Assembly: GCA_963663035.1 (NCBI GenBank)
Contig: OY760074.1
Location: forward strand, 96,001-160,000
Length of the DNA stretch: 64,000 nucleotides
Reading direction: 5' to 3'
DNA from: Acidobacteriota bacterium
GTDB lineage: Bacteria > Acidobacteriota > UBA6911 > RPQK01 > JADFOI01
A program made the translations under genes and the position numbers. Positions 1 to 64,000 of this stretch are shown here, one piece after another (within the stretch, counting starts at the first letter, position 1; the number at the start of each line of letters is the position of its first letter). The notes beneath the pieces were generated by a model that saw only the letters and a program-made list of their open reading frames with translations, searched no databases and was not told the DNA's origin.

Positions 1-1639
1 CCGCAATTATTCATAAGTTTGGGGTGAGTGTCGATTTTCTGCGGAAGTTCAGGGCTGAGAGTGTGTTCAGGTGCGATTACAAGGCGTCCAAGCTTGTTGA
101 GCCGAATAGAGATGAAGCGAGAGCCCCTTCCGGAAACAGCTCGGCCCGCAGGGGGCTGTATATCTGTGTTGGCGCAGGGAGTCAGGGGACCGTCAGGTGG
201 GACACAGACGGTGCATCAGTAATGCGAAGAGCTTTTGTTCGGGATAAGACGATGCCAGGTGCACCCAGATGCGACGAGAAGTTTCCCGAACCCGGGCACC
301 GATTTTGAACAGGCGGCGGCGGAGCGTCTCAATCTCCAGGTTGTGCCAGGGAGTCCCGCACAGGTAATCCCGCAGGCGCAGGATTAAGACATAGGCCAGG
401 GCGTGGATGAAGAGTCGGAACTGGTTGGCCAGGAAACGGTGGCAGCTCAAGCGATCCATGGCCAGATCTTTTTTGAAAGCTTTCACGAAGTTCTCGCACT
501 GGCCCCGTCCGATGTAGTGGTCATACAGCTGCCCGGCCGTGAGATCCTGGCGGTTGGTGACCACAAAGCGACGGTTGAACCCGCGCTCGCTCACTTCCAC
601 CTTGGCCACCATGCGCCGCTCCCGGTCCCAACTGTCGGCCTGATAGACGAGCTCGGTGAACTGGCGTTGCTTTTCTCCTGAGTCGTCATAGTCTGCTTGC
701 ACCTGCTCAACCAAGGGCTCGACGGTGGCCGCCAGCCGGGAGTTGCGGGCAAAGCCCACCACATACTGCAGTTTTTCCTCCTCACAGAACTCGTACAGTG
801 CCGGCGTCGCAAAGCCACTGTCGGCTCGCACTTCGATCGGAACATCGGATCCCAGAACCTGGCGCATCCGGGCCACCACCCGTTTGAGAACCGCCACCGC
901 GTGGGCGGCCGCCCCCTGGTTGCCGGGCCGCAGTAGCGCACATACCAGATCGCCCGTCTCGCCATCGAATAGCAGCAGCGGATGATACATGTGCTCGCGA
1001 TAATAGCCGTGGTAAAAGCTGAACTCCTGCTGCCCATGCGTGACGTCATCCGTGCTGTCGATGTCCAGGATGATCTTCTCGGGCCGGCTCTTCTTGCGGT
1101 GCTTCAAGTAGGTCTCCAGCAGCCACTGTCCCAGGCGAGTGAGATCCTTCGAGTCCACCGAGTTCTCCAGTCGCGACAGCGTGGGTTGAGAAGCCAGATC
1201 CGGATCGCTTTCCGGCAGCCGATCACACACGGTCTTGAAGATGGGATCCGAGCGCAAGCTGTCGGCATCGTTGCAGTCCTCATAGCCGGCCACGATCTGA
1301 AAGCTGCGCTGGGTGAGCAGTTCGCGAATCTGGTGGCGGACGTAGCGGCTATCTCGAGCGTCCTTCAGGCAGGAGGCAAAGCCAGCCGTCAGTCCGTGCT
1401 GTTGATCCAGGGCGTACAGACACAGCAGCCCGGCATCGGAGGAGAGCCGGCCTCCATCGAATCGAGCCACCACTTTTCTGTCAGGGTGAGATGGCAAGTT
1501 GATCTGGCAGACTGATGCATCGCTGGGCCGTACCTTTTTGGTTTGGAGTTGTTTCATAACCCCTTTTATATCAAAGAGGTACGGCATCTTTTTGTGCCCT
1601 CGATCAGACCCCTTCTTCAGAATTTATGAATAATCCGGG
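1..1639 (-). mobile_element. IS1380-family insertion sequence, copy 1
   Basis: Imperfect 16-bp terminal IRs (CCGCAATTATTCATAA / TTATGAATAATCCGGG) followed by CTAG. Appears identical to 3786-5424. The window starts exactly at the IS end. Confidence 0.95.
193..1587 (-). CDS. IS1380-family DDE transposase
   Basis: 464 aa with FDGGRLSSDAG, LASQPTLSRLEN, LDIDST, VRADSGF and Y..RGQCEN motifs typical of IS1380 transposases. Confidence 0.95.
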   Translation of the reverse strand: MPYLFDIKGVMKQLQTKKVRPSDASVCQINLPSHPDRKVVARFDGGRLSSDAGLLCLYALDQQHGLTAGFASCLKDARDSRYVRHQIRELLTQRSFQIVAGYEDCNDADSLRSDPIFKTVCDRLPESDPDLASQPTLSRLENSVDSKDLTRLGQWLLETYLKHRKKSRPEKIILDIDSTDDVTHGQQEFSFYHGYYREHMYHPLLLFDGETGDLVCALLRPGNQGAAAHAVAVLKRVVARMRQVLGSDVPIEVRADSGFATPALYEFCEEEKLQYVVGFARNSRLAATVEPLVEQVQADYDDSGEKQRQFTELVYQADSWDRERRMVAKVEVSERGFNRRFVVTNRQDLTAGQLYDHYIGRGQCENFVKAFKKDLAMDRLSCHRFLANQFRLFIHALAYVLILRLRDYLCGTPWHNLEIETLRRRLFKIGARVRETSRRIWVHLASSYPEQKLFALLMHRLCPT

Positions 1640-3183
1640 CTAGAGCGCCGTTTTTCTCGTTCGATGGACAGTGGGTTGGATTCAACAACCGTACGGATGG
1701 AGACCTCAAGAAGATATCTGTGAGTGGCGGTGCACCTGTGTCGTTAACTGAAATGGAGAGGCCCTGGGGTGTAAGTTGGGGTGCAGACGACATGATCGTC
1801 TATGGCCAACCAAACGGGATTTTTCGAGTTTCAGCAAACGGTGGGATCCCAGAACTGATAGTCGAATCCGAGGCTGGCGAACAGGTCCATGGACCGCAAG
1901 TCCTGCCCGGTGGGGACTGGGTGTTGTTCACAACCACTCGGGCCACCGGAGACACACGCTGGGACGAGGCACAGATTGTCGTGCAATCCCTCGAATCAAG
2001 TGAACGAAAGATTCTGTGGGAGGGGGGCAGCGATGCCCGTTACGTTCCTACCGGGCATCTCGTCTATGCGTTTGAGGACGTACTGTTTGCGCTTCCCTTT
2101 GACTTAGCCAACCTGGAGGTTTCTGGGGGACCTGTTCCCGTAGTTGAGGGAGTTCGGCGGGCTATTGATCCTCAAAGTAATACGGCCACCGCAAACTTTG
2201 GATTCTCAGACCGGGGGACACTGATTTATTTACCAGGCACGGCAGCAATGGCTCAGATGCGTGTTCTTGCCCTGGTGGACCGGGATGGCCTGGTGGAACG
2301 CCTCAACGCGCCGCCCAAACAATATCTGAGTCCGCGCCTATCGCCGGACGGACAGACCCTGGTCGTTCAGAGTGTCGAAGAGAACGGTGACGTCATTTGG
2401 ACATACGACCTATCTGAAAACAGGGCGATCCAGCAACTGACCTTTGAGGGCAACAACCAGCGTCCCGTCTGGACTCCGGACGGCCAACGCATCGCCTTCT
2501 CATCGGACCGGGATGGGACGATGAGTCTCTACTGGATGCCAGCCGATGGCAGCGGTGTCGCCGAGCGTCTGACGACAGCCGAAGAAGGAACAAGCCATTG
2601 GACGGGGTCCTGGTCGCCGGACGGCGAACTCCTGGTGTTCAATGTAATAAGGGACCTCGCGGCCGTTAGGGAAATCTGGACGCTGTCGGTGGATGATGGA
2701 GAGACTCAAAGCCTGTATGACGCGCCTGGAACCGTGTATATCAGTGCAGAGCTCTCTCCCAATGGTGAGTGGTTGGCTTACGGAGCGGGTCCGACTCCTG
2801 GTGATGCCGACATCTACGTCGAGCCGTTCCCGCCGACAGGAGCCAGGCGCAGGATCTCACAAACCTTGGGTTATTCTCCTTTGTGGTCACCTGAAGGGAG
2901 CGAGCTCTTCTACCGACCCGTTGTCGGCACCGCAGGAATAACACTGCGGTCAGTCGATATTGTCACTGAACCGGCCTTTGCCTTCAGCAACGAACAGACG
3001 CTTCCAGTCGAAGGGTTCAACGTGGTTCTCGGCTACCGGGACTACGATATGAGTCCCGACGGCGAACGACTGCTCATGGTGTTCCCAGCGGACCGGCCCG
3101 ATTCCGGCGAACCCGCCCGTCTCCAGATCAATATCGTCCAAAACTGGTTCGAGGAACTGAAGGAACGGGTGCCGGTGCCATGA
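1640..3183 (+). pseudogene. C-terminal TolB/PD40 beta-propeller part of a Ser/Thr kinase-TolB gene, interrupted by IS1380
   Basis: The frame is open from the IS junction (RAPFFSFDGQWVGF...). Repeated SPDG/WTPDG motifs and C-terminal NWFEELKERVPVP match the kinase at 51696-54776. No kinase domain is present in the window. Confidence 0.85.
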
Positions 3184-3743
3184 TTGGCAAAACACTCTCC
3201 CACTGGGTCGCGATTCTGGCGGCTGGGTTTTTGTTCGGATGCGTATTCAATATAGCCAACGAGACCGCCGCACTCAGTCATCTCAAAAAATATCAGGTGG
3301 CGAGCAGCTTGTATCAGGTCGAAGAAGGGCAAGGCAGATACGGAACCATGAGCGAGCTCTACGAGGCCGGGCAGGGGATCATCGACCAGGTGATGTACGA
3401 CGCATGGGACGGCAACCCGGATCCCAGGCCGCTGGGCGGATACCTCTTCTCAGAAATCGTTCGCGACAGCAACGGCGGACCGCTGGATCTTGGCGAGCGT
3501 GCCGGGCTTTGTGCCTATCCGGCTGGATCTGGCGATTTGGTCGATAACATTCTGTGTGTGTTTGCGGACTCCCGGAAGTTCAATCCTGAGCCCATTTCCG
3601 AGGACGGTTTCGTCTCCCACGGCGAGGAGTGGACCTTCTACCGGGCCAGTTCTGGTGACTTTGGAGGACCACTGCGGCAGTTCCCCAGCGACTCTGAGCT
3701 TCAAAGCAAGTTTGACCCACTCGAACAGCGTACCCTTGAGTAG
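3180..3743 (+). CDS. Pilin/pseudopilin-like membrane protein fused to a kinase start stub (MIGKTLSH)
   Basis: The first 8 aa match the kinase N-terminus. They are followed by a TM helix and ANETAALSHLKKYQ...GRYGTMSEL...GGYLF, which resembles acidobacterial pseudopilins. Confidence 0.5.
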   Translation: MIGKTLSHWVAILAAGFLFGCVFNIANETAALSHLKKYQVASSLYQVEEGQGRYGTMSELYEAGQGIIDQVMYDAWDGNPDPRPLGGYLFSEIVRDSNGGPLDLGERAGLCAYPAGSGDLVDNILCVFADSRKFNPEPISEDGFVSHGEEWTFYRASSGDFGGPLRQFPSDSELQSKFDPLEQRTLE

Positions 3744-3785
3744 CTTGGGGTCACGAATACACCAACGGGCGGACTAGATTTCTAG

Positions 3786-5424
3786 CCGCAATTATTCATA
3801 AGTTTGGGGTGAGTGTCGATTTTCTGCGGAAGTTCAGGGCTGAGAGTGTGTTCAGGTGCGATTACAAGGCGTCCAAGCTTGTTGAGCCGAATAGAGATGA
3901 AGCGAGAGCCCCTTCCGGAAACAGCTCGGCCCGCAGGGGGCTGTATATCTGTGTTGGCGCAGGGAGTCAGGGGACCGTCAGGTGGGACACAGACGGTGCA
4001 TCAGTAATGCGAAGAGCTTTTGTTCGGGATAAGACGATGCCAGGTGCACCCAGATGCGACGAGAAGTTTCCCGAACCCGGGCACCGATTTTGAACAGGCG
4101 GCGGCGGAGCGTCTCAATCTCCAGGTTGTGCCAGGGAGTCCCGCACAGGTAATCCCGCAGGCGCAGGATTAAGACATAGGCCAGGGCGTGGATGAAGAGT
4201 CGGAACTGGTTGGCCAGGAAACGGTGGCAGCTCAAGCGATCCATGGCCAGATCTTTTTTGAAAGCTTTCACGAAGTTCTCGCACTGGCCCCGTCCGATGT
4301 AGTGGTCATACAGCTGCCCGGCCGTGAGATCCTGGCGGTTGGTGACCACAAAGCGACGGTTGAACCCGCGCTCGCTCACTTCCACCTTGGCCACCATGCG
4401 CCGCTCCCGGTCCCAACTGTCGGCCTGATAGACGAGCTCGGTGAACTGGCGTTGCTTTTCTCCTGAGTCGTCATAGTCTGCTTGCACCTGCTCAACCAAG
4501 GGCTCGACGGTGGCCGCCAGCCGGGAGTTGCGGGCAAAGCCCACCACATACTGCAGTTTTTCCTCCTCACAGAACTCGTACAGTGCCGGCGTCGCAAAGC
4601 CACTGTCGGCTCGCACTTCGATCGGAACATCGGATCCCAGAACCTGGCGCATCCGGGCCACCACCCGTTTGAGAACCGCCACCGCGTGGGCGGCCGCCCC
4701 CTGGTTGCCGGGCCGCAGTAGCGCACATACCAGATCGCCCGTCTCGCCATCGAATAGCAGCAGCGGATGATACATGTGCTCGCGATAATAGCCGTGGTAA
4801 AAGCTGAACTCCTGCTGCCCATGCGTGACGTCATCCGTGCTGTCGATGTCCAGGATGATCTTCTCGGGCCGGCTCTTCTTGCGGTGCTTCAAGTAGGTCT
4901 CCAGCAGCCACTGTCCCAGGCGAGTGAGATCCTTCGAGTCCACCGAGTTCTCCAGTCGCGACAGCGTGGGTTGAGAAGCCAGATCCGGATCGCTTTCCGG
5001 CAGCCGATCACACACGGTCTTGAAGATGGGATCCGAGCGCAAGCTGTCGGCATCGTTGCAGTCCTCATAGCCGGCCACGATCTGAAAGCTGCGCTGGGTG
5101 AGCAGTTCGCGAATCTGGTGGCGGACGTAGCGGCTATCTCGAGCGTCCTTCAGGCAGGAGGCAAAGCCAGCCGTCAGTCCGTGCTGTTGATCCAGGGCGT
5201 ACAGACACAGCAGCCCGGCATCGGAGGAGAGCCGGCCTCCATCGAATCGAGCCACCACTTTTCTGTCAGGGTGAGATGGCAAGTTGATCTGGCAGACTGA
5301 TGCATCGCTGGGCCGTACCTTTTTGGTTTGGAGTTGTTTCATAACCCCTTTTATATCAAAGAGGTACGGCATCTTTTTGTGCCCTCGATCAGACCCCTTC
5401 TTCAGAATTTATGAATAATCCGGG
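3786..5424 (-). mobile_element. IS1380-family insertion sequence, copy 2
   Basis: Same sequence as copy 1. CTAG on both sides (3782-3785, 5425-5428). Confidence 0.95.
3978..5372 (-). CDS. IS1380-family transposase
   Basis: Protein identical to 193-1587. Confidence 0.95.
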   Translation of the reverse strand: MPYLFDIKGVMKQLQTKKVRPSDASVCQINLPSHPDRKVVARFDGGRLSSDAGLLCLYALDQQHGLTAGFASCLKDARDSRYVRHQIRELLTQRSFQIVAGYEDCNDADSLRSDPIFKTVCDRLPESDPDLASQPTLSRLENSVDSKDLTRLGQWLLETYLKHRKKSRPEKIILDIDSTDDVTHGQQEFSFYHGYYREHMYHPLLLFDGETGDLVCALLRPGNQGAAAHAVAVLKRVVARMRQVLGSDVPIEVRADSGFATPALYEFCEEEKLQYVVGFARNSRLAATVEPLVEQVQADYDDSGEKQRQFTELVYQADSWDRERRMVAKVEVSERGFNRRFVVTNRQDLTAGQLYDHYIGRGQCENFVKAFKKDLAMDRLSCHRFLANQFRLFIHALAYVLILRLRDYLCGTPWHNLEIETLRRRLFKIGARVRETSRRIWVHLASSYPEQKLFALLMHRLCPT

Positions 5425-5437
5425 CTAGGGCTTCTGG

Positions 5438-7726
5438 TTAATCTGGAAGGGCCCCAAAGTCCGCTGGTGGTTTGCGGTGTTTCGTTGCTGCTTCATAGGC
5501 CGAAGCTATCTTGATCAGAGTTGCGTCCTCACCTGGACCCGTCCAAAACATCATACTGATCGGCATCGGGTGAGGTAGCAACGATTGCCTGGCGCCGGTG
5601 ACCTGACGGTATCTGGTCTTGTCCTCACCGAGGACAAACTGAGGCTCGTAAACGATTCTTGTATAGCCTGCAGGAACATCAATCTCGGGCCCTCCTATCA
5701 GGGCTGTGAAGGCTCCACAGCAACTCTGCGCCCCTCGACTATTGACCGAAGGCTCACTGGGGCCGCCAATTTTCCGTGGCGGGAGTGTAATTTCCGGATT
5801 GACGAATGCATCGATTCCGTTTTCATACATCACTTTGTTGATCACAAGCCTCATCACGGTCTGCATCTTTAGATAGCTCATTGGGGCCTGGGGCCCCTGT
5901 CTTCCCCTGAGATCATGACTGAGCAGATCTTGCACATTCATCGCATTTTGAGATCCCGCTCCTACTTGATCAGTTCTAAATTTTGCGTTGGGAACCCAAC
6001 TCGCCCAATCCTTTACCCTTTCATCGCCTCTCTCAGCCAGATACCTGTTCACAGTGAATGGACTTTTGGGGTTATCTAATCCGCCGGCCATTTGACGGAG
6101 ATTTAGATTTTCCGATAACGGTGCTTTGCCCAGGGCTAACGCTACCGCATAATCCACTGTCGTGACATCCCACCCGGGAACGGCATAGAGCAGCTCGCCA
6201 CCAGCCCGTGTTTTGTGAAAATACTCCGGCACATTGTGTGCCAGGATCTCTGCGAAAGCATCCTGGAACGTATAACCCATGTTGGGCACATTAGGATCGT
6301 CTGGATAGAGCGGATCGAAGGACTCAACCAGTTCAGCTCCCAGCTGATCGCGGAGAACTCTCTTGATCTCGTCATCGATCTGGTCACTGATGGCCTCATC
6401 GTTTGGGGTATGCTTCACCATCCATTCGCGAACAACTCCGATGCGCATTCCCTCGAGAGGCTTTCGCTGGCCTGTGGGATCTATTTCATCAATAACAAAA
6501 CTGGCGTACGGCTTTTCCGGGATCAAGGCTTTGGGAATGGCACTGTACATATCCTCTGACTGGAAACCTTTCACTGCGTCAAGCACACGAGCTGCATCTC
6601 CGACCGTGCGGGCATGAATACCTGCACGGTCACCAAGACGCTGGCTATTGTGCCCGCCGTCCATCATGATTCCTTTGGTGGTCAGCAAGTTCACCACATT
6701 ATTCTTGGATGCGGGGCCTTTACAGGAAGCGGAGCCCTGTTCACAAATGGAGAACACGACTAAATTCGCGGCCACAGCTACACCCGAGCCGGAGCTCGTC
6801 CCTCTGGGCTCGCGCTCTGTATCATAGGGATTGCAGGATTGGCCTGACCAGCCGCTGATGGCGTGAGCGCCACTTGGAAAAACCGTGGTTGCTCTAGCCG
6901 GGCCAGAAGCCGTCAGACTCGTTTCCTGTGCACTGGCGACGGCGTAAACGATACCCCCTTTTGCCCTCAGCTCACCGATATCGGGTGAGTCATACAAAGG
7001 GACATCCATGGCAAAGTTCACGTCGTTGCCCCCGGTTGCGCGCATATCCTTGGCGTCATACCAATTCTTAAAGGAGAAGGGAAGGCAGTACATGGGCAAC
7101 GCCTCCAGTGGAGGGTTCGTGCCATATCGCGCATCCAGTTCAGCTGCTTGCTCCAACGCATCGGGCTGTTGTCGAAATTTTTCACAGACCGACGGCGCTC
7201 CCGCTGGAAGAGGTCCTGTTGATGGATGTGCATCAAAGGCGCCTTTGCAGGTCACAGAACGCTCGCCGCGAATGTTTATGGTCTCCAGTGCATTGAGTTG
7301 GCCGGCGTCAGGGATACCGACTCTCATGCCGTACTGTTGCCATACGCTTTCATCGGATGCTGTCGGTTCCATTCGGCCAAAATCGAATGGTGGTCCCTTA
7401 TACTGATCAAAATCCGGGAAAATCCTCGAGACGGGCACCGTTTCAGTTGGAAAGTCCAGTGGGGAACCCGCGCGAACTGCACCCTTAGCAGCAGAAATGG
7501 GCGCTCCGTCTTGGGTGACAAGCTGAGTGCAAACACCGTTATAGGCCCGTGCTCGATCGAAGTAGGCTTGCACTAGCTCCGTGCAGGTAATCTGGCTGGT
7601 CTGGATGGCTCCATGGATATCAGCGATTTTCGCTTCTTCTAACTGGAACTCATTCTGTGCCGAAACCAGGTTGATCGAAGTGAGGCAAACTGCATAAACA
7701 CAGACAAACCACCATGCTCTGCTCAT
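5438..7726 (-). CDS. Secreted amidase-signature family protein
   Basis: Signal peptide, FSFKNWYD (catalytic Lys), NPYDTEREPRGTSSGSG and GSASCKGPAS. Paralog of 45049-47397. Confidence 0.85.
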   Translation of the reverse strand: MSRAWWFVCVYAVCLTSINLVSAQNEFQLEEAKIADIHGAIQTSQITCTELVQAYFDRARAYNGVCTQLVTQDGAPISAAKGAVRAGSPLDFPTETVPVSRIFPDFDQYKGPPFDFGRMEPTASDESVWQQYGMRVGIPDAGQLNALETINIRGERSVTCKGAFDAHPSTGPLPAGAPSVCEKFRQQPDALEQAAELDARYGTNPPLEALPMYCLPFSFKNWYDAKDMRATGGNDVNFAMDVPLYDSPDIGELRAKGGIVYAVASAQETSLTASGPARATTVFPSGAHAISGWSGQSCNPYDTEREPRGTSSGSGVAVAANLVVFSICEQGSASCKGPASKNNVVNLLTTKGIMMDGGHNSQRLGDRAGIHARTVGDAARVLDAVKGFQSEDMYSAIPKALIPEKPYASFVIDEIDPTGQRKPLEGMRIGVVREWMVKHTPNDEAISDQIDDEIKRVLRDQLGAELVESFDPLYPDDPNVPNMGYTFQDAFAEILAHNVPEYFHKTRAGGELLYAVPGWDVTTVDYAVALALGKAPLSENLNLRQMAGGLDNPKSPFTVNRYLAERGDERVKDWASWVPNAKFRTDQVGAGSQNAMNVQDLLSHDLRGRQGPQAPMSYLKMQTVMRLVINKVMYENGIDAFVNPEITLPPRKIGGPSEPSVNSRGAQSCCGAFTALIGGPEIDVPAGYTRIVYEPQFVLGEDKTRYRQVTGARQSLLPHPMPISMMFWTGPGEDATLIKIASAYEAATKHRKPPADFGALPD

Positions 7727-7844
7727 AAGGCACCTTCCTTTTCACGGTTTCCTCCTCAGGTCGAGAATCGGAGGGTTTAACTACAACCTGCGGGGCATTG
7801 TAAAGTTCAGGACCGCCGATCTCAAGTCCCAAGTTGGCAGGTCG

Positions 7845-8723
7845 TTATCTTAAGGCCGATTTTTCGGACAGGACTTTGAGATATTTTCCGAAAAAGCTGG
7901 CCAGTCCTTTTGTATATGTTGCTCCGGAAATCCTGAATCCGTCGTTGTGGCCGCCACGAAGTTCCAGAAATTCCTTCGGCTCCGTTGATGCGTCAAAGAG
8001 AGCCTGGCCGTGTGAGTAGGGGATGAGTTCGTCCCCGGAGCTATGGATATGTAGGATCGGCTCTTGGACATGGGCGACCTTTGAGCCACTATCAAATCGA
8101 TGACGGACTAAAAGGGATGAGGGAAAGACGGGGTAGAGCTCTTGAGCCATACGGGGAATGGAGAAGAATGTGCTCTCAAGGACAACGGCGGCGGCATCGA
8201 CCTCGGTAGCGAGCTGGGCGGTGACGCCACCGCCCAGTGATCGACCGAATAGCACGATGGCCGAGGCCGCGATTCTTCGCTCTTCCCTCAGGTAACTCCA
8301 GACGGCTCGTGCGTCGGCGTAGCATCGCTGTTCAGATACGCTACCTGTGCTCTTTCCGTAACCGCCATAATCGTAGATGGCGACGTTGAAATCGAGTTCG
8401 TGAAAGATTCGGATTGTTTCGAGGCGATCCCCAATATTGCCAGCGTTGCCATGGGAAAAGAGGACAGTTTGGCTGGTTTCCGTTTGGGCAGGGATAAACC
8501 AACCGAAAGTCTCGAAGCCGTCAATGGAGAGAATAGACTCCTGGTAGTCCCAATCGTTTGAAGCGGGCGTCGCTCTGATTTCGGTTGTGGGAAAGAAGAG
8601 AAGCCTTTTCTGAAACACAAACAAAATCAGCGCGAGGATGAGGTAGATCGAAATGCTAATTTTAAAAAGCGAAGAAAGGACTTTTCGAGGGGAAGAGTTC
8701 TTTCCGAACTGTTTCTTGTTCAC
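7845..8723 (-). CDS. Alpha/beta hydrolase (ABHD13/17-like)
   Basis: N-terminal TM, HGNAGN, DYGGYGKS, GRSLGG nucleophile elbow, D..IP and GHND. Confidence 0.9.
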   Translation of the reverse strand: MNKKQFGKNSSPRKVLSSLFKISISIYLILALILFVFQKRLLFFPTTEIRATPASNDWDYQESILSIDGFETFGWFIPAQTETSQTVLFSHGNAGNIGDRLETIRIFHELDFNVAIYDYGGYGKSTGSVSEQRCYADARAVWSYLREERRIAASAIVLFGRSLGGGVTAQLATEVDAAAVVLESTFFSIPRMAQELYPVFPSSLLVRHRFDSGSKVAHVQEPILHIHSSGDELIPYSHGQALFDASTEPKEFLELRGGHNDGFRISGATYTKGLASFFGKYLKVLSEKSALR

Positions 8724-8848
8724 GGCGCTTTCCCTGCCTTGTAGTCGCTTGCCATAGTCCGCGATTGCGTTCGTTGAATTTACGTAATGGATCGTCTAAG
8801 GTCCAGCAAAGATGAGATTCATCAAAACTAGAGAGGATTGGGTGGCGA

Positions 8849-8871
8849 TTCGAGTCCCGGTCGGAGAGCCA
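8849..8871 (+). other. tRNA 3'-end fragment (Asn-like), att-site remnant
   Basis: TTCGAGT-CCCGG-TCGGAGA-G-CCA reads as T-loop, 3' T-stem, 3' acceptor strand, G discriminator and CCA. No 5' half upstream. Confidence 0.65.
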
Positions 8872-8958
8872 ATACCTTTGGGTTCCTCAGCCAAAATTCC
8901 CAGCCCACCCCGTTGCCATGGTTTCGGACTTGCCCGTATGATATCGTTCCCTGATCCC

Positions 8959-11172
8959 ATGAATCAAAAGACTCATCTACATCGTCGGCGTATGGCCTGG
9001 GGCTGGTCCCAAGCGGGACTTCTTGCGTTTGTGCTGGTGTGGCCGGCGGCAGCAGTCCCGGTCGTCGCTCAGACGGAAGAAAAGACCATCACCGCCCGCA
9101 GAGCCAACCAGCCCGTCCAGCTCGACGGGGAGCTGGACGAAGCCGACTGGGCCCTGGCCGTTCCGGTGTCCGATTTCGTTCAGTCCAACCCGGACGAGGG
9201 GACGCCCGCCTCGGAGCGGACGGAGGTCCGCGTCCTCTTTGACGACGACAACCTCTACTTCGGCGTCTACTGCTACGACTCGGAACCCGACCGGATCATC
9301 GTCAACGAGCTGAAGCGCGACTTCGCCAGCCGGGAAGGCGATGTCTTCGGCGTCGCCCTCGATCCCTTCCACGACCATCGCAACGGGTTCACCTTCTTTA
9401 CCAACGCCGCCGCCGCCAAGAACGACAGCCAGGGTTTTGACGACGGGCGGGTCGCCGATTTGCAGTGGGACGGCATCTGGTACTCGGCCGCACGGATGCA
9501 GCAGGACGGCTGGAGTGTGGAGATTGCCATTCCCTTCAAGACGCTTGGATTCCGCTCGCGGAGCGATTTCGTCATGGGGGTCAACTTCAAGCGCCGCATC
9601 CGGCGCAAGAGTGAGGACCTTTACTGGAGCCTGGTGCCGCGCCGTTTCAACGCGCTTCACGTCTCCCTGGCGGGAGTTTTGGAGGGCCTCGAGGAGGTCA
9701 GCGGGGGGCACAACCTGCGGGTCAAGCCCTTCGTGACCACCGGCTTCAACCAGCAGCGGGCCGGCTCGACCAGCGAGGATGACTTCGACGCCGAGGCCGG
9801 GCTGGACTTGAAGTACCGGGTCACACAGGGCATCACGGCAGACCTGACCTACAATACCGACTTCTCCCAGGTAGAGGTGGATACCCAGCAGATCAACCTC
9901 ACGCGCTTCAGCCTCTTCTTTCCCGAGAAGCGGGACTTCTTCCTCGAGAACGCCGGGATGTTCCGGCTGGGCGACGTGGGTACAGAACGAGGGGCAAGGC
10001 GGGGCGAGGACACCCAGCTCTTTTACAGCCGGCGCATCGGCCTGTCGAGGCAGGGGCGGGTGCTCCCGCTCCTGGGAGGAGCCCGCCTTTCGGGTCGGGC
10101 CGGGCGCTTTGTCCTGGGATTTCTGAACATCCAGCAGGAGGAGTTCGAGGGAACCCCCTCCAACAACTTCACGGTGGCCCGCGTCCGCCGCGACATCCTG
10201 GAGAACTCGGATTTTGGGGCCATCGTCCTCAACCGTGATGGAGGGACGGCCGGAGACTCTAACCGGGCCTACGGTGTGGATCTGAACCTCCAGTTCCTGC
10301 AGAAGTTCTCGGTGACCTCCTTCCTCGCCCGCACCCAGACTCCCGGGTTCGACGGCGACGACCATCACGCCAAGGTCGCCACCAAATGGGACAATGGGCT
10401 CTGGTCCACCCAGCTCCTCTTCGCCGATACCGGCGAGAACTTCCGGCCTGAAATGGGCTTTGTCCCGCGCACCGACGTCCGTAATTTCCAGATCAACTCC
10501 GACCTCCGCCTGCGCCCGGGCGGGAACAGTTTCATCCGCGAGTTCGGCCCTAACGGGAACATCAAGTACTGGTCTCACCACGACGACGGTCTCACCACCC
10601 GGGACTCCCAGGTCGAGCCCGTCAACATCCTGTTCCGGGACGGAGGAACGTTCAGCTTCAGCTACAATCCCCAGTTCGAGCGCCTGGTGGAGCCCTTCGA
10701 GATCCGGTCCGGCATCACCATTCCACCCGGGGACTATCACTTCTACGAAAACCGTATCTCCTACAACTCTGACCGGAGCCAGATGCTCTCGGGCTCGGGT
10801 CGGTATGTGTGGGGGCCCTTCTACGACGGGGACAAGAGCACCACCAGGTTCTCGGCCAGGCTCTCGCTTCAACCGCATCTGTCCGCCTCGTTCAGCTACA
10901 ATCGCAACCGGATCGATCTCACGGGTGGCAACTTTCAAGCGGACCTCTACACGCTGCAGGCTGAGTACTCCTTCAACCCCGCCATGTTCGCGGCCGCCTT
11001 TATCCAGTACAACACCGACTCCGGAAAGATCCTGACCAACCTGCGCTTCAACCTGATTCACCGGCCGCTCAGCGACCTCAGTGTGGTCTTCACCGAGGAC
11101 CGCGCCTCCGGGTTGAGCCCGGATGTGGCACGGGCGTTTATCTTAAAGTACACCCACCTCGTCCAGTTTTAG
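8959..11172 (+). CDS. CBM9-like / DUF5916 outer-membrane protein
   Basis: LDGELDEADW, WSVEIAIPF, NTDFSQVEVD and RFSLFFPEKRDFFLE motifs, with a C-terminal Phe. Upstream TTGCCA-N18-TATGAT at 8913-8942. Confidence 0.85.
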   Translation: MNQKTHLHRRRMAWGWSQAGLLAFVLVWPAAAVPVVAQTEEKTITARRANQPVQLDGELDEADWALAVPVSDFVQSNPDEGTPASERTEVRVLFDDDNLYFGVYCYDSEPDRIIVNELKRDFASREGDVFGVALDPFHDHRNGFTFFTNAAAAKNDSQGFDDGRVADLQWDGIWYSAARMQQDGWSVEIAIPFKTLGFRSRSDFVMGVNFKRRIRRKSEDLYWSLVPRRFNALHVSLAGVLEGLEEVSGGHNLRVKPFVTTGFNQQRAGSTSEDDFDAEAGLDLKYRVTQGITADLTYNTDFSQVEVDTQQINLTRFSLFFPEKRDFFLENAGMFRLGDVGTERGARRGEDTQLFYSRRIGLSRQGRVLPLLGGARLSGRAGRFVLGFLNIQQEEFEGTPSNNFTVARVRRDILENSDFGAIVLNRDGGTAGDSNRAYGVDLNLQFLQKFSVTSFLARTQTPGFDGDDHHAKVATKWDNGLWSTQLLFADTGENFRPEMGFVPRTDVRNFQINSDLRLRPGGNSFIREFGPNGNIKYWSHHDDGLTTRDSQVEPVNILFRDGGTFSFSYNPQFERLVEPFEIRSGITIPPGDYHFYENRISYNSDRSQMLSGSGRYVWGPFYDGDKSTTRFSARLSLQPHLSASFSYNRNRIDLTGGNFQADLYTLQAEYSFNPAMFAAAFIQYNTDSGKILTNLRFNLIHRPLSDLSVVFTEDRASGLSPDVARAFILKYTHLVQF

Positions 11173-11194
11173 CCGGGATTATGCATAGTCCGGA
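11173..11194. mobile_element. 22-bp collapsed IS1380-type MITE scar
   Basis: TTAG-CCGGGATTATGCATAGTCCGGA-CTAG. The first 16 nt are identical to the left end of the MITE at 62580. Confidence 0.65.
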
Positions 11195-11210
11195 CTAGAA
11201 TGGAGAATGG

Positions 11211-11660
11211 ATGAAGACCTGTAGCATATGTGGCAATGAGATACCGGGCGATGAGTGGAAATGTCGGTACTGCGACAGCTACCAACAGCCTGGGCGATCG
11301 TCACGGAGAAGCGGTGGGGAGAAGATCAAGACGGTCAACCTTAAGAAAGGGATGCCGTTTGTCGATGAAGCCTTAGGCACCTTGTCTCTTGAGCTGCATT
11401 TAGCACGATCGCAGGGTGTGAAGGTCCTCCGGGTCATTCACGGGTATGGCTCCTCTGGCACGGGAGGCAAGATCAAGCAGGCGGTCATCCAGGAACTGGC
11501 ATCCCTGTCTCGTGGCGGGAGAGTGCAGGCTTATGTTGTAGGGGACCGGTACTCAGAAGACACCAACCAGGGACGAGACCTGCTGAGCCAATTCCCAAGT
11601 CTCAGGTCTACATTAGTGTCCGATCGTCACAATCCAGGAATCACATTCGTGCAGCTGTAG
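11211..11660 (+). CDS. Zinc-ribbon + Smr domain protein
   Basis: CxxC...CxxC N-terminus, then IHGYGSSGTGG and NPGIT Smr motifs. Confidence 0.85.
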   Translation: MKTCSICGNEIPGDEWKCRYCDSYQQPGRSSRRSGGEKIKTVNLKKGMPFVDEALGTLSLELHLARSQGVKVLRVIHGYGSSGTGGKIKQAVIQELASLSRGGRVQAYVVGDRYSEDTNQGRDLLSQFPSLRSTLVSDRHNPGITFVQL

Positions 11661-11664
11661 CGGA

Positions 11665-11943
11665 TTAAGACCGGATGGGATGCTTTCCCCCCTGACGAGG
11701 GTTGGCCGCAATGACGGTGAGGGGTATTCCGTTCAGGGTGTGCCCGTTCAACTTGCTGGTGGCCGTTTCGGCCTCGCTCTGTGACCCCATTTCGACAAGA
11801 GCGAATCCTCGAGAACTCCCCGTTTGGTTGTCGGTAGCCACATGGAGCGCTTCGATCGTGCCGTGCTGGGAGAAGAGCTTCTCCAGCTCTTTCGCCGTCG
11901 TGGAAAGTGGAAACCTACCGACTAAAAGTGTCTTGTTACTCAT
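11665..11943 (-). CDS. RRM RNA-binding protein
   Basis: SRGFALVEM RNP1 and LNGHTLNG. Confidence 0.9.
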   Translation of the reverse strand: MSNKTLLVGRFPLSTTAKELEKLFSQHGTIEALHVATDNQTGSSRGFALVEMGSQSEAETATSKLNGHTLNGIPLTVIAANPRQGGKHPIRS

Positions 11944-12126
11944 ATATTCCTTGCTTTACAAAAAGGCTTTGATGAACCTGAAGGGGAGATCACACGGGCT
12001 TCATGTTGCGAAATTTGCCAGCTCAGGAAGCCCTCCTCTGAAGTGGTAATTTCACTATAACATGGGAGCCTCCTTCTCTGTGCGGGAGTGCTCAGGAGCC
12101 ATGACTCGCCTCTGCGACGACCCCAT

Positions 12127-12186
12127 GAGGGTGATTTTCATTGCTTTCAGGACACCTCAAGACCTAGCATTGGAGGTAACTGCATT
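12127..12186 (+). promoter_or_regulatory. Repeated promoter/leader module A (TTGCTT-N18-TAGCAT)
   Basis: GAGGGTGATTTT..TTGCTTTCAGGACACCTCAAGACCTAGCATTGG..AACTGCAT. The core is nearly identical to 14728 and related to 17769, 27392 and 31657. Confidence 0.7.
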
Positions 12187-12195
12187 GAGGTGTGC

Positions 12196-12765
12196 ATGAT
12201 GATTGGTAGTGCCAGATTTTGGATCATGATGGCGGTGTTCCAAGTCGTCTTCGGATTGGCGATCTTTACCATCACGCGTCAATACTACATTCAGAACTCC
12301 GATAACGTCAGCGCCGAGCCAACTATCCTAGGAGATCCCTCGATCGCAGGGCCGGACCGCATCACGGACACCAATCTAGAAGGCGCAGCTCTGATATCAC
12401 GTCAGGCTGATGAGGCGTTCACCAACGAGCAATTCGACCGGGCGGCGGAGTTGTATGAGCAGCTCCTGGCACTCAGCCCGAACAACGTGACTGCCTATAA
12501 CAATTTGGGCATAACGCTGCACAATCTCGGCAGATCAGATGAAGCGCTTGGCAAGCTCAATGAAGGTGTGGCCGTGGATCCGACGTATCAAAGAATTTGG
12601 CTAACCTTGGGGTTCGTGAGTATTCAACTCGGTGACACCGAGCAAGCACGTACTGCCCTGACATCCGCTGTCCAGATGGGCGCTGACAACGAGGTCGGAC
12701 AAGCCGCATCAGAAATGCTCGAAAACCTGACGGTGAACCCGCTCCCACTGGTCAATTCGCATTAA
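12196..12765 (+). CDS. Membrane-anchored TPR protein
   Basis: N-terminal TM and AYNNLGITLHNLG TPR repeats. Confidence 0.8.
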   Translation: MMIGSARFWIMMAVFQVVFGLAIFTITRQYYIQNSDNVSAEPTILGDPSIAGPDRITDTNLEGAALISRQADEAFTNEQFDRAAELYEQLLALSPNNVTAYNNLGITLHNLGRSDEALGKLNEGVAVDPTYQRIWLTLGFVSIQLGDTEQARTALTSAVQMGADNEVGQAASEMLENLTVNPLPLVNSH

Positions 12766-12790
12766 CGACTTCTGCCACGGGCTGATACGG

Positions 12791-14470
12791 TCACCGTCCC
12801 ATAGCTCTACAGGTAAAGTTACTCTCCACCCAGTTGGCCGGGTCGTTTTGGCCTCCCTCCGGGCCCGTGTATACAGCCTTTAGGGGATAGGCGCAGACCT
12901 TCCGCTCGTTGTCCACCCGATCGTCCTCCGCCCTGTGGACCGCGACGACGTGATTGGGAGCCTTCCCCTGCTCGACCCACTCGACGAGCGGCGGGAGCTT
13001 GTCCCATTCATTCGGACCGGGGCCCCCTCCGCAGTGCCCCATGCCGGGCATCATGAAGAGCTGGAAGCTCTCCCGGGCCTTTTCGACGTCCCCGTCAAAG
13101 GTGGTCTGGACCACTTCCTTGTAGTAATCGACGGTCGGCTCCGGATGAGGCCCCGTGTCGTTCCAGCCGTGATAGAGAATCAGCTTTCCCTGGTTGGTCT
13201 TCAGAAACCGCTCCAGATCAGGATCCGTGGCGTCCAGGATGGACATCATGGTCTCTCCGCGTCCTGCCGTGACGTCGTCCATGCTGAACTCCCACCATCC
13301 GTACTCCGGCTGCCCCCCGCTCTTGTCGAGCGAGTACGAGACATCCCCAGCGTCCGGTGGGATAATCCCGGGATCCTCATCGTAGAAGATGTAATTGAAC
13401 TGGTCGCTCGACATGCTAAGCCGCGAAGGATGCATGTCGTTCCCGGCCCATGGGAGCACGGCGGTAGCCCAGCCGTACTCCGAGCCCTTGGAATATCCCT
13501 TGTAGATGGTCCTCCCGCTGCTGTCATAGGGCCCCCGGTAGATGTCGCTGATCACCTTCATCTGGAGCTCGGTAAAGCAGGCGTCCCCGTTCTGATCGCC
13601 TCGGCAGTGCATCCCCGGAAGATCCCGCTGCGGCACGAAATCGCAGGCTGTGGGGTCGTCAATGACCCCGTCCTGGATTCCGTCGGCGGCATCACACTTG
13701 TTGATAACGGCCTGGTGCAGCATGTTCATCTTGGTGAGGCTCTCGGGCACCCCGTCCCCGTCGGCATCGAAGGCAAGGTTCCCGGCGAAGTTGTTCTCAA
13801 AGGTCTTTTGCAACATCCAGATATGCGCGACGTTGACCAGGGTGTAGTAGTTGACCGGAGCTCCTCCAACGATGCCGTCGTAATCGTAGGGAAAACGCTG
13901 AGCCTCCATCAGGGCCTGCTTACCGCCGGTCGAGCATCCTTCGAAGTAGGAGTACTCCGCATCCTTTCCGTAGTAAGCCCGGACCACCGACTTGCCGGCG
14001 TTGGTCATCACGTGGACGGCACGGTAGCCGAAGTCGATCTCAGCCTGCCGGTTGTTGAACCCGAAGGAAGCTGCGGGCTCCGAACCGTTGTCGTGTCCCG
14101 TATTGCTGTTGGCCACCGCATACCCTTCCGCTACACGGTGGTCGGCGAAGTCGAGGTCGCCGTCCTTGCCACCGTCGCCCCATCCGAGAAACCGGCCGTT
14201 CCAATCCGATGGCAGCGGGAGCTGGACGTGGTAGTGGATAGCGGGGTTGATGAGCCCGCGGACGTAGCATTGGCGGGGGGCGGTCTCCGTCGCTGAGCGG
14301 AGCTCAGCCGAGAGCAGGGTCAGATTCCGAGTATTCAAAAGCGCCTGACAAGCGGCCTCCTCGGACGAGCCTGCGATCTGTGCGGCCACTGTGGTGCCCC
14401 CCGCCAGAAAGGAAACGACCAAGCTGGACAAGACCAGCCAATTAGTAAGGGGAGAGAGTAGAGACTTCAT
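12791..14470 (-). CDS. Tannase/feruloyl esterase family hydrolase
   Basis: GCSTGG, YHGWND and PGMGHCGGG motifs plus a signal peptide. Paralog of 17871-19511. Confidence 0.9.
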   Translation of the reverse strand: MKSLLSPLTNWLVLSSLVVSFLAGGTTVAAQIAGSSEEAACQALLNTRNLTLLSAELRSATETAPRQCYVRGLINPAIHYHVQLPLPSDWNGRFLGWGDGGKDGDLDFADHRVAEGYAVANSNTGHDNGSEPAASFGFNNRQAEIDFGYRAVHVMTNAGKSVVRAYYGKDAEYSYFEGCSTGGKQALMEAQRFPYDYDGIVGGAPVNYYTLVNVAHIWMLQKTFENNFAGNLAFDADGDGVPESLTKMNMLHQAVINKCDAADGIQDGVIDDPTACDFVPQRDLPGMHCRGDQNGDACFTELQMKVISDIYRGPYDSSGRTIYKGYSKGSEYGWATAVLPWAGNDMHPSRLSMSSDQFNYIFYDEDPGIIPPDAGDVSYSLDKSGGQPEYGWWEFSMDDVTAGRGETMMSILDATDPDLERFLKTNQGKLILYHGWNDTGPHPEPTVDYYKEVVQTTFDGDVEKARESFQLFMMPGMGHCGGGPGPNEWDKLPPLVEWVEQGKAPNHVVAVHRAEDDRVDNERKVCAYPLKAVYTGPEGGQNDPANWVESNFTCRAMGR

Positions 14471-14629
14471 GTCGACCTCCTTAGTCATGAACAGTTCCTT
14501 GGCCAATGGTCAGGACCTTATTGAATCGGGCCAGAGGGGTATTACATCGTTGTTCAATTCTTAGCAGTGATCGGACCCTATGTCAATACCCCCACCCCGG
14601 CCGTGCCCCTCCGTGACGACCCTCGCTCC

Positions 14630-14674
14630 CAGGACTTAAAATCCTGTGAAGGTTCGAGTCCCTCCCCGGGCACA
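14630..14674 (+). pseudogene. tRNA-Leu(UAA) 3' remnant lacking the 5' half and variable arm
   Basis: CAGGA-CTTAAAA-TCCTG anticodon arm joined directly to GAAGG-TTCGAGT-CCCTC T-arm and CCCGGGC-A acceptor strand. Confidence 0.75.
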
Positions 14675-14727
14675 CTTACTCCAGCTCACTCCAGCCAGCT
14701 CGAAGCAATTTAGACGGCCAAGTTTGC

Positions 14728-14772
14728 TTGCTTTCAGGACACCTCAAGACTTAGCATTGGATGCAACTGCAT
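14728..14772 (+). promoter_or_regulatory. Repeated promoter/leader module B
   Basis: TTGCTTTCAGGACACCTCAAGACTTAGCATTGGA differs from module A by one base. Confidence 0.7.
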
Positions 14773-14880
14773 CACGAAAGAGGGAGCATTTGGGAAAATC
14801 CATGGGCGGGACAACTATCAGCCACCACAACTCCCTGGAAGGAGTATTGGCCAGGGGTGAATAAAGAGATCTGCAGAGCC

Positions 14881-15756
14881 ATGTCACGGCGGAGAAAACA
14901 TACGAGAATACTTTTCTCGGAGGCACTGTTGATACTCTTGTTGGGTGCCGTGGCATCATATGGGGCCACAGTAGCGTACTCACTCCAGTTGCCACCTGAC
15001 ATTCCAGTGCCGGACAGGCCGAGCCGGCTCTTAACGGATATAGAGGGGCGTCCACTCCCCCTAGAGAGCGATGAGGAGATCGTACGTTTCCTGCACACAG
15101 CTCGGGTTGTCTCTTCCGAAGAGATCGGAGAGGGTGTGAGCGGGGCGCGTAAGGTTTTGTTGGAGAAGGACGGTCTTCGTGTTCATTCCATCTTTCGGGA
15201 TGTGCGCGTCAACGAGTCCAGGAGATTGCCCTCGGGGACGTGTGCAGCCTATGAGTTGAGCCGATTGCTGGGACTCGACAATGTTCCTCCAGCCGTGGAA
15301 CGGGAGATCGAGGGTAAGAAAGGATCGTTGCAGCTGTGGATCGAGGGGGCAGTAACCGAGAAGGTCCGAAGAGATCAGGGCCTCTCCCTTTTGGATGAAG
15401 AACGCTTGAGTCAGCACTGGCAAGTGATGTTGGTCTTCGATAACTTGATCTTCAACGATGATCGCAATCGAGGGAATTATCTCTATGACCGCAACGGCAA
15501 ACTTTGGATGATCGATCATACGCGATCCTTTCGAACAGATGATGAGTTACCCTACCCAACAGGTATCCTTCACTCTGAACGCCAGTTGTGGGAGGGATTG
15601 CAAAAGCTTGAGTCGGCTGTCGTGAAAACACATCTCCAGCAATACTTGGATCCTGCCGCACTGGAATCACTGATCAGACGCAAGGAAAAACTGGTGGAAC
15701 ACATCCAGGAAATGATTGCTGAGCGCGGCGAGCAGGATGTGCTTTTTAGCTTCTGA
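14881..15756 (+). CDS. Membrane/secreted atypical kinase (PI3/4-kinase-like fold)
   Basis: AAYELSRLLGLDNVPP, GSLQLW, FDNLIFNDDRNRGN and IDHTRSF. Confidence 0.7.
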   Translation: MSRRRKHTRILFSEALLILLLGAVASYGATVAYSLQLPPDIPVPDRPSRLLTDIEGRPLPLESDEEIVRFLHTARVVSSEEIGEGVSGARKVLLEKDGLRVHSIFRDVRVNESRRLPSGTCAAYELSRLLGLDNVPPAVEREIEGKKGSLQLWIEGAVTEKVRRDQGLSLLDEERLSQHWQVMLVFDNLIFNDDRNRGNYLYDRNGKLWMIDHTRSFRTDDELPYPTGILHSERQLWEGLQKLESAVVKTHLQQYLDPAALESLIRRKEKLVEHIQEMIAERGEQDVLFSF

Positions 15757-15827
15757 CGTCCCCGCACGTGGGACGGCCAGCCTTCAGTATGTGGCGACCA
15801 CTTTTGTCACAAGCTCGTCGAGCGGCT

Positions 15828-16199
15828 GGAGAAGTGTACGTGAGGCCGTTTCCCGATGTGAACGCCGGCCGCTGGCAGGTATCGAGCGGCGGCGGGGGAT
15901 GGCCGCTCTGGAGTCCGGACGGCCGGGAGCTCTTCTATGCGGGCCCAGAAGGCATGATGGTAGTACCTATTGAGACTGAGCCGACCTTCACCCAGGGTAC
16001 GGTGGATCTATTGTTTGACTTGGGCTCATACTTGAAGCCACCCGACCTGCCGTACCGAAGGGTCGCTATTTCCCCGGAGGGAGACCGCTTCCTGCTGCTC
16101 AACGCAGGCGGCGGATCGGATGAGACTGCCCAGACGACCAGCATCCACGTCGTCCTCAACTGGTTTGAAGAACTGAAGGAACGGGTCCCCCTGCCCTGA
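15828..16199 (+). pseudogene. Orphan C-terminal fragment of a kinase-TolB gene
   Basis: EVYVRPFP..GRWQVS..GG..PLWSPDGRELFY...NWFEELKERVPLP with no 5' part. Followed by a degenerate IGKPLSH stub. Confidence 0.85.
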
Positions 16200-16285
16200 T
16201 TGGCAAGCCACTTTCCCACTGCTAAGTCCTCCTTGAACTAAGGTCTCTGGGTCCGGACAACTTACCGCTCTCCTCGGGCCCCGAA

Positions 16286-17647
16286 CTACTGGAGATTCTT
16301 CTCCAGTAAGTCCTGAGGATCCAAGACGATGCCGTCCTTGATGACCCTGTAGATCTTCTGGGTGTTACGGATGTCCTCCAGCGGGTCGTCGTCCAGGATG
16401 ACCAGATCGGCATACTTCTCGGCCTGGACGGTGCCCAGCTCCTGATCCATGTGCAAGACCTTGGCGTTGTTCAAGGTCGCGGCCTGCAGGGCCTCCATCG
16501 GAGAAATTCCGGCTTCCACGAACAGCTCCATTTCCCAGTGCAGGCTCCACCCCGGCAGGATGGCAGCAGTGGCCGAATCGGTGCCGGCAATGAGAAGACC
16601 TCCTGCCTGTTGAAAGCGGCGCGTGACCTCCTTCATGCGGACCATGGTACTACTCCATTCGCGGCGCTCTTCTTCTCCATAGCTGGCCAGTGTATCGGGT
16701 TCACCTTCAGGAATGTATCGCAGCAACGGATTGGCCTCCAGGTCTGCAAGGGTACGCGCGTTTCGATTGAAGTTCACCAGAGTGGGAGCAAAATAAACAT
16801 TGCTTTGAACCATCAACTGAATCAAAGTCTCCGCTTTGTCGATGTCAAAGTTTCTATGCATGCGGCCGTACCAGAAACGAAACAAGTGGTCCCGAATGGA
16901 GGGGTCAAAATCAGAGGGCACATCCACTGCTTGCCCCATGGAATCTTCCAGAATCGAATAGGCGTGTTCGACACCATCCAGCCCAGCCTCAATGGCCAAA
17001 AATGCGCCGGGACCACGGCCGTCGACCATGGGCCCGGTGTGTCCGTAGACAAGCAATCCGTTAGCATGGGCGACTTCTACAATCTCCTCGAGGTCACGGA
17101 TCGTGTAGCCCTTGATCTTAATTCCATCGACTCCCGCCTCGACCAGCTTCCGGGCCATTTCCTGAGCACTACCCACCCCCATGGCTTTCACCGATCTGGG
17201 ATTGATGTCCACCCCTGAGACGACCATCCGAGGTCCCAAAATATTGCCGACCGTCAGTTCCTCTCTCAGCGTGAGGACTCTTTCAACCTGTCCTCCCATG
17301 TCTCGGACCGTGGTCACCCCATTTGCCAAATAAAGCCGATGCAGCCAGGGATAACGGTAGTGCACGTGAGAATCGATGAGGCCGGGAATAATGTACTTCC
17401 CGCTCGCCGAGATGACACGGGCCCCCGTGGGTGGACTGAGTTCCCCCTGCCGGTCGATCTCTCGAATGCGATTGCCCTCAATGAGAATCGTCGCACCGGA
17501 GAAGGGAGAACTCCCGGTTCCGTCAATAAGGGTTCCCCCTTCAATGACGATCACGGAACTCTCCGTGGACTGTCCCCAAGCGGGGGAGACCAACAACAGT
17601 GCCAACCAGAGGCAGACAGACTTTGTGTGTTTTATTGCGAGCGGCAT
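16286..17647 (-). CDS. Secreted amidohydrolase (Amidohydro_1)
   Basis: PGLIDSHVH, GVTTVRDMG, AGTDS and KYADLVILD. Confidence 0.9.
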   Translation of the reverse strand: MPLAIKHTKSVCLWLALLLVSPAWGQSTESSVIVIEGGTLIDGTGSSPFSGATILIEGNRIREIDRQGELSPPTGARVISASGKYIIPGLIDSHVHYRYPWLHRLYLANGVTTVRDMGGQVERVLTLREELTVGNILGPRMVVSGVDINPRSVKAMGVGSAQEMARKLVEAGVDGIKIKGYTIRDLEEIVEVAHANGLLVYGHTGPMVDGRGPGAFLAIEAGLDGVEHAYSILEDSMGQAVDVPSDFDPSIRDHLFRFWYGRMHRNFDIDKAETLIQLMVQSNVYFAPTLVNFNRNARTLADLEANPLLRYIPEGEPDTLASYGEEERREWSSTMVRMKEVTRRFQQAGGLLIAGTDSATAAILPGWSLHWEMELFVEAGISPMEALQAATLNNAKVLHMDQELGTVQAEKYADLVILDDDPLEDIRNTQKIYRVIKDGIVLDPQDLLEKNLQ

Positions 17648-17691
17648 TTTGGATCTACTCCTTTAAAATTGTGGGTCCGGCTTTTTCTCAA

Positions 17692-17828
17692 ATATTAGGG
17701 CGTCAAGAGAGGAATGGCAATGGGAAACGTCAAGCTAAAGCCAACTCCACGCCACTCCACCCAAGATAGAGGGTGATTTTGATTGCCTTTTCACCCCCTG
17801 GAGATTTAGCATTGACCACAACTGCATT
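17692..17828. promoter_or_regulatory. Divergent pair of related promoter modules
   Basis: Minus strand CCCATTGCCA-N17-TAATAT (17692-17720). Plus strand GAGGGTGATTTT..TTGCCT-N18-TAGCAT..AACTGCAT (17769-17828). Confidence 0.65.
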
Positions 17829-17870
17829 ATCACTTTTACAACCCTATTACTAAGGGGGGGAGGATCCATC

Positions 17871-19511
17871 ATGAACCGAATAGTCTACTCAGCATCGCTG
17901 TTGTGTGCGATTTCTGTATTGGTTACGTTCGGCTGCAGCGGATTGGGAGGAGATGAAGTCCTGTCGGAAGCGCAAGCCGCTTGTCAGGCCTTGACGGGGA
18001 CACGGAACTTAACCATTACCTCGGCCCGCTTGGTGGAGGCCACGGATTCGACTCCCCAGTATTGCTACGTCAAAGGAGTCATCTCACCTGCCATCGTCTA
18101 TCATGTGCAACTGCCCTTGCCTGAGAACTGGAATGGGCGATTTCTGAAGTGGGGAGATGGCGGCAAGGACGGGGACCTGGATTTTGCCGATCACCGGCTG
18201 GCCGAAGGTTACGCGGTGGCCAACAGCAATACCGGTCATGACAATGGAGCGGAACCGGGATCTACCTTCGGTTTCAACAACCGCCAGGCGGAAATTGATT
18301 TTGGCTACCGGGCGGTGCATCTCACCAGCAACGCAGCCAAGACTGTCATTGACGCCTATTACGATCAGGCTCCTGAATACTCCTACTTCGAGGGTTGCTC
18401 AACGGGTGGAATGCAGGGCCTGACAGAAGCGCAACGATTCCCCTATGACTTTGACGGGATCGTAGCGGGCGCACCGGTGCATAACTACCAGGCCTTGAAT
18501 ATCAGCCATGTCTGGAAGTACCAAAGGCTGTATCAGAATGACTTCGCGGGCAACTTGGCTTTCGACAGCAACGGTGATGGTTCCCTGGACAGCCTCACCA
18601 AGCATGAGATCCTGACGGAAGCGGTTATGGCCAAATGCGATGCCAATGACGGGATCACCGACGGCGTCATTGATAATCCACTCAGCTGCGATTTTAAGCC
18701 CGAGGTGGATCTGGCTGAGATGATGTGCGCCGGGAATGTGAACGCCGACGACTGCTTTACCACTGCGCAGGTACAGACCATTCAGGATATCTATTCCGGT
18801 GCCTACGACTCCAAGGGGGTTTCTGTTTTAAAGGGATTAGCTCTGGGTTCGGAAGCCGGGTGGTCAGGTTCCCTCATTCCCCATGCGGGTAATGGCATGA
18901 GATCTCCCAGTGATCACATCAACTTTCTCTTCTATGAAAACGACCCCGGTGTCCGAACGCCCAAGCCCAATGATCTCTCCCTCATCCCCGATCGAACAAG
19001 CGTGCCGCCCGAGTGGTCCTGGTTTCAGTTCGATATTGACCAGTACACGGCAGGTCAGGGCGATTTGATGAAAGCGATCACCGACGCCACCGACCCGGAT
19101 CTAGAGCGATTTCTCGTCAAGAACAACGGCAAGCTCATCCTGTACCACGGCTGGAGTGATCCGGCCAGTCACTCCGAGCCTACGGTTGATTACTACAAGG
19201 ATGTTGTGAGCACCACCTTCGGGGGAGAAATCGAGACCGCCAGGGATCACTCCAGGCTGTTCATGGCGCCAGGGATGACCCACTGCGGGGGTGGGACTGG
19301 TCCCAACAACTGGGATAAGTTAGCCTCGCTGGTGGATTGGGTGGAAAATGGCAATGCCCCCGACTTTGTCATCGCCACCCACAGCACCGATGGGGTGGTC
19401 GATAACGAGCGGAGAATCTGCGCCTATCCGGAGTTGGCCGTTTACAGCGGTCCTGCCGGTGGGGCAAACGATTCCGCCAACTGGGTGGAGAGCAACTTTA
19501 CCTGTCAGTGA
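17871..19511 (+). CDS. Tannase/feruloyl esterase family lipoprotein
   Basis: Lipobox-like TFGC, GCSTGG, YHGWSD and PGMTHCGGG. Confidence 0.9.
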   Translation: MNRIVYSASLLCAISVLVTFGCSGLGGDEVLSEAQAACQALTGTRNLTITSARLVEATDSTPQYCYVKGVISPAIVYHVQLPLPENWNGRFLKWGDGGKDGDLDFADHRLAEGYAVANSNTGHDNGAEPGSTFGFNNRQAEIDFGYRAVHLTSNAAKTVIDAYYDQAPEYSYFEGCSTGGMQGLTEAQRFPYDFDGIVAGAPVHNYQALNISHVWKYQRLYQNDFAGNLAFDSNGDGSLDSLTKHEILTEAVMAKCDANDGITDGVIDNPLSCDFKPEVDLAEMMCAGNVNADDCFTTAQVQTIQDIYSGAYDSKGVSVLKGLALGSEAGWSGSLIPHAGNGMRSPSDHINFLFYENDPGVRTPKPNDLSLIPDRTSVPPEWSWFQFDIDQYTAGQGDLMKAITDATDPDLERFLVKNNGKLILYHGWSDPASHSEPTVDYYKDVVSTTFGGEIETARDHSRLFMAPGMTHCGGGTGPNNWDKLASLVDWVENGNAPDFVIATHSTDGVVDNERRICAYPELAVYSGPAGGANDSANWVESNFTCQ

Positions 19512-19576
19512 GTGAAAGGCTTGAGATGGTCACCGAACCATCCCAACTTCTGCGTCATTCATAACATAGGCGGACC

Positions 19577-19834
19577 ATGAAAGTTATCATTCCACTAATT
19601 GGAGCTTTACTCATGGTCATCGGTCTCATTCGGGACGGGATGACCCTATTCAATACTCTTGCTGCTGTGGGTCTCCTTCTGTTCTGTTTGGGAGGGGCCA
19701 GTTATTTTCTTGCCTGGCCCCTCTCTCGAAATGAGGAGCAAAAGTGGCGCTTCAACCCGGACTTTGCCTGGTTGTCCATTTATCTAGTGGTTTTGGCCAC
19801 CAGTGCATTCTGGCTCCGGCTCCTGCTTCGATAA
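19577..19834 (+). CDS. Small membrane protein (3 TM)
   Basis: 85-aa hydrophobic ORF. Confidence 0.5.
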   Translation: MKVIIPLIGALLMVIGLIRDGMTLFNTLAAVGLLLFCLGGASYFLAWPLSRNEEQKWRFNPDFAWLSIYLVVLATSAFWLRLLLR

Positions 19835-19860
19835 GTCAGTTTCCTCATGGAGAAGAAGTC

Positions 19861-20076
19861 ATGATCAAGAATTTGTTCAAGGGGGCAGCGGTTGTGCTTG
19901 CAGTCTCGGAGATCATCGTGCTCTGGTTCCTCCTCACCTTGTCCGAACCCAATGGTCGTCTTCCTGGCGGGCGCCTCAGCGGGGAAGAAGTCACGGGACG
20001 TGTGACGGACTGGAGCTTCACCCGTGAGAATCGCCCACTGACCCTGGAGGTACGACCCTCCAATCCCTATTCCGTC
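19861..20076 (+). pseudogene. Hypothetical membrane protein truncated by IS3
   Basis: MIKNLF...PGGRLSGE..DWSF...RPSNPYSV runs into the IS3 left end. Confidence 0.65.
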
Positions 20077-20142
20077 TGACCTTGCCCCCTAAAACGAGTC
20101 CAGTTTGAATGTTAGGATTTCCGGTTTAGGAAGGAGGCAAGG

Positions 20143-20421
20143 ATGGCAGGGAAGCGGTTTAGGGCAGAACAGATCATCATGAAGCTGCGTGAGGCAGAGG
20201 TGGGTCTGGCCCAAGGACAGAGGGTGGGACAGGTGTCGAAGCAGATGGGGGTGAGCGAGCAGACCTACTACCGGTGGCGCAAAGAGTACGGAGGGCTCCG
20301 GTTGGACCAGGCCAAGAGGTTGAAGGTGTTGGAGAAGGAGAATACCCGGTTGAAGAAGCTGGTGGCGGATCTGTCTTTGGACAAGCAGATCCTGAAGGAA
20401 GTGTCCTCGGGAAACTTCTAG
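20143..20421 (+). CDS. IS3 OrfA (HTH)
   Basis: [16 protein letters not shown] and [25 protein letters not shown] -1 slippery site near its end. Confidence 0.9.
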
Positions 20422-21314
20422 GCCCGGCGAACAGGAGACGAGCGGTGATGTGGGTACGAGAGCGATTAGGAGCAGAGCAAGTCTCCGAACGTCGGGCCTG
20501 CCAAGTGCTGGGACAGGTTCGATCGACCCAGCGAAGGGAAAGGCAAATTCCCGATGATGAGGCCCGATTGGTGGCCCGGATGGTGGAGTTGGCTACGCAA
20601 TACGGGCGTTATGGCTACCGGCGGGTCACGGCGATACTTCATGGGGAAGGGTGGAAGGTGAATCCTAAGCGGGTGGAGAGGCTGTGGAGACAAGAAGGGC
20701 TGAAAGTCCCGTCCAGACAGCCGAAACGAAGGAGGCTGTGGCTTAATGACGGTTCCTGTGTTCGGTTACGAGCGGCTCGCAAGAACCACGTCTGGAGCTA
20801 TGATTTCGTGCATGAACGGACCCATGATGGGCGAGCCTTTCGGCTATTGACGATCCTGGATGAGTACACCAGAGAGTGCCTCGCCATTGATGTGAAACGG
20901 CAGATGAATCACCAAGACGTGTTGGACCGGCTGGCGGAGTTATTCGTTGATCGGGGAGTGCCTGAGTTTATCCGGTCCGATAACGGATCGGAGTTTACGG
21001 CACAGGCGGTCCGGGACTGGCTGCAGGCTGTTGGGGTAAGGACCTTGTACATCGAGCCGGGCAGCCCCTGGGAGAATGGGTACATTGAGAGTTTCAACGG
21101 GAAACTACGGGATGAGCTGCTGAACATGGAGATCTTCGACACGCTGGGGGAAGCCAAGGTGTTGGTAGAACGCTGGCGGAGGGATTACAATCAGATCCGG
21201 CCTCACAGCGCCTTGGCCTATCGGCCGCCGGCGCCAGAGGCCAAACTACCTAGGTCGCAGGCACTGGATCCAATCCCTTGGAGTGGACTTCAAATGGTCC
21301 CGGGTCTAGCATAG
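20409..21314 (+). CDS. IS3 OrfB (rve integrase core, expressed by -1 frameshift)
   Basis: [31 protein letters not shown] and RPHSAL. The start is approximate (frameshift site). Confidence 0.9.
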
Positions 21315-21343
21315 AGGGTGGACTCGTTCGTGGGGGCAGGTCA

Positions 21344-22757
21344 TTCTGCAGTTCCACCCTCCGCAACCTCTCCAGAACAAGGTTCTGAGACGACCCAGCT
21401 CACTGTCCCTGATCTGCAGTCCAGCCTTCGAGCTTTCCTGGAGAATGAAATCTCGCCGCTAAACCTTCGAATCACTTATGAAGAGCTCCACCCCACCCAG
21501 GATGGACCCAGATTTGTGGTACACGGGACGGGGGAAATAGAACGGGAAGGAGAGGGAGCAGACGCCGGTGGGTACAACAAGTTAAGCGTCTTGAGCTTGG
21601 CTGAGATCGAGAACCTGGTCCGACTTCTCATTGACATTGAAGCTTGGGAGCAAAGGGTCCCTTGGCGTGAAACTGCCTCCGATGAGAGCCGAGCTTACCT
21701 CCGCGTGCAGGTGGGAGGAGCATCCTCCGAGATTTGGGAATGGTATGACGAGTTGGACAGTAACCTCCGGATTGTCAAGCTTCTTGATCAGTTGAAGAAA
21801 TTTGCCTTTCTGCAAGAGGACCCAGCTGTGGCGGTCAGAACGGCCAAAGCTCAGGTGAGAGAAGCGCCCCAGAGCAGGCCCTCCTCCACCTCCCGAGCTG
21901 ATGCCCCATCAGCGGCACCCAAAACGACAAGAAGCAGCCCAGACCAATCAGATAGGGTCGTATCCCAGCCTAGCGGGGAGGGGACTCAGCCTCAAGTGGC
22001 GGCTGGCCGCTCGACAGAAAGCCCGGATGACCCCACAAATGCTACGGTTGTCCTGGAAGGCGGGGAGAGAATTCCTGGCCTGGTGTCTGATCAGGAGATG
22101 AGCTCCGAGTTAATCGCCCTGGCCCAGAACGGTCAAAGCGAGGACCTTCAGGTCCTGCTCAATGCCGGTGCTGACCCCGATACCAGGGGCGAAGATGACG
22201 TCACCATTTTGATGGAGGCAGCCCGCCGAGGCCACACTGAAGCGGTGCGAGTCTTGCTGGATGTTGGTGCGGACGTGAATGCCAGGGATCGGATGGACCG
22301 TACTGCCTTGATGGAAGCTGCGGCTGAGGGCCACACCGACACGGTGGTGGTCTTGCTCGATCAAGGTGCGGAGGTGGACGCTGGTCAGGACCAGGGCTTT
22401 CCCCGTTCACTATTTCGAGCAGTGGGAACTGGACTGCGCTTCCTCGGTGGAATCGAGAGACCCAACTCCCAGGGCAGCTCAACTCCCCTTATGTTCGCGG
22501 CATCGAACGGTCACATTGACACCGTACAGCTTCTGCTCAGTCAAGGGGCCGATGTGCGTGCCAAGGACAATCAGGGTCGAACCAGCCTGATGATGGGGGC
22601 CAGCGCGGGCCACCTTGAAACGGTCCTGCTCTTGATCGAGGCCCGTGCCGAATTGAACGAGAAGGACAAACAGAATCATACTGCCCTCATGGAGGCAAGC
22701 CAGAACGGTCACTCTCAGATCGCACAATTTCTCAGGCGGGCTGGAGCTAAGGAATAG
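21344..22757 (+). pseudogene. Ankyrin-repeat protein, 5'-truncated by IS3
   Basis: Multiple TALMEAA..GH..V..LL..GA repeats. The frame opens inside the IS end. Confidence 0.8.
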
Positions 22758-22845
22758 CCCTCTCCTTGCCAGCTGTGCTTCGATTCGATACCCTCCGCTG
22801 TAACATTAGAGTTCAGAAACAATACCGAAGTGAGAAGGAGGATTT

Positions 22846-23253
22846 ATGAGTCAGGGAAAGGTTCGACTAGTCCTGTTAGTGCTGTTGGGCATCACGATCT
22901 TTGTGGCGGGATGGCTCACGGGACAACAGCGGGCAACGGCTGAGAAGACCACCGTTCACGCTGTTGCCTGGACCGCCGCTGAAGGGGCAACGGAACAGGG
23001 CCTGGCAGATTTCAAGAGAGCTACCGAAGAGATGATCACCGCGATGCCAGGATTAAAAAGAGCATGGGTAGGGGAACTTCGTCGACCCTTAGTTGTGGGA
23101 GACATCACCCGCACCCACGGCGTGATTTTGGAATTCGATGATCTGCAAAGCAGGGAGGACTATTCGAGCCATCCCAGCCGGGTCCCCTGGGCTGAAGCTT
23201 GGAATCAGGTGCGGGTGCCTCGCTCGACCAACTTTGACGTCAGCGGAGAATAG
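22846..23253 (+). CDS. Dabb (stress-responsive A/B barrel) family protein
   Basis: N-terminal TM, THGVILEFDD..REDYSSHP and AGGAGG RBS. Confidence 0.65.
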   Translation: MSQGKVRLVLLVLLGITIFVAGWLTGQQRATAEKTTVHAVAWTAAEGATEQGLADFKRATEEMITAMPGLKRAWVGELRRPLVVGDITRTHGVILEFDDLQSREDYSSHPSRVPWAEAWNQVRVPRSTNFDVSGE

Positions 23254-23256
23254 CCG

Positions 23257-23396
23257 CGGCTCTGTTTGAGCCTCGTCAGCTCCGTCAGAGCCGCAGGCTT
23301 CAGCCTGCGGGCCGTTCCCACATTTCCATTGCCTTCTAACCTCCTGAAGGTCTACTATCTACAGACAGTCTCGTTATGCAGTCTTGAAGGGGGAGT
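23257..23396 (+). repeat. REP-like hairpin + promoter/leader composite repeat
   Basis: CCGCAGGCT-TC-AGCCTGCGG hairpin followed by TTGCCT-N18-TACTAT. About 100 bp are shared with 43666-43784, and the leader is shared with 54845-54893. Confidence 0.8.
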
Positions 23397-23399
23397 TTC

Positions 23400-23468
23400 G
23401 TGCTCGGCAAGACCATCTCGCATTACAAGGTTCTTGAGAAAATTGGCCAGAAGGGTATCGGGAGGTGA
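23400..23468 (+). pseudogene. Ser/Thr kinase N-terminal stub
   Basis: GTG start encoding (M)[21 protein letters not shown], matching the kinase starts at 31726 and 51696. Confidence 0.8.
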
Positions 23469-23470
23469 AG

Positions 23471-25195
23471 ATGACAAGAAATGTGCCTGCGCTGTTTTTG
23501 TTGTTTCTTTTGGGGCTCTTCTCCCCTCCGGGATATTCCCAGGCAAGCCAATCGGTAACGTCTCTGCAGGATTTGCCCGCGGAAGTGCTGGCCTATCCTG
23601 AAATCGTTCTCTTCAATGGCAAGATCTTGACCGTGGATGAGGAGTTTTCAACGGTCGAAGCTCTGGCCATTCGAGGGGAGAGAATCTTGGCCGTTGGTGA
23701 TGATGCCAGGATCCTGAAGATGTTAGGGCCCCAGACACGGAGAATCGATCTTGAAGGTAAAACAGTACTTCCCGGCTTGATCGACACACACTATCACCTC
23801 AATGAGTACCCGGCCCGCCACATGCTGCTCACTGAAAAAGGGATCCAGTGGGAGGGGAATGTCGAGCTGCTGAGCGTGCTTTGGAAAGATGCCGCCCAGG
23901 CATTGCGCGACATCAAGCAAGCGGTGGATGCCGCAGGCCCGGGTGAACTGGTCCGAATCCCCAGCCGCAATCCCGATGTCGTCCAGGATGTGACCATGGA
24001 ACAGCTGGACTCAATCGCTCCGGACAATCCTGTGGTGATCGCTGCGGCAGTCCAGTTGCGCCCGGCGGCACTGAATTCAAAGGCCATACAATGGGCCGAG
24101 ATCCCTCCGGGTACACCCGGTTTACCCAGCGATGGTGCTGTCATGCTAACCGGCCCTGCTTCCGCCCTGGTGGCCCAGTATGTCAAGAGGGCCATGCCAG
24201 CCGAGAAGGTCATTTTCTGGCACAAGGAAACGATGGCCTTGGTCAATAGCTGGGGGTTGACCATGACGGTGACCCGAGTCACCCCTGATGACTTTAATTC
24301 TCTCCGCGAGATATGGCTCCAGGACCAGCTGACCGTCAGGTGGCGGATCGCCTTTCCCGGGCCTCTGGATATTCCCAACACGGGCAACGTCAGTGACATT
24401 GGGGACGATTGGCTGCGGATTTCAGGGGCGGGCGGGGGAGCTGTTCCGGGTTCAAGAGCTGCCTTTGGTCAATGGACGACCCAGGTGCCGATCACGGCTG
24501 AGGAGGTCGCCGGTTGGCCGCAAAGACGCCGCGACTTAGTGGAAGCTCTGCGTTATGGGTGGAGCGTCCCCAATAGTCACATCGTAGGCAATATTGCAGT
24601 TCGGGCGGTTCTGGACGCCATGGAGGAAGCACTGCAAGATCCCATTGTGAGGAGCTCCAACCAAAGATTAACCATGGACCACATGGTCGACCTGTTCTAT
24701 GAGGACTTCGCCAGAATCAAGGCCTTGGATGTGATCGCCAGCGTCAGGGTGAGGGATCTTTTCAGTGATGACCACTCCCTCGGCTCTTCCAGCCAGCAGG
24801 CGGTATTTGGTGCCGACTTTGTCAACAAAATGGCGCCTCTTCAGACCTACCTGGACAGCGGAATTCGCACCACGGTGGAAGGCGATATGGGCGACGAAAT
24901 GCTGGGCAGACCGCTCTGGACCATTGGGAAAGCGGTGTGTCGCTGCGTCGATGGGTCCACCCGGATTTGGAATGAAGGTCAAAAGGTTTCCCGCCAGGAT
25001 GCTCTTCGCATGAAGACAACCTGGGCGGCTGAGTACGTGGGAGATGAGAAGAAACTGGGGAGTCTGGAAGCGGGGAAACTGGCCGACCTGGTGGTTGTGG
25101 ATGGGGATTATATGACTGTGCCGGAGGATCAGATCTCTGAACTGGAGGTTGTTTTGACCATCGTGGGAGGTAAGGTCGTTCATTCCAGTAACTAA
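23471..25195 (+). CDS. Secreted amidohydrolase 3 (YtcJ-like)
   Basis: IDLEGKTVLPGLIDTHYH and GSLEAGKLADLVV. Confidence 0.88.
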   Translation: MTRNVPALFLLFLLGLFSPPGYSQASQSVTSLQDLPAEVLAYPEIVLFNGKILTVDEEFSTVEALAIRGERILAVGDDARILKMLGPQTRRIDLEGKTVLPGLIDTHYHLNEYPARHMLLTEKGIQWEGNVELLSVLWKDAAQALRDIKQAVDAAGPGELVRIPSRNPDVVQDVTMEQLDSIAPDNPVVIAAAVQLRPAALNSKAIQWAEIPPGTPGLPSDGAVMLTGPASALVAQYVKRAMPAEKVIFWHKETMALVNSWGLTMTVTRVTPDDFNSLREIWLQDQLTVRWRIAFPGPLDIPNTGNVSDIGDDWLRISGAGGGAVPGSRAAFGQWTTQVPITAEEVAGWPQRRRDLVEALRYGWSVPNSHIVGNIAVRAVLDAMEEALQDPIVRSSNQRLTMDHMVDLFYEDFARIKALDVIASVRVRDLFSDDHSLGSSSQQAVFGADFVNKMAPLQTYLDSGIRTTVEGDMGDEMLGRPLWTIGKAVCRCVDGSTRIWNEGQKVSRQDALRMKTTWAAEYVGDEKKLGSLEAGKLADLVVVDGDYMTVPEDQISELEVVLTIVGGKVVHSSN

Positions 25196-25204
25196 GCCCG
25201 GACA

Positions 25205-27385
25205 ATGAAGCGAAGCCCCAGTGGCGGCGGATGGCCAGCCGTGCGATATGCCTGGCAGAAGAGCCAGCAAGTCGGTGGCCTTTTGCCAATGTGGAAGGCC
25301 TTGCGCACCAAGAATGCCTGCAAGACCTGTGCGCTGGGCATGGGTGGGCAAAAAGGGGGGATGGTCAACGAGATCGGTGGCTTTCCCGAAGTCTGCAAGA
25401 AATCCCTGCAGGCCATGGCCGCAGACATGCAGGGTGCAATCAAACCGGAGTTCTGGAGTACCTACTCCATTGAGGAACTCAGGAATCTCTCACCTCGCCA
25501 ACTCGAGTCGTGTGGTCGGCTGGTTCAGCCGGTGCTCTATAGGCGCGGCCAGAAATATTACCGCCCCATAGAGTGGCCCCAGGCCATGGAACTGATCGTC
25601 GCCAAACTCAAGAGTCTCCCCGCCCGGCAAACCTTTTGGTACTTCAGCGGACGCAGTTCCAATGAGGCGGGGTTTCTGCTGCAGCTCTTCGCCCGACTGT
25701 ATGGGACCAACAATGTGAACAACTGCAGCTACTACTGCCACCAGGCCAGCGGGGTGGGACTGACCCGTTCTTTGGGCAGCGGTACCGCCACCATTTTGTT
25801 GGAGGACCTGGAATGCGCCGATCTGGTTTTTGTCATCGGCGGCAATCCGGCCAGCAACCATCCGCGCCTGATGACCAGCCTGATGCGTGTGCGACGGCGC
25901 GGTGGCGAGGTGATCGTGGTCAACCCGGTGGTGGAAGCCGGGCTGGTGGAGTTTCGGGTACCCAGCAACCTGCGCAGCCTGTTGTTTGGGACCCAGATCG
26001 CCACCCTCTATATTCAACCCCATGTGGGGGGAGACCTGGCGCTGCTCAGCGGGATCGCCAAGCGGATTGATGAGATGGGGGCACAGGACGAAGCGTTTCT
26101 CCGCACCCATTGTGAGAATTATGACGAGTGGATCGGGCACCTGCGGAAAATCCCCTGGAGCGAAATCTGCACCAAGTCGGGCGTACGACAATCCGAGATC
26201 GACCAGATCGCCGAGAAGTACGCAGCGGCCAGGAAGGTTGTTTTCAGTTGGACTATGGGGATTACCCATCATGCCCATGGCGTCCAGAATGTGCAGGCGA
26301 TTGCCAATCTGGCCTTGATGCGAGCCATGGTGGGACGCCCTCACGCCGGTTTGTTGCCTATTCGCGGCCATTCCAATGTACAGGGCATTGGCAGTGTGGG
26401 AGTGACGCCAAAGCTCAAGCGTCAGATCTTTGAACGTTTGCAGAACCACTTTGACGTGGAACTGCCGGTTGATGAGGGTCTGGACACACTGGGATGTATC
26501 GAGGCTTCCTATGCTGGCCGGTTGAAAATGGGATTCTGTCTGGGGGGGAACTTGTACGGCTCCAACCCGGATGCCCGCTATACTGGCGAGGCCCTCTCTC
26601 GGCTCGACATGCAGGTTTACCTGAGCACCACACTTAACACCGGACATGCTCACGGACTGGCTGAAGAGACACTGATTCTTCCCGTACGGGCACGTGACGA
26701 GGAAGCGCAGCCGACAACCCAGGAATCGATGTTTAACTTTGTTCGGCTGAGCGACGGTGGTCCGCCACGCCACCTCGGTCCGCGCGGAGAAGTTGAAATC
26801 ATTGCTGAGATTGCAGAGGGCGTACTGAGCAGCGGCGGACCCATCGACTGGCAGTCCATGGGCAACACCGGCCGTATCCGTGAAGCCATTGCCAAAGTGA
26901 TTCCCGGCTTTGAAAAGATGGGCAGGATCGACAAGACCAAAGAGGAGTTCCAGATCGAGGGCCGCACCTTCCACACCCCTCGCTTTCCCACCGATTCCGG
27001 CCGCGCGGTATTGAGCCCCCATGACCTGCCTGAACTGCAAGGCCGTGCTGGAGAGCTGCGGCTCATGACCGTACGGAGTGAGGGACAGTTCAACACGGTG
27101 GTCTACGAAGAGGAAGACCTGTACCGTGGTCAGGACCGCCGCGATGTCATCCTGGTCAATCCTCAAGACATCAAACGGTTGGGTCTCACCGAGAATGAAC
27201 GCGTGACGGTCCACAGCGAGATCGGATCGATGTCCGGCATTCTGGTGCGGCCCTTTCCTCAGATCAAGGCTGGCAATGCGCTGATGTACTACCCGGAGGC
27301 CAATCAGTTGGTGGCGCGCCACACCGACAAGTTGTCGCGGACGCCCGCCTTCAAGGGTGGTGTGGTCACCCTTGACAGAGATTAG
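25205..27385 (+). CDS. FdhF/YdeP-family molybdopterin oxidoreductase
   Basis: SGGGWPA, YFSGRSSNEAGF, NNCSYYCHQAS, NPASNHPR, RGHSNVQG and TVRSEGQFNT. Confidence 0.9.
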   Translation: MKRSPSGGGWPAVRYAWQKSQQVGGLLPMWKALRTKNACKTCALGMGGQKGGMVNEIGGFPEVCKKSLQAMAADMQGAIKPEFWSTYSIEELRNLSPRQLESCGRLVQPVLYRRGQKYYRPIEWPQAMELIVAKLKSLPARQTFWYFSGRSSNEAGFLLQLFARLYGTNNVNNCSYYCHQASGVGLTRSLGSGTATILLEDLECADLVFVIGGNPASNHPRLMTSLMRVRRRGGEVIVVNPVVEAGLVEFRVPSNLRSLLFGTQIATLYIQPHVGGDLALLSGIAKRIDEMGAQDEAFLRTHCENYDEWIGHLRKIPWSEICTKSGVRQSEIDQIAEKYAAARKVVFSWTMGITHHAHGVQNVQAIANLALMRAMVGRPHAGLLPIRGHSNVQGIGSVGVTPKLKRQIFERLQNHFDVELPVDEGLDTLGCIEASYAGRLKMGFCLGGNLYGSNPDARYTGEALSRLDMQVYLSTTLNTGHAHGLAEETLILPVRARDEEAQPTTQESMFNFVRLSDGGPPRHLGPRGEVEIIAEIAEGVLSSGGPIDWQSMGNTGRIREAIAKVIPGFEKMGRIDKTKEEFQIEGRTFHTPRFPTDSGRAVLSPHDLPELQGRAGELRLMTVRSEGQFNTVVYEEEDLYRGQDRRDVILVNPQDIKRLGLTENERVTVHSEIGSMSGILVRPFPQIKAGNALMYYPEANQLVARHTDKLSRTPAFKGGVVTLDRD

Positions 27386-27391
27386 AGAGCA

Positions 27392-27431
27392 ATTTTGATT
27401 GCTTTTACGCCACCTCAAGATTTAGCATTGG
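27392..27431 (+). promoter_or_regulatory. Repeated promoter module D
   Basis: ATTTTGATTGCTT-N18-TAGCATTGG with the CACCTCAAGA spacer seen in modules A and B. Confidence 0.7.
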
Positions 27432-27462
27432 GACCACTTGGTCAGGAAGTGGACGAGAGAAT

Positions 27463-28896
27463 ATGCACAAGGCAAGACAGATATCCTGGATTCTCTTGGG
27501 AGCGGTAACAGTTGCCCCATACCTTATACCAGCCTTCGCCCAGACAACCAACGATCCTTTTTCCACACCGATCGTCGCGGAGGAAGGCGTCATCAAGGTC
27601 GATTTCGTCGAGTTTGCCTCCATCCCCGACATAGACGGCGAGGCGGCGCGCGTGATGCTGCTGGTCGATGAGCCGGGCACGCGCCGCATGTTTGTCAATG
27701 ACATGCGCGGTCCGGTGTACAGCGTCAGCTACGACGGCCAGAGTGTTAAGCCGTATGTCGATGTCAACGCCGACAACTGGGGCGTCAGAGTCCAGTCGTC
27801 CGGCCGGGAGCGGGGCATGCAGAGCTTTGCCTTCCATCCACAGTTCGCTCAGGCCGGCACCCCGGGGTTCGGCAAGTTCTACATCTGGACCGACACCAGC
27901 AACACGGATCCGACGCCCGACTTCGTCCCTGGCGGAGGCGACAACACGCACGACACGGTCCTGTTGGAATGGACCGCCCGCACTCCCGGCGCCGCAACCT
28001 ATGATGGAGGCGCTCCGCGCGAAGTGCTCCGCTTCGAGCAACCCTTCCGCAACCACAACGGCGGTCAGATCGGGTTCAACCCGCTGGCTTCGCCCGCTGA
28101 TGCGGAGTTCGGCCTGCTCTACATCGGCGTCGCCGACGGTGGCAGCGGCGGTGATCCGCTCAACCTGGCGCAGAACCTCAACGCGGGTTTCGGGAAGATC
28201 ATGCGTATCGACCCGCTCGGGTCCAACAGCGCCAACGGCGAGTACGGGATCCCAGCTGACAATCCGTTCGCCAACGACGGCGACGACACCACTCTGGCTG
28301 AGATCTACGCCTATGGCACTCGTAATCCCCAGCACTTTGCCTGGGATTCCGCCAACGGCAATATGTTCTTCACGGAGATCGGCCAGAGCATCGTCGAGGA
28401 GGTCAGCCTGGTCACCGCGGGCGCCAACTTTGGCTGGAACGACTGGGAGGGCAGCTTCGAATTCATCAGCCGTTCCGAAGTGCGTCTCACCAACCAGCGC
28501 GGTGATCCCAGTGTCACCTATCCCCTGGCCGAGTACGACCACCGCGACCCGCTCCTGCAGGGAAGGTCCGCGGCCACCGGTGTTCACGTGTACCGCGGAA
28601 GCGCCATCCCACAGCTGGCCAACCGCGTGTTGTGGGGCGACTTGCCCAGCGGAGAGATCTTTTATTTCGACGCCGACAATTTGCCCAGTGGTGGACAGGC
28701 GGCCGTCCGCCGCGTTTTGCTCCTCCGCGATGGCGTAGGAAAGACGCTGCTCCAGCTCATCCAGGAGAAGAATCGCCAACAGGGCAAGGAAGCGGCTGCG
28801 CGTGTGGACCTGCGCATCGGTGCGGGACCGGATGGACAAGTGTTCATTATGAATAAGCACGACGGCACCATCCGTCTGCTGGTTCCCGGGAAGTAG
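27463..28896 (+). CDS. PQQ-dependent glucose/sorbosone dehydrogenase-like protein
   Basis: AFHPQF, NHNGGQIGF, GKIMRIDP, IPADNPF, EIYAYGTRNP and GANFGW. Confidence 0.85.
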   Translation: MHKARQISWILLGAVTVAPYLIPAFAQTTNDPFSTPIVAEEGVIKVDFVEFASIPDIDGEAARVMLLVDEPGTRRMFVNDMRGPVYSVSYDGQSVKPYVDVNADNWGVRVQSSGRERGMQSFAFHPQFAQAGTPGFGKFYIWTDTSNTDPTPDFVPGGGDNTHDTVLLEWTARTPGAATYDGGAPREVLRFEQPFRNHNGGQIGFNPLASPADAEFGLLYIGVADGGSGGDPLNLAQNLNAGFGKIMRIDPLGSNSANGEYGIPADNPFANDGDDTTLAEIYAYGTRNPQHFAWDSANGNMFFTEIGQSIVEEVSLVTAGANFGWNDWEGSFEFISRSEVRLTNQRGDPSVTYPLAEYDHRDPLLQGRSAATGVHVYRGSAIPQLANRVLWGDLPSGEIFYFDADNLPSGGQAAVRRVLLLRDGVGKTLLQLIQEKNRQQGKEAAARVDLRIGAGPDGQVFIMNKHDGTIRLLVPGK

Positions 28897-28917
28897 CGAC
28901 TTGGCGGAGAAGAGTAC

Positions 28918-30366
28918 TCAGATCTCTTTCGCCGAGATGTCCAGCAGGCTCCGAGCGAACTGAGCGAAGTTGTAGACATCCGCAAAATTGCTGGCCAGCC
29001 CCAGGGAAACCCGGACGGCGCCGGCGCTCTGCCCGTCCTTCTGCTCGAGAACGCTCAGAAACTGATCCAGCGTCATACGCTCGTCGTCCTTGAAGGCTTC
29101 GGCCATCTGTTCCTTGCTGAGGCCATGGGCGATCTCGCTCGCTCCCGGGTTGCAGAAGCAGCCGGTTCGCAGGCAGATTCTGGACTGGTTGGCACGAATC
29201 TCGACACGCCGGTGGTCGACGAGTTTTCCGTCGGGGTCGTAGAAGTTCAAGGCCAGATTGCCGCCTCGCATGTGCATCTCCGTGGGACCGTAAATCCGAA
29301 CCAGCGGTACTCCAGTGGCATGGCGGAGGACCCTCAGTTCACCCAGCAGCCAGCTCATCAAGCAGCTTACGCGCCTGTGTATGGTTTCCATTCCGATGGA
29401 GGCCATGTGTCTCAGGCCGAACTCCACCGCAGGCAGGGAGAGATAATTGATTGTGCCCTCTTCGAATGCCGCCTCGCCCTCTGCCAGGTGATAATCGTCC
29501 GCCTGCACGGAGGCAATCGTGATGGTGCCCCCGGCGAACCACGGTCTGGAGAGCTTGGCCAGCGCCGACTTGCGAGCGAGCAGGCACCCCACGCCGGTGG
29601 GGTAGCCGAAGAGCTTGTAAAATGACATCACCACGAAATCAGGATGCCAGCGGCCCAGGTCGAGGCCATTAGTGGGGGCAAAGGCAGCGCAGTCCAGCAG
29701 CACATCCCAGCCCCTGGACTGGGCCTCCGCGATCCATTCCAGCGAGAATTGAACGCCCGATAAGTTGGACTGTGCCGGGTAGGCAAAGAGGTTCCTGCCA
29801 CCGGACATGTCCAGCTGTTTTCGCAAGCTGCGCTCGTCGACACGCAACTCAGGCGGAATGACCGGCACGTAGGCGACGGCAGCACCCTTTGAGCGGGCAA
29901 ACTCCCTGATGCCATTCACCGAGTTATGGTTATCAAAGGTCAACAGGTAGCGGTCGCCCGGACCGAACGGATAGGACTCACCGACCAGCTTGATGGCGGC
30001 CGTAGCGTTGGAGGTAAATATGGCGACGTACTCATCCGGCGAGGCATTGAAGAATTCGAGCACGTAGGCGCGTACCCTATCGACCCACAGCGTGGCGGCC
30101 TCCGAAGCGGAGTTGATCGAATGGGGGTTTCCGAAAACGTCGCCCCTCAGCAACTCCATGTGCTGGCGTATCTGTGAGTCGGAGTACAGCCCAGCCCCCG
30201 TGTAGTCGAGGTAGACGACGCCTTTTAGATCGAGGCGCGCGTACTCAGCTGCACGCATTTCATCCAGCGCTTGAGTGGACTCGTAGTCGGGATAGGCTTT
30301 TTTGAAGCGGGAGTATGCGGCAGTCAGACCGGTGGCGAGCGAATGGGCCATAACCGAGTCTACCAA
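28918..30366 (-). CDS. Class V PLP enzyme, MoCo-sulfurase (NifS-like) type
   Basis: YLDYTGAG, FGNPHS, DNHNSVNGIRE, SFYKLFGYPTGVG and RTGCFCNPGA. Confidence 0.85.
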   Translation of the reverse strand: MVDSVMAHSLATGLTAAYSRFKKAYPDYESTQALDEMRAAEYARLDLKGVVYLDYTGAGLYSDSQIRQHMELLRGDVFGNPHSINSASEAATLWVDRVRAYVLEFFNASPDEYVAIFTSNATAAIKLVGESYPFGPGDRYLLTFDNHNSVNGIREFARSKGAAVAYVPVIPPELRVDERSLRKQLDMSGGRNLFAYPAQSNLSGVQFSLEWIAEAQSRGWDVLLDCAAFAPTNGLDLGRWHPDFVVMSFYKLFGYPTGVGCLLARKSALAKLSRPWFAGGTITIASVQADDYHLAEGEAAFEEGTINYLSLPAVEFGLRHMASIGMETIHRRVSCLMSWLLGELRVLRHATGVPLVRIYGPTEMHMRGGNLALNFYDPDGKLVDHRRVEIRANQSRICLRTGCFCNPGASEIAHGLSKEQMAEAFKDDERMTLDQFLSVLEQKDGQSAGAVRVSLGLASNFADVYNFAQFARSLLDISAKEI

Positions 30367-30541
30367 CTCTCGATGGAGAAAATGAACAATAAATGGATTC
30401 TTTCCGCGACGATCGTCGACTCTTTACGAAACTTTACATACTTTTCCCGCCCTTTGTACATCCTTAGAGTATTAGTGTGAAGGTCAATTGAATTTCTTAA
30501 CGCCTACACCAAAACGGGCTAACAAAGGGAGGGTTACTAAT

Positions 30542-31279
30542 TTGAAAAAGACAATCATGACGACGACGGCAGTGTGGCTGGGAATGGTCTGTGTCGGAGT
30601 TTCAGCCCCACAGTATCAAGGATCTCCAGAGATCAGCGAACCTCTTTCAACAGAGGACCAGCTTCGTTCCACCCTGGACGATGTGGTCATCCCGAGAAAG
30701 ACGGAGCTTTTCATCACTTTACAGCAAACCCTGAGTACAAAAGCTGCTGGAGGAGGACACAAATTCTTCGGGAAGCTGGTCGTGCCGGTGACAGCAAACG
30801 ACAGGATCATTATCCCAGTCCAGAGCTATGTCATTGGACATGTCCTAGCCTCCAGCGAACCCGGATATCTCCAGGGTGGTGCTGAACTGCTCTTGGCATT
30901 CGACAGCATTATTTTGCCGGATGGTACGACCCGGCAGATCGAGGCAGTCGTCCAATCGGCGGAAGGGGTGAGTACCAATCAGACCGATGAACAGGGGACA
31001 CTCCAAGCTCCTGGGAACCAGGGAGAAGAAACCGTGTCCGGTGCGACCAAAGGGGCCGTACTGGGAGGAGTCATTGGGGTTGCCAGTGGTAGAAATCTGA
31101 AGGGATTGGGAGTTGGTGCCGCAATCGGATCAGCGGCAGGCGCACTGATCGGGTTGTTCAAAAAGGGGGATGACGTAGAGCTGAGGAAGGGAACCACTGT
31201 GACCATCCAACTCAAGAGCGAAATCCGTTTTGTCAGCTTACCTCCCAGGAATGCATCCAGGGTTCCCATGTCACGATAG
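30542..31279 (+). CDS. Secreted TrbI/VirB10-like protein with glycine zipper
   Basis: Signal peptide and GAVLGGVIG..GAAIGSAAGALIG..KGDDVELRKGT. Confidence 0.6.
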   Translation: MKKTIMTTTAVWLGMVCVGVSAPQYQGSPEISEPLSTEDQLRSTLDDVVIPRKTELFITLQQTLSTKAAGGGHKFFGKLVVPVTANDRIIIPVQSYVIGHVLASSEPGYLQGGAELLLAFDSIILPDGTTRQIEAVVQSAEGVSTNQTDEQGTLQAPGNQGEETVSGATKGAVLGGVIGVASGRNLKGLGVGAAIGSAAGALIGLFKKGDDVELRKGTTVTIQLKSEIRFVSLPPRNASRVPMSR

Positions 31280-31331
31280 GCTGCGGCGGCGGATGCGGAC
31301 AACCAGGATATAATGCTGATCAGTATAAACA

Positions 31332-31619
31332 TTGTCCGCCAACATGCTGTTCAGAAAAGACTACATCAAGAAATTGACCGCCGAGCTGCCAATGAGCAAG
31401 GGCGAACTGCTCGGGAAAATCCTGGAATTGCACCCGGAGAAGAGCTTTAAAGATCTCTTTGTGGTTGCCGACGAAGAGGATCGCTACGTGGCCATAGCAA
31501 CTTACCAAGTCGATGACACCTACCGGGGACATCCGCCATCCCTCGCTTACGCAATCTACAAACTCGATTCAAGGGTCGAAGCGATCGATCACGCAGGCTA
31601 CGGCCTGGGAATCAAGTGA
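31332..31619 (+). CDS. Hypothetical protein
   Basis: 95-aa ORF filling the intergenic space. Confidence 0.45.
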   Translation: MSANMLFRKDYIKKLTAELPMSKGELLGKILELHPEKSFKDLFVVADEEDRYVAIATYQVDDTYRGHPPSLAYAIYKLDSRVEAIDHAGYGLGIK

Positions 31620-31656
31620 GGTTCGCAGACTCACTCCAGACCAGATAAGCGGCAGA

Positions 31657-31693
31657 ATTGATTGCCTTTTTACCCCCTACAGACTTAGCATTG
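31657..31693 (+). promoter_or_regulatory. Repeated promoter module E
   Basis: TTGATTGCCT-N18-TAGCATTG upstream of a kinase. Confidence 0.7.
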
Positions 31694-31725
31694 AGGAGAA
31701 TGACGCCAGAGATGAGCGGGACTCT

Positions 31726-34011
31726 ATGATCGGGAAAACTGTTTCGCATTACAAGATTCTGGAGAAACTGGGTGGTGGAGGAATGGGTGTGGTTTACAGA
31801 GCCGAGGACACCCGCCTGGGCCGCAATGTCGCCCTGAAATTCCTGCCTGAGGAGTTTGCCCAGAACCGTCAGGCCCTGGAGCGGTTCCAGAGAGAAGCCA
31901 GAGCGGCCTCGGCACTCAACCATCCCAACATCTGCGTCATTCATGACATCGGGGAGCATGAAAGTCAGCCCTTCATTGTGATGGAGTTTCTGGAAGGGAA
32001 GACCCTGAGATACTTTCTGCAGGACGGGCCACTCCTGGCGGATCAACTTTTGGAGTTCGGACTACAGATTTCTGAAGCTTTGGATGCGGCTCATTCCAGG
32101 GGAGTCCTCCACCGAGATATCAAACCGGACAACGTGTTTGTTACCGAGAGCGGCCACATCAAGCTCCTGGATTTTGGTTTGGCCAAGCTGTTGGAACAAA
32201 GCCCAGAGGGCGCTCCAGGCACAAATCAGACGCCGCAAGGACCTTTGACCGCGGCCGGGGTAGCGGTTGGGACCCCCTATTACATGTCGCCCGACCAACT
32301 GCTGGACAGGGAGTTGGATGACCGCAGCGACGTTTTCTCCCTTGGTGTTCTTCTTTATGAGATGGCCACCGGACAACTCCCTTTCAAAGGGAGTGACCTC
32401 AGCGCACTTTTTAATGAGATCCTCAACAAGGCACCCACCTCCCCAACCCAATTAAATCCTGACTTACCCGATGGATTGGGACAAGTGCTGAACAAGGCAT
32501 TGGAAAAGAATCGGAACTTGCGCCATCAATCAGCCAAAGAGCTGATGGCGGATTTAGTGCGCATCAAGCGACAGGCCCAGTTCTCCTCAAAATCGGGCGC
32601 TGTGAACGCACAGGCCGATAAACCTTCGATTGCCGTGCTTCCCTTTGTCAATATGAGTGCGGACCCGGATAACGAGTACTTCAGTGATGGTTTAGCCGAA
32701 GAATTAATCAATGCCCTGACCCAGCTGAAAGGGTTGGATGTGGCCGCCCGAAGCTCAACTTTCAACTTGAAGGGGCTTGATCAAAGTATTGCAGAGGTTG
32801 GCAGACGACTGAATGTCGACACCATCCTTGAGGGAAGTGTGCGAAAGGCAGACAAGCGCCTTCGCATTACGGCTCAGCTGATCAATACAGCCGACGGTTA
32901 TCATATCTGGTCTGAGCGGTACGACCGGGAGATGGAGGACATTTTCGAACTTCAAGACGAGATTACTCGAAAGATCGTCAATAAGTTGAGAGTGAACCTT
33001 TCCCAGGACTCTCAGGAGTTGCTGGTCAAGCGCTACACCAAAAACGTGAACGCCTATAATCTGTATTTAAAGGGTCGCTATCATCTGAGTCAGCGAACTG
33101 AGCAGAGTATTCTCAAAGCGATCGATTGTTTTGAGCAGGCGGTGTCTGAAGACGGTGGATATGCATTGCCCCATGCCGGCCTGGCCGAAGCCTATATTCT
33201 GCTGAACATCGATTGTCCCATACTTTTTTGTGACAGAGATCCTGCCGAAATGGTGTCCAAGGCAAAACAGGCCGCTCAAAAGGCCATCGAGGTGGATGAC
33301 TCGTGCGCTGAAGCCCACGTCGCTCTGGCCTTGATTTTTTACCGGCTGGACTGGGACTGGAAACGAGCTGAGCAGGAATTTCGACTAGCCCTCGAACGCA
33401 ACCAGAGTCTTGCCACTGCCCATCACCAATATGCCATGTTTCTGGCTTCGGTCAGTCGCTTCGAGGAGGCACTCGCTGAAATCAGAAAGGCTCATGAGCT
33501 GGATCCGCTTTCACCCATCATTGGCACCGCTGTGGGTCGTATTTTGCATTTTGCCCGTCGCTTCGATGAAGCCCTTGATCAATGTCTGCGCACGATTGAG
33601 CTGAGCCCGCAGTTCCCTGGTGCCTACTTTGATTCGGGCTTGACCTATCTTGCCAAAGGCATGCACCAGGAAGCCCATGCGTCTTTCGAGAAGCTCAGCG
33701 GAATTTCCGGAGATCCGAAGCGAGGATTGATGGAGCTGTCATGGGTTTACAGCAGCATGGGTGAACGAGACAAGGCGTTCGAGCTGGTGGAAAAATTGAT
33801 GGAGCTTTCCACGGAAAATCTTCCCCGCGTCCCTCTGGCTCTCCTACATACCGGATTGGGAGATCTGGATAAGGCTTTTGAACTCCTTCAAGAGGGGTAC
33901 GCACAAAGGGACAGTAACCTTCTCTATATTGGGTGTGAGCCGCTGTTTGATCATCTTCGCGGCGACCCTCGCTTTACTGAGCTGCTGCAGCAGATGAACT
34001 TTGAAGCCTAG
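31726..34011 (+). CDS. Hanks-type Ser/Thr kinase with TolB-like (SIAVLPF) domain and TPRs
   Basis: GGGGMGVVY, VALK, HRDIKPDN, DFG, GTPYYMSP, SIAVLPF..NEYFSDG and TPR repeats. Confidence 0.93.
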   Translation: MIGKTVSHYKILEKLGGGGMGVVYRAEDTRLGRNVALKFLPEEFAQNRQALERFQREARAASALNHPNICVIHDIGEHESQPFIVMEFLEGKTLRYFLQDGPLLADQLLEFGLQISEALDAAHSRGVLHRDIKPDNVFVTESGHIKLLDFGLAKLLEQSPEGAPGTNQTPQGPLTAAGVAVGTPYYMSPDQLLDRELDDRSDVFSLGVLLYEMATGQLPFKGSDLSALFNEILNKAPTSPTQLNPDLPDGLGQVLNKALEKNRNLRHQSAKELMADLVRIKRQAQFSSKSGAVNAQADKPSIAVLPFVNMSADPDNEYFSDGLAEELINALTQLKGLDVAARSSTFNLKGLDQSIAEVGRRLNVDTILEGSVRKADKRLRITAQLINTADGYHIWSERYDREMEDIFELQDEITRKIVNKLRVNLSQDSQELLVKRYTKNVNAYNLYLKGRYHLSQRTEQSILKAIDCFEQAVSEDGGYALPHAGLAEAYILLNIDCPILFCDRDPAEMVSKAKQAAQKAIEVDDSCAEAHVALALIFYRLDWDWKRAEQEFRLALERNQSLATAHHQYAMFLASVSRFEEALAEIRKAHELDPLSPIIGTAVGRILHFARRFDEALDQCLRTIELSPQFPGAYFDSGLTYLAKGMHQEAHASFEKLSGISGDPKRGLMELSWVYSSMGERDKAFELVEKLMELSTENLPRVPLALLHTGLGDLDKAFELLQEGYAQRDSNLLYIGCEPLFDHLRGDPRFTELLQQMNFEA

Positions 34012-34086
34012 GTCAGCCGCCTGGATGGCGTTCTGAATCGTATCGGGTATAAGGTTGAACAAATCCATTTTTTTGGGGAGGTCACC

Positions 34087-35766
34087 ATGAGAGGAAACAC
34101 CATAGCAGGGACGCTTTTCCTTGCTCTATTCCCGACAGTGTCGGTATTGGCGGCGGCACAGCCAACTTTACAGGCCGGAAATCCGGGCGATGAGCACTCT
34201 ACGGTCAGTTGCTCGCAGTTCATGGCGCCGCCGAAAGATGTAAACGGCACCAGGGTGGGCCAAGAAGAGTGCCTGATGCAGGACCATGGCATCGTGGAGC
34301 CCAATCTGAAATATCACCGGGTGGACATGGGCATCACAGGCACCCTTTCGGGTTGGATTGTGAAGGAGGGGCCGCGCCAGAACCACTTCACGTCGGGTCC
34401 GGATTTTATCTTTACCCAGTTAGGAAATCCCCACAACCCACGTTTCCACGGGATCTTGCGCTATGAAGCCGCCAAAGGGACGTCTCTCACTCTCACCTAT
34501 CCGGAGAGCGGATGGAATGGAAAGTTATTCGTCCTGGTGCATGGAAGCGGGGGGGCATTCCTTTATGGGAATATGAGGCCATGGGATCAGTATTTCGATC
34601 CTGAAAAGCCCTTTGATTCCAATAAATATGAGGAAGCGATGCTGGCCAAGGGCTATGCCATAGCAAGAACCCGGCGGAATGCCGCGCGCAGATCGAGGGG
34701 AGACTATTCCGCAATTTTAGATGACGGCACAGTCTGGCCGGACCAGAACGTCAACATGATCCCGGAACTGATCTTGGATGAGGTCAGGATGGTGGGCAAT
34801 TTTCTCAAAGAACGTTTGGGCCGGGCACCCACCCGAAATTACTGGTACGGTCATTCGGCCGGGGGGTACTCAGGCTTTGCGCTCAACTATCTGATCCAAT
34901 CCAACCCCGACATCAATAAGGATGCGGATGGAAGGCAAACGATTAGTGGATTCATCCTGGACGATCCGGGCGGCGGGATGTTCCTTCCTATTCAGGTGAA
35001 GAACGGTCAGGATATCCTGTACCGCACGGCGGAATCAAAATCGCAATTCGTCAAATCCTTTTCGATCGCTCATCAGGCTTACTCGCTCATCTACTCGAAC
35101 TTTGTCCCCGGGGATATGGACTTGAGCAACATACCCGAAGGGATTTCCCCGGTCTTTCTGACCAATAAAAGAAAAACGGCGAAGCTCATGAGAGATAAAG
35201 GGATAGACAATTTCCGGATGTATGAAGTTCGCGGTGTCAGCCACAGCGGCGGGGAAAGTTTGGAGAATGGCAGGCGTGGGGATGTCCAAATTCTAAATCT
35301 ATCTCGACTGATGGATGGGGTGATTGATCTTCTGGATAACTGGGTGGAGAAAGGGATCGAGCCGCCTGGCACGAAATCTGACGATCCCAGCGTGGGCGCC
35401 AGCGGCCCCGCCATTAATCTGCCGGAAACGGCCTGCCCGCTAGGGCAGTATTATCCCTTTCCTCCAGGCGGAGGTGCGGGCTCCACCGGCTTTGCGGTCT
35501 ATGATGGGACGAGTCTGGAACCGTTGGATGGGCAGGTGCAGTATGTGGACATGAACAGAAACGGAACCCGCGACAAGAGGGAGACGGTCACACAGGCGTG
35601 GCACCGGATGGGGCTTCTGAGAGCGGGCGAGACGTTCAGCCGGGCCCAGTACGTAGCGTGTGTCCAGAGCACCGCCGCCAAACTCCAGAAGGAGAATCTG
35701 ATCACCGAAAATATCGCCAGCCTGTACCTCGAGGACGCGCAGAAGGAAGCCTTACCAGCACAGTAG
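34087..35766 (+). CDS. Secreted alpha/beta-hydrolase-like protein
   Basis: Signal peptide, WNGKLFVLVHG, YWYGHSAGG and YEVRGVSH. Confidence 0.65.
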   Translation: MRGNTIAGTLFLALFPTVSVLAAAQPTLQAGNPGDEHSTVSCSQFMAPPKDVNGTRVGQEECLMQDHGIVEPNLKYHRVDMGITGTLSGWIVKEGPRQNHFTSGPDFIFTQLGNPHNPRFHGILRYEAAKGTSLTLTYPESGWNGKLFVLVHGSGGAFLYGNMRPWDQYFDPEKPFDSNKYEEAMLAKGYAIARTRRNAARRSRGDYSAILDDGTVWPDQNVNMIPELILDEVRMVGNFLKERLGRAPTRNYWYGHSAGGYSGFALNYLIQSNPDINKDADGRQTISGFILDDPGGGMFLPIQVKNGQDILYRTAESKSQFVKSFSIAHQAYSLIYSNFVPGDMDLSNIPEGISPVFLTNKRKTAKLMRDKGIDNFRMYEVRGVSHSGGESLENGRRGDVQILNLSRLMDGVIDLLDNWVEKGIEPPGTKSDDPSVGASGPAINLPETACPLGQYYPFPPGGGAGSTGFAVYDGTSLEPLDGQVQYVDMNRNGTRDKRETVTQAWHRMGLLRAGETFSRAQYVACVQSTAAKLQKENLITENIASLYLEDAQKEALPAQ

Positions 35767-35822
35767 GCAGGCGCGAACCGATGGCTGGAGGGTCCGTAAT
35801 CAGGAGAGTCGCGAGACGGCTC

Positions 35823-36470
35823 CTACGACCCTTCCCCACTCGCCATGAGGCCCATGTGCTGCTTGGCTTGAGCGACACCACCCTCTCCCTGTTGCCAGCC
35901 CACACGACCATCGCCGTTGGCGTCGGTCCCGTCGACGATGTGCTGGGTCAACTCCTGGAGCTGCTGTAGTGAGGGAGCGGCCTGAGCTGCGGTAGAGGCA
36001 CTCAGGACTTTTTCGCTGAGCTGCATGACCTCCTGGCCCCAGGTCACCACATTATCAGCGCTGCTCTTGACGTGCTCGGCGTGTAGCTTCACATTATCGG
36101 AAGCATCTCCCGCATTGGAGGCAAAACCGATGTGACTGGAAACTCCCTGAGCTGCCTTTACGATGCCGTATCCCTTACCCGGCCCCCCCGACTCGCTGGC
36201 TGCATCAATGGCATGCCGGACGTGTCTCGTATGGGTCTGCATCGAGTTCAGATCGGAAAGATCTCGGGCCGCAAGGCCCGCATGCTGTGCGGCGATCTGG
36301 GCTTCCTGTTCTAAGATCGTCAGCAGTCCGACGTTGTCGGGGGTATCGCCCCAACTCTCGGTCACGTGCCCCATGTGGCTGTGTGATTCTTTCTCAGACT
36401 GAGCCAGCACCTGAGGCTGCACGACGACGGCAATCAGTACCATTACAAAGCCGATAGCGAATCTTTTCAT
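35823..36470 (-). CDS. Secreted His-rich helical hypothetical protein
   Basis: Signal peptide, HMGHV, DANGDG and GAGG RBS. Confidence 0.7.
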   Translation of the reverse strand: MKRFAIGFVMVLIAVVVQPQVLAQSEKESHSHMGHVTESWGDTPDNVGLLTILEQEAQIAAQHAGLAARDLSDLNSMQTHTRHVRHAIDAASESGGPGKGYGIVKAAQGVSSHIGFASNAGDASDNVKLHAEHVKSSADNVVTWGQEVMQLSEKVLSASTAAQAAPSLQQLQELTQHIVDGTDANGDGRVGWQQGEGGVAQAKQHMGLMASGEGS

Positions 36471-36575
36471 TCAATACCTCCCTCTTATGTTTACAATAAA
36501 CGTGTAGACCGATTGTATGTCTGTGTGGTAGCAGAGTCAAAGAGTAGAGCAAGAAGGGATTTGCACCAGGCCTTC

Positions 36576-37640
36576 TTATCCCCCAGGTTCGTTATCGATT
36601 ACAGCTTTGAAGTCCTCCCAGATCGGATCCTTGATGGACTGCCACACCTCCGTTTCCACAAGAGATGGCCGCTCGGTCTGCAGGAGCCTTTCAAATTCCT
36701 CCCAGCCCTCGATGGGCAGTCCCATGCGAACATAGTTCAGAAGTAGCCTGACTGCATTGCCCAGATAATCGTAAGGATTTTCAGTTTGATCAATGGCTGA
36801 CTCCAGTTCACTGATTTTACTTTGGTAAAAATCGGGGTATTCAGAGTTGGCTCTCCGATAGGAACCATTTCTCCAGGCGAAGATCTCCTCAACTGAAGGT
36901 GCTATAACGTGGGGCAAGTACTCGTAGGTCTCCCACTCTGTCTCGACTGCAATGACCTCTAATGACCCATCCTCAACCAGATCCACTAAGGATTTTGGGA
37001 AAAGACTCCCACTGATAGGCTCTGTCAAATCGATGGACCGAGAGCCCTGTACCTGGTACACCCTAATCTGTTCACACGACCAGGCAGTACCTGAGCAATT
37101 CTTCCGAATGACGATCTCCCTGAATCCATCTCCATTGACGTCGGTATCGTTGAGTTCGTGGAAAGACAAGGCCCTCCTTTCAAACACGTCTCTCCTCAGC
37201 AGTTCTGTACCCTTTGCATCAAATCTGTAGATGCGGAATTCCGAGACCCTTCCAACCAGGTCCTCTTCCTTTTCTAAAAGGGTTACCAGATGAGGCGCTA
37301 AACCATCCTGATAGGGATACAAATAATCTTTGAGTTCAAAGCCATCCCTCTCTATTTGCTCCAGCTCTTCGCTGAAGGACTCGGTCTTGCTGCCTGGAGT
37401 CGTGCACAAGAACTCAAAGCGACAAACAGGACCACGACCCAGCACAATCGACGTTGCATCACTCACCTCTGGACAGCTCGAACCACACAAGCTTACACAT
37501 TCACTTGGATGAGAAATGACCTGTGAGGTTTCCAAAAGTCGAGCAATCCGGCTTCCCCAAGCAGAAATAGTCGGAACCGCAACCAGTGTCACCCAGGCGA
37601 AGGCTTCTCCTCGACAAACGCAAATCCTCCTGGATCTCAT
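36576..37640 (-). CDS. Hypothetical protein with a DxNxDG motif
   Basis: Long ORF with lower GC and DVNGDGFREI. Start uncertain. Confidence 0.55.
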   Translation of the reverse strand: MRSRRICVCRGEAFAWVTLVAVPTISAWGSRIARLLETSQVISHPSECVSLCGSSCPEVSDATSIVLGRGPVCRFEFLCTTPGSKTESFSEELEQIERDGFELKDYLYPYQDGLAPHLVTLLEKEEDLVGRVSEFRIYRFDAKGTELLRRDVFERRALSFHELNDTDVNGDGFREIVIRKNCSGTAWSCEQIRVYQVQGSRSIDLTEPISGSLFPKSLVDLVEDGSLEVIAVETEWETYEYLPHVIAPSVEEIFAWRNGSYRRANSEYPDFYQSKISELESAIDQTENPYDYLGNAVRLLLNYVRMGLPIEGWEEFERLLQTERPSLVETEVWQSIKDPIWEDFKAVIDNEPGG

Positions 37641-37705
37641 TATGATATATTTGAGAAACACATCAGAAGAAAGACGCACTTGAGACATTTTCGGAGGTAA
37701 GCGGA

Positions 37706-38992
37706 ATGAGAATATTGCTTGTCGCAGTGGCAGCTTTTCCCCTTCTTTTCTCGGGATGCGCTCAGACCGAGGGAACTGACTCAATGTCCACGGACCTGAC
37801 CGTTTCTCCAGCTCTATCCTTCATTGAACCCGTCACGGTGGGAAATCCTGAGGACAACCCCTCTGATCCTTATCTGAGAACGGGTGCCAACGGGAAGGTA
37901 TTCCTCAGTTGGTCTGAGCAAGCCGAGAATGTGGAGGGCCGCAATGTCTTTGTTGCCAATCTGGCCAGTGACGGCAGGGTGTCGGGCCAGCCCCGGCAGA
38001 TGAACGACCAGCCGGGAGAGATTTCCTCCCATGGCGGTGAGAATCTGGCCAAGTTTACCATCGACTTGAACGGCGGAGTGGCGGGTATCTGGATGATGCC
38101 GCTTCCCGAGTACCATACGGGTGAGATGCGCACTACTCATGCCGACCACGATGGGTCCTTTTATGCGGCGACCACCGTGAACGACGACGGCAAGGCCGTC
38201 AACCACGCCTTCTCCACGATCACTACCGGCCCTGATGGCAAGATTTATGCCGCCTGGATTGACGGGCGCAACCGGACCGACTTCGAGGATGATCGCCAGC
38301 AGATGTACATGGCGGTTTCCGAGGATGGTGGTAAAACCTACGGAAAGAACTCTCCCGTCGGCCAGGGGGTCTGTCCCTGCTGTCGCCCGAACATCGCCTT
38401 TCTGGATGGTGGTAAAACCCTGGTGGTTTCTCATCGATTCGTGACCAAACCGGAGAATGTGCGCAATCACGTCGCCATTCGCTCCACCGATGGCGGCCAA
38501 ACTTTCAGTGATCCTGTCCTGATCAGTGACGACGGTTGGGTCAGCCGAAGCTGCCCCCACGCCGGCACTTCGCTAACAGCCGATGGTCGAGGTCGACTCC
38601 ATTCGGTTTGGTGGACGGGTGGGCGGACGGATGAGGAAGCGGGTATTTACTACACATACTCCGACGATGGCGGCCGCAGTTTTCTCCCCAGGCAGCTCAT
38701 TACCAAGGCTTCGCCCGACAGGGTTCTGCACACCCAGGTGAGGACGGACGAAAACAACAACCTCTACGCAGTCTGGGTCAACATCAAAGATGAAAAGCCT
38801 CAAATCTTCATGGCCCATCGCCAGGCCGGTGAGGAAGAGTGGAGCCAGATCAACCAGTTGAGTGATGGGACTCAGAACGCCCTCTTTCCCATGCTGGCCT
38901 TGGATGACAGCCACCTGTATGTTGTCTGGACAGAGAGAAAAGGAGAAACCTCCCAGGTTAAAGTGCGGACCGCCATCTTGACCAACGGCTAA
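37706..38992 (+). CDS. BNR/Asp-box (sialidase-like) lipoprotein
   Basis: FSGC lipobox, SEDGGKTY, STDGGQTF, SDDGGRSF, CPCC and CPH. Confidence 0.8.
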   Translation: MRILLVAVAAFPLLFSGCAQTEGTDSMSTDLTVSPALSFIEPVTVGNPEDNPSDPYLRTGANGKVFLSWSEQAENVEGRNVFVANLASDGRVSGQPRQMNDQPGEISSHGGENLAKFTIDLNGGVAGIWMMPLPEYHTGEMRTTHADHDGSFYAATTVNDDGKAVNHAFSTITTGPDGKIYAAWIDGRNRTDFEDDRQQMYMAVSEDGGKTYGKNSPVGQGVCPCCRPNIAFLDGGKTLVVSHRFVTKPENVRNHVAIRSTDGGQTFSDPVLISDDGWVSRSCPHAGTSLTADGRGRLHSVWWTGGRTDEEAGIYYTYSDDGGRSFLPRQLITKASPDRVLHTQVRTDENNNLYAVWVNIKDEKPQIFMAHRQAGEEEWSQINQLSDGTQNALFPMLALDDSHLYVVWTERKGETSQVKVRTAILTNG

Positions 38993-38993
38993 G

Positions 38994-39569
38994 ATGCATC
39001 GCGGACGACTCTCGACTACACTTCTTTGCCTGTGGCTGCTCCCGGGATGCGCTAACAACGAGTCTCCTGGTTCCGCCACGAACCCTGAACTCGATTCTGT
39101 TGCCCCGGACCAACTGGGCATCATTCAGCCCGGCTCTCCTGAGCCGGGGGGATTGGCGCCTGACTTTGTCCTCTGGGATCTGGAAAGGAACAGTGTCAGG
39201 CTCTCTGACCTGAGGGGACAAGCCGTTGTTCTGAATTTCTTCGCCTCCTGGTGCGTTCCCTGCCTGGCCGAACTACCTTTGATTCAGGAGGCTCACCTTC
39301 AGGCAGAAGAGAAAGGGTGGGTGGTTCTTGGGATAGCTGTCCAGGACAGTCGTCAGGCCGTCCGATCCCTATCAAAATCAATGGGGCTCACCTACCCCAT
39401 GCTGTTTGATGGGGACAGCTCGGTGGGCCTGGCCTATGAGGTCATCGGCCCTCCGGCCACCTTCTTCATCGACGGAACGGGTAAGATCGTCTCTTCGGCT
39501 TTAGGCGTCATGGACCATGAGGAACTGGAGCGGGAACTGAAGAAACTGCGTGATGGTGCCCGGCCTTAG
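38994..39569 (+). CDS. TlpA/ResA-family thiol-disulfide oxidoreductase lipoprotein
   Basis: APDF, LNFFASWCVPC and PATFFID. Confidence 0.9.
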   Translation: MHRGRLSTTLLCLWLLPGCANNESPGSATNPELDSVAPDQLGIIQPGSPEPGGLAPDFVLWDLERNSVRLSDLRGQAVVLNFFASWCVPCLAELPLIQEAHLQAEEKGWVVLGIAVQDSRQAVRSLSKSMGLTYPMLFDGDSSVGLAYEVIGPPATFFIDGTGKIVSSALGVMDHEELERELKKLRDGARP

Positions 39570-39617
39570 ACCAACTCATCCCAGAAAGACCTTCAATTTC
39601 CGCAACTCATGGCCGGG

Positions 39618-40760
39618 CTAAGGGCGTTGGGGCTGGCGGGCAGCGAGGGGCTTGATCCCTACGGTCCAGGAGAGGGGAACCGACATCGGGTTGTAGCAAA
39701 CCTTGTCGTCGCAGGCCTGATACTCGAGGGTGCCCGTGAGTGTCAGCGTGCCCAGTGCGTCAAATGCCGGCCGGTCCTCCCGAAGGGTTTCGGTCACCAC
39801 GTCCTGCATCAAGGTGAACGATTTCTGATAAACAGGCACGCGCTCATCGAGCGGTTCGAAGTAATAGATCTCGGAAGAAGGATGCTGTACGGGGAGAAGG
39901 TTAACGAAGCGTTGCGGCTCGATTCGAAGGGTGATAACTCGATAGCCTTCAGCACCCGGGGCGTAGACGTGCATATTGGGCCGAGGTGTGATTTCAACGG
40001 CCAAAGTGAAGCGCTCACCCCGAGCGATCACCGAGTCACTGGGATAGGTCTTGATCTGGACCTGGCTATTCGAGATCTCGGTTCCATGAACGGAACCGGC
40101 TCCCACGCCCAATTTCACCAGGATGCTGGCGGCTGTGTTCCGTTCCTGGTAGAAGTCCTCGAAGAACCGGTCCGTGACCACACCCTGAGGGTCAAGTATG
40201 AATGTGCCGGGATAGGCGATACCCACGAACCGCTCACTCGGGCTGGTCACCGATACGTACTCTTGGAAGTCGGCCATGACCGCCGGGTCGTCTCCATTGG
40301 GACCGAGGGATTCCTCGGTGACCGTGTTATAAATGCCGTACCGTTTGATGGTTGCCGAGCCCGGGTCCGAGAGCATCGTGAAGGTGATGCCATGCTGCCG
40401 CGTGAACTCTGCCTGCGCCTCCGACGAGTCGTAGCTGATGACTGTCAGTTCCAGCCCCTGTTGGCGAATCTCATCGACCCTGCCCTGCAGCTCGACCAGC
40501 TGCGTTCTACAGTAGGGTCACCAATCCGCCGATCTCACGAAGACGAGCATCGCTCCCTTCGGCCCCATGATGGACGGCAGTGTCCAGGTCTTGCCCTGCT
40601 GATCCTTCAGGCTGAAGTCAGGTACTGTCTCGCCAATCTGAGGGCCGAGTTTGGAGACATCGACCTTCGTTCGTGCCGGAAACTGCGTCTGAGCCTGTGC
40701 CACCCCCGTGAACCCTATGATCCATGTCGCCACTACAATGACCATCAGTCTTTTGGACAT
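39618..40760 (-). CDS. Selenocysteine-containing AhpC/TSA redoxin fused to a DsbD N-terminal-like domain
   Basis: ORFs 40518-40760 and 39618-40376 are in frame. Reading through TGA (40518-40520) gives RSADW-U-PYC-RTQLVELQ with no other stop. The C-terminus has YQACDDKVCY. Confidence 0.85.
40487..40503 (-). promoter_or_regulatory. Putative bacterial SECIS hairpin
   Basis: GCAGCT-GGTCG-AGCTGC begins 14 nt after the UGA and has a G-starting apical loop. Confidence 0.6.
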
Positions 40761-41026
40761 TTCTACCTCCTAAGTCGAGCATTTCGGGATGCCCGCTTCC
40801 TTTTAATCCAACAATACACATCATTTTAGATGTTTCAGGTAGGGATCTCAATGGTGAATGTCCGGATTGGGGTTAAAGAATCGGAAAATGAACATTTCCC
40901 CCTCTTTCCGAACTTGTATGTTAGACAATGAAATGGTATTCATGGATACAGTTCACCTTAAGAAAGAAAGTTTGGATGAAGCCCAGGCCGCGATAGATTT
41001 CTTTCCCTACAGAAAGGAGCATACGG

Positions 41027-41491
41027 ATGCCAGATTCATTTACACTCAACATTAACGGAAAAGCCCATACCGTCCAGGTGGACGGCGACGTGCCCTTGCT
41101 CTGGGTCATCCGCGAGACTCTTCAGCTGACCGGCACCAAGTTCGGCTGCGGAATCGCCCAGTGCGGCGCCTGTACGGTTCACGTGGACGGTCAGCCCATG
41201 CGATCCTGTCAACTTCAGGTGAGCCGGGTGGTCGGCCGCGAGATCACCACCATTGAAGGGATTCGGGAAGATCATGCGGTGAAGCAAGCCTGGATCGATG
41301 TGCAGGTCCCCCAGTGCGGCTATTGCCAGTCGGGACAGATCATGTCGGCGGTGGCCCTGGTGGAGAAAAACTCCAATCCCAGCGAGGAGGAGATCATCGC
41401 TGCCATGGAAGGCAATCTGTGCCGCTGTGGAACCTACATGCGCATAAAGCGGGCCATCAGGCAGGCGGCCCAGGAGGTGAGGAACTCATGA
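41027..41491 (+). CDS. (2Fe-2S)-binding small subunit, IorA/CoxS-like
   Basis: GTKFGCGIAQCGAC, QCGYCQ and NLCRC. Confidence 0.93.
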   Translation: MPDSFTLNINGKAHTVQVDGDVPLLWVIRETLQLTGTKFGCGIAQCGACTVHVDGQPMRSCQLQVSRVVGREITTIEGIREDHAVKQAWIDVQVPQCGYCQSGQIMSAVALVEKNSNPSEEEIIAAMEGNLCRCGTYMRIKRAIRQAAQEVRNS

Positions 41492-43611
41492 ACAACTCCA
41501 TAGATCGACGAGAGTTTTTAACCCGAGCGGGTCTCACGCTGGCCGTAGCAGCTACCTCTTCGAGTCTGAAGGTTTTCGCCATTAGCCCGGCGGCCACGGG
41601 ATCGGAGATTTTTAGTCCCGGCCCCTGGCTGCAGATTACACCCGATAATCAGGTCACGATTCTCCTGTGTAAATCAGAAATGGGCCAGGGGATTCATACT
41701 GCCATACCGATGATTGTGGCCGACGAGCTGGAAGCCGAGTGGGGTCAGGTGCGGACTGAAATGGCCCCGGTGTTACCTGAGTATGCCGACCCGAGAATCA
41801 ACCAACACGGAACCTTTGGAAGCATGAGTTTGAGAAATATGTACCTACCGCTGCGCAATCTTGGTGCGGCGGGCCGAGAGATTCTGGTTGAAGCGGCGGC
41901 CCAGAAGTGGAGTGTGCCCGTCAGCCAGTGTGAGGCCATCCAGGGCAAGGTTCAGCACCAGCCCAGTGGCCGGTCCTTCACCTTCGGAGAGTTGGTTGAA
42001 GAGGCTTCGGCCCTTCCTGTTCCTGAGAATCCGAGACTGAAGGAAAAGAGTGAATTCAAACTCATGGGTACCCCGGTAGCGCGCCGCGACATCCCCGCCA
42101 AGGTCCAGGGAAAGGCCAAATATGGCCTGGACACCTTTGTGCCGGGAATGCTCTATGGCGTGGTGGCCCGACCACCCGCCTATGGAGCCAATCTTACCTC
42201 CTACGATGAGCGGGCAGCCAAGCAAGTGGAAGGGGTTCGCCATGTGGTGAGATTCGACCGCGGGGTTGGGATCTGTGCCGATACTCTGCAGGCTGCCTGG
42301 AAAGGGAGACAGGCACTCGATTCCAAGTGGGACCGAGGGATTGACCCCAACATGAGTACGGCAAGTGTGGAAAAGGCTCTGGCCGATGGTTTGGAGAAAC
42401 CGGGCCGTGAGGACCGCAATGATGAGGGTGTTCCCAGTGCCCTCAGGCAGGCCGACAAGCGGGTCCTGGCCGACTACTTCCTTCCCTATCTCTCCCACGC
42501 CATTATGGAGCCCATGAACGCTACGGCTCATGTTCAGGCGGATCAATGCGACGTTTGGGCACCCACCCAAAGTCAGACCGGAGTGCAGCGGGCGGCCGCT
42601 TCCATCACGGGAATGAAGCAGGAGGAAATCAAGGTCCATACGCCCTATTTGGGAGGTGGCTATGGTGGGCGCGGAGCGACCGAGGGAGTCCAGGAAGCAG
42701 TGACACTCTCCAAGGCAACTGGAAGACCCATCAAGGTCGTTTGGACGCGCGAAGAGGATATTAAGTATGAAGCCTATCGTCCCGGCTATGCCCATCGAAT
42801 CGAAGCCTCCCTGGACGAGCAGGGGCAGGTGACGTCCTGGACTCACAAGGTGGTAGGCGGGGCCTCCCGAGGGCCAGGTGGTGGGGGTGGACTACGAAGC
42901 CTCCAGTACGAGGTCCAGAATCTCAAGTCGGAAAGTGTCTCTTTGGATAAGCCGATTCCCACTCGACCCTGGCGCGCTCCCGGGGGCTCCCACTTCGGTT
43001 TCACGGTGGAGAGCTTCATGGATGAACTGGCCCACGCAGCCAACCAGGATCCTGTGGAGTTTCGCCTACGCCATCTCGAGCATGATTCCAGACACCATAA
43101 AGTGGTTGAGCTGGTAGCCGAGAAGGCGGGTTGGAGCAAGCCCCTCACTCGAGGTGAAGGACGGGGAATTGCCACCTACTACTCCCACGGAAGCTATGTC
43201 AGTGAAGTGGCGGAAGTCTCCGTAGACAGAAATACAGGAGTCATCAAGATTCACCGAATCGTTTGTGCTGTTGACTGTGGCCCGGTAGTCAATCCCGATA
43301 CGCTGGAAGCCCAGATGTCGGGAGCGATCACCATGGGCTGGAGTGCGGCCCTGCAAGAGAAGGTCGAGTTCGCTGACGGTGGAGTCAAATCGTCAAATTA
43401 CTCCGACTATCATCTGTTGCGCATGAGTGATGCTCCGGAAGTGGAAGTCCACATGATGGAAAGCGATGCCGCAATTGGTGGTGGTGGTGAACCTTCCCTG
43501 CCTCCCATAGCTCCGGCAGTAGCCAATGCCGTTTTTGCGGCCACCGGTGTTCGCATCAGGACTTTACCCTTGACGCCCGCCCGGGTCCTGGCGGCCTTGC
43601 GTCAGGGTTAG
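41488..43611 (+). CDS. Xanthine-dehydrogenase-family molybdopterin subunit, IorB-like, Tat-exported
   Basis: DRREFL Tat motif, SEMGQG, MEPMN, GGGYGGR, WRAPG and GGGEP. Confidence 0.9.
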   Translation: MNNSIDRREFLTRAGLTLAVAATSSSLKVFAISPAATGSEIFSPGPWLQITPDNQVTILLCKSEMGQGIHTAIPMIVADELEAEWGQVRTEMAPVLPEYADPRINQHGTFGSMSLRNMYLPLRNLGAAGREILVEAAAQKWSVPVSQCEAIQGKVQHQPSGRSFTFGELVEEASALPVPENPRLKEKSEFKLMGTPVARRDIPAKVQGKAKYGLDTFVPGMLYGVVARPPAYGANLTSYDERAAKQVEGVRHVVRFDRGVGICADTLQAAWKGRQALDSKWDRGIDPNMSTASVEKALADGLEKPGREDRNDEGVPSALRQADKRVLADYFLPYLSHAIMEPMNATAHVQADQCDVWAPTQSQTGVQRAAASITGMKQEEIKVHTPYLGGGYGGRGATEGVQEAVTLSKATGRPIKVVWTREEDIKYEAYRPGYAHRIEASLDEQGQVTSWTHKVVGGASRGPGGGGGLRSLQYEVQNLKSESVSLDKPIPTRPWRAPGGSHFGFTVESFMDELAHAANQDPVEFRLRHLEHDSRHHKVVELVAEKAGWSKPLTRGEGRGIATYYSHGSYVSEVAEVSVDRNTGVIKIHRIVCAVDCGPVVNPDTLEAQMSGAITMGWSAALQEKVEFADGGVKSSNYSDYHLLRMSDAPEVEVHMMESDAAIGGGGEPSLPPIAPAVANAVFAATGVRIRTLPLTPARVLAALRQG

Positions 43612-43639
43612 TCAGTATTGGGTCAAGGGGAAATAATGC

Positions 43640-43784
43640 CAGACAGGACCGTGGGCTGAAGCCCACGGCTCTGTCTGAGCCTCGTCAGCTCCGTCAGAGC
43701 CGCAGGCTTCGGGCGAGCCCGTTTAGCCTGCGGGCCGTCCCCACATCTCCCATTGCTTTCTCACCTCCTGAGGGTCTACTATCT
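43640..43784 (+). repeat. Paired REP-like hairpins + promoter module (second copy)
   Basis: CCGTGGGC-TGAA-GCCCACGG, then the repeat of 23257-23360 including TTGCTT-N18-TACTAT. Confidence 0.8.
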
Positions 43785-43804
43785 GTGCCAGGAGGGACCT
43801 TACT

Positions 43805-44488
43805 ATGAAACAACACATTCTTCTTATCGCCGTTGCGGCGATCACTTTGGGCGGGACCGCGGTGCTGGCCCAGGACCAGGAGCCGCAACAACCATTGGGC
43901 TTTTTTGTCACCAGCACGACCCATAGCGGCAATCTCGGTGGTCTTGCCGGCGCCGACGCCGAGTGCCAGCGTTTGGCTGCCGCCGTGGGCGCGGGCAACC
44001 GCACCTGGCGGGCTTATCTGAGCACATTCGGCTCCCCCACCGAGCCAGCCGTCAATGCGCGCGATCGTATCGGAAACGGGCCCTGGCACAACGCCAATGG
44101 CGTGCTCGTCGCCCCCAGTCTGGCGGATTTGCACGGCGACATTCAGCGCGATAGCAATCTCATCAATCAGGACACGGCGGTGACGGAAAAAGGCGATCCG
44201 GTGAACGGCCGCGTGCGCCCCGAAGACACCAACAACGAACACGACATACTGACCGGATCGGATTCGCATGGGCGCGCCTTCCCTCCGGGTGCCTCTTCTC
44301 GAGCGAACCTCACCTGCGACAACTGGACCTCGGACAGCTCCGACGGCAGCGCTATGATCGGCCATCACGACCGCATGAGCCGATGGAATACTTCCTGGAA
44401 CTCATCGCACTCGACAGCAGGATGTTCGCTGGATGACTTGGTGTCGACCGGCGGCGCGGGACGGTTCTACTGCTTCGCTGCCGAATGA
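43805..44488 (+). CDS. Secreted endostatin/NC10-like (lectin-fold) protein
   Basis: GNLGGLAGADAECQ, WRAYLS, TC.NWT and RFYCFA. Confidence 0.75.
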   Translation: MKQHILLIAVAAITLGGTAVLAQDQEPQQPLGFFVTSTTHSGNLGGLAGADAECQRLAAAVGAGNRTWRAYLSTFGSPTEPAVNARDRIGNGPWHNANGVLVAPSLADLHGDIQRDSNLINQDTAVTEKGDPVNGRVRPEDTNNEHDILTGSDSHGRAFPPGASSRANLTCDNWTSDSSDGSAMIGHHDRMSRWNTSWNSSHSTAGCSLDDLVSTGGAGRFYCFAAE

Positions 44489-44547
44489 CAAAGGCAGCGT
44501 CTGGGAGGCGTCTGGGGCAGGTCTTGAATTGATGCAGATTTGACCGG

Positions 44548-44859
44548 CTAAAGATTAAACTTCCTTTTTATATAACGTTCCAGCCGGTAGTAGAAATACT
44601 CCGCCTGGCCCATGAGGCTTTTCTGCCGTTCGGCGATCCTCATCAATTCCTCTCTCTTGGTCTGCTCACTGAAGAAGCTCGATTTCCCATTCGGCTCGAC
44701 GATTCTTATCAGCTCCCCGGTGACCTCCGCTTCCAGGACCCGGATCTCTATGCCATCCGAAGCGAAGCTCGTCTCGGACTTACTCTCCATGAAATTGATC
44801 CATAGCGGGGTCCCTAAAAGGATCAGGACGAGGGCTATGATGAGGTAGGATCGCTTCAT
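44548..44859 (-). CDS. Small membrane-anchored hypothetical protein
   Basis: N-terminal TM and GAGG RBS. Confidence 0.55.
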   Translation of the reverse strand: MKRSYLIIALVLILLGTPLWINFMESKSETSFASDGIEIRVLEAEVTGELIRIVEPNGKSSFFSEQTKREELMRIAERQKSLMGQAEYFYYRLERYIKRKFNL

Positions 44860-45048
44860 TCCCTCAGTGTACCTGAATGGGGAGTCCCTCCGCGGCTACC
44901 CCTGCTTTCACGACTGGCTCCGGCGGAGATTCGTTCTCAATCAGGAACAATGACAGTTCATGGTGTTTGTGGTAATAGAGAGTGGTATCTTGCTACCCGA
45001 CACGACCCTAAAACACTTATCTAAGGAGTCACTTCAGAGAAAGGATGC

Positions 45049-47397
45049 ATGATGTCCCACAGCAAGAGTCCCTTTCGAAAGAGAACCAAGCGAAACCAGG
45101 TTATCCTGACCTCTGTTTTTGGAAGCCTCCTGTTTTGGCCCACATTGACGCCTGTTCTTGGCCAGGAAGCGGCACCATTCCAAGTAGTGGAAGCAACCAT
45201 CGAGGATATACAGAACGCCATCAAGTCAGACCAGATCACCTGCCAGGGCTTGATACAACAGTATGTCAATCGAGCCAAGGCCTATAACGGTGTCTGCACG
45301 CAGCTTCTCACTGCAGAGGGAGCTTCTATTGCTCCTGCTAGGGGCGTGGTTCGCGCGGGTGCACCCCTGGAGTTTCCAACTGAAACAGTTGCGGCATCAA
45401 GCTTGTACCCCAATTTTAACGAGTATGTGGGAACGCCCTTTGACTTTGGCAAAACGGAAGAAACCCTATCGGATTCAAGCGTCCAGCAGCGATACGGGAT
45501 GAGAGTAGGGATCCCTAATGCAGGCCAGCTCAACGCGTTGGAGACCATCAACATCCGCGGTGAGCGTTCGGTTACATGCAAAGGCGCATTTGATGCACAT
45601 CCGTCAACAGGTCCTCTTCCAGTAGGAGCCCCGCAAGTTTGTGAAGACTTCCGCCAGCTGCCAGATGCTCTGGAAAGAGCAGCTGAATTGGATGCGCAAT
45701 ATGGTAACAATCCTGACCTGGAGAACTTGCCACTGTATTGCATTCCATTCTCCTTCAAGAATTGGTATGACGCGAAGGACATTCGGGGAACAGGTGGGAA
45801 TGACGTCGACTTTGCCATGGATGTACCTCCTGCTGACTCGGTCCCGGTGGCTCAGGTGAGGGAAAAAGGGGCGATCAGCTTCGCCATCGCCATTGCCAGC
45901 AATAATCGTATTTCTATAGGGTCTACTCCTGCCAGCGGTCCGCCAGCAAAGCTTTTTTCCCCGGCCGGATCGATATCTGGGGACCAGAGGCCTGCCACCT
46001 CGATCAGTACCTGGGGAGGGCAGCCCTGCAACCCCTATGATACAGAGCGTGAGACCCGGGGGACGAGCTCTGGCTCTGGTGTATCTGTGGCCGCGAATCT
46101 GGTGGTCTGCTCCATTTGCGAACAGACCTTTGCATCCTGTCAGGGCCCTGCATCCCGCAATAACATCGTGAACTTCCTGACCACCAAAGGAGTGAATTCG
46201 GACGGCGGCATTCTTGCCCGCAGGATTGATGACCGCGCAGGCATCCATTGTCGCTCAGTGGGAGATGCAGTCCGTGTTCTGGATGCCATAAAAGGGTTCG
46301 ATTCAAGGGAATACTTCACCGCGACTCCGAGAAGCTTGATCCCGGAAGAGCCCTACGCCAGTTTTCTTATAGATGAAAGCGACCTTGAAGTTGAAGGTAG
46401 GCCTCTGGAGGGAATGCGGATTGGGATTGTACGTGAGTACATGGTCAAACACAGTCAAAACGATGTCGCCATCAGTGATCAGATCGACCAGGAAATCAAA
46501 ACCATTTTGCGTGACAAGCTGGGAGCAGAGCTGGTTGAATCCGTCGATCCACTCTATCCTGACGATCCAGACGTTCCCAATATGAAATATACCTTCCAGG
46601 ATGCTTTCGCAGAGATCATGCCCATGAATGTGCCTGAGTATTTCTTTAGAACAACCCCCTCTGGCGATCTGGAATTTGCCGTACCAGGCTTCGATGTGAG
46701 GACGAAGGATTATCAGGTGAAATTGGCGATGGGCCAGGCGCCCTTATCCGACAACTTCAATCTACGCCGCATCACCGGCGGTTTTGACAATACCGGACGA
46801 GGGCATTTCAATACGGCCAAATATCTGGCGGAACGAGGAGACTCCAGGGTGTTTGACTGGGCGAGTTGGGTGGCCAACGAGAAAGCGGTTGCTGACAGTG
46901 GTCGAAGGCGCGCCGAAAATGCGGTCGATGTGCAAGACCTCCGCCCAACCAGAGGCATCGACATGTATAAGATGCAGACCGTGGTGAGGCTTATGATTCA
47001 AAAGGTGATGTATGAAAACGACATCGACGCTTTTGTGAATCCAGAAAATACTCTCCCCCATCGAAAGATTGCCGGTGCCAGCGAACCGACCGTCAATGAT
47101 CGAAGTGCAGTGAGTTGCTGTGGACGCTTCACCGCCTTTATTGGAATCCCTCAGATCGTCGTTCCTGCCGGCTATAACCAGATCGTCTACGAGCCTGGGT
47201 TTGCACTCAGCCCAGACAAGACGAGATACATCTACGTCAGTGGCACCCAACGCTCGATGCTCCCTCGTCCAATGCCCATCAGCATGATGTTGTGGTCTGG
47301 TGCGGGTGAGGAACCAACTCTGATCAAGATCGCTTCAGCCTTTGAAGCAGCTACGAAACACCGAGTTCCACCGCCTGACTTTGGACCGTTGCCATAA
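45049..47397 (+). CDS. Secreted amidase-signature family protein
   Basis: FSFKNWYD and NPYDTERETRGTSSGSG. Paralog of 5438-7726. Confidence 0.85.
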   Translation: MMSHSKSPFRKRTKRNQVILTSVFGSLLFWPTLTPVLGQEAAPFQVVEATIEDIQNAIKSDQITCQGLIQQYVNRAKAYNGVCTQLLTAEGASIAPARGVVRAGAPLEFPTETVAASSLYPNFNEYVGTPFDFGKTEETLSDSSVQQRYGMRVGIPNAGQLNALETINIRGERSVTCKGAFDAHPSTGPLPVGAPQVCEDFRQLPDALERAAELDAQYGNNPDLENLPLYCIPFSFKNWYDAKDIRGTGGNDVDFAMDVPPADSVPVAQVREKGAISFAIAIASNNRISIGSTPASGPPAKLFSPAGSISGDQRPATSISTWGGQPCNPYDTERETRGTSSGSGVSVAANLVVCSICEQTFASCQGPASRNNIVNFLTTKGVNSDGGILARRIDDRAGIHCRSVGDAVRVLDAIKGFDSREYFTATPRSLIPEEPYASFLIDESDLEVEGRPLEGMRIGIVREYMVKHSQNDVAISDQIDQEIKTILRDKLGAELVESVDPLYPDDPDVPNMKYTFQDAFAEIMPMNVPEYFFRTTPSGDLEFAVPGFDVRTKDYQVKLAMGQAPLSDNFNLRRITGGFDNTGRGHFNTAKYLAERGDSRVFDWASWVANEKAVADSGRRRAENAVDVQDLRPTRGIDMYKMQTVVRLMIQKVMYENDIDAFVNPENTLPHRKIAGASEPTVNDRSAVSCCGRFTAFIGIPQIVVPAGYNQIVYEPGFALSPDKTRYIYVSGTQRSMLPRPMPISMMLWSGAGEEPTLIKIASAFEAATKHRVPPPDFGPLP

Positions 47398-47398
47398 A

Positions 47399-47428
47399 AA
47401 AAGGGGACAGTCTAGTCTGTCCCCTTTT
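47399..47428. terminator. Bidirectional terminator / GGGGACAG REP-like hairpin
   Basis: AAAAGGGGACAG-TCTAGT-CTGTCCCCTTTT between convergent genes. Confidence 0.75.
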
Positions 47429-47466
47429 CCTGATAAGCCAACCCAGTGGGTGCGGCCGGCGAGGCG

Positions 47467-48036
47467 TTAGTGTTTTTGCAAGACAGTGGCCAGGATCTGG
47501 GCGAGTTCCCCGGCAGAAGTTTCATCATCCCGTGTGAAGCTGGAGCCGTCGTTGCGATTGGTGAGCTGCAAGACGCCCAGTATCTTGCCTTCAAATCGGA
47601 TAGGTGTCGCCAGGACCTGAGTGGTGCGATAGCCGCTTTTGCCATCCCAGCTTTGGTCAAAGTGCAGCTCGGGGTGGATGGCCTTGACCTCCTCCTCGTC
47701 GTAGGCGTCAGCGATATTGAGCACTGTTCCAGTCAAAGCCGAGTAGCCCGCAATGTTTTCGGCACTGATGGGGATCCGAATCTCGCTCAGCATGGTTCCG
47801 ACCTTAAATCGTGTAAAGAGCTGATTGGAACTGTCATCAATCACATAGATGGCGTTCCGCTCGCAGTCAAAGAAATCGAGCATGCGCTCATTGAGGTCAA
47901 GAAGAATCGAGTCCAGGTTCTGAGCTGAGCTGATTTCGTGGGTAATTTTCCGCAGAGCGTGGCGATAGACTCGCGGGTCCTTTAAGTCTTGAGGGCTTGT
48001 AGCACCCTTTTCTGTGTCTTGAAAAGTCATGTCCAT
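47467..48036 (-). CDS. Stand-alone GAF domain protein (like the GAF of PilB/GspE ATPases)
   Basis: IAGYSA..VLNIADAYD..FDQSWD.KSGYRT..VLATPI..GVLQL.N. Confidence 0.8.
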   Translation of the reverse strand: MDMTFQDTEKGATSPQDLKDPRVYRHALRKITHEISSAQNLDSILLDLNERMLDFFDCERNAIYVIDDSSNQLFTRFKVGTMLSEIRIPISAENIAGYSALTGTVLNIADAYDEEEVKAIHPELHFDQSWDGKSGYRTTQVLATPIRFEGKILGVLQLTNRNDGSSFTRDDETSAGELAQILATVLQKH

Positions 48037-48074
48037 CCCATTCTGAGCGGTAAGTTTCGCTCTATATTCACTTT

Positions 48075-48090
48075 AGCATATAGCGTGCCA
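48075..48090 (-). promoter_or_regulatory. Sigma-54 promoter
   Basis: TGGCACG-CTAT-ATGCT (-24/-12) upstream of the GAF gene. Confidence 0.7.
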
Positions 48091-48145
48091 CACCTGTCAG
48101 GAGCCCTCCAGAAGGCATGCCACTGCCATAACGAAACTCTCTATT

Positions 48146-48158
48146 AATCAACGAGTTA
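48146..48158 (+). promoter_or_regulatory. IHF binding site
   Basis: AATCAA-CGAG-TTA matches WATCAANNNNTTR and lies upstream of the sigma-54 site. Confidence 0.55.
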
Positions 48159-48244
48159 GACGTCAATTGAGGGTGATTTGAAGGAGTTGAGAGGGTCTGA
48201 TTCTGACCAGCCAGCGTAAACAGTGGTTTACAAACCTGCTTTCT

Positions 48245-49150
48245 CTATTTGTGCTTGAGAAACGTCCCTGCCCCAAACTCGGCGAATGCCTGCCGAAGCT
48301 CCTCCTGAGTGTTCATCACGATGGGCCCTCTCCAGGCAACGGGTTCTTGGAGGGGCTCTCCCGAGACCAGGAGGAACCGGATCCCCATCTCCCCAGCCTG
48401 AACGGTGACCTCATCGCCGCTATCGAACAGGACGAGCGAGCGATTGTCCGCCTCCTCCGAAGGAGAGGTGGCAGCCCCGCCAACTCCCTCGGTGCGAACG
48501 TCCTGGGGAGCGGAAGCGTCGCTGAATTTCCCAGAGCCGCCGAAAACATAGGCAAAAGCATGACGCGTGGTCTCAACGGGAAGGCTCTTTCTCTTTCCAG
48601 GTGGTACCGATACGTCGATGTATTGCGGTTCAGCCGCGATACCGTCGACGGGCCCGGTGGCACCCCAAAGGCTGCCGCAGATGACACGAATCCTGGTCCC
48701 GTCGTCGTCTGTGACTTCGGGGATGTCCGCTGAGCAGACGTCCTGGTAGTGAGGTCCAGTCATCTTGAGGGATGAGGGGAGATTCGCCCACAGTTGAAAC
48801 CCGTGCATTTTTCCGCTGCTGTCTCCCTGGGGCATCTCCTGGTGGATGATTCCACTTCCCGCGGTCATCCACTGGACGTCGCCGGCGGCGACTACACCCT
48901 TGTTTCCAAGGCTGTCCCCGTGCTCGACCGTACCCGAGAGAACGTAGGTGATGGTCTCGATTCCCCGGTGCGGATGCCACGGAAAGCCAGCCAGGTAGTC
49001 TTCCGGCCTGTCGTTTCGAAAATCGTCCAACAAGAGGAAAGGGTCGAACTCCTCTGAGTTGCCGAAGCCGAAGGCTCGACGTAATTGCACTCCCGCACCC
49101 TCAATGGCGGGTTTGGCTTTGATGAGTTGTTTGATAGGGCGTATGGACAC
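48245..49150 (-). CDS. Pirin family protein
   Basis: DPFLLLD, GFPWHPHRGIETITY, WMTAGSGIIHQE and GPIVMNT. Confidence 0.93.
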   Translation of the reverse strand: MSIRPIKQLIKAKPAIEGAGVQLRRAFGFGNSEEFDPFLLLDDFRNDRPEDYLAGFPWHPHRGIETITYVLSGTVEHGDSLGNKGVVAAGDVQWMTAGSGIIHQEMPQGDSSGKMHGFQLWANLPSSLKMTGPHYQDVCSADIPEVTDDDGTRIRVICGSLWGATGPVDGIAAEPQYIDVSVPPGKRKSLPVETTRHAFAYVFGGSGKFSDASAPQDVRTEGVGGAATSPSEEADNRSLVLFDSGDEVTVQAGEMGIRFLLVSGEPLQEPVAWRGPIVMNTQEELRQAFAEFGAGTFLKHK

Positions 49151-49340
49151 TGTTTTCTCCTCACTATCTGCTAGGAGAAAAATGTACTTCATTTCCGGTG
49201 CCGTTGTCGACTGTCCATAGGGCAGCATTGCGTTCAGTTCTCCTGGGCTTTATCATCTAGGGAAATTACTCAAAGCTTTTTCAGGGAGGGTTCGGTGGAA
49301 CGACCTTCGTCATTCATTACATCAGGAGGCCCTAAGGACA

Positions 49341-51056
49341 ATGTATAAGAATGCTATAGCTATCTTCGTTCTCCCCTTGCTTTCCTGCTCCCTTCTTTGG
49401 AGTCAGAGCTCCGACCTGGCAGCGGGGTTGGAGGCCGATGTGGTCTACCACAGCGGTCAGGTGGTGACCGTCAATGAGAACGATGACATCGTCTCAGCCA
49501 TAGCCATAAAGAATAGCAGGATCGCGGGTCTCGGCTCAGACGATAGCGTGTTGAAATTAGCTGGCCCCAGGACTTTACGTGTGAACCTGGAAGGCAAGAC
49601 CGTACTTCCCGGATTCTATGATTCTCATGTTCATCTGAGATCCGGACAAGGTCCCGGTGTCCAGGACTGGACCGGGGTCAGAACTCGGGTGGGATTACTG
49701 GATGCCCTGAGGGAGCATGCCTCCCACCTCGAGGAGGATGAGTGGGTGAGTGGGGTTTTGAGAAATGAGGATTGGCCGGAAGACAAACTGCCCAACCGAT
49801 GGGACATAGACGAGATGGTCCCACGACATCCGGTCGTTTTAACTCGTGGAGCCCACATGATGGTGGTGAACTCCATGGGTTTGGCCAAGGCCGAGATCAC
49901 CAGGTCCACAGCTGAGCCTCGCGGAGGGACGATTGTTCGAGACGAAAAAGGGGAACTGACGGGTTGGCTGAAAGAGAGTCCGGCCTGGCGGCTCGTCTGG
50001 AGGGTGGCTCCCCGGCCCTCGCCGGACCGGGACACCATCAAGGTGAATATGCGTCACCAGCTGGAGGACCTCCTGAAGGTGGGAATAACTAGTCTCAATG
50101 TGGCTGGAGTCCGGCCTTCACAGTTGAGCACAGTTCAGGAGATCTATGAGGCCTGGGGAGAAACACTTCCTCGCACAACGATGCAAGTACGACTGTCACC
50201 CGGTTACGATCAAAATGACACCCTGGAAGAGGGTATAGAGCGGTCTATTGGGGAACTGAGGGGCTTAGGCATTCGCACAGGCTTTGGCAATGACCGTCTC
50301 AAGTTGGGTGCCATAAAGATGAGTGTCGATGGTGGATTCAGTGGGGAGGCCTTCTGGTCCTCCGAGCCCTATCCCAACCGACCGGATTTCACGGGACTCG
50401 TCCGCATTCCCGGCGAGGCTCTTTATCCGGTGGCCAAAGAAGCTCATGATCGTGGCTGGCAGCTGGGAATTCATACCATTGGAGATGCTGCGGTGATGAT
50501 GGCGGTGGATGTACTGGAGAGGATTTTGGAGGAAAGTCCCCGTGAGAATCATCGACACTATCTGCACCACGTCAGCGTGCTGCCTCCCCTGGAGACGCTC
50601 CAGAAGATGGCCAGGCTCAACATCGGAGTCTCCAGCCAGCCAAACTTCATTAACAGTCTGGGACCTTTTGCCGCCAATAGTCTGCGAGACGAGCGCCTGG
50701 CCAGGAACAATCCCCAAAGCTCGCTCGCTCGACAGGGTATTGGCCTCTTCTACGGTTCTGATGCGATGCCCTACGATCCCATCTTTGGAATCTGGACCGC
50801 TGTGACCCGTACTGGCCACGACGGAAAGATCTATGGAGCCGATGAGGGAGTAAGTGTGAAGGACGCCATCAAAAGTTATACCTTTGGCACGGCCTACTGG
50901 AACTTCGATGACCAGCAGCGCGGATCGCTGGAAATCGGCAAAGTAGCGGACATGGTGATTCTCTCAGGGAACCTTTTGACCATCGATCCAGACCGCATCC
51001 GCGAAATCCAGGTTGAAAAAACGATTGTGGCCGGTACCGTTCTTTACAGTCGCTAG
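49341..51056 (+). CDS. Secreted amidohydrolase 3 (YtcJ-like)
   Basis: PGFYDSHVH, KMSVDGG, HTIGD, GSD and GSLEIGKVAD. Confidence 0.9.
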   Translation: MYKNAIAIFVLPLLSCSLLWSQSSDLAAGLEADVVYHSGQVVTVNENDDIVSAIAIKNSRIAGLGSDDSVLKLAGPRTLRVNLEGKTVLPGFYDSHVHLRSGQGPGVQDWTGVRTRVGLLDALREHASHLEEDEWVSGVLRNEDWPEDKLPNRWDIDEMVPRHPVVLTRGAHMMVVNSMGLAKAEITRSTAEPRGGTIVRDEKGELTGWLKESPAWRLVWRVAPRPSPDRDTIKVNMRHQLEDLLKVGITSLNVAGVRPSQLSTVQEIYEAWGETLPRTTMQVRLSPGYDQNDTLEEGIERSIGELRGLGIRTGFGNDRLKLGAIKMSVDGGFSGEAFWSSEPYPNRPDFTGLVRIPGEALYPVAKEAHDRGWQLGIHTIGDAAVMMAVDVLERILEESPRENHRHYLHHVSVLPPLETLQKMARLNIGVSSQPNFINSLGPFAANSLRDERLARNNPQSSLARQGIGLFYGSDAMPYDPIFGIWTAVTRTGHDGKIYGADEGVSVKDAIKSYTFGTAYWNFDDQQRGSLEIGKVADMVILSGNLLTIDPDRIREIQVEKTIVAGTVLYSR

Positions 51057-51148
51057 CTTCTTGGGAAAGAGAGGGACACTTTGTGAGTCCTGATGGCGAC
51101 AGTAAGAGGGCTCGGTTGAGAAATGCTAGAATTTAACAGGAGGCAACC

Positions 51149-51346
51149 TTGAAATATAAGATCGTAATGAAGAAATCGGAGGAAGGCTACAGTGTCTCCT
51201 GTCTTGGTCTGCCCGGATGCTGGTCTCAAGGCGAGACCGAAGAGGAGGCCATCAAGAACATTCAATCTGCCATTCAGGAGTATCTGGCGGCAGTCGATGA
51301 CTCCGTCAAAGGTGCCGACGTCCGGGAAGTGGAAGTTACGACATAG
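51149..51346 (+). CDS. hicB: HicB-like antitoxin (short)
   Basis: LPGCWSQGETEEEAIKNI. Confidence 0.85.
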   Translation: MKYKIVMKKSEEGYSVSCLGLPGCWSQGETEEEAIKNIQSAIQEYLAAVDDSVKGADVREVEVTT

Positions 51347-51348
51347 CC

Positions 51349-51561
51349 GTGCCGAAGATAGCCGGCGTCAACCATCTTCAGGCCGTGAAGGCGTTGGAAA
51401 AGGCTGGGTTCAAGATCGTTCGGCAGGGCAAGCATGTTGTGATGTCAGACGGCACCCGCATCCTCACCATTCCTCGCAACAACCCAGTCAACCCGTATAC
51501 ATTGGGCGGTATTGTGGGTGATGCTGGACTTTCTGTAGAGGAATTCCGCAAGTTACTCTGA
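51349..51561 (+). CDS. hicA: HicA-like mRNA interferase toxin
   Basis: ALEKAGF..RQGKH...TL..I..DAGLSVEEF. Confidence 0.85.
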   Translation: MPKIAGVNHLQAVKALEKAGFKIVRQGKHVVMSDGTRILTIPRNNPVNPYTLGGIVGDAGLSVEEFRKLL

Positions 51562-51572
51562 GGTGGGGATCC

Positions 51573-51600
51573 CTCTAACAAGCCGCTCAAGCTGCCGGTC
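51573..51600 (+). other. Left half of an attC-like site
   Basis: CTCTAAC-AAGCCG-CTCAAGC-TGCC starts just after the hicA stop. No R' GTTRRRY box found. Confidence 0.45.
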
Positions 51601-51619
51601 GGTTTCGCCGCCCACCCCA

Positions 51620-51660
51620 TATTCCCATTGCCTTCATCCCCTTTAAGGCTTAACATCTAG
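51620..51660 (+). promoter_or_regulatory. Repeated promoter module H
   Basis: CCCATTGCCT-N17-TAACATCT, related to the modules at 23329 and 43753. Confidence 0.6.
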
Positions 51661-51695
51661 GACAAGCAAGACCCGCTTGGAGAGGGAGTCAAGAA

Positions 51696-54600
51696 GTGAT
51701 CGGCACCACCATTAGCCACTTCAAAGTCCTGGAAAAGATCGGACAGGGCGGCATGGGCGAGGTTTATCGGGCTGAGGATACCAACCTGAGCCGTGAAGTG
51801 GCCATCAAAGTCCTGCCCGAGCAGTTCACCCAGGACCCTCAACGACTGGCGGGCTTGGTTGAGCAGGTGCAAGCAGACTATGACCGCTTTGGGACCGGGA
51901 GCGGCGCATGGTGGCCAAGGTGGAAGTGAGTGAGCGCGGGTTCAACCGTCGCTTTGTGGTCACCAACCGCCAGGATCTCACGGCCGGGCAGCTGTATGAC
52001 CAACGCGAGGCCAAACTCCCTGCGCCAACACAGATATACAGCCCCCTGCGGGCCGAGCTGTTTCCGGAAGGGGCTCTCGCTTCATCTCTTCAAAGTCCTG
52101 GAAAAGATCGGACAGGGCGGCATGGGCGAGGTTTATCGGGCTGAGGATACCAACCTGAGCCGTGAAGTGGCCATCAAAGTCCTGCCCGAGCAGTTCACCC
52201 AGGACCCTCAACGACTGGCCCGCTTTGAACGCGAGGCCAAACTTCTGGCCTCACTCAATCATCCCAACATTGCCGCCATTCACAGCTTTGAGCACGCAGA
52301 TGACATTCATTTCCTGGTGCTCGAGTTGGTCCCAGGCGACACGCTGGCCGAACGTGTCACCAGAGGCCCACTCCCAGTCGAAGAAGCACTGGAAGTTTGC
52401 CGTCAGATTGCCGAGGGCGTGGAGGCTGCCCATGAGAAAGGCGTCATCCACCGAGATCTGAAGCCCGCCAACGTGAAGATCACCCCTGAGGGCAAGGTCA
52501 AGATTCTGGACTTCGGACTGGCCAAGGCGTTTGAGGCAGAAGCGCCAGTCACAGACATTTCCCAATCGCCCACGCTGACAGAGGAAATGACGAGGGCTGG
52601 TGTCATCCTGGGAACAGCCGCCTACATGAGTCCCGAGCAGGCCAAGGGAAAGCCGGTGGATAAAAGGGCGGATATCTTTGCCTTCGGCGCCGTTTTGTAC
52701 GAGCTGTTGACTGGAAAGAGGGCCTTCGGAGGGGAGACCATTACCGAAACCCTGGGAGCCATCATTCATAAAGAACCCGATTGGAACAGGCTGCCTGAGA
52801 ACACACCTGGGAACATTCGTAACCTGCTTCGCCGATGTCTTCACAAGGATCTCCTAAGGCGTTTTCGCGACGCGGCCGATGTCCGTATCGAGGTCGAGGA
52901 GGCACTCAGTCATCCGCTGCAAGTCGATTTCGGGCGCTCATCTGGAGCCTCACAAACGAGTCGCCAGAATTCCTGGGCTGTGCCTGCGGCAGTAGGCGCA
53001 TTCGCTTTTCTACTGGGAGCTGGGGCCGTCTATTGGTCTTTACAGCGACCGGTCCCAGCCGTAGAGCAGCCGACGGGAAGATTTGTGATCGATCTGGGAC
53101 CTGATCAACAGTTCCCGTATGAGATCACCGGTGTTGCCACCGGAGCCCAGGCCGAGTCTTTTGCTATTTCACCCGACGGTAAACATGTTGTCTACGCGGC
53201 TGCTGGTCTCGATCAAGGGGAAACACAGCTTTACCTGCGCACCTTAGATCGTTATGAGTCCCGTCCGATTCCCGATACGGAAGGCGCCACCGACCCGGTT
53301 TTTTCACCCGACAGCCAGTGGCTCGGCTTTCTTTCAGGAAGCGAACTCAAGAAGGTAGCGCTGGCAGGAGGATCACCTGTGAGCCTCTGCACATTCTCGG
53401 ATGATGATCTACCGATCTTCGGTGGGCTGACTTGGGGAGAAAGCGACCTGATCGTCTTTGGAAGGCTCAACTCGGGACTGTGGCAGGTACCAGGAACGGG
53501 CGGTGAGCCGCAACCCCTGACCACCCTGGACTCAGAGAGTGGCGAGACACGCCACGCGGATCCTCAATTTCTTCCGAGTGGTGAGGCGTTACTCTTTTAT
53601 TTGGTGGCAGGTGAGGGCCCGAAAATCTGGGTTCTTTCTGTGGAGACGGGCGAACGAAACGAAGTGCTGGAGGGTTTGCGCCCTCGCTACGCCTCCTCAG
53701 GCCATATCGTTTTTCAGCGTCGGGATTCCCTTTATGCTGTACCCTTCGATGTCAAGAGCCTCGAGGTCACCGGTTCTCCTGTCCCTCTTCCTCACAGGGT
53801 CAGGACTCAGCCGGTCACAAATCTGGCGGATTTTGCTTTCTCTGAGACTGGAACGCTGGTTTACCGGCTCCCCACTCAGGAGGAGGGTAGCAGAAAACTG
53901 GTGTGGGTGGATCGTCGGGGACAAGTCCAGCCGGTCACGGAGATCCAACGGCGGTTCGAAGAACCGCGCCTCTCCCCCGATGAGAGCCATCTGGCCGTTA
54001 CAATCCTGGGCCTTGGTGGATTTAACGTCTGGATCTACGAATTTGCCCGCGGGATATTGACCCCGCTCACCGTTGAAGGAGGAAACAGAGCCATCTGGAC
54101 ACCAGACGGCCAGAGACTGACCTTCTCTTCTAGCGGTCTGGATGCCCCGATCTTCTGGACGGAGGCGGATGGCAGTGGCGAGGCCGAAGCTCTGGTGACC
54201 AGGACGGGGGCCGCCACTCGGGTCATTGCCACATCCTGGTCGTCAGAAGGGGTCCTGGCTTACACACACGGGATTGTCAACAATCTGGACATCTGGGTGA
54301 TGGCGCTCGAAGGTGACCGGGAGCCACAACCGTTTCTTGCCACAGAGTTCAATGAACGCCACTCCATGTTCTCCCCCGACGGCAGTTGGGTGGCATTGAC
54401 TTCCGATCGCTCCGGCCAGGACGAGATCTATGTTAAACCCTATCCCGCCGAGGGGGGACTTGTGCAGATCTCTACGGATGGCGGAGTTGAGCCGGTCTGG
54501 GCCCGCAGCGGAAGGGACCTGTTCTACCGCAGCCAGGACAAGATGATGGTCGTGTCTATTCAGACGCAGCCGACATTCCAGGCAGAAACGCCCAGGCTTC

Positions 54601-54776
54601 TGTTCGAGGACTCCTACAGCGAAAGCTATCTCTCTTTGACCTCGAATTTCGATGTCACGGCCGACGGCCAGCGCTTCGTGATGGTCCAGCTGAGCCAGGA
54701 CCGTGTGGAGCCTGAAAGCCTGAACATCGTCCTCAACTGGTTTGAAGAACTCAAGCGCCTGGTGCCGATCGAGTAG
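51696..54776 (+). CDS. Ser/Thr kinase-TolB/PD40 fusion; 5' end scrambled with IS1380 pieces (51851-52089)
   Basis: [41 protein letters not shown] repeats and [11 protein letters not shown]. The segment 51719-51850 is duplicated at 52088-52219. Confidence 0.8.
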
Positions 54777-54785
54777 TCGTGCGCT

Positions 54786-54893
54786 GAAATATGGGGACAG
54801 ACTACCCGTTTCCCCATTTCGAAAATGAGGAAACGGGTAGTCAGTCCCCACATTTCATCTACGGACAGTCTCGTTACGCAGCTTGGAGGGGGG
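54786..54893. repeat. Long GGGGACAG REP-like hairpin + promoter-deleted leader
   Basis: GGGGACAGACTACCCGTTTCCCCATTT / AAATGAGGAAACGGGTAGTCAGTCCCC inverted repeat, then CCCACATTTC|ATCTACGGACAGTCTCGTTACGCAG, homologous to 23317-23396 without the -35/-10 core. Confidence 0.75.
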
Positions 54894-54901
54894 AAGCCAT
54901 C

Positions 54902-56668
54902 ATGAAATATTCGAAACTGACACTGCCAGGGTTATTGTCCATTCTCCTTTGGGTTTGCACCAGCTGCTCATCGACTGTTCCCGATGCGCTGGCGCCGGAT
55001 ATGGTTTTGCACGGTGGAAAGATTGTGACCGTGGATGAGAGTTTTTCCATTGCTCAGGCCGTGGCCATCAAGGACGGACGCATTGTAGCGGTGGGATCGG
55101 ATAATGAAATCCTTTCCCTCTCCGGTGCTGATACCGAGGTGGTGAACCTGGAAGGGAAGACTGTCCTGCCCGGCTTCAATGACTCCCATCTTCACCTGGC
55201 CTGGCCGGTGGGAGAGGCTCCCAATCCCGCCATAGCGGAGTTGGCGGCAGCTCGCTCCATCGGAGAAATTGTGGACATTGTCCGCCGGGAAGTGGAGGCC
55301 GCCTCCCCCGGGGAACTGGTGTGGATTCCCTTTGGGCCGTCGATGGTGACCCAGATCGAGGAGGAGCGCTGGCCCAACAAGTACGATCTGGATCCGGTTT
55401 CGCCCGACAACCCGGTCATGCTCACCTTTGGCGCCGATGGTGTCTATGTCACCAACAGCGTGGGCCTGGCCAAAGCCAACCTCAGCCGAAGGACTCCCCA
55501 GCCTCACGAGAGAGGGCTGATGGGGGAGCTGGAAATCGATAGCAGGAACGGACAGCTCACCGGTGTTCTGAAAGGCCGATCCGCCGCTCATCTGCTGCGG
55601 GAGCCCTTGGAAGTCTGGTCGACGGACATTCTGACCGAGAATATCGCTCGCTCCATGAAGGCCGATGTCGTCCCCTATGGGATTACCAGCCTGGGAGATC
55701 CGGCCATGGCCAGCAACAATCAACCCATTCAACACGCTTTTCAGCGGGTGGCACAAAGTGAAGAAGGCTTACTCGCTCGGGTCAACCTGATGATTCGAGT
55801 GCCCGTCCGGGCCCTCTCCGCTCAAGAGTGCATTGACCTGATCAGAGGTCTTCTCTTTCAACCCCCTTTCAAGAATGATTTCCTGCGCGTGGGGACCTTC
55901 AAGCTGAGTATGGATAAGGGATAACCCGGCGCCAGGCCCTATATTGTGCCCGAGGAGAAGGGGAAGCAGGTCCTCATCGAGGGACACAAAGCCGGCTGGC
56001 AACTCTACGTGCACCTCACCACTCCGGAAACCTTCGACTATGCCAGCGAGGCGCTCGAGGAAGCCTATCGACTCTATCCTCGAGAGGATGCCCGCCATGT
56101 TTTCACCCATATTCCGCGCCCCACCCAGGCCAACATCGACACCATGAAGCGGCTGGGAATAATTGCCGATCTCCAGGTCAACCGCATCTATCATCTAGCC
56201 GATGACGCCGAAGAGAACGTCACCGCCAACCCCGAGCGGCCCGATCTGGGCTCCAGACCGGTAGGCACTTATCGGGATGCCGGCATTCCGGTGATTCTCA
56301 GCAGTGACCAGGCTCCGGTGGGTCCGCTCTTCACGATCTACGAGGCCGTCAACCGGGTGCGCAAATCTGGAAAGGTGTATCAACCGGAAGAGAAATTGAC
56401 GCTGGAGGAAGCCATCCGTGCCGTGACCATCACCTCCGCCTGGACCTTCTTTGAGGCTGATGTCAAGGGATCGATTGAGGCCGGAAAGTTTGCTGATCTG
56501 GTGGTGTTGGGCCGCGACATTTTAACGGTGGACCCTATGGAGATCAAAGACATTCCCGTGCTCATGACGATGACGGGTGGAAAATTCGTGTACATCAATC
56601 CCAACCAGGATCCCAATCAGAAGGTGGAATATTTTCGTTACCCCCAGCGGACGTCCTATTTGGACTGA
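54902..56668 (+). pseudogene. Amidohydrolase 3 with one in-frame TAA (55922-55924)
   Basis: Two same-frame ORFs (PGFNDSHLH ... KLSMDKG*PGARP ... GSIEAGKFAD) together form one YtcJ-like protein. Confidence 0.8.
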
Positions 56669-56685
56669 GAGTTGAGCCATCGGTC

Positions 56686-57025
56686 ATGATTCGATCTCAA
56701 GAAAGCAATTCCCCCCCTGGAACCAGCGCAGCTGATTGGCCCATGTTCGGTCACGATATCGGGGCCACTCGGTCAAATCTGGCTGAGAGTACTATAGGTC
56801 CGCAGAATGTCGGCCAACTGAAGGTGAAATGGACTTTTGAAAAGGCCGAGGGATTCAGTCAAAGCACTCCCATCGTGGTTGGGGACAGACTTCAATGGCG
56901 AGGTCATTGCGGGGCTCTATTGCGGAGGCGAATCGGCCGGTGGCTGCAGTCAGCATGGTACGGGCCGATGCACCACCCAGGGCTACATCGCCTGCAAGGT
57001 CGCCGCCTCCGAGCCGAGCTGGTAA
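56686..57025 (+). pseudogene. Chimera of a PQQ-enzyme N-terminus and an FAD-oxidoreductase C-terminus
   Basis: DWPMFGHD..NVGQLKVKWTF..STPIVVGDRL is joined out of frame near 56888 to DFNGEVIAGLYCGGESAGG..HG.GRC..QGYIA. Confidence 0.7.
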
Positions 57026-57389
57026 TTTGCGGCGGCCTACGCCAGTTAGCGGGGGGAGATTAAGGCAGAAATGCTTTGCAGATCTCTTCGATGTGACGGT
57101 GATCGGTCCCACAGCAGCCACCCAGGACGTTCAGGTTGCTCAGTCTGTTTCTCAGTTCCTTGTACTGGCTGGCGAGTTCCACCGGATTACCGTCATCGAG
57201 TTCCTCGGCCTCGTCCAGTTCAGCATGACTTTTGGTTGAAGCATTGGCTTTTAGGCCTCGAACTTTCTGTACCCACGGTTCACCAGCTGCCAGCGCGTCC
57301 TGGAAATGCAGAGGATGTGCACAGTTGATCATGTAATAGACGGTCGTGCTGTCGGTCGCCTCGTCCAGCTGGTCGATGGCAGCTCCTAG

Positions 57390-59028
57390 CCGCAATTATT
57401 CATAAGTTTGGGGTGAGTGTCGATTTTCTGCGGAAGTTCAGGGCTGAGAGTGTGTTCAGGTGCGATTACAAGGCGTCCAAGCTTGTTGAGCCGAATAGAG
57501 ATGAAGCGAGAGCCCCTTCCGGAAACAGCTCGGCCCGCAGGGGGCTGTATATCTGTGTTGGCGCAGGGAGTCAGGGGACCGTCAGGTGGGACACAGACGG
57601 TGCATCAGTAATGCGAAGAGCTTTTGTTCGGGATAAGACGATGCCAGGTGCACCCAGATGCGACGAGAAGTTTCCCGAACCCGGGCACCGATTTTGAACA
57701 GGCGGCGGCGGAGCGTCTCAATCTCCAGGTTGTGCCAGGGAGTCCCGCACAGGTAATCCCGCAGGCGCAGGATTAAGACATAGGCCAGGGCGTGGATGAA
57801 GAGTCGGAACTGGTTGGCCAGGAAACGGTGGCAGCTCAAGCGATCCATGGCCAGATCTTTTTTGAAAGCTTTCACGAAGTTCTCGCACTGGCCCCGTCCG
57901 ATGTAGTGGTCATACAGCTGCCCGGCCGTGAGATCCTGGCGGTTGGTGACCACAAAGCGACGGTTGAACCCGCGCTCGCTCACTTCCACCTTGGCCACCA
58001 TGCGCCGCTCCCGGTCCCAACTGTCGGCCTGATAGACGAGCTCGGTGAACTGGCGTTGCTTTTCTCCTGAGTCGTCATAGTCTGCTTGCACCTGCTCAAC
58101 CAAGGGCTCGACGGTGGCCGCCAGCCGGGAGTTGCGGGCAAAGCCCACCACATACTGCAGTTTTTCCTCCTCACAGAACTCGTACAGTGCCGGCGTCGCA
58201 AAGCCACTGTCGGCTCGCACTTCGATCGGAACATCGGATCCCAGAACCTGGCGCATCCGGGCCACCACCCGTTTGAGAACCGCCACCGCGTGGGCGGCCG
58301 CCCCCTGGTTGCCGGGCCGCAGTAGCGCACATACCAGATCGCCCGTCTCGCCATCGAATAGCAGCAGCGGATGATACATGTGCTCGCGATAATAGCCGTG
58401 GTAAAAGCTGAACTCCTGCTGCCCATGCGTGACGTCATCCGTGCTGTCGATGTCCAGGATGATCTTCTCGGGCCGGCTCTTCTTGCGGTGCTTCAAGTAG
58501 GTCTCCAGCAGCCACTGTCCCAGGCGAGTGAGATCCTTCGAGTCCACCGAGTTCTCCAGTCGCGACAGCGTGGGTTGAGAAGCCAGATCCGGATCGCTTT
58601 CCGGCAGCCGATCACACACGGTCTTGAAGATGGGATCCGAGCGCAAGCTGTCGGCATCGTTGCAGTCCTCATAGCCGGCCACGATCTGAAAGCTGCGCTG
58701 GGTGAGCAGTTCGCGAATCTGGTGGCGGACGTAGCGGCTATCTCGAGCGTCCTTCAGGCAGGAGGCAAAGCCAGCCGTCAGTCCGTGCTGTTGATCCAGG
58801 GCGTACAGACACAGCAGCCCGGCATCGGAGGAGAGCCGGCCTCCATCGAATCGAGCCACCACTTTTCTGTCAGGGTGAGATGGCAAGTTGATCTGGCAGA
58901 CTGATGCATCGCTGGGCCGTACCTTTTTGGTTTGGAGTTGTTTCATAACCCCTTTTATATCAAAGAGGTACGGCATCTTTTTGTGCCCTAGATCAGACCC
59001 CTTCTTCAGAATTTATGAATAATCCCGG
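57390..59028 (-). mobile_element. IS1380-family insertion sequence, copy 3
   Basis: CTAG TSD (57386-57389, 59029-59032). Differs from copy 1 by two visible substitutions near the transposase-upstream end. Confidence 0.95.
57582..58976 (-). CDS. IS1380-family transposase
   Basis: Protein identical to copies 1 and 2. Confidence 0.95.
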   Translation of the reverse strand: MPYLFDIKGVMKQLQTKKVRPSDASVCQINLPSHPDRKVVARFDGGRLSSDAGLLCLYALDQQHGLTAGFASCLKDARDSRYVRHQIRELLTQRSFQIVAGYEDCNDADSLRSDPIFKTVCDRLPESDPDLASQPTLSRLENSVDSKDLTRLGQWLLETYLKHRKKSRPEKIILDIDSTDDVTHGQQEFSFYHGYYREHMYHPLLLFDGETGDLVCALLRPGNQGAAAHAVAVLKRVVARMRQVLGSDVPIEVRADSGFATPALYEFCEEEKLQYVVGFARNSRLAATVEPLVEQVQADYDDSGEKQRQFTELVYQADSWDRERRMVAKVEVSERGFNRRFVVTNRQDLTAGQLYDHYIGRGQCENFVKAFKKDLAMDRLSCHRFLANQFRLFIHALAYVLILRLRDYLCGTPWHNLEIETLRRRLFKIGARVRETSRRIWVHLASSYPEQKLFALLMHRLCPT

Positions 59029-59707
59029 CTAGTGACTGACCCGTGGGTAACTTGCCGTCTGTTTCGACAGTAAATGAGATTGAAATGGGCATGCCTGCTG
59101 ATCCAGCTGCGCGCACAATCCCAATGGCTTCTTCAACATGGGTCATGGTCATGGCGCTCACCATGTCGGCCTCGGTTTCGCTAAAAGTTTCAAGTTGTGT
59201 GCTGTGATAGCTTTGGGCCTCTTCCTTGCTCATCAAAGAGGCAGGATTGTAGCCATCTCCACGAGGCCCAACGCATCCACTGATGACCATCCTGGTTTTT
59301 TCATTCTGGTATTGGTTCCGAATGTCAGAAAGGAACTGGATCGTCTCGCGGTTGAGATCAGCCAGCGCCTGGCTGGAATAGCCCAGTTTCTGGCCCCAGT
59401 CGGAACTGGCTCGCCAGGTGGGGCTCTGCAGAATGAATCCCACCTCATACTTTTGGGCAAGGGAAGCATAGGGGCGAAAGTATTTGCGGAGAGCTTCACG
59501 TCCTTCCTCACTCCTCATCAAGTCAAAAGCAGCGAAATGGGGCAACTCAAGACCCTCATGGAAGATGAGCGTGGTTTCCATGCCGCCATCGGTGAGGAAT
59601 AGATCGCCTGATAGTTGTGGTAAATCGTCTCTGTATTGGGCCATGTGTTATCTCCAGTCGCCTATTATGTTTGATGGAAGTTCCAGTTGCATGATTGAAT
59701 AGGGGAA

Positions 59708-60802
59708 ATGTGGGGGAAAAGCACTATTCTTTTTCTAGGACTGTTGAGCTTCGCCGTATTTTCACTGGGCACACCCCGAGCCACTCCTCAAGAAGGTGAG
59801 GTCCGGGAAGCGAGCGGGCGGTTCGTGGTTGACGCCGAAACGATCGTTGTCAATGTGCTGGTCACCGACCGGAACGGGAAGCCGCTGCTGGGTTTGCAGA
59901 AGGAGAACTTCCGAGTCTTTGAGGACGGAGAGGAGCAGGAAATTCAGAACTTTTTTCCTGTGGATGCTCCCTTTAGTGTGGGTCTGCTGTTGGACACCAG
60001 TTTCAGCACGGTAGGTAAGCTGGCCAGGATCCAGGATTCTGCCATTGAGTTCCTGGATCAGATTCATCCGGATGACGAAGTGATGGTGATTTCCTTTGAT
60101 GATGAGGTCTACCTGGATGCCGACTTTACTCGCGACAAGGGGGCGGTCGAGCGAGCCATCGATAGGACTCGCTCCGGACAAGGTACCCTGCTCTATGAAG
60201 CGGTCTATTTAGGGATGCAACAGCTGAGGGAGCAACCCCATCGAAAGGTCATGGTGCTCTTTACCGATGGCGTGGACATGATCAGTCCAACGACTTCCGC
60301 CGGGGAGACGGTGGATTTGGCCAAAGAGGCGGAGATCACCATTTATCCGATTTTCTTTAACACCAAGGCCGATGCCCTGGCACGCTTACGAAATCCCCGC
60401 TTGGGAGGGCCCGGTCCGTCTGGAACTCCGTCCAGCAGCCCCTTACCCTTCCCCCTGCCGCTGCCCACACCGCGCCGAGACCCCCGCGACCCGGGCGGTC
60501 GTTTCCCCGAAGAGGAGGGCAGGGAACAGGTGGAGAGAATGTACCAGCAGGCCCGGTACTATCTCGGCCAATTGGCTGAGGTTACGGGAGGAGCCCGTTT
60601 CGAAGCAGCTGGAAACCTGAGCGATCTGGAAGAAGCCTTTTCCAGGATCGCAGAAGAAATGCGAAGCCTTTACACCATTGGGTACGTTCCCAGTAACTCC
60701 CAAGAGGACGGAAAGTTCCGCGAAATCAAAGTTCGGGTCAACCTGGAGGAGGGGCGAGTGAGGACTCGGCAGGGCTATTTCAGTCGCGGGAGAAATGAGT
60801 AA
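59708..60802 (+). CDS. VWA-domain protein (acidobacterial type)
   Basis: VNVLVTD..G, F.VFEDG.EQ.I, DTSFS MIDAS, FTDGVD, Y.IGY.P and VRTRQGY. Confidence 0.9.
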   Translation: MWGKSTILFLGLLSFAVFSLGTPRATPQEGEVREASGRFVVDAETIVVNVLVTDRNGKPLLGLQKENFRVFEDGEEQEIQNFFPVDAPFSVGLLLDTSFSTVGKLARIQDSAIEFLDQIHPDDEVMVISFDDEVYLDADFTRDKGAVERAIDRTRSGQGTLLYEAVYLGMQQLREQPHRKVMVLFTDGVDMISPTTSAGETVDLAKEAEITIYPIFFNTKADALARLRNPRLGGPGPSGTPSSSPLPFPLPLPTPRRDPRDPGGRFPEEEGREQVERMYQQARYYLGQLAEVTGGARFEAAGNLSDLEEAFSRIAEEMRSLYTIGYVPSNSQEDGKFREIKVRVNLEEGRVRTRQGYFSRGRNE

Positions 60803-61015
60803 CTTTTAGGAACCAAGTGTCGACCTCTAGAAAAACACTGACCTTTGTGGCCGTATATATGCCGTATATATAATGTAGTCAGAGTAGTGTATGCTACTAT
60901 GCCAGGATATGCTCCGCTCGTTCACGGAGTAACCTCGAAATCGTCCAGGTATAGGCCACGGGGGAGAGACCTTTGCGTCGTCAGACTGACCTGCCCCCAC
61001 GAACGAGTCCACCCT

Positions 61016-61921
61016 CTATGCTAGACCCGGGACCATTTGAAGTCCACTCCAAGGGATTGGATCCAGTGCCTGCGACCTAGGTAGTTTGGCCTCTGGCGCC
61101 GGCGGCCGATAGGCCAAGGCGCTGTGAGGCCGGATCTGATTGTAATCCCTCCGCCAGCGTTCTACCAACACCTTGGCTTCCCCCAGCGTGTCGAAGATCT
61201 CCATGTTCAGCAGCTCATCCCGTAGTTTCCCGTTGAAACTCTCAATGTACCCATTCTCCCAGGGGCTGCCCGGCTCGATGTACAAGGTCCTTACCCCAAC
61301 AGCCTGCAGCCAGTCCCGGACCGCCTGTGCCGTAAACTCCGATCCGTTATCGGACCGGATAAACTCAGGCACTCCCCGATCAACGAATAACTCCGCCAGC
61401 CGGTCCAACACGTCTTGGTGATTCATCTGCCGTTTCACATCAATGGCGAGGCACTCTCTGGTGTACTCATCCAGGATCGTCAATAGCCGAAAGGCTCGCC
61501 CATCATGGGTCCGTTCATGCACGAAATCATAGCTCCAGACGTGGTTCTTGCGAGCCGCTCGTAACCGAACACAGGAACCGTCATTAAGCCACAGCCTCCT
61601 TCGTTTCGGCTGTCTGGACGGGACTTTCAGCCCTTCTTGTCTCCACAGCCTCTCCACCCGCTTAGGATTCACCTTCCACCCTTCCCCATGAAGTATCGCC
61701 GTGACCCGCCGGTAGCCATAACGCCCGTATTGCGTAGCCAACTCCACCATCCGGGCCACCAATCGGGCCTCATCATCGGGAATTTGCCTTTCCCTTCGCT
61801 GGGTCGATCGAACCTGTCCCAGCACTTGGCAGGCCCGACGTTCGGAGACTCGCTCTGCTCCTAATCGCTCTCGTACCCACATCACCGCTCGTCTCCTGTT
61901 CGCCGGGCCTAGAAGTTTCCC
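61016..61921 (-). CDS. IS3 OrfB
   Basis: As in copy 1. The start is approximate (frameshift site). Confidence 0.9.
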
Positions 61922-62187
61922 GAGGACACTTCCTTCAGGATCTGCTTGTCCAAAGACAGATCCGCCACCAGCTTCTTCAACCGGGTATTCTCCTTCTCCA
62001 ACACCTTCAACCTCTTGGCCTGGTCCAACCGGAGCCCTCCGTACTCTTTGCGCCACCGGTAGTAGGTCTGCTCGCTCACCCCCATCTGCTTCGACACCTG
62101 TCCCACCCTCTGTCCTTGGGCCAGACCCACCTCTGCCTCACGCAGCTTCATGATGATCTGTTCTGCCCTAAACCGCTTCCCTGCCAT
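61909..62187 (-). CDS. IS3 OrfA
   Basis: Identical to 20143-20421. Confidence 0.9.
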
Positions 62188-62253
62188 CCTTGCCTCCTTC
62201 CTAAACCGGAAATCCTAACATTCAAACTGGACTCGTTTTAGGGGGCAAGGTCA

Positions 62254-62564
62254 GGCTCCTGATTCTCCTGCCAGTCTTCGCCGCCCGCGACCTGTCTTTC
62301 GTGCAGTGGTGCAAACTGGGACAATTCCGGCGTCCGGAACTTGTAGCTGTGGTCTATCTGATCCTGGCCTATTCGCTACCGGCGCTGGTGCTGTCCTCGT
62401 TTGGGGTCGAGAGCGGTTTCTATTTCTTTGCTCCGGTGCCCCAGGCTGACTCAAGCTTTTTCTGGGTTGTGCTGCCCGGCCTGGGGCAAGCAGCTGTCAT
62501 GACGTTTCTCCTGGGAGCAAGGATCCGCAAGCTGGTGGAACCCGCCCCTGAGGATCAGAGATAA
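62254..62564 (+). pseudogene. 3' fragment of a membrane-protein gene cut by IS3
   Basis: Hydrophobic reading frame that begins at the IS edge. Confidence 0.5.
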
Positions 62565-62579
62565 GGGATGTCTCTGTAG

Positions 62580-62724
62580 CCGGGATTATGCATAGGTTTT
62601 CGTGACGAAGTGCCGCTGGCGCCGCGATGACAAGGCGTGCGAGGGGTACCCGCTTGCGGGTCGCACAACGCAGTCAGCGTGGATGATTGCGGCACTGCAG
62701 TAGACAATTTATGCATAATTCCGG
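62580..62724. mobile_element. 145-bp MITE with IS1380-like ends
   Basis: CCGGGATTATGCATA ... TATGCATAATTCCGG terminal IRs. The left end is one mismatch from the copy-3 IS end CCGGGATTATTCATA. Flanks are GTAG and CTTG. Confidence 0.8.
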
Positions 62725-62749
62725 CTTGAGGGTTATAGTAGACAAAGTG

Positions 62750-63331
62750 ATGTTGAACGAAACCTATATCGTCGTATTGCTTGCCGTGCTTGCTGTTTCC
62801 TTGATTTATTTCATCTGGAAGCGGATGAGCTCACCTGCTAGTCTGGAGACCCGGAAAAGGGCGGAAGTTGAACGACCACTCGATACCAGGCCAGTCAGGG
62901 AAGGTCCTAAGGTCTTGCTTGCTTATGACATCGATCTCCGTGAAGAAGCAGCATGGGCCAGGGAGAAAGCGATGAACCTACAAAATTCTGGTGGACCTGC
63001 TTTCAAGGTGCAGATTCAGACCATTCAACACAAAAACTTTACAGCAAGGTTCCCTGTCATTCCTGAACTCATCAAGGGGGAGAGCAAGTCAGCCCAGGGC
63101 GAAGTTTATCAGGATGGAAAGATAGCGGGATTGCTAAGGAACGACTTTGTTCGTATTCTGGAAGCCATCGTGCAGGACAGTGATCGTAAAGACGTGATCC
63201 ATGTGGAAGCTCGTGTCCTATACGAAGATGGGGAAGGAACGAAGTTTTGTTCCGTACACGACATTGAGTATGGCCCGGGAGCGAAAAAGGTAAAAACAGT
63301 CTTGAAATGGAACGGAAAAGAGGAGAGCTAG
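62750..63331 (+). CDS. Membrane-anchored hypothetical protein
   Basis: N-terminal TM and an ORF with lower GC. Confidence 0.6.
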   Translation: MLNETYIVVLLAVLAVSLIYFIWKRMSSPASLETRKRAEVERPLDTRPVREGPKVLLAYDIDLREEAAWAREKAMNLQNSGGPAFKVQIQTIQHKNFTARFPVIPELIKGESKSAQGEVYQDGKIAGLLRNDFVRILEAIVQDSDRKDVIHVEARVLYEDGEGTKFCSVHDIEYGPGAKKVKTVLKWNGKEES

Positions 63332-63333
63332 AG

Positions 63334-64000
63334 ATGAGAGTACCCCGGCGAGCAAGCAGAGTCTGCGGGGCGGGGCTCCTGTTCTGGTTGGTGTGTGGCG
63401 TCCCGATGGCAGGGGAGCTGGCGGCCTCCGAGACTCGATCGCCTGAGCTCGAGCCTACCCTCCACGCCCGAGCCATGGATCGGGCCAGCCACTTACCTCG
63501 GCTCCGCAGCCTGCTGGTCTCGATCGACGGAGTGCTGGTCGAGGAGCAGTACTTCCACGGCGCACGATCCTCGGACGGGGCCAATATGAAGTCGGCCTCC
63601 AAAAGTGTCATCTCGATGCTGGTGGGGATCGCCCTCGATCAAGGGTATCTCGAGAGCGTGCGGGACCCGATCCAAAAATACTTCCCCGAATACCTGGGCG
63701 GAACGGATGATCCTGCCAGGAAGGACATCACCATCGAGGACCTGTTGACGATGCGGTCGGGGCTCCAGAGCACCAGCAACCGCAACTATGGGAGGTGGGT
63801 GCAGAGCAGCAACTGGGTGCGTCACGTGCTCACGCGTCCCATGGTTGACGAACCGGGCGGTCGCATGATCTACAGCACGGGAAGCACGCACCTCCTGTCG
63901 GCGCTATTGACCAAGGCCACCGGCATGAGCACCCTGGACTTCGCTCGTCGCTACCTGGGGGAGCCGCTTGGCATCTCGATCCGCCCCTGGACGCGCGACC
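63334..64000 (+). CDS. Serine hydrolase / class C beta-lactamase family (runs off the window)
   Basis: Hand translation gives MRVPRR...NMKSASKS (SxxK)...ITIEDLLTMRSG...PGGRMIYSTG. Confidence 0.85.
   Translation, partial: MRVPRRASRVCGAGLLFWLVCGVPMAGELAASETRSPELEPTLHARAMDRASHLPRLRSLLVSIDGVLVEEQYFHGARSSDGANMKSASKSVISMLVGIALDQGYLESVRDPIQKYFPEYLGGTDDPARKDITIEDLLTMRSGLQSTSNRNYGRWVQSSNWVRHVLTRPMVDEPGGRMIYSTGSTHLLSALLTKATGMSTLDFARRYLGEPLGISIRPWTRD

Follow-up and report, generated by a model that had tools for sequence, protein, structure and literature searches.

Promoter-like modules ahead of unrelated genes

Across the stretch of DNA analysed here (64,000 nucleotides, hereafter the window), near-identical promoter-like segments stand ahead of unrelated genes, and we asked what these segments are, where they come from and how such different genes came to lie behind them. 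Every module copy listed in the initial annotation was present in the window, including the core-deleted copy at 54845 (module I), and the identity of modules A and B over 33 of 34 nt was confirmed. With exact -35 starts fixed, the A-E group (TTGCYT-N18-TAGCAT) begins at 12141, 14728, 17783, 27399 and 31662; modules F and G (23329 and 43753) read N18-TACTAT and module H (51628) reads N17-TAACAT. The modules and the features related to them are as follows.

3124..3205, + strand: kinase-TolB end overlapping an 8-codon kinase start, the start fused in frame to an unrelated ORF (3180-3743)
12112..12187, + strand: module A; AT-rich block upstream, -35 12141-12146, 18-nt spacer, -10 12165-12170, leader relic downstream; cargo is a TPR gene, 12196-12765 (promoter profile PROMA, 51 bits)
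12112-12123, + strand: kinase-TPR 3'-end relic in module A (12-nt motif only, weak)
14610..14635, + strand: kinase-TPR 3'-end relic (14.4 bits; none in 5x shuffles)
14629..14673, + strand: eroded tRNA-Leu(TAA) 3' fragment, att-site relic (21.1 bits; best shuffle 9.3)
14669..14714, + strand: att-arm relic (30.8 bits, outside the training set; best shuffle 13.9)
14714..14862, + strand: module B; -35 14728-14733, -10 14752-14757, leader; heads ORF 14761-15756
14802-14862, + strand: degenerate kinase 5' stub in module B (weak, 14.5 bits; best shuffle 9.2)
15795..16221, + strand: kinase-TolB C-terminal fragment, then an 8-codon kinase start stub, closing the cargo of module B (family D10)
17692..17720, - strand: sigma-70-like site J, TTGCCA-N17-TAATAT, before an amidohydrolase gene, 16286-17647(-)
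17733..17828, + strand: module C; partial arm repeats, -35 17783-17788, -10 17807-17812; heads a tannase gene, 17871-19511
19531..19584, + strand: isolated internal kinase micro-fragment before a small ORF
23254..23462, + strand: module F; REP-like hairpin, -35 23329-23334, -10 23353-23358, leader; heads an amidohydrolase gene, 23465-25195
23400-23462, + strand: kinase 5' stub of 20 codons in module F (50 bits)
27383..27462, + strand: module D; -35 27399-27404, -10 27423-27428; heads a GSDH gene, 27463-28896
31632..31725, + strand: module E; partial arm repeat, -35 31662-31667, -10 31686-31691
43645..43804, + strand: module G; REP-like hairpins, -35 43753-43758, -10 43777-43782
51620..51695, + strand: module H; -35 51628-51633, 17-nt spacer, -10 51651-51656; heads a kinase-TolB gene, 51696-54776
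54785..54901, + strand: module I; 73-nt palindrome and F-type leader, promoter core deleted

The pattern TTGCYN-N17/18-TANNAT occurs 10 times in the window, compared with a mean of 0.84 and a maximum of 4 in 200 shuffles, and TTGCYT-N18-TAGCAT occurs five times, compared with 0.005. A leave-one-out weight matrix built from the spacer only placed each held-out A-E copy third to ninth among 127,966 positions. We read the module as a putative sigma-70 promoter with the leader of an expanded Ser/Thr kinase family. Scans of the window for generic promoters and terminators stayed at chance level; since the family agrees with the E. coli consensus at fewer than 9 of 12 positions, promoter scans miss it, and a terminator-like stem-loop was not found in every module. 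A sigma-54 reading of TTGCT was rejected by eye, the GG-GC spacing being wrong. Site J, previously counted as a family member at 17720(-), has a best family spacer match of 10/18, equal to that of unrelated sites at 7825(-), 36540(-) and 49228(+), and is probably an ordinary promoter outside the family.

Pfam families of the cargo (TPR, no family, tannase, GSDH, kinase-TPR, amidohydrolase, a weak DUF1554, kinase-TolB and amidohydrolase) bear out that the modules precede unrelated genes. Some labels had to be changed: the supposed atypical kinase had no Pfam match at E 1e-3, the lectin corresponds to the weak DUF1554 match, and the copies standing before a kinase or kinase stub number four (B, weakly, E, F and H) and not three.

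A scan of 185,579 species genomes with the strict pattern yielded a comparison set of eight genomes, one per species, mostly Acidobacteriota and mostly in short contigs, each with 1-4 strict copies. Eleven of the 28 scan loci (L002, L007-L012, L017, L020, L021 and L023, from Bacillota, Bacteroidota and one Thiotrichaceae) were dropped because they lacked similarity to the window, roughly the number expected by chance (estimate about 17). Of 14 matches on short contigs, 12 are no more than 1.25 kb from a contig end; the repeated modules would explain such breaks of short-read genomes in these regions. Twelve further copies lie outside the strict pattern; TTGCYT is kept in all of them, TANNAT in 11, and the spacing is always 17-18 nt. 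No gene stands immediately behind the one copy whose -10 is broken (L001:9344).

These counts bear on the simplest explanation, an ordinary regulon in which a sigma-70 promoter with a transcription factor site in the spacer arose separately at unrelated genes. The spacer does carry a weak dyad (CCT-N2-AGR), and module cores differ at 0-2 of 30 positions across species, which exceeds the conservation of orthologous coding DNA. However, so few strict copies per genome indicate that the module is not a genome-wide sigma or transcription factor motif, a possibility that the initial annotation had raised; the homology continues for 100-200 nt to either side, taking in tRNA and kinase codons, and the core-gene stretches of L015, L016 and L028 hold no score above 10/18. 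As an origin of the family the regulon is largely refuted and we consider it very improbable, although a regulator binding the spacer may explain its conservation, if not its origin.

The putative tRNA-Leu arm and the kinase leader

The module as initially delimited, promoter plus leader, stands, but the A-E unit is longer, and its promoter reads as the tail of an attachment arm of tRNA-Leu(TAA). In relatives the full unit comprises tRNA-Leu(TAA) or its 3' fragment, a hairpin, direct repeats with an 11-nt period, CACTCCA repeats, promoter, leader and kinase. At L015, which lies at a contig end, an intact tRNA-Leu(TAA) is followed by arm, promoter and kinase, the kinase ATG standing 205 nt after the tRNA. 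All four long tRNA-Leu fragments start at base 23, behind three different upstream sequences, and such an exact common start is a signature of site-specific integration. Judged by its sequence, the A-E arm reads as the attL arm of integrative elements targeting tRNA-Leu, with the kinase in the usual slot of the integrase.

Among the 25 A-E-type copies, 12 matched the arm (7 of them in the training set) and six had tRNA-Leu or a relic of it upstream. The direct repeats are seen in 11 of the 12 arms inspected, the remaining arm keeping a single repeat; in the L003 arm both repeats are changed at the same period, and this is also the one arm with an IHF-consensus site. The reading of the repeats as arm sites follows the general architecture of att sites. 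The F/G/H subfamily (10 copies) gave no arm or tRNA match. Hairpins precede F, G and I, and follow the tRNA in full arms. Compared with phages and plasmids, the L001 junction gave tRNA-Leu matches only (20 and 2 records, respectively).

In the window, module B keeps an eroded tRNA copy, and A, C, D and E are without the tRNA core. The relic has retained the anticodon and T arms and carries a 15-nt deletion in the variable arm; ARAGORN and Rfam, which gave no matches over the whole window (and thus no intact tRNA-Leu by ARAGORN), did not detect it. It is joined via microhomology to the kinase-TPR 3'-end relic at 14610..14635, and the arm relic that follows holds CACTCCA repeats, the TGTGCCC repeats of relatives being deleted. 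The module B core is identical at 30/30 positions to that at L004:703, module C is 89% identical to L003 over 80 nt, and the L027 unit orthologous to module D and its GSDH gene still holds tRNA and arm relics. Three tRNA-Leu fragments are co-oriented on the + strand of CBDCMH010000001.1 (L027 twice, L028), and one other tRNA 3' half is inverted (E 0.04). Among the loci examined, no contig showed both an intact tRNA and fragments.

On the downstream side, 18 of the 35 copies are followed by a kinase start, 5' stub or body-deleted kinase (HMM matches plus two short matches read from sequence), and three more keep the kinase RBS block. The same RBS block ends both subfamilies, and at L025:131 the kinase body is deleted, with RBS and last codons kept. 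Module E occupies the native position, ahead of an intact kinase-TPR gene (31726-34011); the 95-aa ORF before it, considered as a possible integrase or excisionase remnant, reached just 0.75 in Atlas. Module H has a close counterpart at L028:18894 that heads a non-kinase gene, module G abuts the RBS of the DUF1554/lectin-like gene (43805-44488) and is missing before its L027 orthologue, and module I is preceded by a kinase-TolB stop and heads an amidohydrolase gene from 54902. By homology, the modules descend from the promoter and 5' leader of the kinase-TolB/kinase-TPR family, a well-supported descent that agrees with the kinase leader proposed in the initial annotation. The family is large: at least 7,479 of the 8,000 candidates scored reached E<=1e-30, and one genome's name appears on 7 of the best 120 candidates.

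Kinase 3' ends, which the initial annotation had missed, are retained alongside the 5' ends, and all 46 kinase-end matches lie on one strand within each locus. By protein tile, isolated stubs number 6-9 for the first tile and 3-4 for the last kinase-TolB tile, and none came from catalytic-core tiles with detection power; loci selected by promoter are biased toward 5' stubs. An end enrichment seen with DNA tiles was set aside after a power control, detection power being higher at the ends. In the last 16 kinase-TolB codons the same codon is used at 108 of 163 identical residues, compared with 69 expected (15 non-independent pairs); the kinase 5' end has no codon excess (41% vs 43%).

Shuffling between relatives and its possible routes

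Seven window genes have orthologues of 79-91% in relatives, where their neighbours differ, and across species nearly the same core is found ahead of unrelated genes, both as the initial annotation had anticipated. Stable synteny, which it had named as contrary evidence, is seen across module E in L019, the closest locus (95%), but not around the modules in general. These comparisons show the shuffling itself; its mechanism we infer. Breakpoints lie near start and stop codons, differ from gene to gene and share no single fixed site. The predicted break just 3' of the module was not borne out: module D travels with GSDH, whose 5' break falls inside the module just 5' of the -35, and kinase 5' stubs vary from 18 to 248 nt. 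The abhydrolase break is at a stub end, and several other breaks have no repeat. The earlier reading of a portable promoter or anchor that gives a cassette-like array keeps its kinase leader and shuffled genes and loses its breakpoint.

We favour, as rather probable, an eroded tandem array of islands and kinases in which promoter and kinase ends act as expression units and as anchors for homologous recombination. Repeated integration at tRNA-Leu, by an integrase not seen here, would have produced a head-to-tail array. Foreign genes would have come behind the promoter through deletion or replacement of kinase bodies, by illegitimate or homology-facilitated recombination, and deletion of the bodies would leave stubs of variable length, such as those found. 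Shared promoter, leader and kinase ends would offer 40-200 nt of homology for exchange, so that ordinary homologous recombination could exchange promoter-plus-gene units, remove them or give them another promoter (compare phage PeSL cassettes), with the promoter presumably retained for cargo expression.

A tyrosine integrase encoded elsewhere might instead insert promoter-bearing units at the tRNA-Leu att site or at a site in the module. Such an active cassette system would fit the near-perfect tRNA fragments with their common start, the intact arms, the three fragments on one contig strand, cargo homology that ends near RBS and stop codons, and the SRAP gene that adjoins two junctions. However, no tyrosine integrase was found in 47 window ORFs (as initially noted), 106/137 locus ORFs or 99 unannotated frames, no integrase or excisionase remnants were found in these frames or in 16 ORFs compared with PHROGs, and our regular expression and fold filter returned no complete attC-like fold in 207 kb. 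A fixed crossover in or after the module is likewise missing, and the tRNA core is gone from most copies, A, C, D and E among them. We consider this system quite improbable, and since no cognate integrase was found, we file the loci as relics of a tandem tRNA island array and not as intact islands.

Under passive decay, random deletions at microhomologies would have worn down tandem islands of kinase plus cargo; the repeats would not be anchors, promoters and adjacent stubs would survive only by expression selection, and gene order would vary through IS elements and independent island gain or loss. A clear deletion series (the variable-arm deletion in the tRNA of B, core-deleted module I, and stub shrinkage from L024:6404 to L018:1099) and the varying stub length agree with it, as do active IS families, IS1380 (3 copies) and IS3 (2 copies), which could move genes too. 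Nor was stub polarity significant, for 5' stubs preceding cargo (12/18 vs 5/16, p=0.08) or 3' stubs following it (9/18 vs 10/16, p=0.51). Decay does not account well for the many 3' stubs that sit after cargo stops with no promoter nearby (none following in 12 of 16), for the codon-level similarity at kinase 3' ends, or for cargo found with different promoter subtypes, as is the B cargo in L005. Upstream block and core also form a four-way mosaic, occurring in all combinations (7, 2, 1 and 3 of 13 classifiable among 23 copies). We regard decay without anchors as rather unlikely.

Beyond the favoured array lies a possible, if doubtful, extension: a chromosomal cassette platform free of integrase, in which the att-derived promoter and the first and last kinase codons would be standard flanks for swapping genes. 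If so, a gene captured in one kinase could be swapped by short-homology recombination into any kinase slot and would arrive expressed. Cells would then have an equivalent of the PeSL shuffling of phages, and part of the kinase expansion would be a side effect of island accretion at tRNA-Leu.

Comparison with known systems

According to the passages on them in PMC2839356, PeSL cassettes of T4-type phages (RB49/phi1) are sigma-70-like promoter modules in hyperplastic regions, proposed as linkers for homologous recombination, and there was then no evidence for such cassettes in cellular organisms. At the level of pattern, the modules resemble them as a repeated sigma-70-like promoter heading unrelated genes in a variable region with no dedicated recombinase. 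Unlike those described there, they are cellular, appear to derive from a tRNA att arm and a kinase leader, carry coding stubs from both kinase ends and, in A-E, have no consistent stem-loop, and their promoter activity is predicted from sequence.

Tandem tDNA-integrated islands and cis-mobilizable elements (PMC3146451; Islander, PMC4383910), of which the ssrA islands of Dehalococcoides are an example, have repeated 3' tDNA fragments that share orientation and start and bound variable cargo. Many members there, as here, are without integration genes, and an expanded family accumulates (rdhA there, kinases here). In contrast, the integration module was not found here at all, at most junctions the promoter remains but the tRNA core is gone, and units are often single, re-headed genes. 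Integrase promoters of the KplE1 intS type overlap attL, with 208-228 nt given for autoregulated pairs in the relevant part of PMC2951348; here the distances from the tRNA are about 140 nt to the promoter, which overlaps putative arm-like repeats, and about 205 nt to the ATG, but the slot gene is a Ser/Thr kinase and not an integrase. As outlined for S. aureus lpl (PMC2568036), a block of 3' end, intergenic region and 5' end is the unit in a tandem paralogue cluster, and in the V. cholerae HFIR effector-immunity arrays, as summarized in PMC5361080, anchor-assisted insertion displaces a resident gene. The parts swapped in both accounts are family members, whereas the genes exchanged here encode unrelated enzymes and bring their own RBS.

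Should the modules indeed act as anchors, the locus would exemplify cellular promoter-cassette shuffling, a question left open in the PeSL account (PMC2839356). It would also show how cassette arrays can arise that escape integron and island finders, since intI, attC and intact att are lacking. The analysis proposes, at the level of sequence, how accessory enzymes are gained and reordered in a little-studied lineage of Acidobacteriota, ties this to kinase expansion and provides marker sequences for delimiting these regions. A literature search for this promoter-cassette system in Acidobacteria returned nothing relevant, with most subscription papers outside its coverage.

An integron consists of intI, attC sites, a single Pc and an array of one-gene units, which are unrelated, vary in order and mostly point the same way. 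The array described here shares this gene arrangement, and promoter copies heading reshuffled unrelated genes suggest cassette-like gene gain and swapping without an integron: intI and complete attC were not found, there is one promoter per unit and not one Pc, breakpoints vary (as the stub lengths do), and many genes lie on the reverse strand. Separately, a half-site-like attC stretch is present at 51574, after hicBA.

Repeated modules and their distribution

The module positions proposed in the initial annotation were confirmed in the window sequence. Copies A-E form one subfamily of the promoter/leader unit and F-H a second, and copy I lacks the core:

Module A, -35 at 12141, TTGCYT-N18-TAGCAT
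Module B, -35 at 14728, TTGCYT-N18-TAGCAT
Module C, -35 at 17783, TTGCYT-N18-TAGCAT
Module D, -35 at 27399, TTGCYT-N18-TAGCAT
Module E, -35 at 31662, TTGCYT-N18-TAGCAT
Module F, 23329, N18-TACTAT, register as in A-E
Module G, 43753, N18-TACTAT, register as in A-E
Module H, 51628, spacer of 17 nt
Module I, 54845, F-type leader without the promoter core

A and B are identical at 33/34 nt, as claimed. The loose promoter pattern occurs 10 times in the window versus 0.84 in shuffles, and held-out copies ranked 3rd to 9th of 127,966 positions in leave-one-out scoring of the spacer only. The site at 17720 (-), also listed as a member, resembled the family no more closely than other, unrelated sites of promoter-like sequence did. 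Besides accessory genes, the window carries three complete or fragmentary kinase-TolB genes and one kinase-TPR gene (two kinds of the lineage's expanded Ser/Thr kinase family), three IS1380 and two IS3 copies; no tRNA or Rfam RNA was detected in it.

A pattern scan of 185,579 species genomes yielded 28 loci (L001-L028), 17 of which fall in eight genomes with 1-4 strict copies apiece; the window by itself holds six. By title, six of these genomes are Acidobacteriota or Acidobacteria, one is Binatia and one an uncultured bacterium. The other 11 loci, from distant taxa and without similarity to the window, were set aside as chance matches. Relaxed scoring gave 35 copies, eight in the window and 27 elsewhere. 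Copies in short-read genomes are probably undercounted, as 12 of the 14 matches on short contigs fall no further than 1.25 kb from a contig end. The core-gene stretches of L015, L016 and L028 contained no copies of the A-G type. Since copies are few per genome and absent from these stretches, the ordinary genome-wide sigma or transcription factor motif named as an alternative at the outset is unlikely, and a plain regulon is the most improbable account that we considered.

Kinase leader, tRNA-Leu and a probable att arm

The proposal that the module is the leader of the expanded kinase family was borne out: in 18 of the 35 copies, what follows is an intact kinase, a 5' stub (a left-over kinase end) or a kinase of which the RBS and last codons are left. 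A further three have the kinase RBS block, and it is this block into which both subfamilies run. The kinase-TolB family is very large, with several copies per genome. We regard descent of the modules from the kinase leader as nearly certain. Twelve copies outside the strict pattern retain hexamers and spacing with a drifting spacer sequence, and the single broken -10 among them has no gene immediately downstream; such retention in a putative promoter would fit selection for promoter function.

L015 carries an intact tRNA-Leu(TAA) and, in order behind it, a hairpin, direct repeats of TGTGCCC with an 11-nt period, CACTCCA repeats, the promoter and a kinase, whose ATG lies 205 nt 3' of the tRNA. 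The same arm of repeats stands in L001, L003, L004 and L028 behind a tRNA-Leu fragment starting at base 23 in all four, preceded by three different upstream sequences. In L003, the two arm repeats have both changed, with an unaltered period, and there is an IHF-consensus site. By analogy with the usual architecture of att arms, these repeats may be integrase arm sites. An arm match was found in 12/25 A-E-type copies (seven of them in the training set) and tRNA-Leu sequence upstream of six. Module B preserves every element in sequence, though eroded (the end of a kinase-TPR gene, a tRNA relic, arm, promoter, a relic of a kinase 5' end, the unrelated cargo gene, a kinase-TolB end and the next kinase start), and the L027 orthologue of D retains tRNA and arm relics. 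The F/G/H-type copies (n=10) showed no arm or tRNA match and often sit behind REP-like hairpins.

According to sections of PMC4383910, island ends are marked by a 3' tDNA fragment and anticodon-centred sites are common; PMC2951348 describes many tRNA-linked elements in which the promoter of the integrase gene and attL overlap, at a distance similar to that of the promoter here. Derivation of A-E from an att site is very probable. No integrase was found in the window, as stated initially, or among the locus ORFs searched, and a live integrase-driven system appears improbable.

Several observations accompany the arm. In L028, 9851-9921 (-), the inverted 3' half of another tRNA (Rfam 20.5 bits, E 0.04) lies directly 5' of a complete arm with its promoter, which suggests that arms can also become attached to a second target. 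Contigs titled Candidatus Binatia (L003 and L006, JAZFYO01) have this tRNA-Leu fragment, arm and promoter too, through either mis-binning or cross-phylum transfer. An SRAP gene ends just 5' of the tRNA fragment in two genomes (L001 8411-9073, L004 1-396) and is a candidate marker for the element's other end. REP-like hairpins (window 23254-23325, 43645-43745, 54785-54857 and 47398-47432; L014 383-622) lie mostly immediately 5' of F-type promoters, and the 73-nt palindrome 5' of module I is near-perfect; no transposase linked to these hairpins was seen.

Gene reordering and kinase stubs

Seven window genes have 79-91% orthologues across four genomes. In the six aligned at both ends, homology gives out close to the RBS at one end and to the stop codon at the other, and the neighbours are not the same. 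Of the pattern proposed initially as a check, differing neighbours were found, but a breakpoint fixed just 3' of the module was not. GSDH moves together with module D, the break lying immediately upstream of the -35 box; in L005 the cargo of B has the identical stub junction, yet a C/E-type promoter; the lectin-like gene in L027 has no module; and the alpha/beta hydrolase is accompanied by a kinase stub in L025 but not in the window. In L001, Mo-oxidoreductase comes immediately before the gly-zipper gene, behind which stand SRAP and a complete att junction; the window has D, GSDH and an aminotransferase between these two genes. Stable synteny, named beforehand as evidence against the proposal, extends across E, which heads an intact kinase-TPR gene, in the closest relative (L019, 95% over 2.7 kb). 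Paralogous cargo recurs in the window and related loci (amidases 5438-7726 and 45049-47397, tannases 12791-14506 and 17871-19511, four Amidohydro_3 genes).

Near-identical cores precede unrelated genes in different species, and all four combinations of upstream block and core are present, which points to probable recombination among modules; recurrent mutation may instead lie behind the combinations.

Isolated stubs numbered 34 (18 from 5' ends, 16 from 3' ends), and kinase-end matches were co-oriented inside each locus (46/46). Clear sandwiches exist, such as that in L028: arm, promoter, 37 kinase codons, asparaginase, last kinase codons, next start. Those protein tiles that have detection power in the catalytic core revealed no stubs there, and one convincing internal fragment was found elsewhere, whereas the first tile had 6-9 and the last kinase-TolB tile 3-4; a DNA version of this enrichment was confounded and discarded. 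Kinase-TolB 3' ends shared codons at 108 of 163 identical residues versus 69 expected (from gene pairs that are non-independent), 5' ends showed no sharing above expectation, and the test of stub polarity fell short of significance (p=0.08 and 0.51). The stubs range over 18-248 nt in length, which speaks against a crossover at one fixed point. In L024 (7670-8342), a 13-codon kinase start has been joined in frame to the TPR portion of a kinase-TPR gene, the kinase domain being deleted.

The loci show that the modules descend in common from a kinase leader and are attached to tRNA-Leu fragments and arms, that deletion has eroded them and that single genes have been reordered. Repeated site-specific integration would have built a head-to-tail array; foreign genes would have entered by anchor-assisted illegitimate recombination or been exposed on deletion of a kinase body; and the repeats may today allow exchange through ordinary homologous recombination. 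We lean towards the repeats serving as recombination anchors; passive decay plus IS movement is a less likely explanation, though one of some weight.

The modules would work like the PeSL cassettes of T4-type phages (PMC2839356), but are cellular and without a consistent stem-loop; a tandem tDNA island array such as that at Dehalococcoides ssrA (PMC3146451) is the probable kind of ancestor, its integration modules missing here; the 3'-intergenic-5' block of S. aureus lpl (PMC2568036) resembles the unit; and V. cholerae effector arrays (PMC5361080) show similar displacement via anchored insertion. Background on sublocation is in part of bioRxiv 10.1101/2020.11.02.365908. Integron identity was rejected, and our literature search found no account of such a system. 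The module family is real, lineage-specific and richer than first described; its parts are already known, and its most interesting step is a proposed one.

Insertion sequences and other window features

Three near-identical IS1380 copies (193-1642, 3783-5427, 57387-59031) and two identical IS3 copies (20076-21348, 60982-62254) indicate recent transposition; one IS1380 cuts short a kinase-TolB gene, and a homocysteine S-methyltransferase gene (57063-59644 (-)) is interrupted by IS1380. Short non-coding MITE-like elements with IS1380-like ends lie at 11170-11197 and 62577-62730, and in L028 at 18667-18849. At 51696-52260, the opening 138 nt of the kinase-TolB gene headed by H occur twice; the copies are separated by three IS1380 pieces (31, 114 and 75 nt), among which sits a kinase piece of 16 nt. 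An artefact of the assembly or consensus, or else template switching, may account for this. At 51149-51600, immediately before module H, a hicB-hicA pair is followed by a stretch similar to the left part of an attC site, and is possibly a captured integron cassette. The amidohydrolase behind module I (54902-56668) is spread over two frames.
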